Source of the DNA: a virus
Lineage: Duplodnaviria; Heunggongvirae; Uroviricota; Caudoviricetes
Direction: 5' to 3' (one strand)
Length of the DNA: 64,000 bases
Virus record (IMG/VR): IMGVR_UViG_3300043438_000976
Location: 36,027 to 100,026 of that record
Shown: positions 1 through 64,000 of the stretch, one piece after another
Numbering within the stretch: position 1 is the first letter of the stretch
Layout: every line of letters starts with the position of its first letter
Notes under the pieces: model-generated
What the model was told of the DNA's origin: nothing
What the model saw: the letters and a program-made list of their open reading frames with translations, nothing else
Database searches by the model: none
Translations under genes and position numbers: made by a program

Positions 1-1848
1 TGTAGCACCTGTTGCTCCAAACGCTCCGGTAGTGCCTTGAATACCTGTAGCACCTGTACTACCGAACTCACCAACGGCACCTGTAGCACCGATGAATCCA
101 GTTGCACCAGTTGAACCTGTGGCACCCAGACCAGTTGAACCTGTTAATCCGGTTGCTCCTGTTGATCCTTGATCACCTTGCGGTCCAGTTGAACCTGAAG
201 CACCTTGACCGGTGGCACCGTTTTGTCCCTGTGGGCCTGTAGCACCCTGTGCACCGGTTGCACCTGTAGCACCAGATCCTGTAGCACCTGCTGGACCAGT
301 AGCACCAGTAGCACCTGTTGCTCCAATAGCACCTGTCGCTCCAGTTGCACCTGCTCCGGTTGCACCAGTTGATCCCTGAGCACCAGTAGCACCAATATTT
401 CCTTCAGATCCTTGAGGTCCAGTAGAACCTGTGCCGCCTTGCAATCCAGTTGCACCAGTAGATCCAATTTCTCCCTGAGCACCTGTTGCTCCTTGACCTG
501 CAAACGTTCCAGGAATGCCTTGGGGCCCAGTAGCACCTTGAGGACCAGTAGCACCTGTAGCACCTGTAGCACCTGTTGAACCAACTGGCCCAGTTGCACC
601 TGTAGCACCTGTAGCACCAGTTGATCCAATATTTCCTGTAGCACCTGTACTACCACTACCTGTTGCCCCTTGAAGTCCAGTAGCACCGGTAGCACCAGTA
701 GATCCAATTTCTCCCTGAGCACCTGTAGCACCTGCACCAGTAGCACCTTGAGGTCCAGTAGCACCGGTAGCACCAGTAGATCCAATACCCGTTGCTCCGG
801 TAGCACCATCCGGTCCTGTAGAACCTCTAGCACCTTGTCCGCCGACTAATGTTATAGTCCATGCTTGGAATGTTCCTGCACCAAAGCTAGTTAACGGTCT
901 AATAGTGAGCTGATCTCCAATAAAACTTTCAACAATGCCGTCAAAGTTTGATAAAATATCAGCGTCCGCAGTAGCCCTTACTCTAGAACTTACTGTATAC
1001 GCTACAGTACTAGACGATAAATGAGTTACGAAAGTTACAGTGTTTAAACTGATAGTTGCAGTAGTTTGAGAATACAAAGGAATGAAACCAACTCCGGTTG
1101 CACCTGTGCTACCACTACCAGTTGCACCAGTTGCACCGTCTACGCCCGGCAATCCGCTTGCACCAGTAGACCCTTGACCTGCAAATGTGCCAGGAATGCC
1201 TTGGGCACCAGTTGCACCGGTTAAGCCTGTAGCACCTGGCCCGCCAGTAAATCCGGTAGCACCGGTGGCACCCTGATACCCAGTTGCACCCGTAGCACCG
1301 ACTGAACCAGTTGCTCCCGTTTCTCCAACAGCACCACCAGGACTTGCTGATACCCAAACAGAACCGTTGTAAGTAAACAGTTGTCCTGTTTCTTGAGTAT
1401 CAAGCCACATGTCCCCAGCCGCTGCCACCGATGGTCTTGAAGTTGAAATTACTGCGGTCAGTCTAGGACCAGTTGCACCAGTCGATCCTCTAGTGCCAGT
1501 TGCACCCCGAGCACCAGTTGCACCCATTGAAACTACATTGACTACACCTTCAACAATTTCTAAACCGTCGCCTACTATAATTGTTCCTAGAGTAGAAGTA
1601 GTTGCAGTAGTAGCAACAGTTGTTACATTTAAAAATCCTTCTTGGTCAATATTTAAACCATCGCCAATTTTAATTCCGCCAATAGTGCTAGTAGTTGCCG
1701 TTGACACATTGAATGTGACTAATTCATTATTAATGAATTCGCCTAACTGCCCTACAGTCATCTGTTTAGTTAGGTTGCCGTCAGCAACAGGCATACTAGT
1801 TGCCGTTGTTATTGAACCAATAACGGGTAGATTACTAATGGTACTCAT
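1..1848 (-). CDS. Collagen-like (Gly-X-Y) virion fibre protein, partial (runs off the left edge)
   Basis: ATG at 1848 overlaps the upstream TGA. It reads [12 protein letters not shown]..., with long GAT/GST/GPQ triplet runs and no stop before position 1. It is absent from the ORF track because it is truncated. Confidence 0.9.
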
Positions 1849-4382
1849 TTAACTAAACACTCCACAATGCCTGAACCGTTTTCTAATGCAAATGCAAATG
1901 GTTGTCGGCCATTGCTAGTTGTACTGCCTTTGCCATCCATGTACGGCCAAATAGGTTCGCCTTTTAACACGTACCCTTCTACTTTAACTGGTACACGACC
2001 AGTTAACGCAATATATGTTCCGCCTTCTAATTCACTATTCATCATATATGCAGGCTTACCGGAGACTACACCGATAACATAACAGTCACTAGTTGTTACC
2101 GCGGTAACTTCTGCAATGCCACCAACTGTCATCACAGTACCGACTGAGTATTCTCGGTCTGTTAGATATTTTTCTGCCAAGTCAGCATACACTGCAACAG
2201 TAGCAGTTCCTCTAAAGAACGATCCTCTAATATCACCTAGGTCATCTCTTGCAACAATAGTAGCAGTAATATTATCTTCATATCCTTTAGCATAGTATGT
2301 AAATCCGCCTGCATAAGGCACAATTTCTAAAGCTGCGGCCTGTGCATTACTCGAACCAGTAGCACCAGTTAATCCAGTGGCACCAGTTGATCCTTGAGCA
2401 CCAGTTGCACCCGATGATCCTTGAGCACCTGTGGCACCTGTGGCACCATCATATCCAGCAGGCCCAGTAGACCCCCACAAACCAGTTGATCCTGTACTTC
2501 CTGGAAGTCCGATATCTCCTTGTGGACCAGTTGCTCCCATTGATCCAGTTGCACCAGTTGCTCCGGTCGCACCTGTTGATCCTATTCCAGTAGCACCAGT
2601 AGCACCCATTACACCTTCTGCTCCAGTTGCACCTGTAGCCCCACTAGGACCAGTAGCACCGGTTATTGGACCAACACTTATTACGGAAGCATCGCTTAAT
2701 GTAAATTCAATTATTGTATTGCTAGAAGTTAATGTAGCAGTGGTAATATATTTGCCTTGAGGACCAGTTGCACCAGTAGCACCAGATGCTCCTTCACTGC
2801 CTTGTAAACCGACTGCTCCGGTAGCCCCAGCCGGCCCTGTCGCACCTGTCGCACCTGTAGTTCCCGGTATACTTGGACCTTCTGAACCAGTAGCACCTGC
2901 AGGACCAGTAGCACCGGTTGCACCGGTTGCACCTGTAGTTCCTAACGGGCCAGTTGCACCTGTGCTGCCTTGTAATCCAGTAGCACCTGTTGCACCTGTT
3001 GCTCCAATGGCACCTGTTGCACCTGTAGCACCTTGTCCTGTAGCACCTGTAGCACCCGGCTCTCCTTGGTTACCAGTAGCACCTGTGGCACCAGTTGAAC
3101 CAATGCCTGTAGCACCAGTTGAGCCTAACTCGCCTTGAATACCAGTTGCACCGGTAGCACCGTCACCGCCAATTGGTCCAGTTGAACCAGTAGCACCGTC
3201 TGGACCGGTAGCACCGTCTGCTCCGGTTGCACCTGTAGCACCTAATCCAGTTGATCCTTGCGGACCAGTTGCACCTGTAGCACCTCGGAGTCCGGTAGCA
3301 CCAGTAGCACCAAAGTTACCTGTAGCACCTGTTGATCCTAACGGACCAGTTGCACCTGTTGTACCTAAGTCGCCAGTCGGTCCTTGAATGCCAGTAGCAC
3401 CAGTTGCACCAAAATTGCCAGTAGCCCCAGTTCCGCCAACTGGTCCAGTAGCACCCGGACTGCCTATACCAGTTGCACCTGTAGTTCCTTGTCCAGTAGC
3501 ACCAGTTGCACCTGCACCGCCAAATGGTGCACCTGCACTCCAGTTACCATCTCCGTTTTGTTTAATGTATAATGTTCCGGTACCTAGTTCTAAAAATGCA
3601 AAACCAAACGGACGATCATCATATTGACTTCGTTCGTCGTACGGAGTTGGCCAATACCCTACAGCATCAATAACAAATGGCTGACCAATTTCCCCTGTTG
3701 CACCTGTAGCACCTTCGCCTGTAGCACCAGTTGAACCAATTGGTCCAGTTGAACCCGTACCGCCTTGACCTGCAAATGTTCCAGCAATACCAGTAGCACC
3801 TTGGGGTCCTGTAGAACCTGTTGATCCTTGAGCACCAGTTGCACCTGTACCGCCTTGGCCGGGAATACCTTGTTGACCAGTGGAACCAGTACCGCCTTGG
3901 AATGCTGCTATTCCGGGAATACCCTGGAGACCGGTTGCACCTTGTTCACCGGTTGCACCTTGGGCACCTGTAGAACCAGTAGCACCGCTACCAGTAGCAC
4001 CTGCACTACCTGTAGCACCTGCACTACCAGCAGGCCCTTGACTTCCGGTTGCACCAGTTGCACCCATAAATGCAGCAGTACCTGGGATACCTTGCGGACC
4101 AGTAGCACCAGTTCCTCCGGGATAGCCAATATCACCTTTTGGACCAGTAGATCCAGTTGAACCACCTTGCCCCGTAGCACCAGTTGATCCGCTGCCTGTG
4201 GCACCTCGTAGACCAATCGGTCCAGTGGCTCCGCTAGCACCTACCGCAGTTTCTCTACTAAAAAATGTTCCTAATGTTTCTACAGTTACATAGTATGTTT
4301 GTCTGGTAGAAGTATCCGCTACTGGTATCAGAACAGCATTGGTTAGTGTGTTTAACGGTGGTAAATTACTTATTGTGCTCAT
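1845..4382 (-). CDS. Collagen-like fibre protein with C-terminal intramolecular chaperone/autocleavage (Peptidase_G2-like) domain
   Basis: 845 aa with extensive GATGATG repeats. The C-terminal YADLAEKY...GTV...IGVVS...[10 protein letters not shown] is shared with the 2161-aa protein, and the N-terminus MSTISNLP is shared with the neighbouring collagen gene. Confidence 0.85.
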
Positions 4383-4385
4383 CTT

Positions 4386-7115
4386 TTATTCAACTAGTAG
4401 TGCGTTTCCATCAGAGTCAGTAATAATGATACCGTCTGGACCAGCCAGCACATTTAATGGTTGTACATCATCAACATTCTTAATTGGGAACTTGAGATAT
4501 TTATCGCCACTGTAATCTAGTGTTTGATCAATAATTAATCTATCAACTTCGAAATCAATTAACTTAAAGTCAAATCCATTAAGCTCAATCTTTCTTTTAA
4601 TTTTATAGCCTTCGCCGGGTAATGCATAACAAATTGGCATCGCTTTAATAAATCCTAAAGGTGCTCCAGTTGCCTGTTGAATAGTACTCATAAATCTAGG
4701 ACGTAAATATTCGTCTACTTTAATAGTTTCGCCGTATATTTGAACGCTTTCTAGACTCTTTTGCCAGTTTTCAACGCTATTACTGTATAAATTAACCAGT
4801 CCCTGATTAATCAAGAAACTGATATTATCCGGACTTTTCCCTAATGTATTACTTTGGCTGTCAATAATGTCAACGTAGACAAAGTCGTAAACATAATTTC
4901 CTTGAGCGTCTTCTGCAGGAATTGTCTTGACATCTCCAAAATAGAATCTCTTATTGTAGAAATAATTCTGTAGCCCTAAAACGTATTCAGCTAAGTTTAA
5001 TCGCTCAATGCCGTACTCTAAAGTCATTCGAATATCTTTTTGTAGCCCGAATGCTGGATCCGATGGTCGGTATAATACCTTTGGATCGAATACATCTCTA
5101 TTGTTAATAAAATCTCTATAGACTTTTCTTCTATGTCGTGCCATGAACGGTCTCATGTACACGCTGCTAAACGGAGTTGGATCGTTGTCTCCAATAAGAA
5201 TTGTAAACTCTTGATCAATTGTTGCCAGTCGATAGGCATTAGTAGCTTCTACTGTAAACGTATATGCACGGTCAAATGTAGTTCCGCCACCATCGATGGT
5301 AAATTCTGTAGGTTGGTAGTAATCAACTTCAGTAGTTCCACCATAAGGAATTTTCCCCACAATACTTCCGTCATTCTTAAATTCTAAACCTGCAGGTAAT
5401 TCACCTTGTACAAATCTGTATTGAATTCCTAAGTCGGGTAAATTTTCATGTTGTGCTACTACTGATAGCTCACTTTGATATCCTGCTGCAATTGTTCCTA
5501 CGGTAGAGGTAGTAATCCATTGTAAATCAGTGTTTACACTGCCTTGTAGTCTTAATTGAAATACTCTATCGCTTTTACTTTGATCTCCGGTCTTAGGATC
5601 AGTTTTAATCATCCTAATAGTAAATTTGTAATCTTCACTATATGCAGGTATGTACGGAATTTGTCCGTATAGGTCTCCAGACGTTTCATTTAAATTAAAT
5701 CCGGGCGGCTTTTGACTCTCACTTCCAACGAATAGAATAGTATTATCTGGAATGTCGTCTCTTAGTGTAGTGTCATATACTACCGTATCGCCTACAAGTA
5801 CTGGACTATGTTTAATACCAACTACACAAGTTGAAGTAGTTCCTGTCACTGAACTGATTGTATAAGTAGTATCGTATATTGCATCGGGCACATATGTGTC
5901 CAATCTAAGCAATTGTCCAACTTGAGGCAAGCTAGACAAGCTCTTTAAATGCACCTCACTCATACCAGCACGGTTATACTTAGGTAAGAAGTCTGCACTT
6001 TCCCAATCCGTTCCGTTCCACACATAGCTAACAGTTTCATCTACTACATTGTACAAATCACCGATGGTATTAACTAACGGTAACTCAGCAAACGTATCAA
6101 CTACACCTCTTACAGTTACAGGTAAGCCACTTGGTCCTGTATTGTACTGAGTATCAGCAATAGCTCGTACTTCCGGATTTACACTAATATTATCCCAGAT
6201 CCAATTAACTGCACCTAGTTCAGGGTGCGGATCATATGTTTGTATTCTAACAATTTGATAGTTCGCGGCACGACGAATACCCAAGTTCGCCGGACTTAGC
6301 CAAGCAGGTGCATACAAGTAACTGTCGCCTGCTTGAAAACATCTTGCATCTGCTGAAATATACCCAGTGTCTGCACGTAAGCTGTTTACATCAACAACTT
6401 GCAATTTAAATAATTTACGACTGCTATTAAAACTGTCAGTGGCAGTTACATAGAATTGATAAATTTTCTTAATGTATTTTGGACGATTAGTTTTATTTTC
6501 AATAATGAAAGCACTATCATACGGATAACGGTCATATTTTTCAGTGTCGTATCCGTTGCCTGAAACTCCAACCGGCTCTTCTTGCACAGTTATTTCATCA
6601 ATAACGCCAGTTAATCTACCGTCTTCAGTTAATTTAATCCCTTTGGGTAGTTGCCCGTCTCCGTCTGCAATGTAATATCTTAGTTTCATATTTTCAAACA
6701 AGACATTAGCTACAGCAGACAATTGATAATCTACAATATGTTCGTTTACTGCAAAACACTCACCACTGGTTCCTACTGCTAGGAATCCGCTAGGAGTTAC
6801 CCATACTGGATCTTGATTGCTAGTTACATCTACTGAAAACGTACGGTCAGCTACACCCTGTGCATTTTTTGCACGAACTACAAATTGACTTCTAATTGTA
6901 GAAGGCACGCTCATAGGGTTTCCAATAATAAACCCAGTTGTAGTAGTCGACGTAGCAGTAGTTACTAATTGTAAAACCATTCCGTCCGGAAGCTTCCCGC
7001 TTATAACACTGAATGTAGATCCAGTGCCTTCAACTGAAAATGGTATATTAATAGCAGTTCGTTCTGTTAACGTGCCCAGGAACCCCGCATTGGTAATCCA
7101 TACTGGTGCTGTCAT
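4386..7115 (-). CDS. Virion structural protein with putative Ig (He_PIG-like) repeats, probable baseplate component
   Basis: 909 aa with repeated G.LP.G+.L...G.+.G motifs (GKLPDGMVL, GQLPKGIKLTEDGRLTG, GELPAGLEFKNDGSIVG); lies in the structural operon. Confidence 0.65.
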   Translation of the reverse strand: MTAPVWITNAGFLGTLTERTAINIPFSVEGTGSTFSVISGKLPDGMVLQLVTTATSTTTTGFIIGNPMSVPSTIRSQFVVRAKNAQGVADRTFSVDVTSNQDPVWVTPSGFLAVGTSGECFAVNEHIVDYQLSAVANVLFENMKLRYYIADGDGQLPKGIKLTEDGRLTGVIDEITVQEEPVGVSGNGYDTEKYDRYPYDSAFIIENKTNRPKYIKKIYQFYVTATDSFNSSRKLFKLQVVDVNSLRADTGYISADARCFQAGDSYLYAPAWLSPANLGIRRAANYQIVRIQTYDPHPELGAVNWIWDNISVNPEVRAIADTQYNTGPSGLPVTVRGVVDTFAELPLVNTIGDLYNVVDETVSYVWNGTDWESADFLPKYNRAGMSEVHLKSLSSLPQVGQLLRLDTYVPDAIYDTTYTISSVTGTTSTCVVGIKHSPVLVGDTVVYDTTLRDDIPDNTILFVGSESQKPPGFNLNETSGDLYGQIPYIPAYSEDYKFTIRMIKTDPKTGDQSKSDRVFQLRLQGSVNTDLQWITTSTVGTIAAGYQSELSVVAQHENLPDLGIQYRFVQGELPAGLEFKNDGSIVGKIPYGGTTEVDYYQPTEFTIDGGGTTFDRAYTFTVEATNAYRLATIDQEFTILIGDNDPTPFSSVYMRPFMARHRRKVYRDFINNRDVFDPKVLYRPSDPAFGLQKDIRMTLEYGIERLNLAEYVLGLQNYFYNKRFYFGDVKTIPAEDAQGNYVYDFVYVDIIDSQSNTLGKSPDNISFLINQGLVNLYSNSVENWQKSLESVQIYGETIKVDEYLRPRFMSTIQQATGAPLGFIKAMPICYALPGEGYKIKRKIELNGFDFKLIDFEVDRLIIDQTLDYSGDKYLKFPIKNVDDVQPLNVLAGPDGIIITDSDGNALLVE

Positions 7116-7116
7116 A

Positions 7117-7641
7117 TTATAACCTAAACAAACTTACTTGAGCACGCCAAGAAATTACATTAGTAGCAGTTAGTCCGGAAACATTATAGGCCTGTACTCT
7201 CACTCGATTGTCATAGATTGATGTATCTACAATGTCCCAGTTGGCATTATTGGTGCTACCGTTTTCAAATAAGCTCACAATTCCTGTACCTAACACATGA
7301 CTGGTAGTGCTATTCCAGGTTACCATATAGCTACTTCCGGAATCCTGTGTATCAGTAGTTTGGTTCTCTGCTAGAATATCTATGCTAGCACCTCTATATA
7401 TTCTTTTATCAAATTCAAAAAGTTGCACAGCCGTAGAGTTGTCGCCCGGTAAGGTAAATGTGCCACCAAATGATTGTAGTTCAATTGCAGGCACTTCACC
7501 ACTATCGCTGATAACAACAGATGACGTACTGGAACTTTGAACTTGTGAAAAGTTTTGATTAATTTTGTGGAATGCTACTCGGAGACTATCACCGTCTCCT
7601 TTGTTTGCACTTGTTCCAGTGTTGATGTATTGTAATGCCAT
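7117..7641 (-). CDS. Small structural protein with T4 gp9/gp10-like N-terminal motif
   Basis: INTGTSANKGDGDSLRVAFHKINQNF matches the IniG..anDgtGD.lr.af.KiN.NF baseplate motif. Confidence 0.65.
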   Translation of the reverse strand: MALQYINTGTSANKGDGDSLRVAFHKINQNFSQVQSSSTSSVVISDSGEVPAIELQSFGGTFTLPGDNSTAVQLFEFDKRIYRGASIDILAENQTTDTQDSGSSYMVTWNSTTSHVLGTGIVSLFENGSTNNANWDIVDTSIYDNRVRVQAYNVSGLTATNVISWRAQVSLFRL

Positions 7642-10600
7642 TAAATTCTCCCTACTACAACTTCAATGACGCCAATTGTTTGACTATCATAATCTTCTAA
7701 TGCTTTGCCAATTACTGAACCCATTGCAGGATTCTTTTCAGCAGTTGCAACACCCGGAGCACCACTAGAAATTAACATATCGCCTTTGCGTACTTTACCT
7801 ACAACTTTACATGGAACACGACCAGTAAGTGCAATAAAGACGCCACCTTCTAGTTCGGCATTCATTTTGAACGCCGGATTAGTTGCAACCACGCCGGCGA
7901 TCCTGCGGTCCATGAATTCTACCGCAGCAGTAACTTCTTTTGCACCGCCAAATACTACAACAGTACCTGGCTCATAATGTGCATCTGGCAAATATTTTTC
8001 TGCCAAGTCACCGTATTTTGCATAGTAAGCAGTGCCATAAACTGTTCCAAACAAGTTATCACTTTGACCAATGTCGCCAGTTCCGTTAGTGCCGCTCTTT
8101 GTGATGCTCGGAACAGTCGGAGTACCGGTTATGTTACCGCTAAATGTTGCAGTAACGGTCCCTGCACTAAAATTGCCACTACCGTCTCTAAAGACCAGTG
8201 TACTTGCACTATTAGAACTTGTACCGTTTGAAGTAACGGTGAATGTTTGAGTTTCTCCTGTTGTGCTACCGCTTAGACCATATCCGCTAGTTGCACCAGT
8301 AGATACATAATCTCCAGTTGTATCAGTACCTAATGCAACACTATTGTTTGATATAGTAGTCACAATGTTGATACCACCTGCACCAGAGAAACTAGCACTA
8401 CCAGTAACATCACCGCTAAGTTGAATAGTTACCGCAGCATCTAAGCTCTGTGCAGTAGTTGCAGTACCTTGGAATCTGTTCGCATAGACATTAACGTATC
8501 GCTTGCCATTTTCACCAATGTCGTATGTTAAGTTAGCACTAGGTTCTAACTTTTGAGTAACTAACGTACCTACCATAGTGTCGCCACTGGTATTGATATA
8601 GTTTAGGTTAGCCCATTGTCTGTTAACAGCATCTTTATCAGCTGCTGGATCGGCCATATTAACAATACGGTTGTCGCCCATCTTGATAGTATCGAGCATT
8701 TCTAAAACGCCGCCACGATCTAAGAATCCATTACCGATTGGACTGACACCTGCGGTAGTATTGTTTCTGTTTAGGCCTAATCTACTATTAACATATGTTT
8801 GTATAGCACGTTCAGTTGGAACGCTGTTATTACTGTTGCCGCCTAACGTACCGTCTACGCTAAACACCTGTACAAGAGTCTGCCCACGTTTAAAGCTAAT
8901 GCCATCAACGTTAGTTAAACTAATCGGAGCACTGATACTCACAGTACCGCGACCTTGGTCTACGCTGAAGAACTTACCAACTTTAAAGTTACCGTCTTGG
9001 TCAGTAGTGGCATAGTATACACGACCTTTTCCTACCTCTTGAGTTTCTAATGCCGAGTCTGGAGGATTGCTTGGAGGGCCGTATAAATCGTTTGGATACT
9101 TACTGTCAGCATAGCCTCCTGTACCTACGTTCAACATGTCGTGTCCGGTAACACGCATTGTAGAAATACGTACAGTAATATCACCCGGTTGATTAGATGT
9201 AATACCTGCTTTTAATGCTGTAGCCAAAACTTGATGTTGTAATGTAGCACCATCACTAACTCTCTCAACAACAATTTCTCCCCATTCATTATAAGTTTCG
9301 TCGCTGTTAATATAATCTGTAATTTTATACAAATTACCTGCATGACCAAATATATAATAGTAAGGAGTACTTGCAGTTAATCCCGCACCTATCCTTGCCT
9401 GATCATCTGCGTCAAGGTCTACAACTTTGATCCTGTTATTACCAGTTTCGCCATCTGGGTAAGCTGTTACAGTAGCTGTGGCAGATCCTCCAGTAATCGT
9501 GATATTACTAACACTGGTTCCGGCGTAGCCTGCACCCTGATTAGTTAAAATAACTTTAAAAATTTGTCCACTGCTGTTAGCCTTGCCGTAACCAACTGCC
9601 TGTGTTCCGGAGAATGTTAGGCCAGTACTGTTAGGCCATGTCCATGTTCGGTCAACTCTAATCTGTGTAGAACTAGAATTAACCCAAGTTACATAAGTTG
9701 CAGCACCGTTAGGATCAGCACCACCAGATGTTAAAGTTACACGACTACCTATCATTATAGTGCCGCTTGCACCACTGATAGTAATTAAATCAGTATCTGT
9801 TGCAGTGCCATTAACTGATGCAGTTCCTGCGGTACTTGGTGCAGGAATTGTTGCAGTATAGTTTGTGGTAGTCGAACCAAATCCAGCACCGCCGCTGGTA
9901 ATTGTTAATTTGCCTAAGCCTTGTCTGTATAAACCGTTACTCTCAGTCCACGGAGTTAGGTTAATATAGTTGTAAGGAGTATCACTTTCTGCAAGTGCAG
10001 TATCTCCGCCAAGGTCTGAATATTTTAATACACGATATACGTATGTTGGATCTTCGTCTAAAGTCAATACAGTACTAGGACGGCTTAATGTTGCTGCATT
10101 TACATCTAATAATTCTTGATTGTAGTATATGCGTAACGTGGCTTTCTCACCGTTTGCAATAGCTGCCCTTAGTCCCTGTCCTTGCCCGTCATCTAATGAT
10201 AGAGAATACACGGTACTATCAAATGTATCTTGTACTGCACTCTTGACATTATAAAGGACAACAGTTCCACTATGGTTAACTTCAAGTTGACTTTGTGCAA
10301 TAGGTGCATAAGACAACCCAGTTACATACAAGGTTGCATCTTCAGCTTTGTTTGTGTATGTGCCTGCTGCGGTAATTGTGGCAATCTGGCTAGTAGAACG
10401 TTTGTTTCTAACTGCAATTGGAACCTCTGTTGGATCGCTCCCCTCTGACTTAAGACCATTTAGACCGTAGGAAGTAGAACCAGCAATACTACGACATTGA
10501 GCACCATTTAAAGAATAGTACGCACTATAGCAGTAGTAAGTAAACATGGAAACGTTTTCTACTAAACCGCCGTTAGTTGCAAAAATACCGTAGCCTAAGT

Positions 10601-13600
10601 CGTTGATCTGTGTGAAGTCGTTAGCCAACATACTTCTATTACCAGCTGTGATTAATGTGATCTCGCTTGGTAAAGGATGTGCTGCGGTAACAATGAATCC
10701 AGGTTTAACTGTGGCCACATATGCTAACCCAGTACCAAATGTTACTGCCGGATCTGAATTATAGCCGCTGCCTGCTGTTCCAATAGTAATTGCAGTAATT
10801 GTACCATTGCCGTCTACACTGGCCACTGTTGCGGCAGCACTTGTACCACCGGAACTTGGGAAATTAATAACTGTGCCAACTGCGTATCCAACACCACCGT
10901 CGATAATTTCGTAACCAGTAATTGCACCTGAACTATTTCTAGTCCAACTAATTCGAGCACCACCAATAACAATATTTGGGCAACCTTGAGTAGTTCCGAA
11001 CGTGAATAATCCGTTTGTATACCCTGATCCTGGGAAGGATACAGAAACACTAGATACATTACCCGAAACTCCAATCACCGCAGTACCTGTTGCATTTAGA
11101 CCACCTGCCTGTGTCGGAGCACTGAATCTTACAGGTACTGTTCCTGCGTTAGCTTTAAATCCTGTAGCAATGTTTCCTGCATTAGTAATAGTGGCAATAC
11201 CACCTGGACGTAACGGATTTAAGTTTAAACTACCTGTACCGTTTGTTGGATTAAAGTTACTAACAAAGCTGACTTCGTATGTAACACCGCTATGAACAAA
11301 GAAGCAAGGCACTTGGGGACGAATATATCCTTCACCAGGCACAACACTCGGACGTCCAATGCTGCCAGTAGTCAATGCTGAATTAATTCTTACTGGATAG
11401 CCTGTTCCTGATGCAGTAGTAATGCTAGCAGGAGTCATCTTAGTATTGCCGGAGAATCCGTCAATAAACATACCACCTGCAAATACGTGCCTGTTCTTGC
11501 TCTTAGAGAAGCTAGAAGCAGTTTGAGTATATGGGGACTTGGCAAGAATTTGACCGTCTGGGTCAAGTACTTTCATGAAGCCGCCGTGTCCTTGACAACT
11601 AATATATCGATTAATTGTTGCATCGTTCATCAAGAACACATCCATTTGATCGTTATACTTGGGAGGATTAAAATCAGGATCGTTGTTGACAATGCGTGAG
11701 CAGGCCTGCACTAAGTCTGCTAAGATTAAATCAGACCCACTACTAACTAGTGTACCACCAACTGGGTCAGTGAACACTTGATCTTCGACCGCTTGATAAG
11801 AAGTAACAGGTTGTTGATTCTTAATAATTCGTTGACCAATAGTGTTAATATAGTTAATAGCCGCAACAGTCTCTGCTAGTTGGGATCCTTTAACTACTGC
11901 AACATTTCGATAGCTATCGCCTGCATTAATAGTTCTATTATTTCCACCGTTAGTTAAATCGTATGCAATTGAATCAACAATAATACCGATGTCTCTTGCA
12001 CATTTATCTTCATCAAATACAAAACTAGGGTATGTAGCATTTAGGAAGCCAATACATTCTGCTTTGATAAATTCTCGGTTGTCTAGTAGAATAGAACCGG
12101 CATTATTATAACCACCACTGTTAGTCTGAGTAGTTAATGTGTTAACTGGACGACTAGCATCTCTTAGGTAATGATATCCGTATTTGAACGGTTCATATAT
12201 ATGCCATGCACCGTAAGCAATAGTATTGCCTACTGTATAATTGTAAGCACTCTTTTCAAAATTAACTTCGTTCTGTGCTAGAGAAACTGCAAAAGTATTG
12301 CTACTTACGGCTCGAACTTCACCTTGTGCAGAAACTGCACCGGTAGTTTTGAAAATCTTTCCAATCCAATTGGTGCTAACAACTCCTGCATCTACAGTAA
12401 CAGTAACAGTTTGTGTAACTGAGTCATTATCAGTTGAGCTGATAGTAATACCTGCTGCACTTGCATAATCAGTTGCAGTGTTTAATTGTGTTACAATAAT
12501 ACCGTCAATTTGGGCATCTCTAAAGAAGTATGTATTAGCCCATTTAGAACTACTAATACCTGGAAGTCTTGTACCTTCTAAAGGTGCAGGTTTAATAACA
12601 CTTCGGCGGAATTCATCACCACGGATAGAACAGTTTTCCGGAACCTTAATTGGGTATTGATCGTTATGCTCACCCGACTCTACCATAATAGTAGATTGAT
12701 TCTTGTTCTGTTTTTGGCCCCATTGTAGCTCTTCGTTTAATTCAAAGTCGGCAGCATAGACGTGCCACTTATCATAGTCAACAACATCGCCATTTTGTAA
12801 TCCGAGACCATCTCTAAACTCAACAACAATAGTGTCTCTAACGTTTTGATCGTCGTCTAGTTCTTGAATAATTCGAGAAATATATCCATAGCTTATGACA
12901 CCGTAACTAGAATTAGTGATGACAAATTTGTAACCAATCCAAAAATCTGGAATGTCAATGCTGTCTGCTACGTCTAATAAGAACGCTACTTCGGTAATTT
13001 CACCACCACTGGTTACATACGCATTATAGCTGAACGGCTCTGGTTCAACTGCCATACGATATGGTTTAGCGTAATCAACTGGAGTAATATCATAGTATTC
13101 ATAGCCATTCACGTCATCGAGTGTAATAGCTTCAACTAGACCTACTGCTTCACTGCTTGCACCAATGATGTAGTTTCCTGGGAAAATACTTTTATTAATA
13201 AAGGGATCTGATCCAATATTAAAACTAGCTGGATCTAGTGTTAATCTTAAGCGGATACCAAAAGAGCTAGTGTCTAGCAATGTACTAGTGGTTATGTTAG
13301 TAACAACAGGATTTGCTGTGCCGTTACTCATCGAAACAGTTTTTTGGTACGGTCCTAGTACAATTTGACTTGCTGCAATAAATTGTTCTGCTGCTTCTGC
13401 GGCACGATTAACAGTTTTAAATGCATAGGCAAAGGCCCGCCCACGTTTATAGCTAGGTAAAGAATACTGATGATCGTCACCACTTAAACTAACAAAGAAG
13501 TTTTGGCGACTTGCAAAACCACTGTTGTCAACAAGTTCGTCAACATATCCTTTGTTAACAATGTGAGTAGAACTTGTAGGACTTACTAATAATTCAACAT

Positions 13601-14126
13601 TATCCCGAATCGTACTCATTCCGTCATATATGCTCTCACTTACACTAGTGTTATCATATCTAGTAATACCGTCACGGTTAACAAAGTTCTCATAAACCCA
13701 CTTACGACTAACTGCATCCCAATCTGCATGTGGACCTGTGTTATCCATGTTAATGATACTAAATGCATTCTCACCGCTGATGTCTGCTGCTAGTGTTGGA
13801 TTCTTATCACTTGATAGGCTAGATGCAGTATTAACGATCCTGATTTCAGTTGAACTTGTAACAAAGTCAATGTTAATACCTGTGCCAGCTACTAAAATTT
13901 TATTAAGAAATTTATTACCTTCTGCGTTAACTTGTAAAATAGCATTGGGTCTTAATGTGCTAGGAGCTTCCTTTAGTCTTAAAAAGCTGAATCCAGCACC
14001 AAAACCTAACAATGTATAGATGTCTGTAAAGTTAGAGTTAACTTTCTGAAAAGCTGCATAGACGCTGTCGCCTGTTCCATCGTTTGGTTCGCTACCGATA
14101 TTGATAATCTGTTGATTTAGTGGCAT
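7641..14126 (-). CDS. Very large tail/baseplate fibre protein (gp9/gp10-like N-terminus, beta-rich repeats, C-terminal chaperone-like domain)
   Basis: 2161 aa. N-terminus INIGSEPNDGTGDSVYAAFQKVNSNF, several G.GY/PAVTF repeats, C-terminal YGDLAEKY...ALTGRVPCKVVG. Confidence 0.8.
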   Translation of the reverse strand: MPLNQQIINIGSEPNDGTGDSVYAAFQKVNSNFTDIYTLLGFGAGFSFLRLKEAPSTLRPNAILQVNAEGNKFLNKILVAGTGINIDFVTSSTEIRIVNTASSLSSDKNPTLAADISGENAFSIINMDNTGPHADWDAVSRKWVYENFVNRDGITRYDNTSVSESIYDGMSTIRDNVELLVSPTSSTHIVNKGYVDELVDNSGFASRQNFFVSLSGDDHQYSLPSYKRGRAFAYAFKTVNRAAEAAEQFIAASQIVLGPYQKTVSMSNGTANPVVTNITTSTLLDTSSFGIRLRLTLDPASFNIGSDPFINKSIFPGNYIIGASSEAVGLVEAITLDDVNGYEYYDITPVDYAKPYRMAVEPEPFSYNAYVTSGGEITEVAFLLDVADSIDIPDFWIGYKFVITNSSYGVISYGYISRIIQELDDDQNVRDTIVVEFRDGLGLQNGDVVDYDKWHVYAADFELNEELQWGQKQNKNQSTIMVESGEHNDQYPIKVPENCSIRGDEFRRSVIKPAPLEGTRLPGISSSKWANTYFFRDAQIDGIIVTQLNTATDYASAAGITISSTDNDSVTQTVTVTVDAGVVSTNWIGKIFKTTGAVSAQGEVRAVSSNTFAVSLAQNEVNFEKSAYNYTVGNTIAYGAWHIYEPFKYGYHYLRDASRPVNTLTTQTNSGGYNNAGSILLDNREFIKAECIGFLNATYPSFVFDEDKCARDIGIIVDSIAYDLTNGGNNRTINAGDSYRNVAVVKGSQLAETVAAINYINTIGQRIIKNQQPVTSYQAVEDQVFTDPVGGTLVSSGSDLILADLVQACSRIVNNDPDFNPPKYNDQMDVFLMNDATINRYISCQGHGGFMKVLDPDGQILAKSPYTQTASSFSKSKNRHVFAGGMFIDGFSGNTKMTPASITTASGTGYPVRINSALTTGSIGRPSVVPGEGYIRPQVPCFFVHSGVTYEVSFVSNFNPTNGTGSLNLNPLRPGGIATITNAGNIATGFKANAGTVPVRFSAPTQAGGLNATGTAVIGVSGNVSSVSVSFPGSGYTNGLFTFGTTQGCPNIVIGGARISWTRNSSGAITGYEIIDGGVGYAVGTVINFPSSGGTSAAATVASVDGNGTITAITIGTAGSGYNSDPAVTFGTGLAYVATVKPGFIVTAAHPLPSEITLITAGNRSMLANDFTQINDLGYGIFATNGGLVENVSMFTYYCYSAYYSLNGAQCRSIAGSTSYGLNGLKSEGSDPTEVPIAVRNKRSTSQIATITAAGTYTNKAEDATLYVTGLSYAPIAQSQLEVNHSGTVVLYNVKSAVQDTFDSTVYSLSLDDGQGQGLRAAIANGEKATLRIYYNQELLDVNAATLSRPSTVLTLDEDPTYVYRVLKYSDLGGDTALAESDTPYNYINLTPWTESNGLYRQGLGKLTITSGGAGFGSTTTNYTATIPAPSTAGTASVNGTATDTDLITISGASGTIMIGSRVTLTSGGADPNGAATYVTWVNSSSTQIRVDRTWTWPNSTGLTFSGTQAVGYGKANSSGQIFKVILTNQGAGYAGTSVSNITITGGSATATVTAYPDGETGNNRIKVVDLDADDQARIGAGLTASTPYYYIFGHAGNLYKITDYINSDETYNEWGEIVVERVSDGATLQHQVLATALKAGITSNQPGDITVRISTMRVTGHDMLNVGTGGYADSKYPNDLYGPPSNPPDSALETQEVGKGRVYYATTDQDGNFKVGKFFSVDQGRGTVSISAPISLTNVDGISFKRGQTLVQVFSVDGTLGGNSNNSVPTERAIQTYVNSRLGLNRNNTTAGVSPIGNGFLDRGGVLEMLDTIKMGDNRIVNMADPAADKDAVNRQWANLNYINTSGDTMVGTLVTQKLEPSANLTYDIGENGKRYVNVYANRFQGTATTAQSLDAAVTIQLSGDVTGSASFSGAGGINIVTTISNNSVALGTDTTGDYVSTGATSGYGLSGSTTGETQTFTVTSNGTSSNSASTLVFRDGSGNFSAGTVTATFSGNITGTPTVPSITKSGTNGTGDIGQSDNLFGTVYGTAYYAKYGDLAEKYLPDAHYEPGTVVVFGGAKEVTAAVEFMDRRIAGVVATNPAFKMNAELEGGVFIALTGRVPCKVVGKVRKGDMLISSGAPGVATAEKNPAMGSVIGKALEDYDSQTIGVIEVVVGRI

Positions 14127-14147
14127 AATTTCCTCTGTACTACACCA

Positions 14148-14154
14148 TATTTAT
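14148..14154 (-). promoter_or_regulatory. T4-like late promoter candidate (ATAAATA) upstream of the structural operon
   Basis: ATAAATA on the minus strand about 22 nt before the ATG at 14126, with a second copy at 14200-14206. Confidence 0.55.
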
Positions 14155-14287
14155 TCTGGTAAAATTCTGTCAAAATAACAGCAGGTAGTATTCTACAAGT
14201 ATTTATTTTAAGTTACTCAAAGGGTGTTAAATGAAATTCCTGTAATAGTAAATAAAGTATCGAGTTAATACTTTTAAGGAGATATCG

Positions 14288-14632
14288 ATGTTTAAAACAA
14301 TTAAAGAATTCTTCCTAGGCAAGCCAGTTGAAACACCGGCAGCACCCAAGGTTGAAGAAACAAAGCCTGTACATGCAAATGATGTGGTACTACAACCGGT
14401 AGTTGAGGAAGTGCAACCAGTAGTAGAAGCTAAGGTTGATCCGGTTTCAGTCGCATTAGATTTAGAACCAATGGATTTTGCAACCGCTACTACTCCGGTA
14501 ACTGCTAAGACGCCGCGTAAACCACGTGCTCCTAAAGCTGTGGTTGCAACTCCGGCAAAAGCCACAAAGCCTAAAGCAGAAAAAACTGCACCAAAAAAGG
14601 TAGCAGTAATTAAAGCAAAGAAGGTAAAATAA
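14288..14632 (+). CDS. Hypothetical protein with Lys/Ala/Pro-rich basic tail (histone H1-like)
   Basis: AGGAG SD; acidic middle and a C-terminal AKTPRKPRAPKA...KKVAVIKAKKVK; followed by a terminator. Confidence 0.7.
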   Translation: MFKTIKEFFLGKPVETPAAPKVEETKPVHANDVVLQPVVEEVQPVVEAKVDPVSVALDLEPMDFATATTPVTAKTPRKPRAPKAVVATPAKATKPKAEKTAPKKVAVIKAKKVK

Positions 14633-14657
14633 AAAAGGGCTCCGAGAGCCCTTTTTT
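14631..14657. terminator. Bidirectional rho-independent terminator
   Basis: AAAAAA-GGGCTC-CGA-GAGCCC-TTTTTT between convergent genes. Confidence 0.9.
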
Positions 14658-15672
14658 AATTGGTTAAACTGTAATCGTACAGTGTTTTAGAAGCTAGGTT
14701 TTTAGCTTTAGACTCGCACATAATGTCAAAGTCTTTTCTAAAAGTCAATGCCCAATCATTAACAGACTTGTTCCAATAGAAGTTGCTGTGTGCTCGCATC
14801 TTCTGTTTTTTGTAGCCGTTCTCTAGCAATAATGCATGATCAGGTAACGTAATTGGACAATGCCCTATTAACACATCTTCTCGGCTGACTGAATAATGAA
14901 TAACAGGACGAACGCCACGCCACGATTCAATCACACGCTGACATCTATCGTCGGTGGCTTGAATGTAGTCTCCTGTACGGATCCAGTGGTGGTGTATATC
15001 AAGTACGAGGGCACAATGTTTTGCGAGTTCGATACTTGAGTCGATTCCCCAACAGTTTTCGTCGTTTTCGATTGTGATGCAGTTTCTTGCTTCTGGGGAT
15101 AACTTTCCCAATGCGTCAATGATGCCTTCGGGGCCGCGTTTACCCGAGATGTGAACATTGATTTTAAGATCTTGGAAGGTCTTACCGAATCCCATCCAGC
15201 GGGCCATATCCACATGATATTCAAACTCCTCAATTGAACGTTCTACAATGCCGGGATTTTCACTAGCCAGCACAGTAAACTGACCAGGATGAAATGACAA
15301 GCGAACGTTATTAGTGCGAGCCAAAGCACCCACTTGGGCGAAGTGCTTTTCCGCATAAGCACGAACGTCTGGTAGACGCCAAAAGTAGCTATAATCAGGT
15401 TGGGTATAGACAGGAAGTATATCACTGCTAATACGTACCATTCGGAGAGATTCATCAAGTGTGCCTACTTTTTCTACTAGTTTGCGTACAGCTTCAATGT
15501 TGCCTTTCATTAGGTCCCACAGTTTTTCTTCTGCTACCTGTTGGCTTTGACGTTTGAGCCATGCCACAGTAGTAGAACCTGTGTTGTATTGTTTAGCATC
15601 GTCTGTAGGCTTAATACCGTCAATTTGTGCAGGATTATCAATCCATTTACATGCAAACCCAATCTTACCCAT
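14656..15672 (-). CDS. uvsE: UV DNA damage endonuclease
   Basis: Motifs KIGFACK, RISSDILP, RLSFHPGQF, ITIENDE, LVLDIHHHW, RPVIHYS, RAHS. Probable start is the ATG at 15672 (MGKIGF). Confidence 0.9.
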   Translation of the reverse strand: MGKIGFACKWIDNPAQIDGIKPTDDAKQYNTGSTTVAWLKRQSQQVAEEKLWDLMKGNIEAVRKLVEKVGTLDESLRMVRISSDILPVYTQPDYSYFWRLPDVRAYAEKHFAQVGALARTNNVRLSFHPGQFTVLASENPGIVERSIEEFEYHVDMARWMGFGKTFQDLKINVHISGKRGPEGIIDALGKLSPEARNCITIENDENCWGIDSSIELAKHCALVLDIHHHWIRTGDYIQATDDRCQRVIESWRGVRPVIHYSVSREDVLIGHCPITLPDHALLLENGYKKQKMRAHSNFYWNKSVNDWALTFRKDFDIMCESKAKNLASKTLYDYSLTN

Positions 15673-15673
15673 T

Positions 15674-15844
15674 TTATTCTTTCTTAGAAAGTGAAAAACC
15701 ACTGTCGTTATAATCTTTCCAAACTAGTACATCACCGTAGTCCCACCCCATTTGAGCCAATAGATCAGGAGGGAAAGGCATCATTAATTTTCCAGGATGC
15801 TCCGGATCTCCCTCTAGAGTAACAACCTGGCTAGTATCAGTCAT
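15674..15844 (-). CDS. Small AbrB/MazE/SpoVT-like protein (56 aa, not in ORF track)
   Basis: Manual translation MTDTSQVVTLEGDPEHPGKLMMPFPPDLLAQMGWDYGDVLVWKDYNDSGFSLSKKE, homologous to the N-terminus of the adjacent gene. Confidence 0.7.
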   Translation of the reverse strand: MTDTSQVVTLEGDPEHPGKLMMPFPPDLLAQMGWDYGDVLVWKDYNDSGFSLSKKE

Positions 15845-16307
15845 TTACTTGTTCTTTCCAAGTTGTAAAAAAGTTTTTGATTTTTGTATCTTCATCCCAA
15901 GAAGTACCATAGTCGTTGTCTTTATCGCACAACGCCAGTGCTTCTTCCTTAGTAACAACACGATGAGACACAATTTGTTCGCCGATATGTTCTTGGCTAA
16001 ATTCTTTAGCTTCGTTCATTGTTACAGTATCTAATGCCCATAGAGTTTTATCTTTACCGTACTGGTCTACACCTACTGGCACTTCAACCATATAGCGTTC
16101 ACGAAATGTGCTAACACATTCAACTAGCACCCATTGAGTTGGTTCTTTCTTTTTAAGTTCCCAAGAACCGTCTTTACGATCAATCCACTCTATCGTGTCC
16201 CCTTCTTTCCATCCTGCCTTCTCTAGCAGTTCTGGAGGGAACATTAGGATAGCATCTCCTGTTGCGGGATCTTCTTCTATATTAAGTGTCCAGTGTTTCT
16301 GTTCCAT
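15837..16307 (-). CDS. Protein with N-terminal AbrB/MazE-like domain
   Basis: LMFPPELLEKAGWKEGDTIEW pattern. Confidence 0.65.
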   Translation of the reverse strand: MEQKHWTLNIEEDPATGDAILMFPPELLEKAGWKEGDTIEWIDRKDGSWELKKKEPTQWVLVECVSTFRERYMVEVPVGVDQYGKDKTLWALDTVTMNEAKEFSQEHIGEQIVSHRVVTKEEALALCDKDNDYGTSWDEDTKIKNFFTTWKEQVND

Positions 16308-16590
16308 GATCTATTAATTTAACGGTTAGTACACGCATAGTTTTGAAACTACGCCATTCTTGTTTGTCTGTATCAAAAACCGGAACGGTTTCTAAATCTA
16401 GCAGACGGGTTTGATGATGTTCGCGAATTGCTTCACTAGGCATCCAATCTTTATGAAGCGTACACTTCATGACTCGAAGCTCGCCACTTACTTTAGTAAA
16501 CTCAACTTCACAAACACCTTGATAGAGGATGTCTTTAATAACTTGATACTGTGTTTCCACAGGGTTAGAGGTACCTGCAAAGTCAATCAC
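16282..16590 (-). CDS. WYL_2/DUF2693-like small protein of T4-like phages
   Basis: VCEVEFTKVSGELRVMKCTL...VPVFDTDKQEWRSF pattern. Confidence 0.65.
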   Translation of the reverse strand: MIDFAGTSNPVETQYQVIKDILYQGVCEVEFTKVSGELRVMKCTLHKDWMPSEAIREHHQTRLLDLETVPVFDTDKQEWRSFKTMRVLTVKLIDHGTETLDT

Positions 16591-16769
16591 ATTCTCACCT
16601 TTGAAAATTTATAGTTAACGTATACAAGAGCAAAGTTAACAAGTGCCCAAATGTAGTTACCGCGAGCAATACTATCAATGCCGGCAAAAGTCAGCCATCC
16701 AATAATAAACCAAGTAATTTGATCTTGATTATAAATGTACCAATTACGAAATGAATTCCACATAAACAC
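16587..16769 (-). CDS. Small membrane protein
   Basis: Two hydrophobic segments; lies directly downstream of a sigma70 promoter. Confidence 0.6.
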   Translation of the reverse strand: MFMWNSFRNWYIYNQDQITWFIIGWLTFAGIDSIARGNYIWALVNFALVYVNYKFSKVRM

Positions 16770-16786
16770 CTTTCTAGTAATATCTT

Positions 16787-16815
16787 ATTGTACAGGATTT
16801 ATGTAGCATTGTCAA
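16787..16815 (-). promoter_or_regulatory. Sigma70-type promoter
   Basis: TTGACA-17 nt-TACAAT on the minus strand. Confidence 0.8.
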
Positions 16816-16986
16816 TCACCAATGTCTAATAACACCAGCAATAATGAACAAATTGGTTATCATGTACACAGATACAATTAGTGTACGAATAAGGGCAATA
16901 CGATCAGCTTCTCGATCAGTATCGCCCATTTTTTCACCTAGGGCCTTGGCCCAAAGTCTCCATACTTTACGCAAATAGATCTTCAT
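16816..16986 (-). CDS. Small membrane protein (probable start MKIYLRK)
   Basis: LWAKALGEKMGDTDREADRIALIRT followed by a hydrophobic helix. Confidence 0.6.
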   Translation of the reverse strand: MKIYLRKVWRLWAKALGEKMGDTDREADRIALIRTLIVSVYMITNLFIIAGVIRHW

Positions 16987-17473
16987 TCCATTCACGATGA
17001 CCTTCACGGAATGCCATGTTACTTTGGGTTTCACGTACTTCTACACGATAACACCAAAGACGTTTGCTTTCACCGTCACCCCACATGTCTGGAATGTAAA
17101 CACCATTCACATACTTGTACAGCATATCGCTCAGTGCTTCGCAACCTAATGCTGGCAGTATTGTTAGCTTTGCTAACTTACGGCGTTCCATCTCTTTATA
17201 GAATTCTAGTTCTGGATCGTCGGCACTAACTAGGGTAGTGTGATCAAATTGATCTTCTAAGATTTTTTTAAGTTCTTTTAAGCCACCGTAGTCAGCCGCC
17301 CAATTACGAACGTCTAGGTCGTTAGTTCCAAAATAGAACTTCATTGAAAAACTGTATCCGTGATTTAGGTTACAGTGACTATCGGCTCTCCATTGGCGAT
17401 ATGCACATGGAAAAGCATCGTGATACTCTTTTGTCGAGGTGTACTTATATTGTACGGGTTGTAGATTTGCCAT
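16967..17473 (-). CDS. queD: 6-carboxy-5,6,7,8-tetrahydropterin synthase (PTPS/QueD family)
   Basis: HC...HGY and FDH motifs, GCE near the C-terminus, AGGAG SD. Confidence 0.85.
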   Translation of the reverse strand: MANLQPVQYKYTSTKEYHDAFPCAYRQWRADSHCNLNHGYSFSMKFYFGTNDLDVRNWAADYGGLKELKKILEDQFDHTTLVSADDPELEFYKEMERRKLAKLTILPALGCEALSDMLYKYVNGVYIPDMWGDGESKRLWCYRVEVRETQSNMAFREGHREWNEDLFA

Positions 17474-17503
17474 CTCTAGTCTCCTTTGTAAGGTAGCAAG
17501 TTT

Positions 17504-17552
17504 GACGACATGCAGAATTTATAAAGCGGGGTGAAAGTCGTTAAAGACCGCT
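17504..17552 (-). ncRNA. Candidate H-type pseudoknot leader (preQ1-I riboswitch-like) of queD
   Basis: P1 AGCGG/CCGCU, P2 ACGAC/GUCGU, UC after the P1 5' strand, C immediately before the P1 3' strand, AU-rich L3 (UUAUAAAU); begins at the predicted transcription start. Confidence 0.5.
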
Positions 17553-17559
17553 AGTAACT

Positions 17560-17588
17560 ATTATATAGGCAGATATTTATTCTGTCAA
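17560..17588 (-). promoter_or_regulatory. Sigma70-type promoter for queD
   Basis: Perfect TTGACA-17-TATAAT. Confidence 0.9.
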
Positions 17589-17592
17589 GTGT

Positions 17593-18672
17593 TTAAGCTC
17601 TAATTTCACCAAAATTCTTCCAAGTGCCCGGAGTGCCAGATCTGACACAGACCCAACCAATGAAGCCCTGTGGTAGAGGATTGTCATTCCATACAATGTC
17701 TCCTTGTTGGTAAGCACCTTGTGTTGGAGGTTCAACTCCACGCATCTGTAGCTTTCCGCCAATTCGAACATTCCCACCAACTTCAAATGCTTCAGTTGGA
17801 TTCTTCACGTTGATGGCCAGTTTACCGTATGCACGAATAACTGTGCTGTCACGGAGTTCATGTCCAAATGTAATATGGCCCTGTTCATCAATACTTACGC
17901 GAACTTGGTCATCTGTAATAATGTCCAGTGCCTTGGTATTCAGAGTACCGATGCGGCCACGGCCTCGATCGTCTGAATCAATAACTACTTCAACATTATT
18001 TGGATAATCGTAAACTGTAAACAATGCAGTAGGAGCATCTTGTCCTAGGCTGAATCTATTAGCAATGGGGTTGTAAAAAACAAAGTCGTTAAAGTTTACA
18101 GCACCACTTACATTTAAGTCACGGAGTGTTCCTACAGTTTTTAAACTGGAATTAACAATGCTACTGCCCAGGCTTTCGCTAGTAAGTACACTGGCACCAC
18201 CAATAAGATAGTTTCTGCCTTTGGCAATTTCGATGCTTTCTGTACTAAAGAATCGATCAGGACCAGCCATCAACACCAATTGTTTATTGTAAGGGGCACC
18301 TGGCCATAACAATCCTGTACCTACGTTTGTACCGCTTTCTCCGTGTGCAAACTCTAGATATTGCTTTTCATAAATCTGATTTGTGATAATTTCTGTAGTA
18401 CGAACAAATCCTGCATCTAGTACACCATAGATTTTAACATCCCCTCGGAATGTAGTGTTACCTTCGATGTTCTTTACATTCAGTGTCTGTACTGTAATTT
18501 TATCATCTTCTACAACTAACGTCTGTTTTGTAGCAAGATCTTTAATACCTGTGCTACCAAAATTGGTAATTGTTCCGCCATCAATAACATCGCCGCTAAA
18601 ATCGTTTTCTACAATTAATAAGCTGCCGCGTGGAATATTTTCTAGATTACCTGCATCAAATGTCTTTACCAT
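17593..18672 (-). CDS. Hypothetical, probably virion-associated beta-rich protein
   Basis: 359 aa; C-terminal PTQGAYQQGDIVWN.NP...GFIGWVC..SGTPGTW motif typical of phage fibre tips. Confidence 0.6.
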   Translation of the reverse strand: MVKTFDAGNLENIPRGSLLIVENDFSGDVIDGGTITNFGSTGIKDLATKQTLVVEDDKITVQTLNVKNIEGNTTFRGDVKIYGVLDAGFVRTTEIITNQIYEKQYLEFAHGESGTNVGTGLLWPGAPYNKQLVLMAGPDRFFSTESIEIAKGRNYLIGGASVLTSESLGSSIVNSSLKTVGTLRDLNVSGAVNFNDFVFYNPIANRFSLGQDAPTALFTVYDYPNNVEVVIDSDDRGRGRIGTLNTKALDIITDDQVRVSIDEQGHITFGHELRDSTVIRAYGKLAINVKNPTEAFEVGGNVRIGGKLQMRGVEPPTQGAYQQGDIVWNDNPLPQGFIGWVCVRSGTPGTWKNFGEIRA

Positions 18673-18751
18673 GGTGTTGTTCCGTAAATGTGAGAAGCCC
18701 CTAAGTGCTTTTGTGTATTTAGCACATAGGGGCTCTACAGTTTAGGAACGA

Positions 18752-19372
18752 TTATACGGGTCTATTTTCCACTACTTGATCAGCAAGACCGTGCTGTACA
18801 GCCTCTGCGGCACTTAAAAATGTGTCAAACTTCATAGTTTCGAACATTTCTTCGTATGTTTTCCCAGCAGTATTGTGTTTGACATACAGCTGAGTCAGCC
18901 GTTCGTTTACTCGTTTAGATTCTTCAAAACTACGTTTAGCATCTTCAAATTGCAGATCTTGTACATGAACTGATCCGCTTGTGCCCCGTGTTCCTGAACT
19001 AACACGATGGATCATTGTTCGAGCCTCTGGAAGTACAAATCGTTTACCCCTGGCACCTGCTTGTGCAAGGAAAGAGCCCATAGAGCAGGCTTGTCCCATA
19101 ACATAAGTGCAGACATCTGGTTTGATAAACTGCATAACATCGTAGATGCTAAGTCCAGCGGTGACTACTCCGCCAGGACTGTTAATGTAAAAATGAATGT
19201 CTTTGGCTGCATCTTGACTTTCAAGATGCAGCATCTGTGCCACAATCAAATTGGCACTATGGTCATCAACTGGACCATTTAAGAAAACAATTCGTTCGTT
19301 CAGCAGTCGACTAAAAATGTCAAATGCACGTTCTCCCGAACTTGTTTTTTCGATTACCATTGGTACTAGCAT
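18752..19372 (-). CDS. clpP: ATP-dependent Clp protease proteolytic subunit
   Basis: LVPMVIE...[32 protein letters not shown] (catalytic Ser), MIH, D..F. Probable start ATG at 19372. Confidence 0.92.
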
Positions 19373-19403
19373 AATTTTTCCTTTGTTTATTGTAGCAGAT
19401 TGT

Positions 19404-20180
19404 TTATTTGTTTGCAACTAAATTTTTATCTAAAAATTCTTTTGTTCGTTTTCTTGAGAGCCTGTCTGCTTCTGAATTATACTCCATGTAATATCCGTAT
19501 GCAACTCTTGATGGAAAATTCATATCAAACGCATGGGTGGCATTTTTATACATGTGTGATTCATATTTCTCTATATTTGTACATAATTCTGGCGGCGTCC
19601 ATGTGTCCTTATCTCCAAAATGTATCTGCACAGGAAACTGTGGTCTTGACCAATCTCTTCCTATAAAATTGAAATACTTATTGTAACAGCTCGGATAATA
19701 TGCTATTGCGGCATCTACTCCGCTGACCCGATCGTTATTTGCTAGATTTAACACAGTACTGCCTCCGTGGCTAAATCCTATTACTGCTATTTTTCCAGTA
19801 TGCCAAGTTTGTTTTTTAATATAATCAACTAACTTGCCAATATCGTATGCCCGTAATTCGGGATTAACTGCATATCCTCTATGACAGAGGTTAGAAAAAC
19901 CTCTTGGCAAAAAAGAATCTACCATAACTCCATTGTAACCCCAACGACTAACTTGTACTAACCATTCTTTATAGGACTGATTTTGAGTGCCGTCACACCC
20001 GTGTGCAATGATAACAGTTGGCCTTGGAGTATTTTTTACTTCCTTAAAAACATACTTTTCCTCAATAGGAATTCCGTTAGTGTGATAGTTAGTGTCCTTT
20101 GTTGGATAATATGACTCAGGAACTGTAGTACATCCAACTGCCGCAGAGGCAAGACACATTATTAAAATAATATTCTTCAT
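19404..20180 (-). CDS. Dienelactone hydrolase-like alpha/beta hydrolase with lipoprotein-type signal
   Basis: GFSHGG nucleophile elbow, [12 protein letters not shown]; N-terminal AAVGC lipobox-like sequence. Confidence 0.8.
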
Positions 20181-20395
20181 TTAGTTACTTTAATTTTTGT
20201 CGTACACGCATCAATTACTTGTACTACTACAGGTTTTAATCGAGGGCTAATTTCAAAACTTTCTTGAACTTCTTTACATATAGTCACACATCGATTGTTA
20301 GTTAACTCCACAGCCATGTTAATGTATTCTAGCTCTGGTCCAGTGTTTAAGTCAATGGAGTATTTCCTCCACATAACTGTTTCTACAACATTCAT
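20177..20395 (-). CDS. Hypothetical protein
   Basis: 72-aa ORF overlapping its neighbours at start/stop. Confidence 0.55.
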   Translation of the reverse strand: MNVVETVMWRKYSIDLNTGPELEYINMAVELTNNRCVTICKEVQESFEISPRLKPVVVQVIDACTTKIKVTK

Positions 20396-21606
20396 TTAAA
20401 CACCTTTAAAATCATAATGTCCACATTCATACGCCCGTTCATAATAGTCTCGGTAGCTTTAATCTTACCAAACCAATCTGTAACTCGTCTCTGAGTGTTC
20501 TGTTCTTTAAACTCACGTAGTTGATCTGCCGGCTTACGCAGAGTTTTCTGGAAGCTCTTTTCAGTAAACTCAGCAATACTAGTACCTTTGACACTCAGCC
20601 CGGCTGATGTCTTAGCAATATAGATACCAATTTTTCGAGTCTTGCTGTTGTAAATAACTGCCGCCTGTGCTCCGATCAAGCCCGCAGCCGGCACTGACAC
20701 TACACCTAGTTTATCGTCAATAGGTTTAAATTTGAGTTTTGCCACTAGCTCTTCTGCTGGCTTAACTTTCTTAGCACGTGGCTTCTTTAGAATTTTCTGT
20801 TCGGCGGCAATCTGTTCACATGCAGCCATAATCATTTCGTAGAACTCAATCAGTTTCTTAACATTCTTTCGACTGTTGTGCTTATACGCTTCACGCAACT
20901 GTTCATCGGCATTACCACTAGCCAGTTCGGCTAGTTCATCAAAGTTTCGCTGAAAATACTGTTTAATAAAACGTGAGTGGGCGGCCTTGGCACCTTTACT
21001 ACGCAACAGATTAATAATCTTGATATCCTTGGGATTGAATGCTTCTGGGTCTAAGATCCAGCTGTCGATGGCGGCATCGAGTTCTTCGCTCATTGTGCCA
21101 GCAGCCTCACGCATACGATCTTGAATAGTAGGTTGTGCTACTGTAATTTTTGCAGATTTTATTTCTTTGTCATCTTCAACTTCGTCATCAGCACCTTGCT
21201 CAATTACCTTGGCAATTTCGTTTCGCAACCATTGTGCAGTGTCTCGACCTTGATTAAAGTCTTCATGAACTTCTGGCATACCACGAAGCAGGCAAGCGGC
21301 AACACTGCCCATAGTTGTACCGCAACGACTGTCCTTAGTGTCTTTAAATGCTTTGATGTCTGACTTGTCGTAGCCGTTTGCTGCCATCCAGTTGATAACT
21401 GCTGGCTTAAGATCCTTATTAGTCTTTTCCAAACGGTAGTAGGCCATAGCACCACGGAAGTGACGATTAAATTCTTCGCCAGTTAGCTCTGCGGTATTGT
21501 CCCACTTTGGGCTATAGTCACGTTTGGCATTCTCACGAATGCTTTGGCTAGTGATTTTTTCTTTTTTAACTTTGGGTTTGATCTTGATGCCTGCAACTGT
21601 TGCCAT
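20392..21606 (-). CDS. Hypothetical protein, probably early-expressed
   Basis: 404 aa with AGGAG SD, directly downstream of a perfect sigma70 promoter. Confidence 0.8.
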   Translation of the reverse strand: MATVAGIKIKPKVKKEKITSQSIRENAKRDYSPKWDNTAELTGEEFNRHFRGAMAYYRLEKTNKDLKPAVINWMAANGYDKSDIKAFKDTKDSRCGTTMGSVAACLLRGMPEVHEDFNQGRDTAQWLRNEIAKVIEQGADDEVEDDKEIKSAKITVAQPTIQDRMREAAGTMSEELDAAIDSWILDPEAFNPKDIKIINLLRSKGAKAAHSRFIKQYFQRNFDELAELASGNADEQLREAYKHNSRKNVKKLIEFYEMIMAACEQIAAEQKILKKPRAKKVKPAEELVAKLKFKPIDDKLGVVSVPAAGLIGAQAAVIYNSKTRKIGIYIAKTSAGLSVKGTSIAEFTEKSFQKTLRKPADQLREFKEQNTQRRVTDWFGKIKATETIMNGRMNVDIMILKVFK

Positions 21607-21637
21607 GTGTCGCTCCTTTGTGTTTCAGTATGTTATT

Positions 21638-21666
21638 ATTATATAGCCAATTGGGGGCTTTGTCAA
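21638..21666 (-). promoter_or_regulatory. Sigma70-type promoter
   Basis: Perfect TTGACA-17-TATAAT. Confidence 0.9.
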
Positions 21667-21941
21667 GAGTCGGTAATACCAGTTTTGTCCAAATATTCAC
21701 TATATTTCAGCAGAAACATGGTGCGTTTTGGCTCGTTGTAAAAATCCAAGTGTATAGATTCTTTCAGGTATTTGTGTCCAAAATCTGAATCCGTTTTCCA
21801 TACTGCATGTCTCCTAACAGTAAATCCTAAAACAGACTTCATCTTATCTCGAATAAGCATTACACTGGGAGGGGTATCTTTAGTCAGTTGAGAATGCAGA
21901 CGGAGCCATTGCTCCAAATTTAATACAATTGGTTTGCTCAT
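21663..21941 (-). CDS. Small hypothetical protein (F.....F.LK[WYF] family)
   Basis: Ends LDFYNEPKRTMFLLKYS. Confidence 0.65.
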   Translation of the reverse strand: MSKPIVLNLEQWLRLHSQLTKDTPPSVMLIRDKMKSVLGFTVRRHAVWKTDSDFGHKYLKESIHLDFYNEPKRTMFLLKYSEYLDKTGITDS

Positions 21942-22477
21942 TAGAATTCATCATTTTGGTCCACGACTATCCAACCAAGTCGTTTTAGGTCTTCTCGAAT
22001 CTCATCAGTAACTACCTTTTCCGGAACATATCCGTTTGGGAACTTGATGTTTATTTCTGGATCATAATTGCCGTCGTTTCGAATACCCGAACAATACCAA
22101 TCGATGTAGTCGCCCTCTTGACGCATATCTGCAATAATGCCCCCAGCCGATCTCCAACTGGCACTCCAAGTTTTTTCAGTTAGGATAGGAATGACTGCTA
22201 ACTTTTGGAAATCGTTGTTGCAGATTGCGGCATAAAGATTTTGGGCATATGATTTGTTAGCACGAACTTTTGCCAAAATCCAATCAGTGGTTACTAGATC
22301 GTATTCCATGTTATCAATCTTGGACTCTGGAGTTTGCCATTTTAGATCAGCTTCTTCTAAAATCTTTTGAAACATGTCCAAGTAGTCTTGACTAGGTTCT
22401 TCGCCTTTTTCTTTCATACGTTCGACATATCCTTCTTTTTGAAAGGTATGTCGGTCTGGACTTTTACTAGGTTTCAT
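21941..22477 (-). CDS. Hypothetical protein
   Basis: 178-aa coupled ORF. Confidence 0.7.
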   Translation of the reverse strand: MKPSKSPDRHTFQKEGYVERMKEKGEEPSQDYLDMFQKILEEADLKWQTPESKIDNMEYDLVTTDWILAKVRANKSYAQNLYAAICNNDFQKLAVIPILTEKTWSASWRSAGGIIADMRQEGDYIDWYCSGIRNDGNYDPEINIKFPNGYVPEKVVTDEIREDLKRLGWIVVDQNDEF

Positions 22478-22665
22478 ATAGTTACTTGTTTTGAATCTGA
22501 ACGAATCTTACGGCACTCTTCTTTAACCGCAATCGGGTAATCGGGATGAAACTCTGCAATTTCGCAGTTATAATAATGCACTCTAGGCAACCTATTATTG
22601 ACTAAAATCAATATAGGAATGCTTAGAACTATTGCAATAGTTATTATTCTTAGGATCATGTCCAA
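22474..22665 (-). CDS. Small membrane-anchored protein
   Basis: N-terminal hydrophobic helix and a C..AEFHPDYP..V...C motif. Confidence 0.6.
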   Translation of the reverse strand: MDMILRIITIAIVLSIPILILVNNRLPRVHYYNCEIAEFHPDYPIAVKEECRKIRSDSKQVTI

Positions 22666-23492
22666 AGACTGTCACGTGCCTTGATCAAACGGATCATCAT
22701 GGCTTCGTCTTCAGCCGTATAGTCAGCTTCGATCTTTTGCAGTAGTTCATGTGAACGTGTGCTGAGTTCTTCAAGTTCGGGAGTCTTCTTGCTGCCAAAG
22801 AGTCTGCCATCGTTAAGTAACCGAGACTTTTCGCAGTATTCTGTCCAGCCACTTACATCGTAGGGGTCAGGACGATTGCGATAGGTTACAGTCCACCAAA
22901 CATAAAGCTCTTTAAGCTCTTTGGCACGGATAGCTTGTCCAGTGGGCTTGCCAAAGTTTAGATTGTCTTCTTCCACACCCCAGTCTGAGCCCATGGTCAA
23001 TGTCATGGCCCAGTCAAGGTGATCAAGGCCAGCTTGGGGACAACGCCAAGTTCTCCAACGCCACCAACCACTTGCATAGAATGGAGGATTGTATTTGGCA
23101 CGAGCTTCTTTGTCGCCCCAAGCAATATGACTCCACGCTGATTCTATCTCAACAAAATCAACCAGCTCATTGAATAGGCAAGGCAGAAAGCGGTTCCCCA
23201 CGTCTTGCCACTGGCCAGGCTTAATATCCCGGGGATGAGCGGTAAGACTATGAGTCCGACTAACCCAACGGTTGTTAATGTAGTACTTGATAGCATGTAG
23301 TTTGTCCGGAATAAAATAAACAATTTTTTGTAAGTAATCTAAACCTTCTTCTGCTAACCAGTAGCGGAAGTTGTGTCGCATTTGTGCAGTAGTAGTCCAT
23401 TCGTCCCATTCTTCTGATGTGCCAGCCTTGAGTTTGGCTGTGCCGCGGATCCAATCCGCAAACTTTGAGCATGTCCAATAGTGATTACGCAT
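22656..23492 (-). CDS. Hypothetical Trp-rich protein
   Basis: 278-aa coupled ORF. Confidence 0.75.
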   Translation of the reverse strand: MRNHYWTCSKFADWIRGTAKLKAGTSEEWDEWTTTAQMRHNFRYWLAEEGLDYLQKIVYFIPDKLHAIKYYINNRWVSRTHSLTAHPRDIKPGQWQDVGNRFLPCLFNELVDFVEIESAWSHIAWGDKEARAKYNPPFYASGWWRWRTWRCPQAGLDHLDWAMTLTMGSDWGVEEDNLNFGKPTGQAIRAKELKELYVWWTVTYRNRPDPYDVSGWTEYCEKSRLLNDGRLFGSKKTPELEELSTRSHELLQKIEADYTAEDEAMMIRLIKARDSLWT

Positions 23493-23796
23493 TTACTTTT
23501 CCAAACTTTAAATAAAATTCTGACAGTTTTTTCTTTTCTAACTCAGCTATTATAGCATATTCGTGTCCCATTGTCAAGTGACTAATGTTCCTATGCCATT
23601 CTGGTTTATCTATAGCGTGTTCCATTACATATTGTCCAGCTTCGCTTTTTTCCCATTCCCATAATGGCTGAGCCGCATACAAGTCTGGGTCGTCAACATC
23701 ACCCATCATAAATCGGTGTACTACTACTTTATGTATTTCTACTACTCGGCTAGTACCGTTTTCTTCAATAACTTGACATCTTACTGACATGACCAT
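23485..23796 (-). CDS. Small hypothetical protein
   Basis: DDPDLYAAQPLWEW motif; ends FYLKFG. Confidence 0.65.
   Translation of the reverse strand: MVMSVRCQVIEENGTSRVVEIHKVVVHRFMMGDVDDPDLYAAQPLWEWEKSEAGQYVMEHAIDKPEWHRNISHLTMGHEYAIIAELEKKKLSEFYLKFGKVNA
23549..23577 (-). promoter_or_regulatory. Sigma70-type promoter embedded in a CDS
   Basis: Perfect TTGACA-17-TATAAT within 23485-23796, upstream of the ATG at 23492. Confidence 0.8.
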
Positions 23797-24128
23797 TTTA
23801 AATTGAATATGGTTAAAAATTTATCGGCGTCTTCACGTTTCCAAAACTTCCATTCTTGATAACTAAGGCGATTAACTAACTTCCAATCTTTTAGTTGAGT
23901 AGCAGACCATTCGCATCTTGTATCTAAATTGCCGTAATCTGCTGTGTAATAAAGATACTGTTCGTCATCAGATACGTGTTCCCAATCTTCTTCGATTCGC
24001 ACACGCCATGCTAGATTAACTTTACGCAATACTAGTCTAATCTTAGGTGCGTGTTCTGACATATACTTAAGGTCTTGATAATTGGGCTCTAATTGCTCAA
24101 GGACACCAATCCAGGGATCACTATTCAT
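23781..24128 (-). CDS. Small hypothetical protein (F.....F.LKW family)
   Basis: Ends FWKREDADKFLTIFNLKWS. Confidence 0.65.
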   Translation of the reverse strand: MNSDPWIGVLEQLEPNYQDLKYMSEHAPKIRLVLRKVNLAWRVRIEEDWEHVSDDEQYLYYTADYGNLDTRCEWSATQLKDWKLVNRLSYQEWKFWKREDADKFLTIFNLKWSCQ

Positions 24129-24610
24129 TATTTTTTCTTTTTAAAGTATCTACGCTTAGGTTTATCTGTTTTTAAATTTAGAGGTTGGTGCTCAGTGTCT
24201 TTTAAACTCTTATCAAGTGCTGCATGAATTTCTTCAATAGTTGGACCTTCGTCATTTCTAGCAAGCTCACTATTAATTTCATTGGCAATATCTTCAAGAG
24301 GATTTGGTCCATCTACTGGCATCTTAATGCCTACTTTATTCAAGTATCGTTGATTCTTTAGGATATCAGTTTTACTATTCCTAAACAAATTAATGGGACC
24401 TCTAGCATCAGGACTAATCTGATCGTAATCTCTAACTTCGTAAACGTCGTCAATTCCTGTTTTAAGTTCGATAATGTATAGTTCACGATCGGAACTATGT
24501 CCTTCTTTTAAATGTACTAGGTCAATAATTTCCACCACTCTACCTTCTACAAGTTTACGTTCACCTAAATGAATCCAAACTCTGTCTTTAATGTTATATT
24601 CTTTTTTCAT
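24128..24610 (-). CDS. Hypothetical protein with SH3-like N-terminus and basic tail
   Basis: YNIKDRVWI...VEGRVVEII pattern; ends PKRRYFKKKK. Confidence 0.6.
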   Translation of the reverse strand: MKKEYNIKDRVWIHLGERKLVEGRVVEIIDLVHLKEGHSSDRELYIIELKTGIDDVYEVRDYDQISPDARGPINLFRNSKTDILKNQRYLNKVGIKMPVDGPNPLEDIANEINSELARNDEGPTIEEIHAALDKSLKDTEHQPLNLKTDKPKRRYFKKKK

Positions 24611-24963
24611 ACTATTAGTACTGCTACAATTACTAGGTAAACTAGTTGGTGGGCCATTTGGTCAAGTCCTAGATGATTCCAGAACTGAGGAGTGGTGATG
24701 TCTCTATTGCCTTTATTCATTTTAGTCCAGTCAATATGATAATGCAATACGAAATCAATAAACCCCAATAAGATTGCCCAACTTACTGGAGTGAATAAGA
24801 ACAAGATAGCCGCAGTAGCAACTCCGTGTTTAAGACTATGCTTAACACCTAACCAATTAAGGTAAATTCCTTTGTGCTGTACTTCTTCAGTTGTTTGGTT
24901 AACAAAGTCGATGTACCAATGCTTGATCTGTAACAATGCCAATATGATTAATACTTCGATCAT
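24607..24963 (-). CDS. DUF3307-like membrane protein
   Basis: KHWYIDF..Q, HSLKHG, HYHID, GLDQMAH. Confidence 0.75.
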   Translation of the reverse strand: MIEVLIILALLQIKHWYIDFVNQTTEEVQHKGIYLNWLGVKHSLKHGVATAAILFLFTPVSWAILLGFIDFVLHYHIDWTKMNKGNRDITTPQFWNHLGLDQMAHQLVYLVIVAVLIV

Positions 24964-25964
24964 GAATTACTCGCTAGTTCTTTGTAAAGGTCACTTGAAT
25001 ACCATTGAATAGCATCTTCTATAATTTTTTTAGCACTACTCATTTTTGGCTCCCAATCGAGAATGCTTTTTGCCTTGGCAATGTCTGCATAATTCATAGG
25101 GATATCGCCGGGCCTTCTTGGCGTTATGTTAACAGTGATTGCTTGGTCTTTTTGGTCTTGGTATTCGATTAACATCTCTAAGACACTCTTGCCGGACCCT
25201 GCACCTATGTTAACTGCATCAGTTTTTCCGCCTGCATCAAGATACTGCAATGCTTTTAAATGTGCATCTGCAATGTCCCATATGTGAGTAAAGTCACGAA
25301 CAGCACTACCATCCTTTGTAGGATAGTCTACTCCGTAAATATCAAACGCATCCTTTTTTCCGTCGTATACATTTTGTATGCTAGGAATCAAATGCGTGGG
25401 TCTGTTACGAAATTCTCCGATCGTACCATCCGGACTAGCACCGCTGGCATTAAAATATCGTAAGCTAACTGACCTAATATTATGTGCTATGTCTACATCT
25501 CGTAGCATACATTCAACAGCCCATTTACTTGAGCCGTAACTAGTAACTGGAGTTTTAGCATGATCTTCTTTAGTAGGAAGATTATTGATATTGACCTCTC
25601 CGTAGACACTACTTGTAGAACTAAAAATAACTTTGGTTACGTTATGTTTTGCACAGGCTCGCAACAACTCGGCTGTTCCGCCTACATTGTTTTGATAGTA
25701 TCTTAATGGATCAGTAACACTCGCACCAACTTCGCTACTAGCGGCAAGGTGTATAACTGCATCAAATTGCCACTGTTCAAATAACAAGTCTAATGACCAT
25801 TTGTTGTTTATGTCTCCGCAAACAGCAGGCCAATGGGGACTTGCCCACGGCCTTGCTTTGGCCTGCATGTCAAATACAACAGGAAAATACCCATGCTCGA
25901 AAAGCATTTTTGCAACATGACTACCTACGTAGCCACTACCGCCAGTGACTAAAATAACTTTCAC
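24960..25964 (-). CDS. galE: UDP-glucose 4-epimerase
   Basis: TGGSGYVGSH, FSSTSSVYG, YGSSK, LRYFNASG, RDFTH, RRPGD. Confidence 0.9.
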   Translation of the reverse strand: MKVILVTGGSGYVGSHVAKMLFEHGYFPVVFDMQAKARPWASPHWPAVCGDINNKWSLDLLFEQWQFDAVIHLAASSEVGASVTDPLRYYQNNVGGTAELLRACAKHNVTKVIFSSTSSVYGEVNINNLPTKEDHAKTPVTSYGSSKWAVECMLRDVDIAHNIRSVSLRYFNASGASPDGTIGEFRNRPTHLIPSIQNVYDGKKDAFDIYGVDYPTKDGSAVRDFTHIWDIADAHLKALQYLDAGGKTDAVNIGAGSGKSVLEMLIEYQDQKDQAITVNITPRRPGDIPMNYADIAKAKSILDWEPKMSSAKKIIEDAIQWYSSDLYKELASNS

Positions 25965-26119
25965 TTTACGTTGGCTACCTTAGTTTCTAACAATTCTTTG
26001 ATGAATTTCAAAGCCTTGCGGTCAGTATCGTATACAAACTCTTTTTCGTTGTTCTCGTCATCTCTGATTAGAATAACAATACCGTTCTCGACTTTTCTCA
26101 ATTCAATACTTTCGAACAT
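25961..26119 (-). CDS. Small hypothetical protein (52 aa, not in ORF track)
   Basis: MFESIELRKVENGIVILIRDDENNEKEFVYDTDRKALKFIKELLETKVANVK; fills the gap and overlaps the galE start. Confidence 0.65.
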   Translation of the reverse strand: MFESIELRKVENGIVILIRDDENNEKEFVYDTDRKALKFIKELLETKVANVK

Positions 26120-26131
26120 GGTGATCTTTCT

Positions 26132-26830
26132 TTATTTAGGCACACTTAGGTTATAGTTGAAGTGGAATATGCCGATGTGGCTTATTTCACGACTCAACTC
26201 TTGATCACACCAAACTTCATAACCTGCCTTCTGTGCCTGTTGACAGAAATAGATATCTTCACCGATCTCAAGATTGAGCTCAGGAATATATTCTTGCAAG
26301 TAGTGAGGTTGAGGGATTTTTTCATAAACTGAACGATGTACTAATACACATCCGTGCGGTAGGACATCAATCAATTCCATTGGAGGGCTATCATCTCTAG
26401 TTTCAAATTCACGGAACTGACCATTAGACCCTAGCATACCTGTAAAGTTAGCATTAGGGAAACGGCGTCGACGATAGTTTACCCCGACAATTGGTTTGTT
26501 TCTCTTGAGCAAACGAATAGGTGCATCAATAGGAAACTTCATATCTGAGTCAACCCACCAAATATAATCGAAGTCGCTCTTGAGAAAGATATCAGTTAAG
26601 TTACGGCGAGCAATAGTAATAACTGAACCAATGTTGAATGCACAGTTAATCTTAATTCCGTTGGCAACAAGATTAGCTGCCGCCATTGCTAAGTGCTGTG
26701 CAAATTCAGCATTGACCATTTCCATTGCTGGAACAGCGATCATAATGCTAGGTGCTCTACCTTGTTGTGCCGGTGCAGCCGCAGGTGCTGCCTGTGCCGG
26801 CTTAACATTGAACTTGGGTTTGTTTTTCAT
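26132..26830 (-). CDS. GT-A fold (family 2-like) glycosyltransferase
   Basis: IARRNL, WWVDSDM (DxD), GEDIYFC. Confidence 0.75.
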   Translation of the reverse strand: MKNKPKFNVKPAQAAPAAAPAQQGRAPSIMIAVPAMEMVNAEFAQHLAMAAANLVANGIKINCAFNIGSVITIARRNLTDIFLKSDFDYIWWVDSDMKFPIDAPIRLLKRNKPIVGVNYRRRRFPNANFTGMLGSNGQFREFETRDDSPPMELIDVLPHGCVLVHRSVYEKIPQPHYLQEYIPELNLEIGEDIYFCQQAQKAGYEVWCDQELSREISHIGIFHFNYNLSVPK

Positions 26831-26891
26831 GGGATCCTTTGTTTTATTCTTTTAATTATCTAAGATCAAGCACCTGCTATTACGTTCTTGA

Positions 26892-27488
26892 TTATCGACG
26901 TGCTTGATCTAAAACTTCAGTAGCAGTTTGATCTAGCGTTTTGCCGCCAACCCTACCTTCAAGTTTTACCTGCTTGTTTTGATCATAAGTAGCTGCCATG
27001 GCCTTAACATCTTGTTGACTAATTTTTAGCATAACAAATACTCTGAAGTTATTTGCTTCTGGATTAAAGATGACCATCTTCTTTTCAACGCCGTAAGTAC
27101 GTACTACACTTTCGGCGATCAAATTTACAATTACATCTTGGCTCTGAGCCCGACCTGATGGACGATCTGGGGAACCGGATTCGTCGTATCGAATAATTGT
27201 ACGATTATTCATTTCACCGTTAACTCGATCTGCAATTTTTGCTTTTGCCTTAAGTGTAGCTTTCTTCATGGCCATTTCCATTGAAGGACTTACATCTTCG
27301 GCTACTGCATAATACATACCGTTTTGATCCCACGGCTTATACCATGCTTTCATTTCCGATCCTACATCAACATGATCGATATACCAAGTAGGTACAGTCT
27401 TTTTCTCTAAATTCTCAGTCCTCAGTTCTGTCATAGACGAACATGCAGACAACGCTAGTACTGCTAGAACAATTGAAATACGCTTCAT
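26892..27488 (-). CDS. Lipoprotein (LPP20-like)
   Basis: LSACS lipobox; A..KA.LKAKAKIA..V helix. Confidence 0.7.
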   Translation of the reverse strand: MKRISIVLAVLALSACSSMTELRTENLEKKTVPTWYIDHVDVGSEMKAWYKPWDQNGMYYAVAEDVSPSMEMAMKKATLKAKAKIADRVNGEMNNRTIIRYDESGSPDRPSGRAQSQDVIVNLIAESVVRTYGVEKKMVIFNPEANNFRVFVMLKISQQDVKAMAATYDQNKQVKLEGRVGGKTLDQTATEVLDQARR

Positions 27489-27613
27489 TTTACATTCTCC
27501 TGAATGATAATTTTAGTTTGATCGACACCTCTGTCGATAATTTTTGCAATGCCAGATGCTCCAGCAGTGGCTAGGATAATTCCAAAGATTGTTCCTACAA
27601 TAAAGTTTGTCAT
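27485..27613 (-). CDS. Small membrane peptide (42 aa, not in ORF track)
   Basis: MTNFIVGTIFGIILATAGASGIAKIIDRGVDQTKIIIQENVK; ATGA overlap with the next gene. Confidence 0.6.
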   Translation of the reverse strand: MTNFIVGTIFGIILATAGASGIAKIIDRGVDQTKIIIQENVK

Positions 27614-27633
27614 AACTACTCTTTCTGTGTGTG

Positions 27634-28212
27634 TTAAAATTTATCAACTATGATCCATTTTGTAGGACCATATCTGCAAACAATTCCTTGAAACTGTGTA
27701 ATGTCCTTGCCATTCCAGCCAGTTTCGAGATACCATCTACATTCTTCTCCGTTGTGGTAAAATGCATTGGGATAATTTATATGGGCTCGTAATCTACGAA
27801 CATCATCTATAATTGTTCCAATCTTAGGATTTAAAAGAGGTCTATCTTTTTCTTCCTGCTCTTTACAAACTACGAACGTCTCACTTGTTATTGTACTTGA
27901 ATATAAGCCTGTGAGCAAATTTTTCTTTGCCAATTCAGTTGCGGCACCACAGGCTTTGGCATGACTATAGTCACCTGACCAAATAAATTCACCTTTACCT
28001 TGATGCCACTTCCCGCCAGTATAGCCCTCTAGACTAGCTGTGCATTTGTATTGTCCTTTGCCAAACGGATTAACTTCGGCTACTACATTTTTAATTTCAT
28101 GTATCCGTCCGATTTCTTTTGATGTTGTTCGCTCTTTCATAATGCAATCTTGTGCGATCGCAGAATTAGTAAAGAGTACAGCAGTTAGTAAGATTTGTGT
28201 CGAAAGTTGCAT
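27634..28212 (-). CDS. Secreted Cys-containing hypothetical protein
   Basis: Signal-peptide-like N-terminus and six Cys residues. Confidence 0.65.
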   Translation of the reverse strand: MQLSTQILLTAVLFTNSAIAQDCIMKERTTSKEIGRIHEIKNVVAEVNPFGKGQYKCTASLEGYTGGKWHQGKGEFIWSGDYSHAKACGAATELAKKNLLTGLYSSTITSETFVVCKEQEEKDRPLLNPKIGTIIDDVRRLRAHINYPNAFYHNGEECRWYLETGWNGKDITQFQGIVCRYGPTKWIIVDKF

Positions 28213-28565
28213 CTGTAGTAAATCTCATCAATGTTTGCGTCAATCAAATAATCTATACGACCGTTTGCAATCTCTTTGTTTTTGGCAAACTCTTTAGAAA
28301 ACCCACCCCAAGAGGTTACCTCAAGATAAGCGTCTCGACGCTCATGTAGAGTTGGCCGAATACTGCGTAACCATTCAACCTGTTCTTTGGCAATGGTGCA
28401 ATCTGGTTTAAAACTACCTAGAGTATGCGACGACGGCAGAATACGTTGCGTAGTGCTTGCACACCCTACTAGACTAGCGGCCGTTGCAATCAGTACGAAT
28501 TTGCCAAATTTTGTGCTTAATAGCGTTAATGCTGGCACCATTTGTTTTTGCATCTTTCTCTGCAA
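28185..28565 (-). CDS. Putative lipoprotein (start uncertain)
   Basis: LVGCAS lipobox; DC...KEQVEWL similar to the neighbouring DC..KNRINGWL. Confidence 0.55.
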   Translation of the reverse strand: MQRKMQKQMVPALTLLSTKFGKFVLIATAASLVGCASTTQRILPSSHTLGSFKPDCTIAKEQVEWLRSIRPTLHERRDAYLEVTSWGGFSKEFAKNKEIANGRIDYLIDANIDEIYYRCNFRHKSY

Positions 28566-28716
28566 ATTGCAGTTGTTCAGTTAACCATCCGTTGATTCGA
28601 TTTTTATTCCAGCAATCAATTGGAATATTGCTAACTTCCGTAGGAGTTAGAATTCTATAGCTGGTAGTAGAACAGCCAGCTAACAAAATGATCACTAAAG
28701 AAAAAACCTTAAACAT
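28474..28716 (-). CDS. Putative lipoprotein
   Basis: MFKVFSLVIILLAGCS lipobox, directly after a sigma70 promoter. Confidence 0.7.
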   Translation of the reverse strand: MFKVFSLVIILLAGCSTTSYRILTPTEVSNIPIDCWNKNRINGWLTEQLQFAEKDAKTNGASINAIKHKIWQIRTDCNGR

Positions 28717-28722
28717 GTGTAT

Positions 28723-28751
28723 ATAATACAGCACATTTAAGGTTTTGTCAA
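28723..28751 (-). promoter_or_regulatory. Sigma70-type promoter
   Basis: TTGACA-17-TATTAT. Confidence 0.8.
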
Positions 28752-28767
28752 GTATCGACTTTACCAA

Positions 28768-29493
28768 TTATCTGTTTAAGCGATCTAAACTTTTATAAAC
28801 TTTTTTGATTAATTTACGTAAAACTGGATGATTTACATCTTTGGAAAATGCGTTAACATATGCCCAAAGATTAATACTGTCTTCAATTGCAATGTCTTTA
28901 ACTTTGTTTAATTTTTCAATTACTTGTGGATAACTATTTCTATCTAACAATTCGTTGGCAATGTTATATGCATAGGCATTAATCTCATCTGGGCTACTTA
29001 GGTACCAGCGATTTTCTTCTGCTTCGTCGTATTCGTCATCGCCTTCTTCGTAGGCTGTTTCAAAGTCCCATTTTTCAACTTCTAAGAAATCTCTTGCACG
29101 GAATTGCTGCATATGGATAACTTCATGACTTAAGGTATCTGCAATTTTTCTTGTGATAATATCGAATTGAGTTTCGTCAATTAACATGACGTCCTGCATT
29201 GGGTTAGTAACTAGGTATATCTCAATAGCAACATCGCCGGCTTCATCTAAGCCGCCATCGTAGTATCCATTGAGTTCAATGTCATTTTGATCCACTTGGG
29301 TAGCTTCTGCATGTTTAACATCGATATTAAAACGCTTTCCAATGAATACTCCGAGGTCTTGAATTAGTTCATCAACTGCATAAAATTGGTTAACTATTGT
29401 AGGTTTAATATCATTAAATATTTCAAGGACTTCTTTTCTTGTTGGGACTACTACTTTTTTATCTAACTTTGGGCAGCAGTTGAATTTTTTCAT
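28768..29493 (-). CDS. HExxH zinc metallopeptidase-like protein
   Basis: SHEVIHMQQ...Y...PDEINAYA. Confidence 0.65.
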   Translation of the reverse strand: MKKFNCCPKLDKKVVVPTRKEVLEIFNDIKPTIVNQFYAVDELIQDLGVFIGKRFNIDVKHAEATQVDQNDIELNGYYDGGLDEAGDVAIEIYLVTNPMQDVMLIDETQFDIITRKIADTLSHEVIHMQQFRARDFLEVEKWDFETAYEEGDDEYDEAEENRWYLSSPDEINAYAYNIANELLDRNSYPQVIEKLNKVKDIAIEDSINLWAYVNAFSKDVNHPVLRKLIKKVYKSLDRLNR

Positions 29494-29507
29494 TTTTGTT
29501 CTTTTAC

Positions 29508-30245
29508 TCACTTTTTTAACCAATCAGATGTTTTATAAGGCTTTGCTATTTCCTGGGCATTAGGAATATAATTCATTACCTTCTTTTTTAATTTACGGAT
29601 TACTCTGTGACTGTGATTGTGATCAAATGTATCTAGATACATTCTGAAGCCGTCCTTTTTTAATCTCCTATCACGGAGATCAGTGTTTAGATAATTTACT
29701 ATAGATGTTTTATCTTCCCCAAATCTGTCAAGCAGCTGACACGCGATGTTAAAGCTGTATGCATCAATCTCGTCCCCATTTCCTAGATACACTTGTTCGT
29801 TGCGTTTTCTTGCCAAATTAGCAGAACTTTCATATCCGGGAATGTCTTTATAACCTCGTCTACGATATTGTCGCATATGAATAACTTCGTGCATTACTGT
29901 GTCTGCTATTGCTATACAGACTCTGCGAAATAAATTTTTATTTGCTTTGATAATTACGTCGGAGGAATGATATTGGATACAAAGCGTGATGGACGTTTTG
30001 CCCTCTTGATCTAACACACTGTCGTATAATCCACCTACCCATACAGAATTTTTTTCTGTTTTAGTATTGTAGCAGGATCTAACCTTGACAGGTATTTTAA
30101 AAAATCTTAAGATTTCTCGTAGTTTGTTAGAAAAGCTAGTCGGAGATAAGGATTTATCCACAACATTGTAGCTTATAAAATTTACCATTTCTGTTATTAG
30201 ATTTCTATCTAACGCAGACCAATCAAAAGTAGCAGCTTTAGTCAT
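29508..30245 (-). CDS. HExxH zinc metallopeptidase-like protein (paralog)
   Basis: MHEVIHMRQ...Y...GDEIDAYS. Confidence 0.65.
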   Translation of the reverse strand: MTKAATFDWSALDRNLITEMVNFISYNVVDKSLSPTSFSNKLREILRFFKIPVKVRSCYNTKTEKNSVWVGGLYDSVLDQEGKTSITLCIQYHSSDVIIKANKNLFRRVCIAIADTVMHEVIHMRQYRRRGYKDIPGYESSANLARKRNEQVYLGNGDEIDAYSFNIACQLLDRFGEDKTSIVNYLNTDLRDRRLKKDGFRMYLDTFDHNHSHRVIRKLKKKVMNYIPNAQEIAKPYKTSDWLKK

Positions 30246-30306
30246 AAACCCCTCAGCTATTTTACATAATTATTCGTAAATCAGTCCACGTTATCAGGGT
30301 AGTTAA

Positions 30307-31245
30307 TTAAGATAAAATGTTAACCCACTTGTCAATAACGTGCTTCCAATCGTAACTTTTAGCATGTTCTTGAATTTCCAAGCATCGTTGTCTGTACTTG
30401 TTAGGGTTATCTTTATAATAACTTAAAATTTCCACAGTTTTTTCTAAGAATTCGTCTTCTGCTACAGGCACAGCATATCCGCCTGCATCACCAATTCTCT
30501 GAGCCCAGTGTCCAACATTAGTACCAATTACCAGCTTGCCCGCTGCACCGCCTTCCATAACAGGTAGTCCGGCACCTTCTTCTGTACTGGCTGCAATAAC
30601 AGCATCTATGCCTTTGTAGAATCCTGGCATAGTGATAAAACTATTATGGTATTGTTGGGCAACTCTAAATTCTAATCCGGCACGTTTCACTGCTTCTTCG
30701 ACTAACCAACCACGTTTATGATACTTAGGTTGTGCTAAGTCACTCGCAACCATATCCTGTGCAAATTCTTCTTTTCTGTGGAAGCTGCCTGTATATCCTA
30801 CAACTTTTAAATTATCGTTAGGTGTACTGTAGAAGGTATTGTAATTGATTGCTACTGGCGTTAGTTCAGCCGGGCGTTCGATACCTAGCTCTTTGCTAAG
30901 ATCAACTAGCCATTGACTGACACAACCGTATCTACGGAACCGTTTAAAATCCTCATATCCGTGATGATGAATAAGTTCAGTCATGTCTAATTTAGCGTGA
31001 CTTATAATAACACATTGTTCAGGTGCAACAGTTCCGTAATTATATCCTAAGAATCTCCATCCGTGCGGGGTAGTTACAAAAATATCAGTTGTGGAATTTA
31101 ATTCCAACATTTCTTCTCGAGTGTAACTTTTATTCCAGGGTAACAGATGACAGTTAAATCCGTGTCCCCATAGATATTTGAACAGCTCGTAATGCACTGT
31201 GCCGAATGCCCAATTGGGCTCAAAGTAAAAAACTACTCTTTTCAT
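30307..31245 (-). CDS. GT-B fold (family 4-like) glycosyltransferase
   Basis: [14 protein letters not shown] (EX7E) motif. Confidence 0.8.
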
Positions 31246-32399
31246 TTCTTGTCCATTGGTGGATAGTACTTACGCAACCAATCAAGGTTTTCTCTTTCTG
31301 GGTGATCCTGGTACCATCCTTTGCCGCTATGCACATCATACACCATCTGGAAGTATTCTTCATACATCGGTGCTACTCGTTCTAGGCTAAAGTTCTCACC
31401 AAACGCACGACATGCAGCCGGATCGATCTTATCAATGTTTTCAGCGGCCCAAACAAACTGATCAAATGTTCTGCAACGATATCCAGTGACACCGTGTACA
31501 TTGTTCTCTGTAAATGATCCCCAATCTGTTGTGATAGTAGGAGTACCACTCAACAACATCTCTACTTGCACACCACCAAACGGTTCGGTATATAGACTAG
31601 GAACAAATGCTCCTTTGGCACGGCTCATTAATTTCTTACGAGTTTCAACATCTGCATACCCTACAAATTCTACGTGGCTTGGAGTTTCTGCGTAACCCAT
31701 TGATGCCAGGTTATTCTGACCAGCCATGATTAATTTTGCACCAATCTTTCTAGTCACTTCAATGGCAAGGTGTGCTCCTTTGCCTTCATATACTCGACCC
31801 AAGAACAGGAAGTAATCTTCTTTCTTTTCCGGCTCATAGGTAAAGTCTTCTAGGTCAAAGTAGTTAGGAACAACACCGTGATACCAATCTTGATTACATG
31901 TACCCACACTTTGTAATCCAAAGAAGGCGTGCATAATAGCATAGCTTTCAAAGATCTTCCAACGTGCCCAATGACCTCCTGCGTAGCCAATACCCGGCTC
32001 AACAACAATTAGGTCGTTGTGTGCATCACATACTGCACGAACACCAGATCCCCAGAATGGTAAGATAAAATCTTTAGGTTGTTTGCGTAGTCCAATTTCT
32101 CGGATAGCATTTGCATAGAATGTTTGATATGCATGATCGCCTGTATCAAACTTAAAGAAGTTTTTACGCCAGTCATAGCTGCCGTAAGCAATTTCTAAGT
32201 CTTTGTTTGTAGTGACCGTAACATGCTCGTCGCATACTAGGTCGCTGTCTTCATGTCCGTAGTGGATAACATAATGCCCACGCTCTTTCATCATCTTGCC
32301 GAATTTAACGACTTTCTGAGTATAAGCACAGGCATTATATTCTTTACTGGATACTGTGTGGGGCAAGCCCAATATGTGGAATCTGAATTTTTGGCTCAT
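31242..32399 (-). CDS. GT-B fold (family 4) glycosyltransferase
   Basis: [17 protein letters not shown] (EX7E), GVTGY. Confidence 0.88.
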
Positions 32400-32411
32400 A
32401 ATTTAATTAGT

Positions 32412-32487
32412 TGGTGCTGCCTGTCGGAATCGAACTGACGACCTTCGGATTACAAAACCGGTGCTCTACCAACTGAGCTAAGGCAGC
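32412..32487 (-). tRNA. tRNA-Thr(UGU)
   Basis: Cloverleaf GCTGCCT/AGGCAGC, TTCGATT T-loop, anticodon loop TT-TGT-AA, encoded CCA; the anticodon stem has two mismatches. Confidence 0.9.
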
Positions 32488-32535
32488 AATGTTTTATTTA
32501 AGTAGCTACTATATTAGCGTTATTAGATCTGAATG

Positions 32536-33174
32536 TCAAGTTTCTCTGATCTCTTTGAGCTTACTCCAGTATTGAACAGTGAATCTATCGTACTCTGGAT
32601 TTTTATCTTTTTTCACTACAGGAGTTACACAGTGGTAGACTCTGCTAGGAAAGATGACTAATCTATTATTTTTAAATTGAATAGTTTTAAGAGGTTGTTT
32701 AGTTTCCCAATCGCCGAACACAAAATCCCCACCTGTAAATTTAGATGGGTCTTTAGCAAACATATAGTTCATTGTAGCAGTGGGATTATAATCTCTATGC
32801 CAACTGTAATGATCTTCGTGGGTATATTTGCTCATTAGCATCTGACTAGAATCAGTATATAACATACTAGTAAAGAGAGAATCATTTGCTTCAAGTAATA
32901 TCTGCTTAACTTCGTTGGACCAAATTCTCTGTTCAAGGTAAGTTGAAATTTGAAAATTGTTTGGTCGGGCAGCGTATTGCTGGAACAGCCACATATTCTT
33001 ACTGCTCTTCGAGCCGGGACTAATAACAATGCCTTGATTACTGTTGACCTTGCTAGTAATCATTCCAGGAATTAATCTACAAGCTTCGTTGATAATCTGC
33101 AAATTGTACACCCATGGTACAAAATCATCTATCACAATGTGGACAAATGGTTCTTTAAAAATTTCGTACTTCAT
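32536..33174 (-). CDS. Fe(II)/2-oxoglutarate dioxygenase (prolyl-4-hydroxylase-like)
   Basis: WHRD...NRLVIFPSRVYHCV...RFT. Confidence 0.85.
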   Translation of the reverse strand: MKYEIFKEPFVHIVIDDFVPWVYNLQIINEACRLIPGMITSKVNSNQGIVISPGSKSSKNMWLFQQYAARPNNFQISTYLEQRIWSNEVKQILLEANDSLFTSMLYTDSSQMLMSKYTHEDHYSWHRDYNPTATMNYMFAKDPSKFTGGDFVFGDWETKQPLKTIQFKNNRLVIFPSRVYHCVTPVVKKDKNPEYDRFTVQYWSKLKEIRET

Positions 33175-33902
33175 TTAGGATACATGTATAACCAGATCAT
33201 TGTGCTAGGCCTTGCTTCCACACATAGCAACATTTTATCATAATCATCTAAATCGTCAATTAACGGCATATAGGGATTTTTATTTCCTTGCCTAATCAGT
33301 TTAATATTGTGTGTTTCTGCAAATCGTGCAACTAACTTATCAGTTAGGCCAGGCCTATTACAGTCATGACTTTCAACCATTACTGCGGTCTTGGTTAGTT
33401 CTGGCATCACATTGAGGTCAAGTATTTCTTCTTCTGCACCTTCGCAATCCATAAAGATAAACGGATTATTAGCCGAAGCAAGGAATGATCTATAGTTGTC
33501 TATAGTGCAGTCTGTACTGAATAGAATTTTGTTTACACCGTTGGCGGCAGCATTTTCTCTTGCAATGTCCACAGCAGTTTTGTTTACATCAAACACTATG
33601 GTTTTTGTCTGTGTTCTTTTTGCCAAACCAATACCATAGTAACCTTCAGCACATCCTATGTTTAAGATTAGGTCGTGCGGTTGATTAATAACTCGTTCAA
33701 TGTCTTCAAATAGTTCACATTCATATAACCCTAGTAATTTGCTAGCACAGTCGCCATCGCCCCAGCTAAACTTGTGCAAAATTTTCATTGCTTGAAATGG
33801 ACCTCGATGTACGAATCCCTGTGTTCGTTGATACACTAATTCTGTAAGTTCTGCTCTACGTGCCCATGAGGCTTTGATATAGTTGTTTTTAACTTCTGAC
33901 AT
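33171..33902 (-). CDS. Class I SAM-dependent methyltransferase (FkbM-like)
   Basis: LNIGCAEGYY motif I, FMDCEGAE. Confidence 0.75.
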   Translation of the reverse strand: MSEVKNNYIKASWARRAELTELVYQRTQGFVHRGPFQAMKILHKFSWGDGDCASKLLGLYECELFEDIERVINQPHDLILNIGCAEGYYGIGLAKRTQTKTIVFDVNKTAVDIARENAAANGVNKILFSTDCTIDNYRSFLASANNPFIFMDCEGAEEEILDLNVMPELTKTAVMVESHDCNRPGLTDKLVARFAETHNIKLIRQGNKNPYMPLIDDLDDYDKMLLCVEARPSTMIWLYMYPK

Positions 33903-33903
33903 T

Positions 33904-34599
33904 TTAAGAATTCTTTTTTATTAGGTTAATTAGTTCGGGTGCTAAGATACTGTCAAAGTCTAGGCCTATGTTCATTCGAATACCAGTGCTAAACTTATGT
34001 ACACTATGCCACTCGAGATGATTGAACACATACCAATACCCTGGCTCTATTTGGGCACTGACCACATGTTCGATTTTATCTAAGTCTGGTATTCTAGTAG
34101 TGTGAATAATCTCGAATGGCTCTTTTTCTCGATACCATCTAGTCTCTTCTCCGTTACCTTCGAGTAGCATAAACAGAGAACTTTTTCTTTTATGACCTTT
34201 ATGGGGCGGCAGGATTTCTCCTCCGTGGCTAATTTGGAATATAGGAACTGGCTCGCCGGGAGTGGGTTCTTTTAAAAAGTCCGGAGTTAGTGAAAGGAAT
34301 TCAGAAGTATCATGTTCTGTAAGAAAATATTGAGTAAAGTTAATAACATTACTTTCTGTAAAGTATTCCTTGATTTGCCTGCCTCGTCGAATCAATTCTC
34401 TTGAATCTTCAATTCCTATTAAATTAAAAGTATCTCTTGGGTTATTTCTAGGGTCGTTGTAGTTATTTCTAAAAACAAGATTGTCTATGCTAAGTTTAAC
34501 TTGACCTAACAGATCCTGACAAAAATCATCTGCAAATTTTAAATTTGTTTTGTATATGTATTTGTCAGCATCAACACCTGATATTATAGTTTTAATCAT
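33904..34599 (-). CDS. Cupin/Fe(II)-2OG oxygenase-like protein
   Basis: LPPHKGH...WYVFNHLEWHSV...R. Confidence 0.6.
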   Translation of the reverse strand: MIKTIISGVDADKYIYKTNLKFADDFCQDLLGQVKLSIDNLVFRNNYNDPRNNPRDTFNLIGIEDSRELIRRGRQIKEYFTESNVINFTQYFLTEHDTSEFLSLTPDFLKEPTPGEPVPIFQISHGGEILPPHKGHKRKSSLFMLLEGNGEETRWYREKEPFEIIHTTRIPDLDKIEHVVSAQIEPGYWYVFNHLEWHSVHKFSTGIRMNIGLDFDSILAPELINLIKKNS

Positions 34600-34612
34600 A
34601 CTTTACTAAATT

Positions 34613-34713
34613 TGGTACGGTCGGTAGGCTTCGAACCTACAAGGGCGTCGTCTAGGACCGTGCCCGTTCCCCTCAGTGGACCTTGGGAGCTTTTCCAATT
34701 TGCTCACGACCGC
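34613..34713 (-). tRNA. Atypical 101-nt tRNA-like gene with a Leu-type body and aberrant anticodon/variable region
   Basis: Acceptor GCGGTCG/CGACCGT + A73 + CCA, D-arm AGC-AAATTGGAAAA-GCT, T-arm GTAGG-TTCGAAG-CCTAC; the central ~47 nt does not form a normal anticodon stem. Confidence 0.7.
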
Positions 34714-34715
34714 AA

Positions 34716-35510
34716 TTAATTATAACTTATTTTCTTCTCCGACGCAAGTCCTAGAAATATCAAAATTTGGATAACGTATCGACCGGGGTCAAACTGCCAC
34801 CATTCTTTTCCAATTTTCCAACTTCCGGGAGTAGTGTGATGGTTATAGTGCCAACCTTCGCCAAATGTTAAGTACGACCACCACCAAACATTATGTGACT
34901 GATCTCTATGGTCGGTTGCAACGCGAGTACCAAACATTGGGCTATGATCAATCCAGTTGCTCAACCTAGAAGCCATCGTGTTAAAAAATACAGGAATAAT
35001 GTAGAGGAACACAGCAATTATTGGATCAATTGCTACCAATACTGCTACAACCAATAAGACTATCGGCATATAGTATTCGTGCATAAATCTATGAACAGGA
35101 TCGTTGATAATATCTTTTACAGACCATTTGTTAAATTTGCCGCCGTAGTTACCAACAAAAGCACCTATTGGACCTAGTACTACTGGGCTGTGTGGATCGC
35201 CAGGCTTATCTGCAAATTTATGATGTTCTCTATGTACAAAAACCCATCCTACTGAGCTACCGGTGCAGCCTAAATTTCCAAAGAAGCTAAACAAATACTC
35301 TAAGGGTTTCCAAAGTCGATATGATTTATGAGTCAGCAATCTATGAAATGTAACTGTAATGCCTAAACATGTAATTAAAAAATATCCAAATAGAGCAAGC
35401 AACCAATTGCTCCAACTAACGGTTGTAGTTAGTGCCCACACAAACACTCCTGCAGATACGAGTTGCATTAAGATAAAAAACCATTCCCTTGGATAAAAAT
35501 ACTGCTTCAT
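34716..35510 (-). CDS. Membrane fatty-acid desaturase (Delta9/OLE1-DesC type), copy 1
   Basis: His boxes HRLLTH, HREHH, HYNHH and D.PHSP; probable start at 35510 or 35522. Confidence 0.9.
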   Translation of the reverse strand: MKQYFYPREWFFILMQLVSAGVFVWALTTTVSWSNWLLALFGYFLITCLGITVTFHRLLTHKSYRLWKPLEYLFSFFGNLGCTGSSVGWVFVHREHHKFADKPGDPHSPVVLGPIGAFVGNYGGKFNKWSVKDIINDPVHRFMHEYYMPIVLLVVAVLVAIDPIIAVFLYIIPVFFNTMASRLSNWIDHSPMFGTRVATDHRDQSHNVWWWSYLTFGEGWHYNHHTTPGSWKIGKEWWQFDPGRYVIQILIFLGLASEKKISYN

Positions 35511-35523
35511 TGGATACCCCATA

Positions 35524-35536
35524 TATAAATATTTAA
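35524..35536. promoter_or_regulatory. Back-to-back T4-like late promoter candidates
   Basis: TATAAATA (+, 35524-35531) overlaps TTAAATA (-, 35530-35536) through the palindrome TAAATATTTA, between divergent genes. Confidence 0.6.
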
Positions 35537-35547
35537 CCGTTTTTAAT

Positions 35548-36165
35548 ATGTCTGAATTTATTTTAATTGCCTTTTCGTCTTTGTCGGAGCAACAACGTCT
35601 ATACTTTTTTGATTTTTGCAAAGCTGCTAGCCTAGAATCTGATCAACCTGCAGCAACTAACATGTGGGACGATAATTGGGAAGAAGCTCCACATACCTTA
35701 CCGCATGTGTTACTAAAAACTGATCGATTTTCAAACGGCAATGGTGAATTTTATGTACTAATTAATGGAGAAACTATTGCTGCTTGCGGTGGAGTTTATC
35801 TAAGTGAATTTAACAAAGGCATCAGTTTAGCTGGAACTCGCACATGGACTGCAAAACAGTTTCGACATCGTGCGTTAATTAGAGATTACATTCTCCCCAA
35901 ACAAAAAGTATGGAGTATGAATAAAGGCTGTAAACAGGTAGCATTATGCTTTAATGATTACAATAAAAATATAAAGAACATTTTTTACAGAACTCGCCTT
36001 GGAGAACAAACAGGTCGAGTATTTCAGAGATCCCCGGAACATTTATTCTTTTCTAACATAAACGAACTACCCTTCCTTGTAAATATACAGTACACTCCGC
36101 AATGGGTGCTGTACGAAAAAATAGACGCAACCTGGGAGTTTGATTGGTCAGTGCTCAAAGCATAA
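35548..36165 (+). CDS. GNAT-fold acyltransferase-like protein
   Basis: FYVLINGETIAACGGV...RTWTAKQFRHRALI resembles GNAT motif A. Confidence 0.55.
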   Translation: MSEFILIAFSSLSEQQRLYFFDFCKAASLESDQPAATNMWDDNWEEAPHTLPHVLLKTDRFSNGNGEFYVLINGETIAACGGVYLSEFNKGISLAGTRTWTAKQFRHRALIRDYILPKQKVWSMNKGCKQVALCFNDYNKNIKNIFYRTRLGEQTGRVFQRSPEHLFFSNINELPFLVNIQYTPQWVLYEKIDATWEFDWSVLKA

Positions 36166-36602
36166 TCTTTGGTATAATATATTTCCTAGTATGGACGCTA
36201 CTGCTATACTGGATGCATCGTGCTGCCCATGTAGTACCATTCCTAAAAACCTATCATGTTGGACATCATCAGTTTATCGTTAATAATGAACCAACCTGGC
36301 ATTGGACTAATATTTTTATTTTTCAGGATAACAAAGTCAGTACTATAGATGTTTGGTTAACTGAAATTATACCAACTCTATTGTTTTGCTATATTACAGG
36401 ACAATGGTGGATTGCTGTGATATTTTATATATGGTCTGCATTTATTCAAGAAGCAATCGAACACAATCGAACCTTTGATATCTTTCCATTGAGTACTAGC
36501 GGAAAGTGGCACCTAGTTCATCATTTTAACGGACCGTATAATTATGGGATATTTCATCCCTTCTGGGATATATTATTTAGAACTTATAAGACTGTACCGT
36601 GA
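36144..36602 (+). CDS. Fatty-acid hydroxylase/sterol desaturase superfamily protein
   Basis: YWMHRAAH, HVGHH, EH, HLVHH, NYG...PFWDILFRT. Confidence 0.85.
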   Translation: MVSAQSIIFGIIYFLVWTLLLYWMHRAAHVVPFLKTYHVGHHQFIVNNEPTWHWTNIFIFQDNKVSTIDVWLTEIIPTLLFCYITGQWWIAVIFYIWSAFIQEAIEHNRTFDIFPLSTSGKWHLVHHFNGPYNYGIFHPFWDILFRTYKTVP

Positions 36603-37822
36603 AAATATTAATTCCGTCATTGAATGCAAATCTGCTGTGCTGTCTACAATCTTTAAATGATTTGTTAATAGAGTACGATGTTGTTATCGCTACTGACAAC
36701 ACTGAATTTGACTTTCTTATTAGAAAACTAAAAGGACTTATTCCTCAAAACAATATTAAAATTTATAATAGTGAATTGACCTACGATTCTACTACCCATA
36801 GTAGGTTTGAAATATTTCTTAAAGAATTGATTAAAGTTGAAGAGTACTGTTACATATTGCCTACTATGCCTGATTATATTAATCATGTAATTGCATCATT
36901 AAACTCAAAATTTAATTTGCCAGGGATAAAACTAGAACAATCAGCACTGTGCAATAAAGAAGCATATTATAAAATTTTTGAAACTATTGGAATACCGTAT
37001 CCTAAAACTTTTATAGATAACACTTCGTTAAAATTTCCTGTAGTTGTTAAACCGTCAGCAGGAACAGGTAGTATAGGTGTTAAAGTAATTTTTAATAATG
37101 AACAGTTGACGCAATTTTTTGATATTGATAAACACGCTTTACCAAAAATTGAATTCTGGAAGCAAGGCTACTTTGATTTTAATAGCAACTATATTATACA
37201 AGAATTTATAGAAGGTGAGTTAATCACAGTTTCTGGTCGAGTAGTTGGTAGTCAAATTACGTTTGATTCAATTTTTGATATAGAATCATCTCCCCCGCCG
37301 TGGTGCACAGAATTAGTGTTTCGATTTCCTTCTAAAATTTCTCGTAGTGTTATTGAAAAAATTAAAGAACAAGCAGCCCAATTTTTACAACATATTCAAT
37401 TGAATGATTCACCTTTTTTATTTGATGTGATTATTAGTGATACTGATTTTTATTTTATTGATTTTGGTATGAGGGTCACAAACAATCCCCAAAAACCATT
37501 ACATTCTTTGTGTAAAGAATACACCGGGTTATGGGTCATTTCTTTACTAAACAACCAACAGTACCAGCCAATATTTGACGGTGCTTGCATTTATCATAAT
37601 TTTAATTTTCCTGCAGGAACAATATCAAACATAGAATGCAAAAATAACACTGCTAATGAATTAGTATTACCAGATATCGGAAAACGAATATATCCGTCTA
37701 GACACGATATGCTAGCGAACGAGAAAGGTTATTTTATTATTGCAGATAAATCGATCACTGAAGTATCTAATCGTGCTAACAAATTGTTACAGTCTATCTG
37801 CATAGAATATAAAAATGATTAA
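36599..37822 (+). CDS. ATP-grasp ligase
   Basis: FPVVVKPSAGTGSIGV, IIQEFIEG, FYFIDFGMR. Confidence 0.85.
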   Translation: MKILIPSLNANLLCCLQSLNDLLIEYDVVIATDNTEFDFLIRKLKGLIPQNNIKIYNSELTYDSTTHSRFEIFLKELIKVEEYCYILPTMPDYINHVIASLNSKFNLPGIKLEQSALCNKEAYYKIFETIGIPYPKTFIDNTSLKFPVVVKPSAGTGSIGVKVIFNNEQLTQFFDIDKHALPKIEFWKQGYFDFNSNYIIQEFIEGELITVSGRVVGSQITFDSIFDIESSPPPWCTELVFRFPSKISRSVIEKIKEQAAQFLQHIQLNDSPFLFDVIISDTDFYFIDFGMRVTNNPQKPLHSLCKEYTGLWVISLLNNQQYQPIFDGACIYHNFNFPAGTISNIECKNNTANELVLPDIGKRIYPSRHDMLANEKGYFIIADKSITEVSNRANKLLQSICIEYKND

Positions 37823-38468
37823 TAGATTTTTAGATCCAGCTAATGTTGATGATGTAAAGCAACTAAACGAAATACTCGATCTTTATTTGCAAGGAGAATT
37901 TCAACGAACTAATCCTATATACGCATATAAGAATCAAGTAGGTGTTGTTACATGGATTAAAGACACGTTTAATAAAGCATCTCAAAATGATTTTATTATA
38001 ACAGGACAGTTTATCAATGGCAGATTAGAACAAATATTTGTTGCGTACAAGTTAGAAGTAGTTTGGGGCATTAAAGAAAGTTACTGGCCTTATTGGTGCG
38101 TAGGGTTAGTATATTTCAGAGAAACATCCTGGGCTACACCTGCTGATAAAATTTTATCAATAGAAGCATTATCTACTTCATTCTTTGAAGCACAAGGATA
38201 TTATACTGGGTACATGGTAATTAAAGCACCGAAGGGTTTAGTAAACATGACTGATTTTTCTAAGGCAGACGAATATATTGACAAAGTGTTTACAAAAACT
38301 ATTCCGGGGCTGACTCATAATTTTAGAGTAGAACAGATATTTAGATCTCAACAAGATTTAGATTCTTTTAAATTTAAAGGTCTTAGTTTTATTTTACCAA
38401 AGTCTATTTTGGGCCCGGTAGTTTTATTATCATTCACGCTTAAACACCAATATCGACTGTGCCGGTAA
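37815..38468 (+). CDS. GNAT-like hypothetical protein (paralog family with 41177 and 47999)
   Basis: GQFINGRL...W.V...FEAQGYYTGY pattern. Confidence 0.5.
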   Translation: MINRFLDPANVDDVKQLNEILDLYLQGEFQRTNPIYAYKNQVGVVTWIKDTFNKASQNDFIITGQFINGRLEQIFVAYKLEVVWGIKESYWPYWCVGLVYFRETSWATPADKILSIEALSTSFFEAQGYYTGYMVIKAPKGLVNMTDFSKADEYIDKVFTKTIPGLTHNFRVEQIFRSQQDLDSFKFKGLSFILPKSILGPVVLLSFTLKHQYRLCR

Positions 38469-39271
38469 ATAGCAGCATGTTTAATCCTATCCTTAAAAAC
38501 TTGAAAGAAGTGCCTAACCTTCTGCTAATATTAACACCGACTTTGCTGTTAGGTATGTGGGCCTGCTATGATATTGTTGCAAACTATGAACATATTAAAC
38601 TAATATATTTCTTGCTAGGATATTTTGTAATCAACATTATCGGAGTGACTGCCGGACTTCACAGGTATTTTAGTCATAGAAGTTTTAAAGCAAGTAAATG
38701 GAAAGAACGCCTCATGTTGTGGGCCGCAGTGATTGCAGGACAGGGTAGTCCTGTTTGGTGGGTAGCGTTACATAGAGGATATCATCACCGGTGCAGTGAT
38801 ACTGAATTAGATCATCATAGCCCTATACATGGGTTTTGGCATAGCTTTATCCTTTGGATGTACCGCATTAAACCCTCCGCAGTTAATTTTAAATATGCAA
38901 TCGATTGCCTTCGTAATCCAGATGTAGTATGGTTTAGTACTCACTATAACAAAGTTTGGGTAGTTTCTAATTTGATATTTTTAATTATCAGTTGGGATTT
39001 CTTTTTATATTTCTCCATACTGGCTGCTTTTGTTACCTTAATCACGTATAATATTACTAATAGTTTAAATCATACACCTGGCTTTGGATATACAAATTTT
39101 GATACTAAAGATAATAGTATGAATGTTTGGTGGCTCTGGCCATTTGTATTCGGGGAAACATGGCACAACAATCATCATGCCAAACCTGGAAAAAGCTACC
39201 TTGGTGTTAAATGGTGGGAAATTGACCCAGCCGGAACATTTATTAAGATGTTCCAAGATCGAAAAAAATGA
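38459..39271 (+). CDS. Membrane fatty-acid desaturase, copy 2
   Basis: HRYFSH, HRGYHH, HNNHH. Confidence 0.9.
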   Translation: MPVNSSMFNPILKNLKEVPNLLLILTPTLLLGMWACYDIVANYEHIKLIYFLLGYFVINIIGVTAGLHRYFSHRSFKASKWKERLMLWAAVIAGQGSPVWWVALHRGYHHRCSDTELDHHSPIHGFWHSFILWMYRIKPSAVNFKYAIDCLRNPDVVWFSTHYNKVWVVSNLIFLIISWDFFLYFSILAAFVTLITYNITNSLNHTPGFGYTNFDTKDNSMNVWWLWPFVFGETWHNNHHAKPGKSYLGVKWWEIDPAGTFIKMFQDRKK

Positions 39272-41169
39272 AAATCGGATTTGTACATCTACCTATCAGC
39301 AACAACCTTATACATTATCCCTTATCCTGGCTAATAGTTAAGACCACTGTTGAAACTAAATCTAAAAATAAATTTAATTTTCTAGATCCTATAATACACA
39401 ATCACGAAATAGATGACGCTTATCTAAAAAATAGTGACATCTTGATGGTTAGTCTCTATGCATGGAATAGAAATTTAACAATGAAGATTGTTGATAGGTA
39501 CAGAAATTTAAATCCTAAGGGTGTGATTATTGCTGGTGGCCCACATACATTGGAAAATGATACAGAAATATTTGAGTTTGTAGTTACTAACGAAGCAGAA
39601 ACATGCATTCATTTAATTGTTGATAAAATTAAAGGGGAACCAATTGATAGAATTCCCTGTACTAAAAGCAAATCATTATCAGAATATTTCGTAGAAAAGA
39701 TAACTGATTTTTCTGTTAGTGCATATCTATTCCAAAAAGACACAATATTAGATCTAAAAGAAAAATTCAGTAGCTTTAATATGAGCATAATTTTAGAAAC
39801 TAATAGGGGATGCCCCTATGGATGTACATTTTGTGATTGGGGATCTTCCACACTATCAAAAATTAGACAGCGGCCTTTTGATGTAGTTAAAGCTGAAATA
39901 GAATTTATTGCCAGTTTAGATCCGAACTATGTTTATCTAGCTGATGCAAATTTTGGTATCCTTCCTAGAGATGTTGAAATTGCAAAGATTATTGCAGATG
40001 TAAAATCTAAAACAAATCAGCCAAAAAATATGTATGTCAGTTATAGTAAAAATAATTTAGATAGGAATTTAGAAATTGCAGACATATTATTTTCAAGTGG
40101 TGCAACTAGTAACTATACGTTCAGTCTTCAGCATACTGACAAAGAAGTCTTAGAAATTATTGATAGAATTAATCCGCATATCGATAAACTTAGAAAACTG
40201 TCCGATAAACTTTTAGAAAAAAAGATACCTACATTTACACAGCTAATAATTGGCAACCCGGGCGATACTCCTAAAAAATGGCGTAAGTGTTTGTATGATG
40301 TGTTTGAACTAAACTTGCACGAAGAATTAAGGATGTACTACTTCTGTGTCTTGCCAGGAAGTCCAGCAGCAGATAAAAACTATATAGATCAACATGCACT
40401 ACAGTTTTCAACAGTAAACTACTTTAATCAGTCCTCGAAAGAGAAAGACCCTGATCAAATGTCTGATATTATAATCGGGTGCAAAACATTTGATTCAGAT
40501 GACTGGATTAAAATGAATATTTTTGGTAGGCTCATTCAAGCTCTACACGATTTAGGGTTAGTTAAAGTTATTGCCATTTATCTACATAATAAAAAAATTA
40601 AAAGCTATCAAAATTTTTATGATGATTTAATTGCTAAACTTGAAGAGAACTTTCCTGAGTTGTTTAAAGATTTAACTTTAGCACTCAATGAATGGATCAC
40701 TACAGATAGAACAATTTTAAATTGGAATCCAGACGGAGTTTCTGGTCTTGAGATAGAAGAAAAGTTATGTTTTCATTTTGTAAAAAATAAAGATAAATTC
40801 TATCAATCTGTGATAGAGTCACTACATCCTATATTAAATTCTAAAATTGAAGATTTAATAAAGTGGCAAAATAATAAAGTTATCGATATGGAGTATGATC
40901 CTACTTCGGGTAAATTATGTTCTTCCCTGTTTGATTGGGACAATTGGTTTGACAATAGAAATTGGTCAGCATCAATTTCATTAAGAACTAACAAATATAG
41001 ATATGTTGATAAACAAGTAGGAGTTAGTGACTGGGATAAACAAGAGATAATCTTTTACAGAATACCAATGGAAAAGAGACCACGAATGTTTGCATATCAA
41101 ATGTTCACCGGAGTCTCTCAAAGAAAAAACAGACTCTTTCTTAAAGAGATAGAAATTGTAAAAAATTAA
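39268..41169 (+). CDS. Cobalamin-binding radical SAM enzyme
   Basis: N-terminal VSLYAWN...IIAGGPH; ETNRGCPYGCTFC (CX3CX2C); DANFG. Confidence 0.9.
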   Translation: MKIGFVHLPISNNLIHYPLSWLIVKTTVETKSKNKFNFLDPIIHNHEIDDAYLKNSDILMVSLYAWNRNLTMKIVDRYRNLNPKGVIIAGGPHTLENDTEIFEFVVTNEAETCIHLIVDKIKGEPIDRIPCTKSKSLSEYFVEKITDFSVSAYLFQKDTILDLKEKFSSFNMSIILETNRGCPYGCTFCDWGSSTLSKIRQRPFDVVKAEIEFIASLDPNYVYLADANFGILPRDVEIAKIIADVKSKTNQPKNMYVSYSKNNLDRNLEIADILFSSGATSNYTFSLQHTDKEVLEIIDRINPHIDKLRKLSDKLLEKKIPTFTQLIIGNPGDTPKKWRKCLYDVFELNLHEELRMYYFCVLPGSPAADKNYIDQHALQFSTVNYFNQSSKEKDPDQMSDIIIGCKTFDSDDWIKMNIFGRLIQALHDLGLVKVIAIYLHNKKIKSYQNFYDDLIAKLEENFPELFKDLTLALNEWITTDRTILNWNPDGVSGLEIEEKLCFHFVKNKDKFYQSVIESLHPILNSKIEDLIKWQNNKVIDMEYDPTSGKLCSSLFDWDNWFDNRNWSASISLRTNKYRYVDKQVGVSDWDKQEIIFYRIPMEKRPRMFAYQMFTGVSQRKNRLFLKEIEIVKN

Positions 41170-41176
41170 ATAAGAC

Positions 41177-41794
41177 ATGCAAGAGACGAGAATTTTAACT
41201 GTAGATGACGCTAACGCATTGTCTAATATCTATCATCAAATTGAGCCCTGGCGTTCAGAACATCAGCCAAAAGAAAAATTTGACTTTTGGAAAAATTTAG
41301 AAAATGTCGAAAAAACATTGCTCGATAAGTCAGGAACTTATATTGGAACTTTTCAAGATGGGCAGTTAATAGCATCATTACGTATGACTTGGTGGAAAAG
41401 TATGCCGCATTGGAGTCTTGGTAATATTGTAACTAATATTAGAACACTAACAATTAATCTAGAAAAAAATGGTGTTGCAGCGGCCATGAAGCTAGCACTA
41501 GACTTAGCAGAGTCAAAAGGATATTTTAGGTTCTACACCTCAATTAGTGAACGACAAATGAGCCAAGAAATTTTTGATCTATGGCCTAAGTATGTTCCTG
41601 AACTAAACGATTATCTATACGTTGTTGAATTTGAGCATGATGGAGTCGAATCAACTGGGTTTCCTGTGTATGACATGTTACTCGAAAGTGCGAGACTTCC
41701 TCCTCCCTATAATTCAAAATACTACATTAGAAGTGCGACTGCAAAAAACAGTCGACGAAAACTTAAGATTCTCAAGGACCTAAATGAACATTAA
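41177..41794 (+). CDS. GNAT-like hypothetical protein
   Basis: YIGTFQDGQLIASLRM...W.LG...AESKGYFRFY. Confidence 0.55.
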   Translation: MQETRILTVDDANALSNIYHQIEPWRSEHQPKEKFDFWKNLENVEKTLLDKSGTYIGTFQDGQLIASLRMTWWKSMPHWSLGNIVTNIRTLTINLEKNGVAAAMKLALDLAESKGYFRFYTSISERQMSQEIFDLWPKYVPELNDYLYVVEFEHDGVESTGFPVYDMLLESARLPPPYNSKYYIRSATAKNSRRKLKILKDLNEH

Positions 41795-42023
41795 AGAAGA
41801 ATTGCTAGAAATTATTTCTTATCAAACGGCGGTTACAAAACATACTATTACTAGTAGTCAATCTTGGAAAGAGGCAGGAATAGACAGCTTAGACACCTTA
41901 GAGGTTATGCTAACTGTTGCAGAAAAATTTGGTGTAACTATCGAAGAAGAGGATGAAGAAAAGCTGGTAAATTTTAACGAGCTGTTATTATATCTTGAAG
42001 GCAAAATCTCGGATAAATATTGA
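41784..42023 (+). CDS. acpP: Acyl carrier protein
   Basis: 79 aa, acidic; GIDSLDTLEV...EKFGVTI phosphopantetheine motif. Confidence 0.9.
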   Translation: MNIKEELLEIISYQTAVTKHTITSSQSWKEAGIDSLDTLEVMLTVAEKFGVTIEEEDEEKLVNFNELLLYLEGKISDKY

Positions 42024-42040
42024 ATTATAGGAAGCCAGAT

Positions 42041-42400
42041 ATGCACCACATAGTTACTAAATTTTTTCACATCTCCGATCCCGATTTTAACCCGGATAGC
42101 GGTGAAAATTATGTAATCTTATTCTACAATTACATGATTCAGACGGGCGTTTTTTCTGCACCCGTTGTAGCAGTAGAGAATTTTTTACCAAAATTAAGAC
42201 AAGTCCGTCAACAGTTTATCAATGATAATAAACTGTTAAACCATCTTGCAGAATTTACTGATGAGAGAAGTTTAACCTGGATTGGAATTTTTACAGATGA
42301 GGCTGCATATGACGAATATAGGGCAACATTGTTAACAGAATTTGGAACAGATTTTCACATCGAATTCGAGTCGGACAAGGCATCACTTACATTAGCTTAA
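42041..42400 (+). CDS. Hypothetical protein
   Basis: ATG at 42041 with an AGGAAG SD (the ORF track uses TTG 42020); lies in the operon between ACP and the desaturase. Confidence 0.6.
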   Translation: MHHIVTKFFHISDPDFNPDSGENYVILFYNYMIQTGVFSAPVVAVENFLPKLRQVRQQFINDNKLLNHLAEFTDERSLTWIGIFTDEAAYDEYRATLLTEFGTDFHIEFESDKASLTLA

Positions 42401-42401
42401 C

Positions 42402-43142
42402 ATGAACTATGTGCTTAAAGGAATACATTTTTTAAATCACGTTGCTTTGGTAGTATTTCTATTATACTATCAGCAATACTGGTTATTATGTGTTTCCTTT
42501 ATAGTATATCAATTTTTATTAGTAGTAGGAGTATCGGGCGGTCTTCATAGATACTTTACTCACAAAAGTTTTCAAACTTCCCAAGCATGGGAAAAGATAA
42601 TGTTATTTGCTAGTGTTCCGGCAACAGTTGGTACTCCAATAGGGTGGATCGGTACCCATAGGTTACACCATGCGTATTCTGATACTAAAAAAGATCCTCA
42701 TAGCCCTGTATCAATAGGTTTTTTACAAAGTTATTTCCATATTTGGAAACCATTTGTTATTCCCAGTAACCTTGTAAAAGATTTAATGCAAAACAAAACA
42801 GCAGTGTTTATTCACAAACGATATATGGAACTACTGTTAGGATTTATTGTACTCTTATATATAATAAATCCAATGATCGGAATATTGATCTATAGCATTC
42901 CGGCAGTATTAATGTTTCATAGTACTGCAATTACAAATGCAGTTAATCACAAGGTCGGTTATAGAAATTTTGCAACAGACGATTTAAGTACTAATATGTT
43001 GTTAGCTGGGTGGTTAATAGGAGGTGAAGGGTTTCATAACAACCATCATAAGAATCCGTCCTCGCCGAGTTTCTCAACTAAACCTTTAGAGTTTGATTTA
43101 ACTTGGCAATTTATAAAGTTAATAAGGAAGAAAAATGATTAA
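42402..43142 (+). CDS. Membrane fatty-acid desaturase, copy 3
   Basis: HRYFTH, HRLHH, D.PHSP, HNNHH. Confidence 0.9.
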   Translation: MNYVLKGIHFLNHVALVVFLLYYQQYWLLCVSFIVYQFLLVVGVSGGLHRYFTHKSFQTSQAWEKIMLFASVPATVGTPIGWIGTHRLHHAYSDTKKDPHSPVSIGFLQSYFHIWKPFVIPSNLVKDLMQNKTAVFIHKRYMELLLGFIVLLYIINPMIGILIYSIPAVLMFHSTAITNAVNHKVGYRNFATDDLSTNMLLAGWLIGGEGFHNNHHKNPSSPSFSTKPLEFDLTWQFIKLIRKKND

Positions 43143-43893
43143 GTTTGATGTTAGCACCACTGAGGGGGCAGATTACTATAAAGATTGGTACACGCCGTTC
43201 ACTGAGTGGAAACCTCAATCAGTTAAGTGGAGACAGCTGCCAGAATATTATTCTTTTGATTTAGAAAAGTTACGTGCAGACTTAACTAGGGTTAGAGGTG
43301 ATTACGACTTTAAACCTTTCGTAGTTTCTAAAAAAGGAAAAATACGAACTACTTATCAAGGTATTAGTTTAACTTCTAGAAAAGAAAGTGAAGATCCTGA
43401 GTATGATGGATTAAAATTATTCGGATATCAAGATGGAAAAGAAGTTGAATTAGACATTAATGATACGTTTGCTAAGTTCGGAAACGATCAAACTACTGAG
43501 CTAAATGAAAAGATCTTTTCTGAACCGACTCAAGCATACTCGGGATATTTTGCCGAAGTCGTTAATAAATTTCATAGTATTAAAACTAAGTGCAGAATTT
43601 TAAATTTAAAGCCAAGAGGAGTTATTTCTCCTCATGTTGATTTTCCTTATTACAGGCAAATTAGAGTTCATGCGGCATTGTATACTAATGACGATACATG
43701 GTTTGAAGTAGAAGGTGAAAGATTTCAGATTCCCGCTGATGGCAATTTTTATTGGTTCGATGTAGGCCGAGATCATGCAGTATCTAATAACGGTACTACT
43801 GATAGAATAACTCTTAGTGTTAATTTGTCAGTATATGACCATTTTAGTTCTAGCAATGACTTAATGACCTTAATGGATAACTGTAAAATTTAA
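43135..43893 (+). CDS. Aspartyl/asparaginyl beta-hydroxylase-like Fe(II)/2OG oxygenase
   Basis: LKPRGVISPHVD...RVH...WFDVGRDHAVSN.G..DRITL. Confidence 0.8.
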   Translation: MIKFDVSTTEGADYYKDWYTPFTEWKPQSVKWRQLPEYYSFDLEKLRADLTRVRGDYDFKPFVVSKKGKIRTTYQGISLTSRKESEDPEYDGLKLFGYQDGKEVELDINDTFAKFGNDQTTELNEKIFSEPTQAYSGYFAEVVNKFHSIKTKCRILNLKPRGVISPHVDFPYYRQIRVHAALYTNDDTWFEVEGERFQIPADGNFYWFDVGRDHAVSNNGTTDRITLSVNLSVYDHFSSSNDLMTLMDNCKI

Positions 43894-43894
43894 G

Positions 43895-44773
43895 ATGGAA
43901 TATTTTGAATATAACCCGGAGGATAGTTTGTTCTATTCTGTTATTGCAGACGTAACACATCGATGCAATATGGAATGTGCTAATTGCTATATTCCTAATC
44001 GAGATATCCCTGATATGGATATTGCAAAGCTGGAAGAATGTATTAGTAAGTTTCCTAATAGGACTGAAGTTAGACTAATCGGTGCAGAGCCAACAGTTAG
44101 AAAAGACTTACCCGAAATAATCAAAATGATTAGACGAGTAGGGCATCGGCCGATGCTAAACACTAACGGTTTAAAACTAGCTAATGCAGACTACGTTCGT
44201 CGACTATTTGATAGCGGGTTACGTACACTTTCTATTAGTATGAATGGTGCAGACCTTGACCATTTGTATCTTAAAACAGATAATATGTTGTGTGCTAAAC
44301 GAAAAGTTAAAGCATTAGAAAACTGTGTCAACATGAATATGTTCGTTAACATTAACTGTCTAATAATGAAAGGAGTTAATGAATCATCTATCCCGAGATT
44401 AATCGACTTATGTAAAACATTTAATAAAAAAGTTGTCATTAGATTTAGGAATATTGGACAAATAGGACGATATACCCTTGAGAAAGATGAGAACTATTCT
44501 TTTAATGATCTAATTGATATTGTATCTGCTGCAAGCGGTATGCCTGTTGAGGAGATTAACAAGCATCATAATGTCGACGGTTACGACGAAGAACACAATG
44601 TATTGTTTCCTATTCCTAATACTGATAATAAAATTTGGGTTAAAATTACAGACTGGTCTCCTGAAGATAGTGATATTCCCGACCCCGGTAGTGTTCGACG
44701 TGGACGCATTACACAAGACTTTAAAATAGCCCCATTCTTTGAGCATGTAAAATTAAACGAATTTCAATATTAA
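43895..44773 (+). CDS. Radical SAM enzyme (MoaA / MJ0619-Tes-like core)
   Basis: DVTHRCNMECANC, GAEPTVRKDL, TNGLKLA, KGVNE, IGRY. Confidence 0.85.
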   Translation: MEYFEYNPEDSLFYSVIADVTHRCNMECANCYIPNRDIPDMDIAKLEECISKFPNRTEVRLIGAEPTVRKDLPEIIKMIRRVGHRPMLNTNGLKLANADYVRRLFDSGLRTLSISMNGADLDHLYLKTDNMLCAKRKVKALENCVNMNMFVNINCLIMKGVNESSIPRLIDLCKTFNKKVVIRFRNIGQIGRYTLEKDENYSFNDLIDIVSAASGMPVEEINKHHNVDGYDEEHNVLFPIPNTDNKIWVKITDWSPEDSDIPDPGSVRRGRITQDFKIAPFFEHVKLNEFQY

Positions 44774-44774
44774 A

Positions 44775-46211
44775 ATGGACATCCTTTTATTAACCACAGT
44801 ATCTGGTTTAGTCTTTCAACGATCGTTAGGGGCATATCAACTTGCACATAATTGCAGGCAGCACGGTTTTAGTTGTCAAGTTATTGATTTTATACAAGAC
44901 TTTTCAGAGCAGGAATTATATGATACTGCTAAACAATTTGTTTCCACAGATACATTGTGTTTAGGAATATCAACTTCGTTTTTTAACGAGTTTAAAATGA
45001 TGGTTGACAACAAATCAGTCTTGCCTCTTTCAATTCCTGAGAATGTATCTAATGTGTGTATTAGATTAAAAAAAGAATTTCCTAAATTACGTATATGTCT
45101 CGGCGGAGCAAAAGCATTGCACGGAGTAGATTACGTATGGGTAGATGATATATTTCAAGGTTATTCAGAAGATCAATTTTTAAAATACTGTGAAAATCTT
45201 AAAAAAGGTAAGACAGATAAGTTTATTAAAACAGTGTCTGGTAAAAAGATATATGACAAACAGAATTCTTCTTTTGATATCCAGTCCCTTAATCATAAGT
45301 TTTTACTAGAAGACTGCATTTTAGAAAAAGAAGTACTGCCAATTGAGATTAGTAGGGGTTGTATTTTTAAATGTAAATTTTGTGCATTTCCTCTTAACGG
45401 AAAACGTAAACTAGATTACTTGAGAGATATTGAACAAATTAAAGAAGAACTAGAATATAACTATAAACATTTCGGAACTACTAGATATTTCTTTAATGAC
45501 GACACCCTTAACGACAGCGTATTTAAAATTGAAGAGCTGCATAAAGTTATCACATCATTGCCGTTTAAAATTGAATTCAGCTGTTGGATGAGATTAGATC
45601 TTCTTTATAAGAATCCAGAAACTATCAACATGCTTAAAGAGATGGGATTGTCAACAGTATTTTTTGGTATTGAATCATTTAGGCAAGATACATTAAAAAT
45701 AATTGGAAAAAGTCTAAAGCCTGAAATTGTTAAACAGTTCTTAATTGATTTATATAATGTACATTGGAATAAGGATGTTTCAATATTCTTAGGTATGATA
45801 GTCGGTCTCCCGCATGAGACTGAAGAAGATATTTTTAACAGCGTTAGTTGGTTAAAAGAAACTCCTTTTAGTTTTCATTTCGAGCCATTGAGATTGAAAG
45901 ATTCCGGGGGAACATATTATCAAAGTGATTTTGAAAAAAATTATAATAAGTATGGATATACTGTCAAAGATGATGTATGGTGCAATGATGTTATGACACA
46001 ACATACTGCTGAAAGAATTGCATCAATAATTAATACAGAATATGCGTATGGAAAGAATAAACCTTCAGGTTCTTATCTCTTTGCAATTTTAAATCACTTT
46101 GAACTAGACGAAATTAAAGATCTTACAATTAAAGATATAAGCTATAAAAAATTGTATTCTTCTAGGAAGAAACTTATTTCAAAATATAAAGAAAAAATAA
46201 AGAGGTTATAA
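44775..46211 (+). CDS. Cobalamin-binding radical SAM enzyme
   Basis: LGAYQLA...QVIDF...ICLGGA; EISRGCIFKCKFC; DDTLND; FGIES. Confidence 0.88.
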   Translation: MDILLLTTVSGLVFQRSLGAYQLAHNCRQHGFSCQVIDFIQDFSEQELYDTAKQFVSTDTLCLGISTSFFNEFKMMVDNKSVLPLSIPENVSNVCIRLKKEFPKLRICLGGAKALHGVDYVWVDDIFQGYSEDQFLKYCENLKKGKTDKFIKTVSGKKIYDKQNSSFDIQSLNHKFLLEDCILEKEVLPIEISRGCIFKCKFCAFPLNGKRKLDYLRDIEQIKEELEYNYKHFGTTRYFFNDDTLNDSVFKIEELHKVITSLPFKIEFSCWMRLDLLYKNPETINMLKEMGLSTVFFGIESFRQDTLKIIGKSLKPEIVKQFLIDLYNVHWNKDVSIFLGMIVGLPHETEEDIFNSVSWLKETPFSFHFEPLRLKDSGGTYYQSDFEKNYNKYGYTVKDDVWCNDVMTQHTAERIASIINTEYAYGKNKPSGSYLFAILNHFELDEIKDLTIKDISYKKLYSSRKKLISKYKEKIKRL

Positions 46212-46212
46212 G

Positions 46213-47094
46213 ATGTTTCTAGCACATAGGTCAGATATACATAAGGACGGGTTGCGTCCACTATCTCAGTGCGACAATAAATTAGTGTTGGTCAATACAG
46301 ACTCTCCTTATATGCAAAGCAATATTTGTCCGCATCAAAAGAGTTTAATCTCTACAACAGAACAGCAAGGCATTAGAGTATGTCCGTATCACGGTCTAAG
46401 TTTCGACTTTGCCGGCACGGTGATAGTAACAGAGCGTGCTAATAGACTCTGTCCAAATCACACTGCATTAACAAATACAGATGCATTTGTCTGGAAGGAA
46501 TTAATATTTTCTAATCAAGTTGAATGCGAAGATTTGAATTTTATTGACTTTAAAAATTTTAGTCTAGTAGAGCAACGGGTAGATACTGTTAACAGTAATT
46601 TTAAAAACGTCATGGATCTATTTTTAGATGTCGACCATATTCCAATAGTACATTCAGGTGTTTATGATCGAATAGGATTTAAATTATCCACCGATGTCAT
46701 TTGGAAATATTATTCGTTTGGTAATCTTCAATTAGTAAAGAATGATAGTCAGTGTCCTGAATTTGCGGGTACATTACTAGACGAAGATAAAAATAATCCT
46801 TATAGGGCAGCATGGCTTTCTATATATCCAGGAACAATGATTGAGTGGCAACCGGGTGCGTTGTTTATCACAGTTGCTACAAATCAAACTTCGTCTCAGG
46901 CAAAGGTGCATGTTTTTAAATACAGAGACAATAGATATAATGACACGAATTGGAAAATTAATGAAGAAGTTTGGGAACTTGCATGGAAGCAAGATAAACA
47001 GCAAGCTGAATTATTAACCGAATTTAATCAAGACAACTTAGAGAAATCTAAACAACATTTTAGAGACTGGCTACATGACAAGCAAATGGAATAA
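46213..47094 (+). CDS. Rieske non-heme iron oxygenase
   Basis: CPH...CPYHG Rieske ligands; DVDHIPIVH mononuclear Fe site; late D. Confidence 0.85.
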   Translation: MFLAHRSDIHKDGLRPLSQCDNKLVLVNTDSPYMQSNICPHQKSLISTTEQQGIRVCPYHGLSFDFAGTVIVTERANRLCPNHTALTNTDAFVWKELIFSNQVECEDLNFIDFKNFSLVEQRVDTVNSNFKNVMDLFLDVDHIPIVHSGVYDRIGFKLSTDVIWKYYSFGNLQLVKNDSQCPEFAGTLLDEDKNNPYRAAWLSIYPGTMIEWQPGALFITVATNQTSSQAKVHVFKYRDNRYNDTNWKINEEVWELAWKQDKQQAELLTEFNQDNLEKSKQHFRDWLHDKQME

Positions 47095-48007
47095 ATTTAA
47101 CTTAGATGTTAATGGCATAGGCCAGGATAATTGGATCAAATATCATTTTAACGGAAATCGAACTAGAGTAAATCCCAAAGATAATTTTGAAGTAACATTT
47201 ACAAAGAAAGCAACATCTGCTCCTACATTTAATACTGCTTGTAAATTAGTAGCAGAAGAGCTTTATGAACTTAATAGACACCAAACTATATTTGTTCCAA
47301 TGAGTGGTGGGTGTGATAGCGAAACAGTTGCAGATACCTTTTTGCAGTTAAAGATTCCGTTCACTCCTATAATACACGAAGTTTGGTCATTGGGACTTCA
47401 ACTAACTTATGCAGATTCTTGGTGGGCGTATCGTTGGTGCAAAAAACATAATATCACTCCGATTGTAAAAAATACAACTACGTTGGAAATGTTTGCAGAT
47501 ATTAAGCCATTAATTGATAAAATTAAAGGAAGAAAATTATACCCTGCACAAAATATTATATTGTCAGAGTTTGCAGTGCAACACGACGGTGTTGTGATAA
47601 ACGGTCAAGCATTTCCTGAATATTATCCCGACTACACATTAGAGTATTTGATAGATATTGTTAATGACTCTGGATTTTTTAATGAAGACGGTACAAAAAA
47701 ATCAGGTTGGTTATTACACGAAGACGACTTCTATGTAGATATGTATAATCCTGGTTATCATACCTATAACTTTTTAAGCTGGAATCCTGAGATTGTTCTT
47801 GCTTACATTAAAGAAAGAGATATGTCGTTAAACAGCGAAGAAAACAAATTTAAGATAATGAAAAAAGATCCTCGTCCTAAGATCGGTGCTCCCGATGCAG
47901 TGTGGCATTTGTTAAAAGAATATCAACACAAGCTGAAGAAACAGTACGGGACCAGTGAGTTGTCGTTTATTGGAACTCACGAAGAAATGTTTAATATTTT
48001 AACGTGA
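47075..48007 (+). CDS. PP-loop (adenine nucleotide alpha hydrolase) family protein
   Basis: FVPMSGGCDSE motif. Confidence 0.7.
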   Translation: MTSKWNKFNLDVNGIGQDNWIKYHFNGNRTRVNPKDNFEVTFTKKATSAPTFNTACKLVAEELYELNRHQTIFVPMSGGCDSETVADTFLQLKIPFTPIIHEVWSLGLQLTYADSWWAYRWCKKHNITPIVKNTTTLEMFADIKPLIDKIKGRKLYPAQNIILSEFAVQHDGVVINGQAFPEYYPDYTLEYLIDIVNDSGFFNEDGTKKSGWLLHEDDFYVDMYNPGYHTYNFLSWNPEIVLAYIKERDMSLNSEENKFKIMKKDPRPKIGAPDAVWHLLKEYQHKLKKQYGTSELSFIGTHEEMFNILT

Positions 48008-48571
48008 TCTAAATTCTAATTTAAGAACTCGCTGTTTAATTAGTGTTGCATCGGGTTTTAATTCTTCCCCCATTAACTTCCAATACAGTGATTGATCGGG
48101 TTTAGTATTTGGGGGGACAACATCTAATGTTGATAAGTGATACCTTCCTACCTGCATAAAAGAATTCTTTTGCCACTGTTTGTCGTATACTCTTGATATC
48201 TTTTCAGATATTGCATAGTAGTATGTATAACAATTTTTAGACTCTGCAATTGCAAATGCTTCTTTAATCATCATACTCAAATCTGGATGGTTAAAACTAA
48301 AATACGATTGTTGCCGGCTAGAAAAAAAACAAGGGACTACCCAAAATTTTCCTCGTAAGCTACTGTCATATATTCCCATCGATATCCAACTCACTAAATC
48401 ATTATTTTCAAAATAGCCAATTGCAAAATTTGTATCATTTGATTCGAAGAACTTCTGATATCCTTCTATAAATGATTGGTCACTAATTGCCACTGTTCCG
48501 CCAATTTTTGGTCGTAACTGTTTGATTTTTAAACAGGCATCAAAGTGTTCGGGGCCTAATATCTTTATCAT
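47999..48571 (-). CDS. GNAT-like hypothetical protein (paralog of 41177)
   Basis: AIGYFENNDLVSWISM...AESKNCYTYY; probable start MIKILG at 48571. Confidence 0.55.
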   Translation of the reverse strand: MIKILGPEHFDACLKIKQLRPKIGGTVAISDQSFIEGYQKFFESNDTNFAIGYFENNDLVSWISMGIYDSSLRGKFWVVPCFFSSRQQSYFSFNHPDLSMMIKEAFAIAESKNCYTYYYAISEKISRVYDKQWQKNSFMQVGRYHLSTLDVVPPNTKPDQSLYWKLMGEELKPDATLIKQRVLKLEFRSR

Positions 48572-48604
48572 ATCAACGTACTTATCCTTCAAATAAATAC
48601 CAGT

Positions 48605-49363
48605 ATGAAAATCTTCTCCGCATCTGCAGATACTATTACCAAGGTACAAATTACTACAGGAATTTTATCAATTATTGGACTGTTTTATTTTGATTTTACA
48701 ATGACTAATATGTTCTTAATATTAGCATCGTTTTATGTATACGGAGTTTTTGGTATTGGTATTACACTGCACAGATACTATACTCACAAATCATTTGAAT
48801 TTATTCATCCTGCAATTAAATGGCTCTTTACATTGTTTGCAATACTGGCTGGTAGAGCAAGTGTACTAGGTTGGGTATATGTTCATCGATTGCATCATGC
48901 ATATTCGGACACTGATAAAGATCCCCATGGACCTAAAACAATAGGATTTAAACCATTCGGCTTTAAACATATTGAATCTAACAGCGGTAAAGTTAACGTG
49001 TTCATGATAAAAGATTTAATGAATAAAGAGCAAGTGTTCATCAACGAATACTACTATGCAATAATTATTGTATGGTTATCCATTCTAGCAATGATAGATA
49101 TCAATCTCGTTTACTTTACATGGATAGTTCCCGTCTTTCTAGTACAGATGAGTCAGAATATCTTTAATTATGTTGGTCATAGTTACGGATATAGGAACTA
49201 CAAAACAACTGACACTAGCACTAATAACGCATTACTATGGCCTTTAATTATGGGAGATGCGTGGCATAATAATCATCACGGTAATCCTAAATCAGCTACT
49301 ACTCACGAAAAGTGGTGGGAGATTGATCCTGCAGGTATTGTGATTAAAGCTATTTCTAAATGA
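48605..49363 (+). CDS. Membrane fatty-acid desaturase, copy 4
   Basis: HRYYTH, HRLHH, D.PHGP, HNNHH; ATAAATA at 48593-48599 upstream. Confidence 0.9.
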   Translation: MKIFSASADTITKVQITTGILSIIGLFYFDFTMTNMFLILASFYVYGVFGIGITLHRYYTHKSFEFIHPAIKWLFTLFAILAGRASVLGWVYVHRLHHAYSDTDKDPHGPKTIGFKPFGFKHIESNSGKVNVFMIKDLMNKEQVFINEYYYAIIIVWLSILAMIDINLVYFTWIVPVFLVQMSQNIFNYVGHSYGYRNYKTTDTSTNNALLWPLIMGDAWHNNHHGNPKSATTHEKWWEIDPAGIVIKAISK

Positions 49364-50814
49364 AGGCAATTATATTTGGGGATAATTTTATCCCCGCAGG
49401 TATACACAGAGTAGGAATTGCTAGGACAACTGGGGCTCATAGAGTTGCTACGTTACTGAGAAAAAAAGGTATTGACACAGAAGTAGTTGATTTCTTTTTA
49501 AGTTTTAGTCTAGATGAAATATTTCAAATACTAAGCCTGTATGATAACGATTTAAAATTTATAGGGTTTAGTGCCAGCATCACTTATTATCCTAAAGGCA
49601 AAATAGATTCAGTAGTTAAATTTATAAGAAAAAATTTACCGTGGGCAAAAATTATAGTCGGCGGAACTAATGTCTATGCAAAGGACGCACCCGGGGCCGA
49701 CTTATATACAGAAGGATTTGTTGAAGAAGCAATAGACGATATCGTTAGATTTGTAGAAGATCAAGTACATTCTATGCAAATTGAATCGTTTAATGGAAAG
49801 CCTACTGTAAAAGTCACGCATACATATCCATTGGTAAACAATCAAAAATTAGAGACTATATATCAAGCTAGCGATTTTATTTCCCCTAATGAGACATTAG
49901 TATTAGAATACTCTAGAGGATGTATTTTTAAATGTAAGTTTTGTGATTTTCCGTTAATAGGCAAAAATAAAAACGATTATCTTAGAGAAGATGAAGATAT
50001 ATTAAAAGAACTTATCAGAAATTACAATCAATGGGGAACAACACACTACATTATCTCAGATGATACATTTAACGATAATGAATTAAAAGTCGATAGCTTA
50101 TTAAGAATATCCAAACAACTTCCTTTTAAATTGTCTATCATGGGGTTCATTAGAGCTGATTTAATGCATGCCAGAGGCACTACTGTTGATAAACTAGTAG
50201 AAGCAGGATTTAAAGCCATGCATTTTGGAATAGAAACATTCCATCCCGAAGCTAGTAAACTAATAGGAAAAGCATTTAGCGGATCTAAAATGAAAGAATA
50301 TTTAACTAGTGTTAAACAAAAACATCCTAACTTGTTCTTACATTCTAGTTTTATTGTTGGGCTACCATACGAGGATGCACAATGTTTAGAAGATACATTT
50401 AATTGGTGTGATACTTCAATGGTATTAGATGCATGGTCAACATATCCATTGAATATCCCTGCAAAAAGCGGAATGGTACTAACTTCATATTTTGCAGATA
50501 ACTGGAGATTGTACGGATACAAAAAAATTGAAGAAGATGATATACGTATTATTTGGGAAAATAAACATTTTAATACATATACTTCTGAAAAACTATCAGC
50601 AGAGCTCAACGCAAAAAGATACAATAACAAAAAGATAAATCCGTGGTCAGCATTTTCAATTACTGTACACGGATACGATATAGATCAATTACTAAAAGAG
50701 AATAAAAATAATTTAGATGTTCCTGATCTTATAAACAAAGCCGCTAAATTTGTAGACGTTTACAAATATAAAAAATTAGAATTTTTTAAAAATAAATTTA
50801 ATCTGCAAAAATAA
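49360..50814 (+). CDS. Cobalamin-binding radical SAM enzyme
   Basis: GAHRVA...EVVDF...IIVGG; EYSRGCIFKCKFC; DDTFND; FGIET. Confidence 0.88.
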   Translation: MKAIIFGDNFIPAGIHRVGIARTTGAHRVATLLRKKGIDTEVVDFFLSFSLDEIFQILSLYDNDLKFIGFSASITYYPKGKIDSVVKFIRKNLPWAKIIVGGTNVYAKDAPGADLYTEGFVEEAIDDIVRFVEDQVHSMQIESFNGKPTVKVTHTYPLVNNQKLETIYQASDFISPNETLVLEYSRGCIFKCKFCDFPLIGKNKNDYLREDEDILKELIRNYNQWGTTHYIISDDTFNDNELKVDSLLRISKQLPFKLSIMGFIRADLMHARGTTVDKLVEAGFKAMHFGIETFHPEASKLIGKAFSGSKMKEYLTSVKQKHPNLFLHSSFIVGLPYEDAQCLEDTFNWCDTSMVLDAWSTYPLNIPAKSGMVLTSYFADNWRLYGYKKIEEDDIRIIWENKHFNTYTSEKLSAELNAKRYNNKKINPWSAFSITVHGYDIDQLLKENKNNLDVPDLINKAAKFVDVYKYKKLEFFKNKFNLQK

Positions 50815-51403
50815 CGTATTCTTGATACCGTTTTGCATTCTCGGTTATGATGCTTTGATATGCATCTTCTTTTGGTTTTCCAAAATATGTGATTAAAATT
50901 TTACTGTGTCCAAAATACCAATCAGTTCCGTGTTTTCTTTTGTGGTCCCAATAAGCCCAAGTGTTTGTATCCGAAGGTAATAGTTGATATTCTCTTTTAG
51001 TATCTTTTAGGTAATAAAAATTAGGACGCACATTATTATCATATACTAGCGACCTTACACTTAAACTTTCTGAATCATAATCGGTGTGCGGAAGTACTGC
51101 TCCCATGCTAGAAACAAATCTTACTACTTCTATATCAATAGGAAACTTGTCTAGATTATCAAAGATAGATGGAAATAGTTCTGGACAGTTTAAATTTTTA
51201 GATTTGTATTTTGTAGTTTCTTCTGCGTCAACTCCGGGCTTTACCCAGATATCAAAACCTCTCCATGGTGCAGCATTAGTATTGTGATTAGTTTGTATTT
51301 TTTGTACAGGCTTAGATTCTTTATACCATAGTGACCACCAATTATCCCAATTAATTGGTTCAATCCTGGGCATGTGTAACGGAGTTGAAAGTATATTCTG
51401 CAT
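50798..51403 (-). CDS. Cupin/Fe(II)-2OG oxygenase-like protein
   Basis: VLPHTD...WDH..KHG. Confidence 0.55.
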   Translation of the reverse strand: MQNILSTPLHMPRIEPINWDNWWSLWYKESKPVQKIQTNHNTNAAPWRGFDIWVKPGVDAEETTKYKSKNLNCPELFPSIFDNLDKFPIDIEVVRFVSSMGAVLPHTDYDSESLSVRSLVYDNNVRPNFYYLKDTKREYQLLPSDTNTWAYWDHKRKHGTDWYFGHSKILITYFGKPKEDAYQSIITENAKRYQEYVIFAD

Positions 51404-52035
51404 TAATTATAGATAATGTAATCTTTGTACTTTTCAATACTTCTAGACATAAGTTCTAAATGTTTATCAGTATCTAATCTTCCTGCAATGAACATGGTAA
51501 TTTTTCTATATTCTGCAGGTGCTATGAAAGATCCATGATAGCCTACATGGTTGTTTAATACAAACCAATCAGTGTCATTGGGTAGTACAGGAAACACAGG
51601 TGATAATAAGTTTCTAGGTCTTTGATCGTATTGTACAATATCGGGATTAGATGACGTTGGCAGCACATAGAATGTTTCTAACATGTCACGCATTACTAAA
51701 TTTTTATAAGCAGTGGGTCCTAATTCTCCATCAGCTAACGATTTAGCTATTGGATCTTGGTGCGGCTTATTATTGACTATCTGCTCTCTAAAATCAAAAT
51801 GTCCATTATTTTCATAATCTAACAGCGGCAATGCTCTTAATTTTTCATCAAGGTCGGGAAACAACTTTAGCAGATCCGGGTCTATTGGCTTGTTCATTGG
51901 TTTAAAATTTACCCAAGCCCAGTCTTGATGAGGTAGCTTTCTTGCGTCAAAGTATTCCAAAACTTTCTGTCTATCTAAATTTAACTTAGGCAAATCAATA
52001 GGCATTAGTATAATATCTTTTAAATTCATCTCCAT
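51403..52035 (-). CDS. Cupin/Fe(II)-2OG oxygenase-like protein
   Basis: KPHQD...FVLNN..GYHG...RK. Confidence 0.55.
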   Translation of the reverse strand: MEMNLKDIILMPIDLPKLNLDRQKVLEYFDARKLPHQDWAWVNFKPMNKPIDPDLLKLFPDLDEKLRALPLLDYENNGHFDFREQIVNNKPHQDPIAKSLADGELGPTAYKNLVMRDMLETFYVLPTSSNPDIVQYDQRPRNLLSPVFPVLPNDTDWFVLNNHVGYHGSFIAPAEYRKITMFIAGRLDTDKHLELMSRSIEKYKDYIIYN

Positions 52036-53453
52036 CCTCGATTTATTATTGTTTTTAATTTTTCTTTATATGTAGAAATAAAAGGATCTTTCCTTGCCAT
52101 TACTAACATAGCCCAATCTTTCCAACCGTATTGTTTAATTTCTTCCTTAGTATACCCTAATGAATAAAGCGAAGAAGTATAAAATCCAGTCATAGGCCAA
52201 GTCGGTTGCAAGATATCATTAAACTCGTGTGATAGTGCTTCGTGCAGTTCGTGATTATTTTTGGGGTCTCTAGTATCTTCCCACCCCATGACTTCTGCAT
52301 CTCCAGATTGATCGTCAGAATTTTTCCAATATGCTTTCTTTTTTAGAAAAAACTTTTCGGGATTATTTGCAAACTCAGATTTTGGCAATATGACAAGTCC
52401 TCGAAAATATCCTCTTATAAAATTATTCTCTTTAATCCAATCTACTGTTGATCTAAGATGGGGTATATCTTCTCCAGGTAGTCCTGAAATAAAACTTGCT
52501 TCGATACCTACTTGATTTTTCCAGAGATCATTGTGTAATTTAGGTAAGTAATCTTTTCCGTGTTTAGCATTCCATCCCTTTCCTACCTTTCGAGCAGCTT
52601 CTGGATGAAAACTCTCCATGCCAAAGTATACCTGGTCTACTCCGCTTTCCAACATTAGATTGTGATTTTCATGGCTCCATATCAAATCTGCACGTACAAA
52701 GCCAGACCATCTAATTTTATAATCAAGTTGTTTGTTTATATTAGCAATCTCAGCTATCTTATCTTGATCTTCGTTGCAGGTATCGTCTAAGAAAACATAG
52801 TTAGTAGTTCCAAATACATCTCTGTTTCGTAGCATTTCATTTAATAAGTATTCAGGTTTCCTAATATATGACCCTTTAGATTTACCTAGATTTGGATACG
52901 TACAGAAACTGCACTTAAAAATACACCCTCGACCTAATTCTATAGGAACTGCTTCATCGGGCATAATACAATCATCTTCGTGAAATGTATGATCGTTTTG
53001 AGTTATATCAAAAACAGAATTTGGCAATGCTACTCCCATACTCTGTTCTTGACACCATTTTAGAAATTGGTCTTCACCTTCCCCGACAAATGCACGATCT
53101 AACATCTTGTAATTGTTAGAGTACGGCCCACCTCCTACAATTGGAAGATTTGGAAATTTCTTTTTAAAATACTGTATTGCTATCATAATAGCCCCGGGCG
53201 GATAAGAACTATCTGCGTTCCAAAATACTGTAGTGAGTGCAATACAAACAGTGTCTTTAGTTATTAAAGGCTCTGTAAATTCAATAATTTCTTTAGCAGT
53301 AAAATGTTGTAAGAAATCTATAACCTGACATTGAAATCGATTCTTCCGCATCCAATGAGCTAACGCATATGCGGCCATTGGACGCTGCATAGTTGGCAGT
53401 TTTTCGTAAGTAAAATTCGGCCAGACACCGCTCCAAAATATTATATTTCTCAT
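52026..53453 (-). CDS. Cobalamin-binding radical SAM enzyme
   Basis: AAYALA...QVIDF...VGGGP; ELGRGCIFKCSFC; DDTCNE; FGMES. Confidence 0.88.
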   Translation of the reverse strand: MRNIIFWSGVWPNFTYEKLPTMQRPMAAYALAHWMRKNRFQCQVIDFLQHFTAKEIIEFTEPLITKDTVCIALTTVFWNADSSYPPGAIMIAIQYFKKKFPNLPIVGGGPYSNNYKMLDRAFVGEGEDQFLKWCQEQSMGVALPNSVFDITQNDHTFHEDDCIMPDEAVPIELGRGCIFKCSFCTYPNLGKSKGSYIRKPEYLLNEMLRNRDVFGTTNYVFLDDTCNEDQDKIAEIANINKQLDYKIRWSGFVRADLIWSHENHNLMLESGVDQVYFGMESFHPEAARKVGKGWNAKHGKDYLPKLHNDLWKNQVGIEASFISGLPGEDIPHLRSTVDWIKENNFIRGYFRGLVILPKSEFANNPEKFFLKKKAYWKNSDDQSGDAEVMGWEDTRDPKNNHELHEALSHEFNDILQPTWPMTGFYTSSLYSLGYTKEEIKQYGWKDWAMLVMARKDPFISTYKEKLKTIINRGWR

Positions 53454-53504
53454 ATAACGTATTTAAACAGTTTGGTAACCTATGTTAACTTTTCTATAAG
53501 CTAG

Positions 53505-54428
53505 TTAATCTGGTCGCTGAAAGTATTTCAAAGATACTTTAGAACTTTTTAATTCTTTAATAAATTCAAAGTAAGGAATAAGCACAGCAGTCTTTCTATA
53601 CAAATTTCCAACAGTTAGTTTTAATTCAGGATTAGATGGTTCGTTTTTCATAAAAGGAACATTTTCCCATCCGCCAAACTTTGGGAAGTATAATAATTCG
53701 TCTTTCCAATACTTTCCATAAATTATTGGTTTAATATAATAGTCCCATCTATCTACACTATCTAAGTGAAAGTTTTCCTTGCACAGCCCATTTCCGTCAA
53801 AATATCTATGAGTATGCATTGCCGATTGATAAACATCATCATTTAAAATACTATAAAGAAATTCTGATGGATCTCCGTAAGGTATATACTTTCCTTTTCT
53901 TTTTAATAACTCCATTGATCGCATTCTCGCTACCTCGGGACTGTGATATCCTTGATAAAAATAAAACTTATTGTCCGGAGTAATATGTACAAATGGATCA
54001 TGAATCATTTGAATGACATCGGCGTCGTCAGGTAAAAGTCTAGTAAAAATACTCTGCATTACTTGCACAGGATGGATACATTGATCCTGTGCAATTTTCA
54101 TTACTTGTTCCTCGTACTGTATCGGATCTAAATCAATAATATCGATGCGTACACCGTACTTCTTCTTAACTAATTGCAATTGTTCGTATTCTATATCATT
54201 ATACCCCGGCATATAATAAAATACACAGTCGAGCGGAATGCCTTGAGTAAAGAAACTGTGTAATACACTCTGACTATCAACACCCGAACTCATTCCTAAA
54301 ATCAACTTGTGATGATTTTCTGCAAGTTTTCGAGCCCTTCTATCTGACTCTTCTCGCATGTTTCCTGGCACCCTAGTTAATGCTGGGAATTCTACATAAA
54401 ATTGATTGTTTTCGAAGCCGTAGTTCAT
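53505..54428 (-). CDS. PP-loop family protein (paralog of 47075)
   Basis: ILGMSSGVDSQ motif. Confidence 0.65.
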   Translation of the reverse strand: MNYGFENNQFYVEFPALTRVPGNMREESDRRARKLAENHHKLILGMSSGVDSQSVLHSFFTQGIPLDCVFYYMPGYNDIEYEQLQLVKKKYGVRIDIIDLDPIQYEEQVMKIAQDQCIHPVQVMQSIFTRLLPDDADVIQMIHDPFVHITPDNKFYFYQGYHSPEVARMRSMELLKRKGKYIPYGDPSEFLYSILNDDVYQSAMHTHRYFDGNGLCKENFHLDSVDRWDYYIKPIIYGKYWKDELLYFPKFGGWENVPFMKNEPSNPELKLTVGNLYRKTAVLIPYFEFIKELKSSKVSLKYFQRPD

Positions 54429-54443
54429 GATGATATTTAAGTC

Positions 54444-54470
54444 AAAAAAATACCCGCCGAAGCGGGTATT
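54444..54470 (-). terminator. Rho-independent terminator after the vWA/TROVE-like gene
   Basis: AATACCCGC-TTCG-GCGGGTA followed by a T7 tract on the minus strand. Confidence 0.9.
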
Positions 54471-54485
54471 GGATCTACAATCCTA

Positions 54486-55901
54486 TTACAGATCGTAGCG
54501 TGGAACCATGATGGTTTTCATCATAATGCCTTCTGGAGTGAATTGTTCAGTGTCCGCACTCAAGACCGCTTTCACGATGCTTGGGCTAAAACCACTAACC
54601 AATGCCGCTCCACGTGTGTCATATTTGACAGGCACGTTGTCGCTAGCGTTCAAATTCCAGAATACAATGTTTGGAACATCGTATCCGGCGTCTGTGAACT
54701 TACGCTTGATCATCTGCATAGCAGAGTCATCGTACTTTGCACAGGCGTCAAACTGCATGTCGCTCAAGATCAACAGCATCTTTGGCATGTCTTCTTGTGG
54801 AACAGCACCATTAACAGCTACACTAAGGATCTTGTCCATAGCCTTAACCAAGTTAGTGTTCATATCCCACTTAGACTTAACCATTTGTTCAGCCTTTTGA
54901 ACCACATTACCCTTCAGAGTCAACAGTTCTGGTGAACCGCTAAATGTTAGGAATGTGTCCTTGAACACACCTTTGTTCTTATCAGCAAGGTACAAGCCCA
55001 AGCTGACAGCAACATCCATACAAGAGAAAGAACTTCCCTTACCTGCTGGTGTGCTCATAGAGCCGCTAACGTCTACCAATGGTAGGATGCTAGCATCACC
55101 GACAAAGTTAGGCAGTGCTTCCCACTGTGCTACAATGTGGTCCAGTTCTGTCTTGTTGAACTTGACACCACCGTAGTGGTTGATCACGCCCTTCAAGACA
55201 TCGTATGGGTAAACAGCTCCGGCGTTAACCTTGACACCTGCTTCACCCTTAGCCAATTTAGCCACGTATTCCGCAAACTTTTCAGTATGACGGCCGAAGG
55301 CCTTCTTGTAACGTGCTGCCGCAACGGATGGCACGTGGTTGAAGTTGATGTTATCCCAGTCGTTGGCACACATTTGTGTTTCAACAACTGTAGTCATTGC
55401 TACCAATGACTTACGGTATTGCTTAGGAGTCATACCAAAGAAATCACGGATTTCTGCGGCGACTTTACCCTTACGAGGAGTCCACTTTGCAGCCAAGCCA
55501 TTGCGAGCACGAAGTGCATCGCCTAGCAGTGTGAAAGCCTTAGCCTTCAATGCTTTGGACTCAAATACAAACAAGTCGTCCCAACGACCAAGTTCTGGGA
55601 TCTTGTCCATCAGCACTTCTGCGGCTGCTGGATCGTGCTTTTCCAGATACTTTAAGATGCTACGGAACAGTTCACGTTCACCGGAACCTCCACGAACGTC
55701 TCGTGCCCATTGTGCAACACGCAGGGCTAGATCTTTGTCTTCCACATACGCGGCAACAAAGTCCTTAGTGATGTCCTTACCACGGCTTGCACCGATCTTG
55801 AAGAACAGATCAACTACTGCGTTGGCAGTAGATTTGCGAGCCTTCATGCCATTGGCAGTACGGGCTTCTTGGTTTTTAACGGCTTCTACAAATGCGTTCA
55901 T
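54486..55901 (-). CDS. TROVE/Ro60-like helical repeat plus vWA protein (DUF2828-type)
   Basis: ARDVRGGSGERELF, PELGRWDD, AAKWTPR, MIDAS DVSGSM...TFS...LSDMQFD, IVFWNL, SGFSP; AAGGA SD before the ATG at 55901. Confidence 0.85.
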   Translation of the reverse strand: MNAFVEAVKNQEARTANGMKARKSTANAVVDLFFKIGASRGKDITKDFVAAYVEDKDLALRVAQWARDVRGGSGERELFRSILKYLEKHDPAAAEVLMDKIPELGRWDDLFVFESKALKAKAFTLLGDALRARNGLAAKWTPRKGKVAAEIRDFFGMTPKQYRKSLVAMTTVVETQMCANDWDNINFNHVPSVAAARYKKAFGRHTEKFAEYVAKLAKGEAGVKVNAGAVYPYDVLKGVINHYGGVKFNKTELDHIVAQWEALPNFVGDASILPLVDVSGSMSTPAGKGSSFSCMDVAVSLGLYLADKNKGVFKDTFLTFSGSPELLTLKGNVVQKAEQMVKSKWDMNTNLVKAMDKILSVAVNGAVPQEDMPKMLLILSDMQFDACAKYDDSAMQMIKRKFTDAGYDVPNIVFWNLNASDNVPVKYDTRGAALVSGFSPSIVKAVLSADTEQFTPEGIMMKTIMVPRYDL

Positions 55902-55913
55902 TTTCTTTTCCTT

Positions 55914-55983
55914 CAGGTTAAATGTGGGCTTTGTTGTTCCCACGGGTTTTAATGATACAATTTAAAATTGCTGTAATTAACCT
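55914..55983 (-). ncRNA. CAGCAA leader element, unit 3 (70 nt)
   Basis: AGGTTAA-TTA-CAGCAA ... internal hairpin GTGGG/CCCAC ... TTAACCTG, immediately before the SD. Confidence 0.65.
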
Positions 55984-55991
55984 AACTACAA

Positions 55992-56246
55992 CAGGATGGC
56001 TGAGACGGATTTTTATTTTCTGCTTACCCCCATCCCCAGTATATCGGTTCAAGTCTCGCAAGCCTAGCATACAATTCATGTCGCCTAGATTGTGTTGTGT
56101 CTGTACAATCATCATACAAAGTCTTTCCAATGTGTCGTCTATTCCTTCGAGTCTAGTTTCCTAGAACAGTATTTCTACTGTGTCCTGCGACCATCTTCTA
56201 TAGCAGTTAGTTCAGAGTTTATTGTTTAAGTTGCTGAATCCATCCT
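55992..56246 (-). ncRNA. CAGCAA leader element, unit 2 (255 nt)
   Basis: AGGATGG-ATT-CAGCAA ... AAAATAAAA ... CCATCCTG; internal GAAA-capped hairpins (CAGTA-GAAA-TACTG, CTAG-GAAA-CTAG). Confidence 0.7.
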
Positions 56247-56255
56247 AGGATTTAA

Positions 56256-56420
56256 CAGGTTAGTTGTTGACTGCTTTTATTTTACACAGGCCATCACTCT
56301 GTGCTCGTTAGTCTTGCTTCAATAGACCCCTTCAACGCTCGGTGTTTTTACGCACTCTGCTCCAGTTTCTACCACAGTGTCTAACAGTTCATAGTTAATG
56401 AATGTTGCTGTACCTAACCT
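56256..56420 (-). ncRNA. CAGCAA leader element, unit 1 (165 nt)
   Basis: AGGTTAG-GTA-CAGCAA ... AAAATAAAA ... CTAACCTG. Confidence 0.7.
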
Positions 56421-56458
56421 AAAACTTCTTAGCTTGCATTACTGCTTGCTATGTATTA

Positions 56459-56487
56459 ATTATATACTAATTAACTCTTGTTGTCAA
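56459..56487 (-). promoter_or_regulatory. Sigma70-type promoter driving the RNA array and vWA gene
   Basis: Perfect TTGACA-17-TATAAT. Confidence 0.9.
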
Positions 56488-56518
56488 CAAATTTTTTAAG
56501 TTTGTTATCCAAAATGTC

Positions 56519-56608
56519 TGGCAGTGGGTAAGAGATTCGAACTCTTGTGCCGCTTTCGCAACCTGCACCTTTCCAAGATGTGCCAATAAACCGCTCTGGC
56601 AACCCACT
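56519..56608 (-). tRNA. tRNA-Ser(GGA)
   Basis: AGTGGGT/ACCCACT acceptor, long variable arm, TT-GGA-AA loop, G73, CCA. Confidence 0.9.
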
Positions 56609-56611
56609 ATT

Positions 56612-56839
56612 TTATCGACGCTTCGGTGCCCCAATACGACTGGCTTTGTTCCAATCGTATGCAACACCGTCCGGGCACTTGCCGTCTTTCACACTGTCAA
56701 CTCCGAACATGCCTACAATTTCAAAGTCAGGACCTTTAATTGTTACAAACATGCCAACAGTTTTGGCAAATATCATTGCGTCACTTAATGTTAGACATTC
56801 ATTTAATGTCAATTTATTTTTGCTTATTACTTTATACAT
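56612..56839 (-). CDS. Small hypothetical protein
   Basis: 75 aa between two tRNAs; ends CPDGVAYDWNKASRIG. Confidence 0.65.
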   Translation of the reverse strand: MYKVISKNKLTLNECLTLSDAMIFAKTVGMFVTIKGPDFEIVGMFGVDSVKDGKCPDGVAYDWNKASRIGAPKRR

Positions 56840-56880
56840 TGTTAATTTTACTTTCTTTTCTTACTCATCACAACAACGTT

Positions 56881-56955
56881 TGGTCCCACCAACAGGAATC
56901 GAACCTGTATCTGAGACTTAGGAGGTCCCCGTTCTATCCATTGAACTATAGCGGG
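56881..56955 (-). tRNA. tRNA-Arg(CCU)
   Basis: Cloverleaf with CT-CCT-AA loop, TTCGATT, CCA. Confidence 0.9.
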
Positions 56956-57465
56956 TTATAAAAACTTTTCTAATATTTTCTCTAATTCTAAATGATCCGA
57001 TCTTATACTGATAATATTTTTAAATTGATCTGTAGAATTTACTACAGTATGCCAATAATTGTACGCATCAAAAATACAACTGCCATTTTTCATACTCCAT
57101 TGGTCAACTAATTTTGCGTTATTTTCATCTAATAAAGGTATAGAACTTTTATGAAAATTTTGATGAAAGGTATTAGTTGTATCATTTATCTGGTCAAAAA
57201 TTTCTATCGAAACATCCTCATGACCTATTGGTGCTACTACTAATGACCAACGAACTCCCGTACCGTCTAGCCGTTGATCTTTATGTATTATGTCTTTCGA
57301 GTTTGGACTCAACCAAATAGAAAGGGTATATACATCATCGACTAAATCTTCCAATCCTAACATTTTTAAATAAGGCGAGGAATCTACAACACCCCAAAAA
57401 TTTCCAACATTTGGATTTAGATGATATGAAAATACGTTTTTTGTAGTTATTGGAATAAAATACAT
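56956..57465 (-). CDS. Cupin/Fe(II)-2OG oxygenase-like protein wedged between tRNAs
   Basis: IIHKD...FDAYNYWHTVVN; the ATG at 57465 avoids overlap with the tRNA. Confidence 0.6.
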   Translation of the reverse strand: MYFIPITTKNVFSYHLNPNVGNFWGVVDSSPYLKMLGLEDLVDDVYTLSIWLSPNSKDIIHKDQRLDGTGVRWSLVVAPIGHEDVSIEIFDQINDTTNTFHQNFHKSSIPLLDENNAKLVDQWSMKNGSCIFDAYNYWHTVVNSTDQFKNIISIRSDHLELEKILEKFL

Positions 57466-57469
57466 ATAT

Positions 57470-57544
57470 TGGCCGGCCATGCAGGAATCGAACCCACACC
57501 GCTTGTTTCGAAGACAAGCATGATATCCATTTCACTAATGGCCG
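57470..57544 (-). tRNA. tRNA-Arg(UCG)
   Basis: CGGCCAT/ATGGCCG acceptor, CTTGT-CT-TCG-AA-ACAAG, CCA. Confidence 0.9.
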
Positions 57545-57548
57545 CATT

Positions 57549-57622
57549 TGGTGCTCCAGGCTGGGAACGATCCAGCTTCTCATCCTTACCAAGGAAGTGT
57601 ACTGCCTTTATACTACAGGAGC
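57549..57622 (-). tRNA. tRNA-Thr(GGU)
   Basis: GCTCC../..GGAGC acceptor, TT-GGT-AA loop, atypical T-loop ATCGTTC, CCA. Confidence 0.8.
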
Positions 57623-57649
57623 AAATCTTTTTCTTTTAAATATACTTTA

Positions 57650-57678
57650 ATTATACAACATTATGGAAATTCAGTCAA
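57650..57678 (-). promoter_or_regulatory. Sigma70-type promoter for the tRNA cluster
   Basis: TTGACT-17-TATAAT; the -35 lies inside the start of the divergent QueC-like gene. Confidence 0.75.
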
Positions 57679-58283
57679 GGATAGATGGTAAACAGATCGT
57701 TGTGAATTTACAACAGAATACAGCTTACGGGTTAATGATGTCCGGAGGACTAGACAGTGCAGTATTGCTCTATCTAATGCTTAAAGATTGTCCTACTGCT
57801 AGCATCCAACCTTTTTATATTGCCAAACACGACGGCTCGTATGCGTACATTGACGGTATCATTGAGTACATAAATCTACTGTTTAATATTCGACTACCTG
57901 ACCCTATCAAAGTAGGGTCACCGGATATTCATCATACCCAGATTAATCAAACAGGCATTAGACATGTTCTAATAAAGTATCCAGAAATAGAAAAATTGTT
58001 TATAGGCATCAATCAAAATCCGCCACAACCTTGGGGAGATCCAAAATGGCAGTTTCCTAACAGGCCTATATCTAATAGTAATCCTAGAATAGAGATGCCT
58101 TTTATGATGCTGTACAAGACACACATAGTTGATCTTGTTGATCAACTTGAAATTCAGGCACTCGCAAATCTAACGCATACCTGTACTGAACAAGTAACAG
58201 GTAGATGTTTAAAATGTTTTCAATGTAGCGAAAGAATGTGGGCATATCAAACACTCGGTCTAACAGATCACGGTAAACTCTAA
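57663..58283 (+). CDS. QueC-like PP-loop ATPase
   Basis: MSGGLDS; C-terminal THTC...CLKCFQCSER zinc cluster. Confidence 0.75.
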   Translation: MEIQSRIDGKQIVVNLQQNTAYGLMMSGGLDSAVLLYLMLKDCPTASIQPFYIAKHDGSYAYIDGIIEYINLLFNIRLPDPIKVGSPDIHHTQINQTGIRHVLIKYPEIEKLFIGINQNPPQPWGDPKWQFPNRPISNSNPRIEMPFMMLYKTHIVDLVDQLEIQALANLTHTCTEQVTGRCLKCFQCSERMWAYQTLGLTDHGKL

Positions 58284-59155
58284 TCAGGAGTTTCGTAACT
58301 CCACTTCCAAGTGCGGCCGTCTTCCAATCCTAATTGTTCACATAGCTCGTCAGTAAACGTTCCGTCAACTCTTAAAGTATATCGAAATACTGGTTCTGGG
58401 TCAACTCCGTGGTAGTCGCGGTTATTAAAGAAGTAGCTACGAGCGTCACTATCTAGATAAATCTTTTTCTTAGCCTTTTCGTCCCAAATAAAACTAGGGC
58501 GACTTCCACTTGCAAAAAATAAATTGATATTGTGATCACTGTGTTCAGCCATAACACTGTCTCGATGTGTTACTACTCCGGCATTTGGGTAAGTTGTAAA
58601 AAATAAAACTCGACCAATTGTCTTAAACGGCAGTTGGTTAATGTACTCAACTACATTAGGAAACAATTTTGCAGCTTCGGTCCATTGCCCAAAGTCCTCT
58701 GTTTTCTTTCCAAAATCATTTTTCTTTAAGTACAATGCAAAGAACCACGGAATAACTGCACCCATGGCAAAATAAGCATATTTGTACATTGCCTGCATTT
58801 CTTTTCCGGGACTTCGATCAATAACTTCTTTAAGAGCTTCTCGATGCACTCCTGTTGGATCGTACTTATGCAGTTGCTGAAGCATCTCACTCCAACAATC
58901 GTGTCCACCAAACCTGGCAACTTCTTCTGGGGGTAATGCTCCGTAGGTCATCCCCATTTTATATTCTTCGTTTAATGCAAGACCTTTGCAACATTCGATA
59001 TGAAGTTTTTGGTCTTGACTGTGATCAATATATTTGTCCATTGACAAAATAGGGAGTCGATTCTTACCGACTCCCTTAATGCCGTATTCTGCATAAGGAT
59101 ACGACACTATATTCTGTGTGTGAAACTTTGAGGATGTGTGTTGCTGATCTTTCAT
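58280..59155 (-). CDS. Fe(II)/2OG oxygenase-like protein
   Basis: VVTHRD...YFFNNRDYHGV...RYTLRVDG. Confidence 0.6.
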   Translation of the reverse strand: MKDQQHTSSKFHTQNIVSYPYAEYGIKGVGKNRLPILSMDKYIDHSQDQKLHIECCKGLALNEEYKMGMTYGALPPEEVARFGGHDCWSEMLQQLHKYDPTGVHREALKEVIDRSPGKEMQAMYKYAYFAMGAVIPWFFALYLKKNDFGKKTEDFGQWTEAAKLFPNVVEYINQLPFKTIGRVLFFTTYPNAGVVTHRDSVMAEHSDHNINLFFASGSRPSFIWDEKAKKKIYLDSDARSYFFNNRDYHGVDPEPVFRYTLRVDGTFTDELCEQLGLEDGRTWKWSYETPD

Positions 59156-59622
59156 TAGTCTACACTTCTAAAAGTTCGCCAATCATCAATGTTTGGCTTT
59201 TCATCTGCATCATATGTCCAGCCTAATGACTTCATCATGCGATGCTTAACTAGTAAGTTAGGACTACGGAAGCGGCCAGTGTCTTCAAAGCCCATCATGA
59301 CTCCGAGTTCACACACAGCACCACTACGGCAAACACCTGCATAGCAATGAACAACCACGTTCATCTTATTTTCCAGTGCATGTTGCAGTAATCGAACAAG
59401 CTCTGCGGCCTGCTCATGACTACACTTCATAGCTTCTTCCAGCACCTCATCCTTTTCTTCGACGTCCAAAAATTCAAAATTGTGAATTTCTTTGAACTTG
59501 TGTGCAGGAGTAGGTCGCCAGCTTGCTGGATCAACAATGCTGATCAGCATACTGTTCTCACCTGCCTCGTGATGAAATCTCTTCGGAATATCATCTGCGG
59601 CTACATTTTCAATCCATGGCAT
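59155..59622 (-). CDS. Protein-tyrosine/dual-specificity phosphatase-like protein
   Basis: VVHCYAGVCRS (CX5R). Confidence 0.85.
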   Translation of the reverse strand: MPWIENVAADDIPKRFHHEAGENSMLISIVDPASWRPTPAHKFKEIHNFEFLDVEEKDEVLEEAMKCSHEQAAELVRLLQHALENKMNVVVHCYAGVCRSGAVCELGVMMGFEDTGRFRSPNLLVKHRMMKSLGWTYDADEKPNIDDWRTFRSVD

Positions 59623-59631
59623 GATTGCCTC

Positions 59632-59838
59632 CTAACATTCGATATCTATATTTCTGCCCTTGTCCAAATCTAAACGAAGATTTCTTGCTACTCGTTCTGC
59701 TATGATTTGATCAAGCCTACGTTCTTCAATTTTTTTTGCGTAATCTTCAGTTCGTTGTTTTTCCAAGCGAGTCTGATCCAGACGATATTGTTCTTGATTG
59801 TACTTTATAACACTTTGTTCTGCTCTTGATATTTGCAT
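59632..59838 (-). CDS. Small coiled-coil protein
   Basis: 68 aa, charged helix, ends DKGRNIDIEC. Confidence 0.6.
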   Translation of the reverse strand: MQISRAEQSVIKYNQEQYRLDQTRLEKQRTEDYAKKIEERRLDQIIAERVARNLRLDLDKGRNIDIEC

Positions 59839-60023
59839 TATATTTGCTCCGAATTTAGCCGTTCAATTTCGTTGGCGGCTTCTTCTAAGAGATCCGCAAT
59901 ACGATCCGGCTTGCCTTCTTCTACGCTTTTACGTCCTTGAATCTGTCTGCGGATCTCTGCTCGTTTACGTAAACGAAATATCAAGCTCTGTTCTGCAACA
60001 GGTAAATGGCCTTCATCTTTCAT
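59838..60023 (-). CDS. Small hypothetical protein
   Basis: RLRKRAEIRRQI..RKSV.EG.PDRIADLLEEAA.EI. Confidence 0.65.
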   Translation of the reverse strand: MKDEGHLPVAEQSLIFRLRKRAEIRRQIQGRKSVEEGKPDRIADLLEEAANEIERLNSEQI

Positions 60024-60133
60024 ACTGTCTCCACAATATAGTATCCTGAATTAGGGTATGTTTCTTTCAACCATTCCAACATGCCCGGTTCATTGGGCAG
60101 TCGGATTGATTTAAATTTATTTGTGATATACAT
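60020..60133 (-). CDS. Small hypothetical protein (37 aa, not in ORF track)
   Basis: MYITNKFKSIRLPNEPGMLEWLKETYPNSGYYIVETV; overlaps its neighbours at start/stop. Confidence 0.55.
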   Translation of the reverse strand: MYITNKFKSIRLPNEPGMLEWLKETYPNSGYYIVETV

Positions 60134-60339
60134 TATTTTCGTCCAATCTTTGTTACAACATCGGCCTTGCTCTGTAGCAGTTGGGCACGGAAGCGACGAT
60201 ATACTCGCAATGCGGCAATGCTCATGGGATCTTCCTTGCCTTCTAACTCTGCTATCTTAGCATCCAGTTCGGCTTCGTGAGCACGATGACGTTCGACATC
60301 TGCCTTGAGCCCTTTCGCATCGCCCCAAAAGAATTTCAT
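60133..60339 (-). CDS. Small hypothetical protein
   Basis: 68-aa coupled ORF. Confidence 0.6.
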   Translation of the reverse strand: MKFFWGDAKGLKADVERHRAHEAELDAKIAELEGKEDPMSIAALRVYRRFRAQLLQSKADVVTKIGRK

Positions 60340-60340
60340 A

Positions 60341-60634
60341 TCATCCCCACTTTAACATAAAGAACGTAGCGTCCTTTTCATTTTTAAATCTATACTCAAA
60401 AGGTCCAGGACTCCAACGAGGATTGTTATATCCATTGTTTCTGTGTCCAAACTGCTTCGAGCACCACTCTGTCATCTTATCTTTTTCTTCCCACCAATCA
60501 CCGCCCGAAAAATACACAGTGTATTTCTGAGGAGCAAGATCTTCTCGAACCCGCAGTTCTAAACTACGGGGGCGTTTAGTAAACCAGTTCATAGGAGTAT
60601 GCGGATAAAAACTATTAACGTCTAAATCAATCAT
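60341..60634 (-). CDS. Small hypothetical protein (F.....F.LKW family)
   Basis: WCSKQFG...W...FKNEKDATFFMLKWG. Confidence 0.65.
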   Translation of the reverse strand: MIDLDVNSFYPHTPMNWFTKRPRSLELRVREDLAPQKYTVYFSGGDWWEEKDKMTEWCSKQFGHRNNGYNNPRWSPGPFEYRFKNEKDATFFMLKWG

Positions 60635-61167
60635 ACACCTACGAACCGGCTGGCTTCGGCGTGCAACCCACGATCACCTCGAGTCATTACTTCTAACATC
60701 AAACGCTTTTCTTCTAAGTAAGTCCTAGCAAAAGCAGGATCGTGTGCCATGATGCTACGACTGTTGGAGATCAAATCTGCCAACTTAACAGTCTGTGCTT
60801 CAGCAGGTGCTTCAGCAGTGTGAGCACGGTCCATGGCCTTGCGATGAGCACGATTGCCATCTTCTGGCTTTGACACGTCAGTTAACCAACCAACTAACGC
60901 CGCAACCTCCGGACCAAAATTCATATGGATGTCAGTGGCGGTAACTCCGGTATCTTCTACTGTATCGTGTAACCAAGCAGCCGCTACCATTTCAGCAGTA
61001 CTGCCAGGAACCTCTGCCACAATCCTTGCAACTTCTGCAGGGTGAACAAAGTAAGGTTCTCCGGTATACTTACGCTTTTGACCCACGGCACTGTGAGCAG
61101 CAATAGCGAAAACTTGGGCCTTATGGACCAAATCCATCCCAGTTAATTCCATAGTAAATTCTTCCAT
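60631..61167 (-). CDS. HD-domain (p)ppGpp hydrolase-like protein (RelA/SpoT HD, SAH/Mesh1-type)
   Basis: AH...Q.RKYTGEPYFVHP.EV, AAWLHDTVEDT, VKLADLISN. Confidence 0.85.
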   Translation of the reverse strand: MEEFTMELTGMDLVHKAQVFAIAAHSAVGQKRKYTGEPYFVHPAEVARIVAEVPGSTAEMVAAAWLHDTVEDTGVTATDIHMNFGPEVAALVGWLTDVSKPEDGNRAHRKAMDRAHTAEAPAEAQTVKLADLISNSRSIMAHDPAFARTYLEEKRLMLEVMTRGDRGLHAEASRFVGV

Positions 61168-61192
61168 GCTACTCTCCTTGTTAATAAGTTAT

Positions 61193-61221
61193 ATTATAGC
61201 ATGGTTTTACCATACTGTCAA
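61193..61221 (-). promoter_or_regulatory. Sigma70-type promoter
   Basis: Perfect TTGACA-17-TATAAT; the spacer contains the inverted repeat ATGGT-N3-ACCAT. Confidence 0.9.
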
Positions 61222-61769
61222 CCGGTATGATGTCCTTTAATCACATTATCTTTGATCATACGTACAGCACGATCCATAGATATAACAATTTCTCCGGTTG
61301 AATCCATTCCTACGTCCAACGCACGATACTGTTCGATTCCACTCTTACCACCATGTAAGTGACCATGAAAGTGTAATGCACCTCTGTGCATTTGGTCCCA
61401 TTCGGCAATTGGATAATGAAACATCACGCACTTGTGGCCGTCATAGGTAATATCCAAATACTTGTGTATTTCCTTAAATGCACTACGGAACGTTTCGTCC
61501 ATTAGTGTCTTGCGATCGTGATTACCTTCAACTAAAATTTTATCACCATTTAAGCGATGCATCATTCGGCCTGCATCACTGCCTGACATAAATGCTACAT
61601 CTCCTAAGATGTAAACCATATCCTCGGGAGCGACCTTAGCATTCCATTCTTCCGCCATTGCATTATTCATATACGCAACATCGTCTCTAAATCGTGCTCT
61701 TGTCTGTGGACAGAACTTCATAATGTTCTTATGTCCAAAATGTAGGTCGCTAGTTATCCATATTTTCAT
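61218..61769 (-). CDS. Calcineurin-like metallophosphoesterase
   Basis: SDLHFGH, LGD, GNHD, HGHLH. Confidence 0.88.
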   Translation of the reverse strand: MKIWITSDLHFGHKNIMKFCPQTRARFRDDVAYMNNAMAEEWNAKVAPEDMVYILGDVAFMSGSDAGRMMHRLNGDKILVEGNHDRKTLMDETFRSAFKEIHKYLDITYDGHKCVMFHYPIAEWDQMHRGALHFHGHLHGGKSGIEQYRALDVGMDSTGEIVISMDRAVRMIKDNVIKGHHTG

Positions 61770-61942
61770 CAATACGTCTCTTTTATAATATCATATAGTT
61801 CAGCAGGCCATGCAGCCTTAAATTCTTCAGTCTTAACATATTCATTGTAGGATTTAGCTTCAAAGAACACCTTCTTGAATACGCTCATATGCTTGCCCTT
61901 AGGCAATATTGTGAGATAGATTGATTTTGCTTTGCCTGCCAT
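61769..61942 (-). CDS. Small hypothetical protein (57 aa, not in ORF track)
   Basis: MAGKAKSIYLTILPKGKHMSVFKKVFFEAKSYNEYVKTEEFKAAWPAELYDIIKETY; AGGA SD; TGATG overlap. Confidence 0.65.
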   Translation of the reverse strand: MAGKAKSIYLTILPKGKHMSVFKKVFFEAKSYNEYVKTEEFKAAWPAELYDIIKETY

Positions 61943-61970
61943 GATGTTTCCTTAAGTGTAGTAAGTACAT

Positions 61971-61999
61971 ATTATACAGTCAAAAGAAAGCCCTGTCAA
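61971..61999 (-). promoter_or_regulatory. Sigma70-type promoter
   Basis: Perfect TTGACA-17-TATAAT. Confidence 0.9.
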
Positions 62000-62011
62000 G
62001 CAGGGCAGTAA

Positions 62012-62476
62012 TTATTGGGCGAACCAAACTTCCTTAAAGCCTTCCTCTACAGTAGGCTCTTCCCAACTGGCAATCATGCTGGCGATAACATGCTCTGGAA
62101 TGTCTTTGCCTGGGCGACTCCATAACCGTCTAAACAGTTCTTTATGTTCCGGTGTCTTAAACACCACAGCAATATGCTCGTAGTCAGGCAACATATTAAA
62201 CTTACGAATACGGCTTACTAGAGTAGTACTGGTTTGATCCCATATAATGTCCTTGCCAGCTTCACGTGCTTGTACAACTTTGTCAGCCATTAGATTTACA
62301 GCCGTCGGCATGTACTCTACAAATACTTCCGAGTAGGTCTTGCCTTGTTCTACAGCATAGGCTTCAACAAAATCGTCAGTACTCACTACTACGCAGTCAG
62401 AAGCCCAATCTTGTTCTTTAATCCAAGTGCTCTTGCCCGAGGCAGGCACTCCGACCAATTGATAACATTTTGCCAT
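62012..62476 (-). CDS. P-loop kinase (AAA_33 / polynucleotide kinase-like)
   Basis: LVGVPASGKSTW, VSTDD, IIWDQT, R..SR. Confidence 0.85.
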   Translation of the reverse strand: MAKCYQLVGVPASGKSTWIKEQDWASDCVVVSTDDFVEAYAVEQGKTYSEVFVEYMPTAVNLMADKVVQAREAGKDIIWDQTSTTLVSRIRKFNMLPDYEHIAVVFKTPEHKELFRRLWSRPGKDIPEHVIASMIASWEEPTVEEGFKEVWFAQ

Positions 62477-62478
62477 TT

Positions 62479-63228
62479 TTACCTTACTTTGATGTTTTTA
62501 AATTGTTGTCTTGAAATAACGATTACCCTAATATCTGCACCAAGAAGTTCGAGAGGATTAGGAACTTTGTAACCGAGCGATTCAAACTGAGCCAAAATAC
62601 TAATACATTCTTTAAATTCTGAAGGAGTCATTAGCCATGCTTCAAAATGAATAACGCTGGGCAGTATAGAGAGATTTATTAAAGATTTTAAAAATGAGTA
62701 ATCAACTCCATCTAAATCCATTTTTAAATATGTACTATTCGGTGCAAGATTAAAAATCTCAACTGCGGCATCATTGCATGTTTTTGGATTTGCAATTGGA
62801 ATGTTAACTGTTATATCAGCTTTGGTGGTTGTTCTAATTGAAGAAGTGTTTAATGTATCATCAAGATTTACTGTTAAATGACTTGGAAATTCTTCACGAT
62901 CGATAATTGACATTTCGACTATATCTATATTAGCATCTAATTGTTCTGTTGTCAATAGACTTTTTGCAAGATACAGGTATGTAGGCACAGCATCGATCAG
63001 TATGTGCTTGTTCGGATTTACTGCTTTTTTAACCTGTGCTGATAAAACTCCTAGCCAACATCCTAGATCAACAAAAGTATTGCATGTGTGTGCAGTGTAA
63101 AACTCTCTGATAGTTTCAACTTCTGGATAAGTTGGTATTTTATTATACTCTGTTCGTTGCTGAGAAGCTAATACTTTCTCTAGCCATCCCGGTATATTTT
63201 TTGGTTTTAAGTATTGATCTATTTTCAT
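62479..63228 (-). CDS. FkbM-like SAM-dependent methyltransferase
   Basis: FVDLGCWLG, LKMDLDGVD, VIHFE. Confidence 0.65.
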   Translation of the reverse strand: MKIDQYLKPKNIPGWLEKVLASQQRTEYNKIPTYPEVETIREFYTAHTCNTFVDLGCWLGVLSAQVKKAVNPNKHILIDAVPTYLYLAKSLLTTEQLDANIDIVEMSIIDREEFPSHLTVNLDDTLNTSSIRTTTKADITVNIPIANPKTCNDAAVEIFNLAPNSTYLKMDLDGVDYSFLKSLINLSILPSVIHFEAWLMTPSEFKECISILAQFESLGYKVPNPLELLGADIRVIVISRQQFKNIKVR

Positions 63229-63269
63229 ATTAATTAATGCAAGTATTCACGCATATTGTTTAATATTTA

Positions 63270-63728
63270 TTAGATCATTTTAACCATTTGGTAGAAAGCA
63301 ATATTCATGCCAACTTTTTCTGCTGAAGATAATCGAATTACATTGTTTTTATGTACTTTACTAGAAATAGAATCGCAGTTCATTTTTTTTGCAAGCATTT
63401 CAAAATAATTATGTAACACTGAATAAATGCCGCGTTTCCGGCAATCACTACGTACTGCACTAAGTTCGATCCACAGGCAATTTTTGTGTAGGTATGCTCT
63501 ACTGTAGATTATGGCCCCTACTATAACACCATTCTCTTCTGCATAAATGGCTCCACAATCATTGTCATTCCAACTAGTTCGTGCCATTGCGAACCCGGAA
63601 TCTATCAATTCGGCCATGTGTCTGATAAAAAATGTATAGACTGGACTATTGGCTATTTGTTCAACGTGTAAAATTTCTAGCTCAACGCCGGTCTTATCGA
63701 CTTCTTTATTAAGATAGATTGGCTGCAT
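63270..63728 (-). CDS. GNAT acetyltransferase
   Basis: IELSAVRSDCRKRGIY motif A; N...L....K.G. Confidence 0.8.
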   Translation of the reverse strand: MQPIYLNKEVDKTGVELEILHVEQIANSPVYTFFIRHMAELIDSGFAMARTSWNDNDCGAIYAEENGVIVGAIIYSRAYLHKNCLWIELSAVRSDCRKRGIYSVLHNYFEMLAKKMNCDSISSKVHKNNVIRLSSAEKVGMNIAFYQMVKMI

Positions 63729-63733
63729 GATCT

Positions 63734-63961
63734 TTAATAGTGTTCACTCTTTTTAGGAGGCTTGCGAAGCTTTTCCAAATAATCACGTCCCACTTTACCT
63801 GCTTCAATTTCTCGAAGTGCAGTGACGTTGAATCCGTTATTACAGGTAACCATAGGCATATGCCCACGCTTTAATTCTCTAGCACGAATTGATGCAATCA
63901 ATACTAGATCAAAACGATTACCTACCATCTCTACCGCTGCTTGTGACGTTAAACGTGCCAT
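63734..63961 (-). CDS. rpoZ: RNA polymerase omega subunit
   Basis: MARLT...GNRFDLVLIA..RAR.L...TALREIE.G closely parallels E. coli omega; AGGA SD. Confidence 0.88.
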   Translation of the reverse strand: MARLTSQAAVEMVGNRFDLVLIASIRARELKRGHMPMVTCNNGFNVTALREIEAGKVGRDYLEKLRKPPKKSEHY

Positions 63962-64000
63962 GTGTTTCCTTGAAGTTAAAGTTAAAGTTAAACAGGTTCT

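Follow-up and report, generated by a model that had tools for sequence, protein, structure and literature searches.

The question raised by this locus is what a phage makes with a dense block of acyl-modifying, oxygen-dependent and radical enzymes, and whether the genes serve one pathway. Most likely the block makes or remodels an unusual fatty-acyl compound without a published pathway; the sequence-only reading, an earlier annotation made from the DNA letters, had not recognised the combination as a described pathway, and likewise no published description of such an island was found in the literature. The window, meaning the whole 64-kb stretch of DNA that was analysed, belongs to a 229-kb record (~65% of the genome) of a large lake-water phage whose host is probably cyanobacterial. 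Cyanophage marks in the genome are haem oxygenase, bilin reductases, Hsp20 and glycosyltransferase 72-77% identical to those of S-CAM7 / ACG-2014f.

The island comprises 23 ORFs at positions 34716-54428 of the window (~20 kb), all of which were recovered. Neighbouring ORFs overlap or are separated by ≤7 nt, with one 51-nt gap as the sole exception, which bears out the tight coupling noted earlier. The mixed-strand arrangement was likewise confirmed, and the AT-richness previously judged by eye was verified by a GC content of 0.335 vs 0.402 in the remainder of the 229-kb record, where the eight 2-kb bins with GC <0.35 all fall inside the island. Contigs of three lake-water runs that carried no flag as a possible source cover the island with zero differences, and it is therefore no assembly artefact.

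Families were assigned using Pfam, NCBIfam, Atlas folds, motifs, hhalign and Foldseek, and all enzyme family calls of the sequence-only reading stood; the island encodes four SCD/DesC-type desaturases, one fatty-acid hydroxylase, one DSL-motif acyl carrier protein (ACP), one ATP-grasp ligase, four class-B (cobalamin-type) radical SAMs, one Tes/MoaA-like radical SAM, one Rieske oxygenase, three AspH/cupin Fe(II) oxygenases, two PP-loop enzymes and four GNAT-fold proteins, together with one ABM-like protein. Pfam gave no match for nine of the 23 ORFs (35548, 37815, 41177, 42020, 47075, 47999, 50798, 51403 and 53505), which were assigned by fold, motif or profile (four GNAT, two PP-loop, two cupin, one ABM-like). 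Every NCBIfam match lies far under its curated cut-off, which was counted against the best reading.

The argument for an acyl product starts from a core set of six genes that recurs in related jumbo phages:

41177..41794, plus strand: GNAT-fold protein 'GNATa', which opens the conserved core (Atlas feature score 0.96, TM 0.66-0.70)
41784..42023, plus strand: acyl carrier protein (PF00550, E 7e-7, above cut-off; Ser35 in GIDSLD)
42020..42400, plus strand: small ABM/SnoaB-like protein of dimeric ferredoxin-like fold (AF2 pLDDT 92.7; Foldseek E 1e-3)
42402..43142, plus strand: SCD/DesC-type desaturase 3 (PF00487, E 4e-15)
43135..43893, plus strand: AspH/LpxO-superfamily Fe(II)/2OG-type oxygenase (PF05118 Asp_Arg_Hydrox, E 3e-10)
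43895..44773, plus strand: core radical SAM, 292 aa, Tes/GDGT-MAS- and MoaA-like (PF04055, E 5e-16)

The ACP matches AcpP-type NCBIfam models at E 1e-10, yet under their cut-offs, and its DSLD motif is invariant in 13 aligned phage ACPs. Its ABM-like neighbour has just 14 relatives among 1.84 billion representatives; ABM/Dabb proteins fill its fold match list (VIA-align Z 5-7.2), and the gene adjoins the ACP gene in two relatives, on the 3' side in L023 and on the 5' side in L105. In L023 (349 kb) the order is GNATa, ACP, ABM-like, desaturase, AspH and radical SAM, followed directly by a phosphopantetheinyl transferase (PPTase) gene; L105 has the same six genes with ABM-like ahead of ACP. The present genome encodes an AcpS-type PPTase (PF01648, above cut-off), a full-length FabF-like KAS II ketosynthase (E 1.7e-56 to FabF structures) and a fifth desaturase elsewhere. 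The proposal of the sequence-only reading that an acyl group is built on the phage's own ACP is thus supported in its logic by PPTase, FabF and core synteny. As a point against it, no enzyme that could load the ACP was found, and the 229-kb record, which covers only ~65% of the genome, contains no AMP-binding ligase.

The core radical SAM has 1207 homologues and occurs in at least 360 viral contigs. Its profile matched GDGT-MAS (7TOL), its best solved-structure relative by sequence, at E 3e-24 and MoaA at 1e-21. The HxD...H triad of the AspH-like enzyme is invariant; its closest solved relative is Cpz10 (7V4F, E 2e-4), whose substrate, an aminoacyl-nucleoside, was counted against the lipid reading.

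PF00487 (FA_desaturase) was found in four ORFs (E about 1e-13 to 1e-17), and desaturase 3 aligned over the His boxes with mouse SCD1 (4YMK; E 2.5e-13). The other desaturases, the remaining GNAT-fold proteins and a small hydroxylase are:

34716..35621, minus strand: SCD/DesC-type membrane desaturase 1 (PF00487, E 8e-14; His boxes HRLLTH, HREHH, GEGWHYNHH)
35548..36165, plus strand: GNAT-fold protein 'GNATb' (Atlas feature score 0.97, TM 0.61-0.65 to GNAT clusters)
36144..36602, plus strand: small fatty-acid hydroxylase / sterol-desaturase-type di-iron membrane protein (PF04116, E 2.5e-14)
37815..38468, plus strand: GNAT-fold protein whose gene shows translational coupling to that of desaturase 2 (Atlas feature score 0.95, TM 0.55-0.61)
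38459..39271, plus strand: SCD/DesC-type desaturase 2 (PF00487, E 1.4e-17; L023 orthologue, E 2e-103)
47999..48649, minus strand: GNAT-fold GNATa paralogue, paired with desaturase 4 and linked to 41177 via an L023 relative
48605..49363, plus strand: SCD/DesC-type desaturase 4 (PF00487, E 1e-15)

The annotated TTG start of desaturase 1 produces a 74-nt overlap with the next gene, and translation probably begins at an internal ATG (Met34 or Met38; near 35510-35522). Each desaturase paralogue retains its own GNAT partner across relatives, the pair of GNAT 37815 and desaturase 2 being kept in L023. A 193-aa L023 protein matches both 47999 (5e-65) and 41177 (3e-10), and jackhmmer searches from these two ORFs converge. 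GNATb is the radical SAM's most widespread partner (31 of 80 viral loci). None of the four GNAT-fold proteins gave a sequence match to any acyl-ACP-dependent acyltransferase family.

The Radical_SAM Pfam domain was present in five ORFs, each with CxxxCxxC; besides the core enzyme these are:

39268..41169, plus strand: class-B (cobalamin) radical SAM, KedN5-like C-methyltransferase type, 633 aa (PF04055 + PF02310)
44775..46211, plus strand: class-B radical SAM paralogue, 478 aa (PF04055, E 5e-20)
49360..50814, plus strand: class-B radical SAM paralogue, 484 aa (PF04055 + PF02310, E 4.5e-5)
52026..53453, minus strand: class-B radical SAM paralogue, 475 aa (PF04055, E 2.5e-11; 36% identical to 44775-46211)

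The first matched NF033712 (E 2e-45, under cut-off) and has an orthologue in L001 (52% identical), and PhpK- and lipid-B12-type NCBIfam models matched the second under their cut-offs. The earlier call of four cobalamin-binding enzymes holds for class B membership; only two of them gave a direct match to a B12-binding domain (E 3e-6 and 4.5e-5, each under the Pfam cut-off), and the remaining two are paralogues over their full length (29-36% identity) with class-B NCBIfam matches from about residue 20. Oxygen-labile radical SAMs here lie next to oxygen-requiring enzymes in a phage whose host is probably oxygenic, an observation that was counted against the best reading.

The remaining enzymes are further oxygenases and ATP-dependent enzymes:

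36599..37822, plus strand: ATP-grasp ligase (PF13535 ATP-grasp_4, E 1e-13)
46213..47094, plus strand: Rieske non-haem iron oxygenase, alpha-subunit type (PF00355 + PF00848 Ring_hydroxyl_A; CPH...CPYH)
47075..48007, plus strand: PP-loop ATP pyrophosphatase-fold enzyme (SGGCDS motif; model pLDDT 77)
50798..51403, minus strand: cupin-type HxD...H oxygenase (triad invariant in the alignment)
51403..52035, minus strand: cupin-type HxD...H oxygenase, paralogue of 50798-51403 (L023 orthologue 79% identical)
53505..54428, minus strand: second PP-loop enzyme (SSGVDS; weak QueC-like phrog_1550 match)

The two cupins aligned with the AspH-like family at an hhalign probability of 90.7% (E 1.2e-6). The Rieske enzyme matched SxtT/SxtDIOX (E 8e-4), and its gene adjoins a PP-loop gene in L109, L111, L115 and L116. 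Both PP-loop enzymes belong to one superfamily (jackhmmer; alignment with an invariant SGGxDS-type motif). The model of 47075 matched NAD synthetase, TrmU, TtuA, TilS and carbapenam synthetase in Foldseek (~1e-5), with beta-lactam synthetase and NcsA also among the matches. The ATP-grasp ligase gave weak PDB matches to Ddl and the L-amino-acid ligase 3VOT.

These results favour, at a probability of about 0.5, an island of mosaic modules for acyl-chain tailoring and transfer centred on the phage ACP, in which ACP-bound fatty-acyl chains would be desaturated, oxygenated and alkylated before their transfer to amine acceptors by the GNATs. From the observed gene content and conservation we infer the chemistry that follows, including methylation, an amine as acceptor and the final target. 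The AcpS-type transferase would turn the ACP into its holo form at Ser35, and the host type II fatty-acid synthase and the phage FabF-type ketosynthase could then build or lengthen an acyl chain on it. The four diverged SCD/DesC-type di-iron membrane desaturases would act on the chain, either ACP-bound or after transfer (ACP-dependent membrane desaturases are precedented by JamB with JamC), and oxygenation would fall to the AspH-like and cupin oxygenases, the small fatty-acid hydroxylase and the Rieske enzyme. Unactivated carbons may be alkylated or cross-linked by the four cobalamin-type and the Tes/MoaA-like radical SAMs. The four desaturase-paired GNAT-fold proteins would hand the acyl group to amine acceptors, and GNAT-fold N-acyltransferases using acyl-ACP are known (OlsB, FeeM, LuxI, HlyC). 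The ATP-grasp and PP-loop enzymes would add ATP-dependent amide bonds in the head group; an ATP-grasp acting on an ACP is precedented by BtrJ with BtrI. Non-core genes would be exchangeable add-ons that vary the product.

Two features bear on the likely time of expression and on the right-hand edge:

35524..35531, plus strand: T4-type late-promoter-like box TATAAATA, 17 nt ahead of the first gene of the plus-strand block
54449..54470, minus strand: strong intrinsic terminator (9-pair stem, then T-run) of the neighbouring TROVE-like gene, forming the right-hand island edge

The only copy of TATAAATA in 64 kb (7.9 expected) sits at the head of the plus-strand block. ATAAATA occurs eight times in the same 64 kb (27.9 expected), and its three island copies (35525, 42013 and 48593) each lie immediately ahead of a gene start. 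These boxes suggest expression alongside virion genes, and the target would therefore most likely be the infected-cell envelope or a virion component.

The single pathway of the sequence-only reading is supported in part. Related phages carry the genes linked, not as unlinked, shuffled singletons, which speaks for it; the B12 radical SAMs, Rieske plus PP-loop genes, cupins and ATP-grasp are variably present between relatives, and no homologue of the ATP-grasp or the small hydroxylase was found in ~165 related loci. Since the non-core modules vary, the island is a mosaic and not a proven single pathway. The same variation among close relatives speaks for a possible, if rather doubtful, alternative, a hypervariable 'parking lot' where independent auxiliary modules have gathered without a common product; there the desaturases would tune host membrane glycerolipids and the radical SAM/AspH/GNATb, Rieske/PP-loop, cupin/B12 radical SAM and ATP-grasp modules would each act on different, mostly non-lipid substrates of host or phage. 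Among 80 fetched viral radical SAM loci, AspH-like genes occur in 67, desaturases in just 25 and ACPs in just 20. Most viral loci have the radical SAM and AspH pair but neither an ACP nor a desaturase, and in more distant bacteria too the radical SAM and its iron oxygenase occur without these (partners there being HDO, TauD, GNAT and MBOAT genes), so the native substrate need not be a lipid. The surrounding genes (glycosyltransferase, epimerase, 2OG oxygenase, methyltransferase) are typical of cyanomyovirus variable regions, and lone desaturases are known cyanophage auxiliary genes (PMC5776448). However, the ACP lies within the core operon, by a GNAT and near a desaturase, in many diverged phages: the 20 ACP-bearing viral loci hold a desaturase in 16, an AspH-like gene in 15 and GNATa in 14. 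The terminal PPTase gene of the L023 operon, the constancy of the desaturase-GNAT pairs, translational coupling across module borders and the single distinct base composition of the whole block also tell against unconnected modules. The desaturase/AspH/radical-SAM trio is found on Bdellovibrionota chromosomes as well, and one clade of the radical SAM tree (32 rows, SH-aLRT 91) holds most desaturase-linked genes, viral and Bdellovibrionota; ACP-linked radical SAM genes in these data are viral, bar one distant Rhodanobacteraceae locus.

It is unlikely that the block serves the maturation of proteins or peptides, either RiPP-like or on virion proteins. In such a system residues would be hydroxylated by the AspH-like enzymes and C-methylated by the cobalamin radical SAMs, side-chain amides or esters would come from the ATP-grasp and PP-loop enzymes, and a GNAT would attach a desaturated lipid taken from the ACP. 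Protein hydroxylation is the classical activity of AspH enzymes, the class-B models matched include RiPP methyltransferases and MCR glutamine methylase, and both late-promoter-like boxes and tail-fibre genes lie in the window; but the island, with its single 51-nt gap, has no space for a precursor gene, the core radical SAM carries neither a SPASM nor a RiPP-recognition domain, and four or five membrane desaturases plus FabF go unexplained except as a lipid supply. Hypermodification of a nucleoside, tRNA or DNA base, with a PP-loop enzyme adenylating the base or a carboxylate and radical SAMs, GNATs and oxygenases decorating it, is very improbable, for although TilS, TtuA, TrmU and NcsA are among the PP-loop model's top folds, the QueC-like PHROG match exists and Cpz10 acts on a nucleoside, NAD synthetase and beta-lactam synthetase score equally and the fold does not indicate RNA, neither Rossmann-fold tRNA-binding nor THUMP/PUA domains were seen, and the ACP, PPTase, FabF and membrane desaturases are left unexplained.

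The preferred reading, acyl tailoring on the phage ACP, was compared with known systems. JamA/JamB/JamC and TtuABC are terminal-alkyne starter modules of cyanobacterial natural products. As in JamABC, a dedicated ACP would carry the acyl substrate of a His-box membrane desaturase; unlike it, no JamA-type acyl-ACP ligase was found in the 229 kb, no PKS or NRPS lies downstream, and the island has GNATs, AspH-like enzymes and radical SAMs besides. In ornithine-lipid synthesis the GNAT-fold N-acyltransferase OlsB uses acyl-ACP to acylate the amine of an amino acid, and the AspH/LpxO-family and fatty-acid-hydroxylase-family enzymes OlsC and OlsE then hydroxylate the lipid. The island has the same three kinds of enzyme, but they are not members of the Ols families by sequence: its GNATs lack any Pfam match and hence one to the OlsB-type Acetyltransf_5, the LpxO model scores 20 bits vs a cut-off of 500, OlsA is missing, and the Ols pathway has no counterpart of the desaturases, radical SAMs, PP-loop or Rieske enzymes. 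Butirosin BtrI/BtrJ/BtrH combines a stand-alone ACP, an ATP-grasp acting on it, on-carrier hydroxylation and acyl transfer to an amine. The island likewise has a stand-alone ACP and an ATP-grasp ligase, whereas BtrI carries a short amino-acyl unit in place of a fatty acid, and the island ATP-grasp is not kept with the ACP in relatives. The tetraether lipid synthase GDGT-MAS / Tes forms C-C bonds joining unactivated lipid-tail carbons; the match to the phage protein spans the radical SAM core, but the latter is shorter (292 aa vs 486-526 aa), has none of the extra cluster-binding domains and reaches 74 bits vs a cut-off of 450, with MoaA nearly equal in score. The Delta9 lipid desaturases of T4-like picocyanobacterial phages (Roitman et al. 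2017, PMC5776448) come as single genes, with host membrane lipids as their presumed substrate. Those enzymes are of the same SCD/DesC-type His-box membrane class; here there are four paralogues (five in the genome), each GNAT-coupled, in a block that also encodes an ACP, radical SAMs and oxygenases. In freshwater Flavobacterium jumbophages, ACP modules occur in 'host-interface islands' with a suggested cell-surface role (PMC13573597). The present phage is likewise a lake jumbo phage with its own ACP gene in a multi-gene island, but desaturases and radical SAMs are unmentioned in that paper's text and the hosts there are Flavobacterium.

The island (window 34716-54428) is read here, with a probability of about one half, as a system in which acyl chains are tailored on an ACP and then transferred. 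This ACP-centred reading is supported by the phage's supply of a carrier, an activating enzyme and a chain-lengthening enzyme, by the position of the ACP gene within a conserved operon that also encodes a GNAT-fold protein, a desaturase, an oxygenase and a radical SAM, and by the match of this radical SAM to the lipid-tail-coupling GDGT-MAS, its best relative of solved structure. ORFs are designated by window start coordinate; the conserved core comprises GNATa (41177), the ACP (41784), an ABM-like protein (42020), desaturase 3 (42402), an AspH-like enzyme (43135) and a 292-aa radical SAM (43895).

The window corresponds to the minus strand at positions 94917-158916 of a single 228,849-bp IMG/VR virus record. 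This record is linear and ~65% complete (CheckV), which makes its phage a jumbo phage with a genome of roughly 350 kb. The 23 ORFs of the island matched those listed in the sequence-only reading. Neighbours in the same run overlapped by 1-22 nt or were spaced by 1-7 nt, with one 51-nt gap, and larger overlaps of the ORFs as called (up to 74 nt) occurred at strand switches. The block had been described as AT-richer by eye, and this was borne out by a GC content of 0.335 vs 0.402 elsewhere in the record; the record has eight 2-kb bins with GC below 0.35, and every one falls inside the island. A strong terminator downstream of the TROVE gene marks the right edge of the island. The motif TATAAATA was present once in the 64 kb (7.9 copies expected), 17 nt upstream of the first gene of the plus-strand block, and ATAAATA was depleted in the window (8 copies vs 27.9 expected), with three of the eight just upstream of island genes 35548, 42020 and 48605 and the others before tail-fibre and other genes. 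As a motif argument only, the placement of both would fit T4-type late promoters. A sigma-70 promoter scan returned 69 sites vs 93.7 in shuffles. Most ATAAATA copies lay shortly upstream of gene starts, including that of the 2161-aa tail-fibre gene (14148, 14200).

At least half of the sampled words of the 3.6-kb core stretch (41177-44773) were found in each of at least 19 lake-water metagenome runs, and the island was covered without differences by contigs of three runs not flagged as its possible source; it is therefore no assembly artefact. Joints at 90-95% likeness in the metagenome mapping were taken as cross-mapping of paralogues or related strains. One 237-nt lake metatranscriptome contig matched the ABM-like gene exactly (42142-42378), with the other bins uncovered in that run, which is too little to call expression. 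ARAGORN called no tRNA or tmRNA gene in 34000-56600, so that the "tRNA mimic" proposed from the sequence to the left of the island (window 34613-34713) is not a standard tRNA by that program.

The ACP matched PF00550 at 29.9 bits (cut-off 20.8) and carries Ser35 in GIDSLD, of which DSLD was invariant among 13 phage ACP homologues. It is the only ACP in the 228,849-bp record and scored at best 41 bits against the curated AcpP equivalog (cut-off 71); by these comparisons it appears to be a diverged, dedicated carrier and no copy of AcpP. An AcpS-type phosphopantetheinyl transferase (PPTase; 101-aa ORF, PF01648) is encoded at genome position 33771-34076 and is the likely cognate enzyme, by which holo-ACP is predicted to form. 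At C1:32369-34076 of the phage's own record (locus L015), this gene is preceded by those of a GT2 glycosyltransferase and a 149-aa porin / OMP beta-barrel-like protein, a neighbourhood that hints at a possible outer-membrane link. Chain lengthening is represented by a FabF-type KAS II outside the window (408-aa ORF, genome position 61595-62821; PF00109 and PF02801), which aligned to FabF structures over residues 3-402 (E 1.7e-56). No AMP-binding ligase was found in the 229-kb record (~65% of the genome). The ketosynthase lies within the following run of genes:

C1:59496-66386 (locus L185, 5497-12386), outside the window, plus strand: cyanophage-style auxiliary run of cytidylyltransferase-like, PfkB-type kinase, Hsp20, ClpS, FabF-type ketosynthase (mid-run), haem oxygenase and two ferredoxin-dependent bilin reductase genes

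The flanks of the island in the window carry genes for tail fibres, a nucleotide-sugar epimerase, a glycosyltransferase and the TROVE/Ro-like protein. This glycosyltransferase shares 72-77% identity with its counterparts in Synechococcus phages S-CAM7 and ACG-2014f and, together with the haem oxygenase, bilin reductases, Hsp20 and ClpS of the above run, points to a probable picocyanobacterial host; psbA and a 2Fe-2S ferredoxin were not found in the 229-kb record (~65% of the genome).

Pfam upheld the assignment of four desaturases and of the FA_hydroxylase, ATP-grasp, ACP (PP-binding), Asp_Arg_Hydrox, five Radical_SAM and Rieske / Ring_hydroxyl_A genes; for nine island ORFs it gave no hit up to E 10. 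All four desaturases scored above the PF00487 cut-off and carry the His boxes HR(x)3H, HRxHH and GE/DxxHxNHH (third box GEGWHNNHH-like), and 42402 aligned with mouse SCD1 (4YMK) at E 2.5e-13. By these boxes and the SCD1 homology they are assigned, from sequence, to the SCD/DesC type (first-desaturase, Delta9-like); their scores of 66-119 bits against the NCBIfam DesA-family model (cut-off 400) permit no equivalog call. A carotenoid pathway of CrtW-like ketolases, a CrtZ-like hydroxylase and the Rieske protein was rejected in view of the SCD-type His boxes and the SCD1 alignment. A fifth SCD-type desaturase gene lies at C1:8801-11286 (locus L018), between staphylococcal-nuclease-like and small alpha/beta hydrolase (lipase/esterase-like) genes.

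All four putative class-B (cobalamin-dependent) radical SAMs have CxxxCxxC. The B12-binding domain was sub-threshold in two of them (27.5 and 23.7 bits vs 32.1), and in the other two we infer it from their paralogy and from matches to class-B NCBIfam models. Among solved structures, the 292-aa radical SAM was closest to GDGT-MAS (E 3e-24), followed by MoaA (1e-21); against the Tes/GDGT-MAS equivalog it scored 74 bits (cut-off 450), over positions 90-274 of the 486-position model. Its homologues numbered 1207 (E <=1e-10), and at least 360 viral contigs encode a protein of this type. Among cultured phages, searches with the island (megablast) and with the 633-aa and 292-aa radical SAMs (tblastn) gave no matches or weak ones only, and for the desaturase the sole hits were in Pelagibacter phage Mosig and Acinetobacter phage MD-2021a (31-32% identity). 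In Mosig the desaturase gene adjoins an aminotransferase gene.

The GNAT fold of 35548, 37815 and 41177 was indicated by language-model features (0.95-0.97) and predicted structures (TM 0.6-0.7), and 47999 was linked to 41177 via an intermediate protein and iterated search. No Pfam hit of these proteins to the OlsB, FeeM, LuxI or HlyC families was obtained at E up to 10, and profile searches against PDB sequences gave nothing relevant; the models thus support a GNAT fold for the putative acyltransferases, short of membership by sequence in the acyl-ACP-dependent GNAT N-acyltransferase families. The AspH-like enzyme scored 20 bits against the LpxO model (cut-off 500) and has no hydrophobic N-terminus in its sequence, and would be placed in the PF05118 superfamily only, not with LpxO/OlsC. 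Cupins 50798 and 51403 share an invariant HxD...H and matched the AspH-like family profile at 90.7% probability. PP-loop proteins 47075 and 53505 share SGGxDS, invariant in 16 sequences. The PP-loop model (pLDDT 77) matched NAD synthetase, TilS, TtuA, TrmU and beta-lactam/carbapenam synthetases, with Foldseek probability 1.0 to NAD synthetase, TilS, TtuA and beta-lactam synthetase and TM values of 0.3-0.46 owing to extra domains; by motif and modelled Rossmann-like alpha/beta fold, both proteins are predicted PP-loop ATP pyrophosphatases. Searched against PDB sequences, the two PP-loop proteins and the GNATa and cupin profiles had no significant match. The ABM-like protein had 14 relatives only among 1.84 billion representative proteins, and its model (pLDDT 92.7) has a dimeric ferredoxin-like (ABM/SnoaB-type) domain; a match to a 3916-aa protein was dismissed as an Ig-repeat or compositional artefact.

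Genes of the island are linked in related phages as well. In L023, a jumbo phage relative (349,075-bp metagenome contig), GNATa, ACP, ABM-like, desaturase, AspH-like and radical SAM genes keep the order of the core. The PPTase gene follows directly downstream in this contig and in locus L022. The same stretch of L023 holds orthologues of three further island GNAT-like genes, three further desaturases and both cupins, with the GNAT-desaturase pairings preserved. A further locus, L001, has four desaturase genes, one for an AspH-like enzyme and one for a KedN5-like B12 radical SAM of 52% identity, next to a 66% identical TROVE gene, and this island therefore occupies the same genomic place as ours. 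Families were counted with iterated profiles in the 80 best viral loci.

Families of the island in the 80 best viral loci (GNATb, the GNAT-fold family of 35548)
AspH-like: 67 of 80
GNATb: 31 of 80
Desaturase: 25 of 80
ACP: 20 of 80
GNATa: 14 of 80
PP-loop: 10 of 80
Rieske: 5 of 80

An ACP was accompanied by a desaturase in 16 of its 20 loci, by an AspH-like gene in 15 and by GNATa in 14. The Rieske and PP-loop genes were adjacent in four of the viral loci, as in the island. No relative of the ATP-grasp was found in viral contigs, and neither it nor the 152-aa hydroxylase had a counterpart in roughly 165 loci examined. The core is conserved, with the B12 radical SAMs, Rieske / PP-loop pair, cupins and ATP-grasp exchangeable, and the 23 genes need not all contribute to one product. 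The possibility that unrelated modules are merely parked together would accommodate these exchangeable genes, less readily the retained core order, and we hold it to be rather unlikely. L023 also encodes, at 6382-7227 on the minus strand, a short 281-aa class I/II aminotransferase-like protein (E 4e-5) without counterpart in the window; the class I/II aminotransferase superfamily includes alpha-oxoamine synthases. In another phage lineage, L005 / L133 (IMGVR_UViG_3300022935_001705), a further radical SAM, two AspH-like, a KedN5-like B12 radical SAM, a 292-aa-type radical SAM, a GNATb and a sulfotransferase gene stand in a row, with ACP and desaturase absent.

The closest homologues of the 292-aa radical SAM (46-55% identity) were nearly all from Bdellovibrionota, where a desaturase, an AspH-like and a radical SAM gene form a trio surrounded by ordinary chromosomal genes; some of these clusters are larger, with B12 radical SAM, PP-loop and GNAT genes. 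One of them, locus L104 (Bdellovibrionales, GCA_001769935.1, 7161-20404), holds three AspH-like genes, the homologue of the 292-aa radical SAM, a B12 radical SAM, a short-chain dehydrogenase, an HTTM (vitamin-K-carboxylase-like membrane) protein, a GNAT and a PP-loop-like gene, with ordinary cellular genes alongside. More distant homologues in Alphaproteobacteria and Acidobacteriota (L084, L096 and similar loci) have as neighbours the genes of a haem-oxygenase-like di-iron protein (PF14518), a GNAT and an MBOAT acyltransferase, and in some viral loci (L144 and similar) a TauD dioxygenase gene follows the radical SAM. Radical SAM, iron oxygenase and acyltransferase genes thus recur jointly across phyla. 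In the ML tree, most desaturase-linked radical SAMs formed one 32-row clade (17 viral, 14 Bdellovibrionota and the window's gene); ACP-linked ones were almost all viral, the exception being a distant Rhodanobacteraceae locus with an ACP-like ORF. The radical SAM / iron-oxygenase pair predates, and ranges beyond, its link to lipid genes. A protein or peptide maturation system is judged improbable: the island has no free coding space for a precursor and the 292-aa radical SAM has no SPASM cysteines, so that it does not resemble a RiPP cluster. A nucleoside or tRNA modification pathway is very improbable. Cpz10, the closest solved relative of the AspH-like enzyme, acts on an aminoacyl-nucleoside. 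The exchangeable add-ons, the range of the pair beyond lipid genes and the Cpz10 substrate are the reasons for holding the acyl reading at about one half only.

Within the acyl reading, we tentatively propose that many large uncultivated aquatic phages and Bdellovibrionota share an undescribed pathway. An SCD-like desaturase, an AspH-like oxygenase and a Tes/MoaA-like radical SAM would form its core, to which phages add ACP, GNAT and PPTase. Its product during infection might be an N-acyl lipid of a new class (oxidised, branched or cross-linked) in the infected-cell envelope or the virion, for instance to seal, mark or arm it. A lipid product would represent a novel type of membrane or surface component made by a virus, and the pathway would offer new enzymes for chemistry at unactivated carbons; with a non-lipid product, the widespread radical SAM / AspH pair would still point to uncharacterised chemistry. 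At about 4 kb, the core operon is small enough for the proposal to be directly testable.

Earlier descriptions cover lone desaturases of cyanophages (PMC5776448) and, in freshwater jumbophages, ACP modules (PMC13573597). Full-text literature searches found no paper on the present gene combination. The pathway logic of JamABC, OlsB/OlsC/OlsE and BtrI/BtrJ/BtrH is similar to that of the island, with no family-level membership established in any of them. Phages carry single lipid desaturases, and jumbo phages occasional ACP genes; to our knowledge, no multi-step acyl-tailoring pathway run by a phage has been shown. Here one phage supplies a carrier, an activating enzyme, a chain-lengthening ketosynthase, five desaturases, eight oxygenase-type enzymes, five radical SAMs and four acyltransferase-fold proteins; many uncultivated phages, as well as predatory bacteria, retain the core of this set. 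Were the N-acyl-lipid pathway true, phages would synthesise specialised lipids of their own, beyond merely adjusting those of the host.

What the first reader, a model, noticed from the sequence alone, without database searches (positions are those of the whole stretch)
55914..56487. Three tandem, covarying structured RNA elements in the leader of a TROVE/vWA-like gene
Seen: a perfect sigma70 promoter (56459-56487), about 550 nt with no credible ORF, then the gene and a strong terminator. The leader holds three units spaced 8-9 nt apart. Each is closed by a different but perfectly complementary 7-bp stem (AGGTTAG/CTAACCT, AGGATGG/CCATCCT, AGGTTAA/TTAACCT), with CAGCAA exactly 3 nt after the 5' strand and a G after the 3' strand. 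Units 1 and 2 (165 and 255 nt) also share, in order, AACT(A/C)TGAACT, GTAGAAA, GAAGG, AAGACT and AAAATAAAA. Unit 3 is a 70-nt minimal form abutting the SD. Known: TROVE/Ro60-vWA proteins bind co-encoded ncRNAs (Y RNAs). Inference: a phage RNP system in which the array is processed into ligand RNAs for the protein, or a multi-site autoregulatory leader.
Basis: partly seen in the sequence, partly recalled or inferred. Interest (0 to 1): 0.88.

Follow-up and report, generated by a model that had tools for sequence, protein, structure and literature searches.

The report
Partner RNAs of phage Ro60-like protein
Three structured RNAs encoded in tandem in front of a phage gene for a Ro60-like ring protein are real and conserved, and are probably that protein's RNA partners: a widespread, uncatalogued cousin of the Ro60/Y-RNA particle.

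Summary
On the minus strand a perfect sigma-70 promoter is followed by three units (164, 254 and 69 nt). Each is closed by its own perfect 7-bp helix, with CAGCAA 3 nt after the 5' strand and G after the 3' strand. Then come the SD, a 471-aa DUF2828/DUF7788 gene and a terminator.

All 66 IMG/VR relatives with enough upstream DNA keep 1-3 such units, with 25 different covarying stems. The protein model is Ro60-shaped; its top 12 PDB matches are all Ro60. A model built from the minimal units finds same-strand copies beside DUF2828 genes in phages of Cyanobacteria, Listeria, Mycobacterium, E. coli, Campylobacter, Staphylococcus and Bacillus. It finds none in a TROVE-type Ro60 phage.

Sibling units carry a YrlA-like permuted tRNA. 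Minimal units resemble Dictyostelium Class I RNAs, but below Rfam's threshold. In two lake metatranscriptomes, contigs spanning unit 2 have 151-296x depth against 4-8x for the ORF.

Best reading: Y-RNA-like "handle plus cargo" RNAs cut from the leader and bound by the protein. Binding is inferred, not shown. No Rfam family and no paper I could search describes them.

This scan has already noted the family on other DNA, including solitary copies in this genome's tRNA array.

The parts
56459..56487 (-). Sigma-70-type promoter: -35 TTGACA at 56487-56482, 17-nt spacer, -10 TATAAT at 56464-56459
   Evidence: scores it 12 of 12. A promoter with at most 2 mismatches and a 17-nt spacer lies 19-39 nt upstream of the first unit in 54 of 65 relatives.
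56422..56452 (-). Short 5' leader, about 30 nt, between the inferred transcription start and unit 1
   Evidence: Sequence. The start site is inferred from the position of the -10 box and was not mapped.
56256..56421 (-). Unit 1, handle plus a cargo of about 140 nt. 5' strand 56420-56414, CAGCAA 56410-56405, 3' strand 56263-56257, flanking U.G pair 56421/56256
   Evidence: The ortholog alignment A2 shows the closing stem and inner helices (GUUAG/CUAAC, CACAG/CUGUG and others) with compensatory changes. The minimum-energy fold of the isolated unit keeps the closing stem.
55992..56247 (-). Unit 2, handle plus a cargo of about 230 nt. 5' strand 56246-56240, CAGCAA 56236-56231, 3' strand 55999-55993, G 55992
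   Evidence: In alignment A3, 29 of 57 consensus pairs have compensatory changes across 16 sequences. Metatranscriptome contigs cover 55990-56237 at 296x and 55990-56292 at 151x with 0 mismatches.
55914..55984 (-). Unit 3, minimal handle RNA. 5' strand 55983-55977, CAGCAA 55973-55968, inner GC hairpin, 3' strand 55921-55915, G 55914
   Evidence: Scores 42.5 bits (E 1e-6) with model R1, but it is one of R1's 59 training sequences, so this match is by construction. Best Rfam match is RF01414 at 22 bits, below threshold. Fold z = -3.1.
55909..55913 (-). Shine-Dalgarno AAGGA, 1 nt after unit 3's closing G and 8 nt before the ATG
   Evidence: In 55 of 66 relatives the last unit ends 14-18 nt before the ATG.
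54486..55901 (-). Gene for a 471-aa DUF2828/DUF7788 protein with a Ro60-like ring plus vWA domain and an intact MIDAS motif
   Evidence: Pfam PF25043 at 2.7e-50 and PF11443 at 7.3e-27. AF2 model with pLDDT 91.2. Foldseek's top 12 PDB hits are all Ro60, E down to 6e-9, TM 0.46-0.65. D277, S279, S281, T349 and D381 are invariant.
54449..54470 (-). Intrinsic terminator: 9-bp stem with 5 G-C pairs, followed by a T-run
56519..56608 (-). Context: tRNA-Ser(GGA), the last gene of the upstream same-strand tRNA cluster, ending 31 nt before the -35 box
   Evidence: ARAGORN.

Best explanation
The promoter drives one transcript of about 2 kb: unit 1, unit 2, unit 3, the SD, the DUF2828 ORF and the terminator.

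Each unit folds on its own into a common "handle". The handle is a terminal helix of 7-9 bp that starts U.G, A-U, G-C. On the 5' side it is followed by 3 nt and a single-stranded CAGCAA. An A-rich tract lies before the 3' strand, and the 3' tail reads CUG(UU). The handle closes a variable "cargo": about 140 nt and about 230 nt of multi-helix RNA in units 1 and 2, and almost nothing in unit 3.

The Ro60-shaped DUF2828 protein binds the handle, as Ro60 binds the terminal stem of Y RNAs. This step is inferred. The units are cut apart in the 9-10-nt linkers and persist as protein-protected small RNAs. This is suggested only for unit 2.

The cargo would decide what the particle touches. In sibling units of related phages the cargo is a permuted tRNA like that of YrlA. 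What units 1 and 2 mimic or recruit is unknown. The likely field of action is RNA surveillance or counter-defence during infection.

Because unit 3 ends 1 nt before the SD, binding there could also throttle translation of the protein's own mRNA. This is a secondary, lineage-specific inference, at about 35%.
For: Shown here:
1. The anatomy is exact.
2. All 66 relatives with at least 620 nt of upstream DNA have 1-3 units. There are 25 distinct closing-stem pairs, and 5 of 8 stem pairs show double changes. The unselected control gives 90% versus 6% versus 0.7%.
3. Inner helices of units 1 and 2 covary.
4. The promoter is conserved in 54 of 65 relatives.
5. The protein model is Ro60-shaped: pLDDT 91, and the top 12 PDB hits are all Ro60, including the phage phiLo Ro60 and Xenopus Ro60 with RNA.
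6. Model R1, built from this clade only, finds same-strand copies next to DUF2828 genes in 7 further lineages at E < 0.01. Across four complete phage genomes (450 kb), all 12 hits are on the gene's strand and 9 lie within 600 nt of the gene. Phage LeBron has the copies but no tRNA within 4 kb.
7. Bxz1, a phage with a true TROVE Ro60, has no R1 hit at E <= 10 in 156 kb.
8. A sibling unit (L063 2618-2725) has the same handle around a T-arm/D-arm module that hits YrlA at 37.7 bits, E 3.6e-6.
9. Lake metatranscriptome contigs spanning unit 2 have 296x and 151x depth. The ORF has 4-8x and that strain's unit 1 has 4.7x.

From papers:
- Ro60 orthologs bind adjacent, same-strand Y RNAs, and YrlA and YrlB are processed from one precursor upstream of rsr (PMC4201824).
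- phiLo Ro60 binds two upstream Yrl RNAs (PMC12135203).
- Bas63 gp130, a Ro60-like protein lying directly before that phage's tRNA array, counters the Ppl defence (10.1101/2024.10.10.617714).
Against: - No binding data exist for any DUF2828 protein with these RNAs.
- The Ro-binding motif of known Y RNAs (GNCGAAN0-1G, or CGAA) is absent.
- Bas63 gp130 expressed alone from a plasmid rescued T7 on Ppl cells. The protein can therefore act without phage-encoded RNAs, at least in that assay.
- One lineage (Vibrio XZ1) showed no copy within 2.5 kb, and two lineages gave only weak matches.
- The depth evidence comes from contigs of two runs of a single study. Contigs cannot give ends, strand or level. 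A sequence shared by many strains could gather extra depth.
- Units 1 and 3 show no such excess.
Confidence: 0.7

Rival explanations
1. The units are stable structured RNAs, but their partner is something other than the DUF2828 protein. Candidates are a host factor such as PNPase, RNase E, Hfq or ProQ, or another phage enzyme such as an RtcB ligase or a tRNA-modifying enzyme. Adjacency to the gene would then reflect only shared expression or a shared pathway.
For: - Binding is untested.
- In Listeria phage WIL-1 the locus also carries an RtcB-type ligase and HD and NADAR genes.
- PNPase binds the Yrl RNAs directly in the phiLo system (PMC12135203).
- gp130 works without phage RNAs in one assay (10.1101/2024.10.10.617714).
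Against: - The one constant neighbour across ten very different phage lineages is the DUF2828 gene. The other genes vary: LeBron has no tRNA within 4 kb and no gene annotated as an RNA-repair enzyme in the region shown.
- The handle was not found in a phage with a TROVE-type Ro60.
- The protein has the fold of a protein family defined by binding exactly this kind of RNA.
Confidence: 0.12
2. The array is purely a cis-acting leader: a multi-site operator or stability element through which the protein, or something else, controls translation or decay of its own mRNA, with no trans-acting RNA products.
For: - The units sit between the promoter and the SD.
- The last unit ends 14-18 nt before the ATG in 55 of 66 relatives, with the SD 1-4 nt after its closing G.
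- The same adjacency is seen in Synechococcus phage BUCT-ZZ01 and Campylobacter phage F360.
Against: - Solitary copies lie 9-15 kb away in this genome's tRNA array and 1-3 kb away in relatives.
- In LeBron, HY02 and the Staphylococcus phage the copies lie downstream of the gene.
- Units 1 and 2 carry large conserved cargo domains that an operator would not need.
- Unit 2 has 40-70 times the contig depth of the mRNA.
Confidence: 0.08
3. The units are punctuation of tRNA operons: processing or protective hairpins that belong to phage tRNA arrays and lie near the DUF2828 gene only because that gene sits in or beside such arrays.
For: - In this clade and in Felixounavirus HY02 the gene lies in or next to large tRNA arrays, and copies are interleaved with tRNAs.
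- A tRNA-Ser lies 31 nt upstream of the promoter.
Against: - LeBron has two copies beside the gene and no tRNA within 4 kb. The Staphylococcus phage has three copies just after the gene, with its only tRNA 2 kb away.
- Bxz1, reported with about 30 tRNAs in its cluster (PMC9583779), has none.
- An invariant single-stranded motif plus cargo domains of up to 230 nt is far more than punctuation needs.
Confidence: 0.05

Closest known systems
Bacterial and phage Ro60 (Rsr) with Y RNAs: YrlA/YrlB, Yrn1/2 (Rfam RF02553; Chen et al. 2014, PMC4201824)
   Same: - A Ro60-fold protein gene flanked on the same strand by several small RNAs.
- Each RNA is closed by a helix formed from its 5' and 3' ends.
- The build is modular: a protein-binding stem plus an effector module.
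- Some sibling units carry the same permuted tRNA (T-arm then D-arm).
- In M. smegmatis, YrlA and YrlB are cut from one precursor upstream of rsr.
   Different: - The protein belongs to Pfam DUF2828/DUF7788, not TROVE (no PF05731 hit at E <= 0.001).
- The conserved motif is CAGCAA 3 nt after the 5' strand, not GNCGAAN0-1G.
- The window's units have no tRNA-like module and give no YrlA hit.
- Cargo reaches 230 nt, whereas known Y RNAs are 80-130 nt.
- The last unit abuts the SD.
Thermus phage phiLo Ro60 with Yrl1 and Yrl2 (PMC12135203; PDB 9KOP, 9L5Y)
   Same: - It is a phage system with two Y-like RNAs directly upstream of the gene.
- Its crystal structure is the best Foldseek match of the window's protein model by E-value (6e-9).
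- Binding of the RNAs and an effect on host PNPase were shown there.
   Different: - It is a TROVE-family protein with 15% identity to the window's protein.
- Its RNAs were defined by a CGAA motif in an internal bulge.
- No CAGCAA handle and no cargo diversity are described.
Dictyostelium Class I RNAs (Rfam RF01414; Kjellin et al. 2021, PMC7919456)
   Same: - A terminal helix of 6-8 bp whose sequence covaries.
- A conserved 5' G paired to a 3' C.
- The motif (U)UACAGCAA(U) directly after the 5' strand.
- An A/U-rich variable middle and an A-run before the 3' strand.
- A CUGU 3' end and a length of about 55-65 nt.
- RF01414 is the best Rfam hit for six minimal units, full length, on the right strand (22-32.5 bits).
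   Different: - All scores are below Rfam's gathering threshold of 41.5 bits.
- Class I RNAs are eukaryotic genes with a DUSE promoter, reported as unique to Dictyostelia.
- Their known direct partner is the RRM protein Rnp1A.
- I could not test whether dictyostelids encode a DUF2828 protein.
Bas63 (Felixounavirus) gp130, counter of the Ppl defence (PhageMaP preprint, 10.1101/2024.10.10.617714)
   Same: - That is the same position as the DUF2828 gene of Felixounavirus HY02, where I found three handles among the tRNAs.
- The authors guessed that some annotated tRNAs might be Y RNAs.
   Different: - I did not verify orthology to the window's protein by sequence.
- No RNA partner was identified there.
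- The protein alone was enough to rescue T7.
TROVE-module RNPs of eukaryotes: TEP1 with vault and telomerase RNA, Tetrahymena p80
   Same: Distant fold matches of the model (Swiss-Prot AFDB ranks 6 and 24). In these systems too, a ring-plus-vWA module holds small structured RNAs.
   Different: They are very large multidomain proteins with unrelated RNAs and no gene adjacency.

Membership tests
Y RNA, YrlA type (Rfam RF02553) | Encoded within a few kb of a Ro60-type protein gene, on the same strand | tested here: met
   The three units lie 13-520 nt upstream of the gene on the same strand. The protein has the Ro60 fold but is not a Pfam TROVE member.
Y RNA, YrlA type (Rfam RF02553) | [quoted passage not shown] | tested here: met
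   Perfect 7-bp helices in all three units. There are 25 covarying variants in relatives.
Y RNA, YrlA type (Rfam RF02553) | Ro-binding motif GNCGAAN0-1G (CGAA) near the 5' end | tested here: not met
   Read: the invariant motif is CAGCAA. The only CGAA (CTCGAAGG in unit 2) lacks the required G and is not conserved in orthologs.
Y RNA, YrlA type (Rfam RF02553) | tRNA-like module (T-arm and D-arm) in at least one RNA of the locus | tested here: not met
   The window's units have no T-loop or D-arm signature and give no YrlA hit at E <= 10. The feature is met in sibling units of relatives: L063 at 37.7 bits, and also L042, L017 and L014.
Y RNA, YrlA type (Rfam RF02553) | Score at or above Rfam's gathering threshold (69 bits) | tested here: not met
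   Searches give no hit in the window. The best hit in relatives is 37.7 bits.
Y RNA, YrlA type (Rfam RF02553) | Bound and stabilised by the Ro60-type protein | not testable with these tools
   This needs co-immunoprecipitation or gel shift.
Dictyostelium Class I RNA (Rfam RF01414) | Short terminal stem that covaries, with a conserved 5' G paired to a 3' C | tested here: met
   The G4-C75 pair is invariant in 59 of 59 minimal units, while the other pairs covary.
Dictyostelium Class I RNA (Rfam RF01414) | 11-nt motif CCUUACAGCAA next to the 5' strand | tested here: inconclusive
   Unit 3 has UUACAGCAA, 9 of 11 positions. Units 1 and 2 have only CAGCAA. The core shared across phages is (A)CAGCAA(U).
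Dictyostelium Class I RNA (Rfam RF01414) | Length 42-65 nt, ending in CUGU | tested here: inconclusive
   Unit 3 is 69-71 nt and ends CCUGAA. Minimal units of relatives are 50-63 nt and mostly end CUGUU. Units 1 and 2 are far longer.
Dictyostelium Class I RNA (Rfam RF01414) | Score at or above Rfam's gathering threshold (41.5 bits) | tested here: not met
   Unit 3 scores 22.0 bits. Relatives score 22.8-32.5 bits.
Dictyostelium Class I RNA (Rfam RF01414) | Dictyostelid nuclear gene with a DUSE promoter about 60 nt upstream | tested here: not met
   This is a phage genome with a sigma-70 promoter and a polycistronic layout.
Ro60 / TROVE proteins (Pfam PF05731) | Ring of helical repeats closed by a vWA domain | tested here: met
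   AF2 model with pLDDT 91.2 and pTM 0.89. Full-length Foldseek matches to Ro60 structures, E 6e-9 to 2.6e-6, TM 0.46-0.65. Both sides of the Swiss-Prot comparison are predictions; the PDB targets are solved structures.
Ro60 / TROVE proteins (Pfam PF05731) | Match to the TROVE sequence profile | tested here: not met
   Only PF25043 and PF11443 match at E <= 0.001. phmmer against PDB sequences finds nothing at E <= 10.
Ro60 / TROVE proteins (Pfam PF05731) | MIDAS motif in the vWA domain | tested here: met
   D277-x-S279-x-S281, T349 and D381 are invariant in 65 sequences. The window reads DVSGS.
DUF2828 / DUF7788 (PF11443, PF25043) | Profile match above the curated cut-offs | tested here: met
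   171.1 bits against a cut-off of 27.1, and 94.7 bits against 29. 6,304 clusters at 50% identity match at E <= 0.001.

The most novel reading that the evidence does not exclude
The phage handle RNAs and the orphan Class I RNAs of Dictyostelia are one RNA class. Both would be a terminal covarying stem plus (U)UACAGCAA plus a CUGU end, read by a Ro60-shaped DUF2828-type protein. Class I RNAs would then be the amoeba's Y-RNA equivalents, and the phage locus would give the first handle on their biochemical function. My evidence neither requires nor excludes this. The likeness is consistent and strand-specific but below Rfam's threshold. I could not establish whether dictyostelids encode a DUF2828 protein.
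Probability: 0.1. Interest if true: 0.9.

Novelty: new variant of a known kind. Interest (0 to 1): 0.7.

Why it matters
Ro60 with its Y RNAs is a classic but still poorly understood RNA-surveillance particle. Here the same logic appears with a different protein family, which is very large: 6,304 clusters at 50% identity. It also uses a different RNA recognition element and an open-ended set of cargoes, from nothing, through tRNA mimics, to 230-nt folded domains.

The system is small, is driven by a single promoter, and has relatives in easily grown phages (Felix O1 types, Listeria P100 types, mycobacteriophage LeBron). That makes it directly testable.

A relative of the protein already has a counter-defence phenotype against Ppl. 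The RNAs may therefore be the missing half of an anti-defence or RNA-protection mechanism.

Annotators currently miss these RNAs or call them tiny ORFs, so an Rfam family would clean up hundreds of phage genomes.

If the likeness to Class I RNAs is more than convergence, it would open a 20-year-old puzzle in Dictyostelium biology.

Tried and rejected
- Rfam at gathering thresholds found only tRNAs in the window. The whole-window E-value mode added nothing at the locus.
- phmmer of the protein against PDB sequences found nothing.
- blastn of the locus against cultured phages matched only parts of the ORF and the tRNA-Ser.
- A regular-expression search for a T-loop or D-arm in units 1 and 2 found none, so their cargo is not tRNA-like. 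I could not say what it mimics.
- The minimum-energy fold of the whole leader pairs unit 1's 5' strand with unit 3's 3' strand. The stems of most relatives could not do this, so I treat it as an artefact of two similar stems.
- Circular forms: the contigs showed no back-joints, only low-depth skips that look like strain variants. Contigs cannot exclude circles.
- Parts of the stretch without contig cover, and the low depth of units 1 and 3, are not used as evidence.
- My strict scan suggested that unit 3 is missing in the two closest relatives. Alignment shows a shortened unit 3 with CAGCAU instead.
- Whether Dictyostelium has a DUF2828 protein could not be answered. AFDB cluster rows came without organisms. 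Swiss-Prot rows showed none. The Atlas gave only viral clusters. Avesson et al. 2011, which lists the other Class I-binding proteins, is not held. A paper search for Dictyostelium plus TROVE gave nothing useful.
- The search for related loci with a distant representative (P0252) found nothing.
- My guess at the Bas63 accession hit another BASEL phage, so orthology of gp130 rests on genus and gene position only.
- Vibrio phage XZ1 showed no handle within 2.5 kb by model or pattern. phiM12 and Lak-B9 gave only weak candidates.
Full report
**What is there**

Everything lies on the minus strand. One search finds a 12-of-12 sigma-70 promoter at 56487..56459. Reading the sequence and a pairing scan give three units:

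| Unit | Coordinates | Closing stem | Length |
|---|---|---|---|
| 1 | 56420..56257 | AGGTTAG/CTAACCT | 164 nt |
| 2 | 56246..55993 | AGGATGG/CCATCCT | 254 nt |
| 3 | 55983..55915 | AGGTTAA/TTAACCT | 69 nt |

In each unit CAGCAA begins exactly 3 nt after the 5' strand and a G follows the 3' strand. A U before the 5' strand can pair with that G. Linkers are 10 and 9 nt. The SD AAGGA begins 1 nt after unit 3's G, and the ATG is at 55901. The 471-aa ORF ends at 54486 and a 9-bp terminator follows at 54470..54449.

Of the 43 CAGCAA in the 64-kb window, only these three have a perfect Watson-Crick partner followed by G. The leader has no credible ORF. The longest leader ORFs in relatives (median 50 aa) match shuffled expectation (55 aa) and shift strand and place.

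**Conservation**

A protein-guided scan of IMG/VR returned 80 loci with 72-97% identical proteins. All 66 with at least 620 nt of upstream DNA carry units in the leader. A strict scan finds 3 units in 39 loci, 2 in 22 and 1 in 5. That scan misses variants such as the CAGCAU unit 3 of the two closest relatives.

There are 25 different closing-stem pairs. In an alignment of 59 distinct minimal units, 5 of 8 stem pairs show double changes, and the G-C pair next to the end is invariant. Those units were picked for having a stem, so I ran an unselected control. Of distinct CAGCAA sites, 139 of 154 in leaders have a perfect 7-bp partner plus G, against 3 of 48 inside the gene and 1 of 153 on the opposite strand.

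The conserved U.G pair works only on this strand. A near-consensus promoter (at most 2 mismatches, 17-nt spacer) lies 19-39 nt before the first unit in 54 of 65 relatives.

**Cargo**

Units 1 and 2 are not spacers.
- Orthologs of unit 1 align well and share several helices with compensatory changes.
- For unit 2, 29 of 57 consensus pairs have compensatory changes in 16 sequences, including a long-range helix next to the handle.
- Neither unit has a T-loop or D-arm or any Rfam match.
- Both keep an A-rich tract (AAAAUAAAA) before the 3' strand, as the minimal units do.
- In relatives, other units with the same handle carry a permuted tRNA. L063 2618-2725 hits YrlA over the full model at 37.7 bits (E 3.6e-6), through a T-arm, a hairpin and a D-arm, while the YrlA closing helices are not matched.

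The family is therefore a constant handle with interchangeable cargo.

**The protein**

Pfam gives DUF7788 (2.7e-50) and DUF2828 (7.3e-27) and no TROVE match. An AlphaFold2 model built from 65 diverse sequences has pLDDT 91.2 and pTM 0.89.

Its 12 best PDB matches are all Ro60: phage phiLo, Xenopus with RNA, Deinococcus Rsr and human. E-values run from 6e-9 to 2.6e-6 and TM from 0.46 to 0.65, over the full length. Swiss-Prot models give the same answer. The MIDAS residues are invariant. The family is large, with 6,304 clusters at 50% identity and 711 phage records.

**Linkage**

I built covariance model R1 from the minimal units of this clade alone. In the window it finds unit 3, which is one of its training sequences. 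Elsewhere in this genome it finds four strong same-strand copies in the tRNA array 9-15 kb upstream.

With filters off it finds same-strand copies beside the DUF2828 gene in seven further lineages:

| Phage | Position relative to gene | Bits |
|---|---|---|
| Synechococcus BUCT-ZZ01 | upstream | 40.2 |
| Listeria WIL-1 | three upstream | 37.2, 36.7, 20 |
| Mycobacterium LeBron | two downstream | about 25 each |
| E. coli HY02 | three downstream, among tRNAs | 24.3 best |
| Campylobacter F360 | two upstream | 27.1, 20.3 |
| Staphylococcus S-CoN_Ph4 | three in tandem downstream | 24.1 best |
| Bacillus FADO | upstream | 23.1 |

phiM12 and Lak-B9 give weak candidates, and Vibrio XZ1 gives none within 2.5 kb.

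Whole-genome scans of four complete phages (450 kb) give 12 hits. All are on the gene's strand and 9 lie within 600 nt of the gene. LeBron has no tRNA within 4 kb, so the link is to the gene and not to tRNAs. Bxz1 encodes a true TROVE Ro60 and has no hit at E <= 10 in 156 kb. This is a single negative control.

**Expression**

Twenty-four metatranscriptome runs hold parts of the stretch. I laid four on it.
- In X1, a 251-nt contig of depth 296x matches 55990-56237 without a mismatch.
- In X2, a 323-nt contig of depth 151x matches 55990-56292.
- Unit 2 is 55993-56246, so both contigs stop at ...CCUGUU.
- ORF pieces in the same runs have 4-8x.
- That strain's own variant of unit 1 has 4.7x.

This points to unit 2 accumulating as a stable RNA at 40-70 times the mRNA. 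Several caveats apply. X1 and X2 come from one study. Contig depth is a mean. Contigs give no strand or true ends. X2's contig runs on into a relative-type unit 3. Sequence shared by several strains can gather depth. X3 and X4 show low, even cover. Libraries of this kind would lose a 70-nt RNA.

**Comparison with the known**

Ro60 orthologs with adjacent same-strand Y RNAs are established in 254 bacteria and 22 phages. Those RNAs have a GNCGAAN0-1G motif and a tRNA-like module, and YrlA and YrlB are cut from one precursor upstream of rsr (PMC4201824). phiLo Ro60 binds two upstream Yrl RNAs defined by CGAA (PMC12135203).

The present system has the same logic but a different protein family and a different RNA element. 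No Rfam 15 family reaches threshold. No paper in the searchable library links DUF2828 or DUF7788 to an RNA.

The PhageMaP preprint reports that Bas63 gp130 counters the Ppl defence. gp130 is Ro60-like and lies directly before that phage's tRNAs. It rescues T7 when expressed alone, and the authors guessed that some of the tRNAs are Y RNAs. I did not verify orthology by sequence. HY02, of the same genus, has the DUF2828 gene in that position, with handles among 22 tRNAs.

**Class I likeness**

Five minimal units in relatives also take it as best hit, at 22.8-32.5 bits, with E 0.001 for the best one in a 2-kb search. No RF01414 hit fell anywhere else.

The published definition of the family is a covarying 6-bp terminal stem with a conserved G-C, an 11-nt motif ending ACAGCAA beside the 5' strand, a length of about 60 nt, a CUGU end and low GC, and it is reported as unique to Dictyostelia (PMC7919456). 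That fits the minimal units closely. All scores are below the gathering threshold of 41.5 bits, and the genes and promoters are of different kinds. I therefore do not file the units there. I could not test whether dictyostelids have a DUF2828 protein.

**Mechanism and rivals**

I commit to handle-plus-cargo RNAs made from one leader transcript and held by the Ro60-like protein, at 0.70. Shown here: the structure, the covariation, the linkage, the protein fold and the co-transcription signals. Suggested only: processing and stability of unit 2. Inferred: binding, and any role in counter-defence or RNA surveillance.

Unit 3's position is kept in 55 of 66 relatives (last unit ending 14-18 nt before the ATG) and recurs in two other lineages. 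This makes translational feedback plausible in lineages with upstream handles. Phages with downstream handles show that it is not the family's general role.

The rivals are another binding partner (0.12), a purely cis-acting leader (0.08) and tRNA-operon punctuation (0.05).

**Standing within this scan**

Earlier notes show that the family was found many times on other DNA. They include six solitary copies just beyond this window's end in the same genome. I re-derived the core claims independently. What this finding adds is:
- the promoter-driven tandem leader array;
- the large cargo that is not tRNA-like;
- the coupling of the last unit to the SD;
- the TROVE-phage negative control;
- the metatranscriptome signal for unit 2.

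Noticed in passing
window 56519-56608 (-): tRNA-Ser(GGA), with a long variable arm, is called by ARAGORN but not by Rfam's tRNA model at its gathering score. It ends 31 nt before the -35 box with no terminator between. Read-through from the tRNA cluster into the leader is therefore possible.
   Followed up: no
window 53505-54428 (-): The 307-aa ORF just after the terminator has no Pfam match but carries an SGVDS motif near its N-terminus (PP-loop ATPase type). It is followed by a B12/radical-SAM gene at 52026-53453. It starts a separate biosynthetic island noted elsewhere in this scan.
   Followed up: no
L089 (Listeria phage WIL-1) 3663-3929: The three handle RNAs upstream of the DUF2828 gene are annotated in RefSeq as tiny hypothetical proteins (gp032-gp034). 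An RtcB-type ligase, an HD protein and a NADAR protein follow within 4 kb, which gives an RNA-repair flavour to the neighbourhood.
   Followed up: partly
window 55990 side of metatranscriptome run X2; also skips 55913-55990 and 56330-56398 in X3: Lake metatranscriptomes hold strain variants with an identical unit 2 but a different unit 3 (AGAATGT type) or a different unit 1. Units seem to be swapped or remodelled as cassettes between near-identical phages.
   Followed up: partly
alignments A2 and A3 (unit 1 and unit 2 orthologs): Units 1 and 2 share a sub-module, CUGGAG, then a variable hairpin, then UUGAAGG. In some relatives it sits in unit 2 and in others only in unit 1. It may be a shared tertiary or protein-binding element of the cargo.
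   Followed up: no
L094 (Sinorhizobium phage phiM12) 546-628: A handle-like unit (AAGCGGC/GCCGCUU, a 4-nt gap, then CAGCAA) lies directly after tRNA-Lys, 1.9 kb upstream of the DUF2828 gene. A macro-domain (Appr-1-p processing) gene lies between them.
   Followed up: no
window 57663-58283 (+) and 56956-57480 (-): A 206-aa ORF matches only the C-terminal 60 residues of QueC. A 174-aa ORF without any Pfam match sits between two tRNA genes.
   Followed up: no
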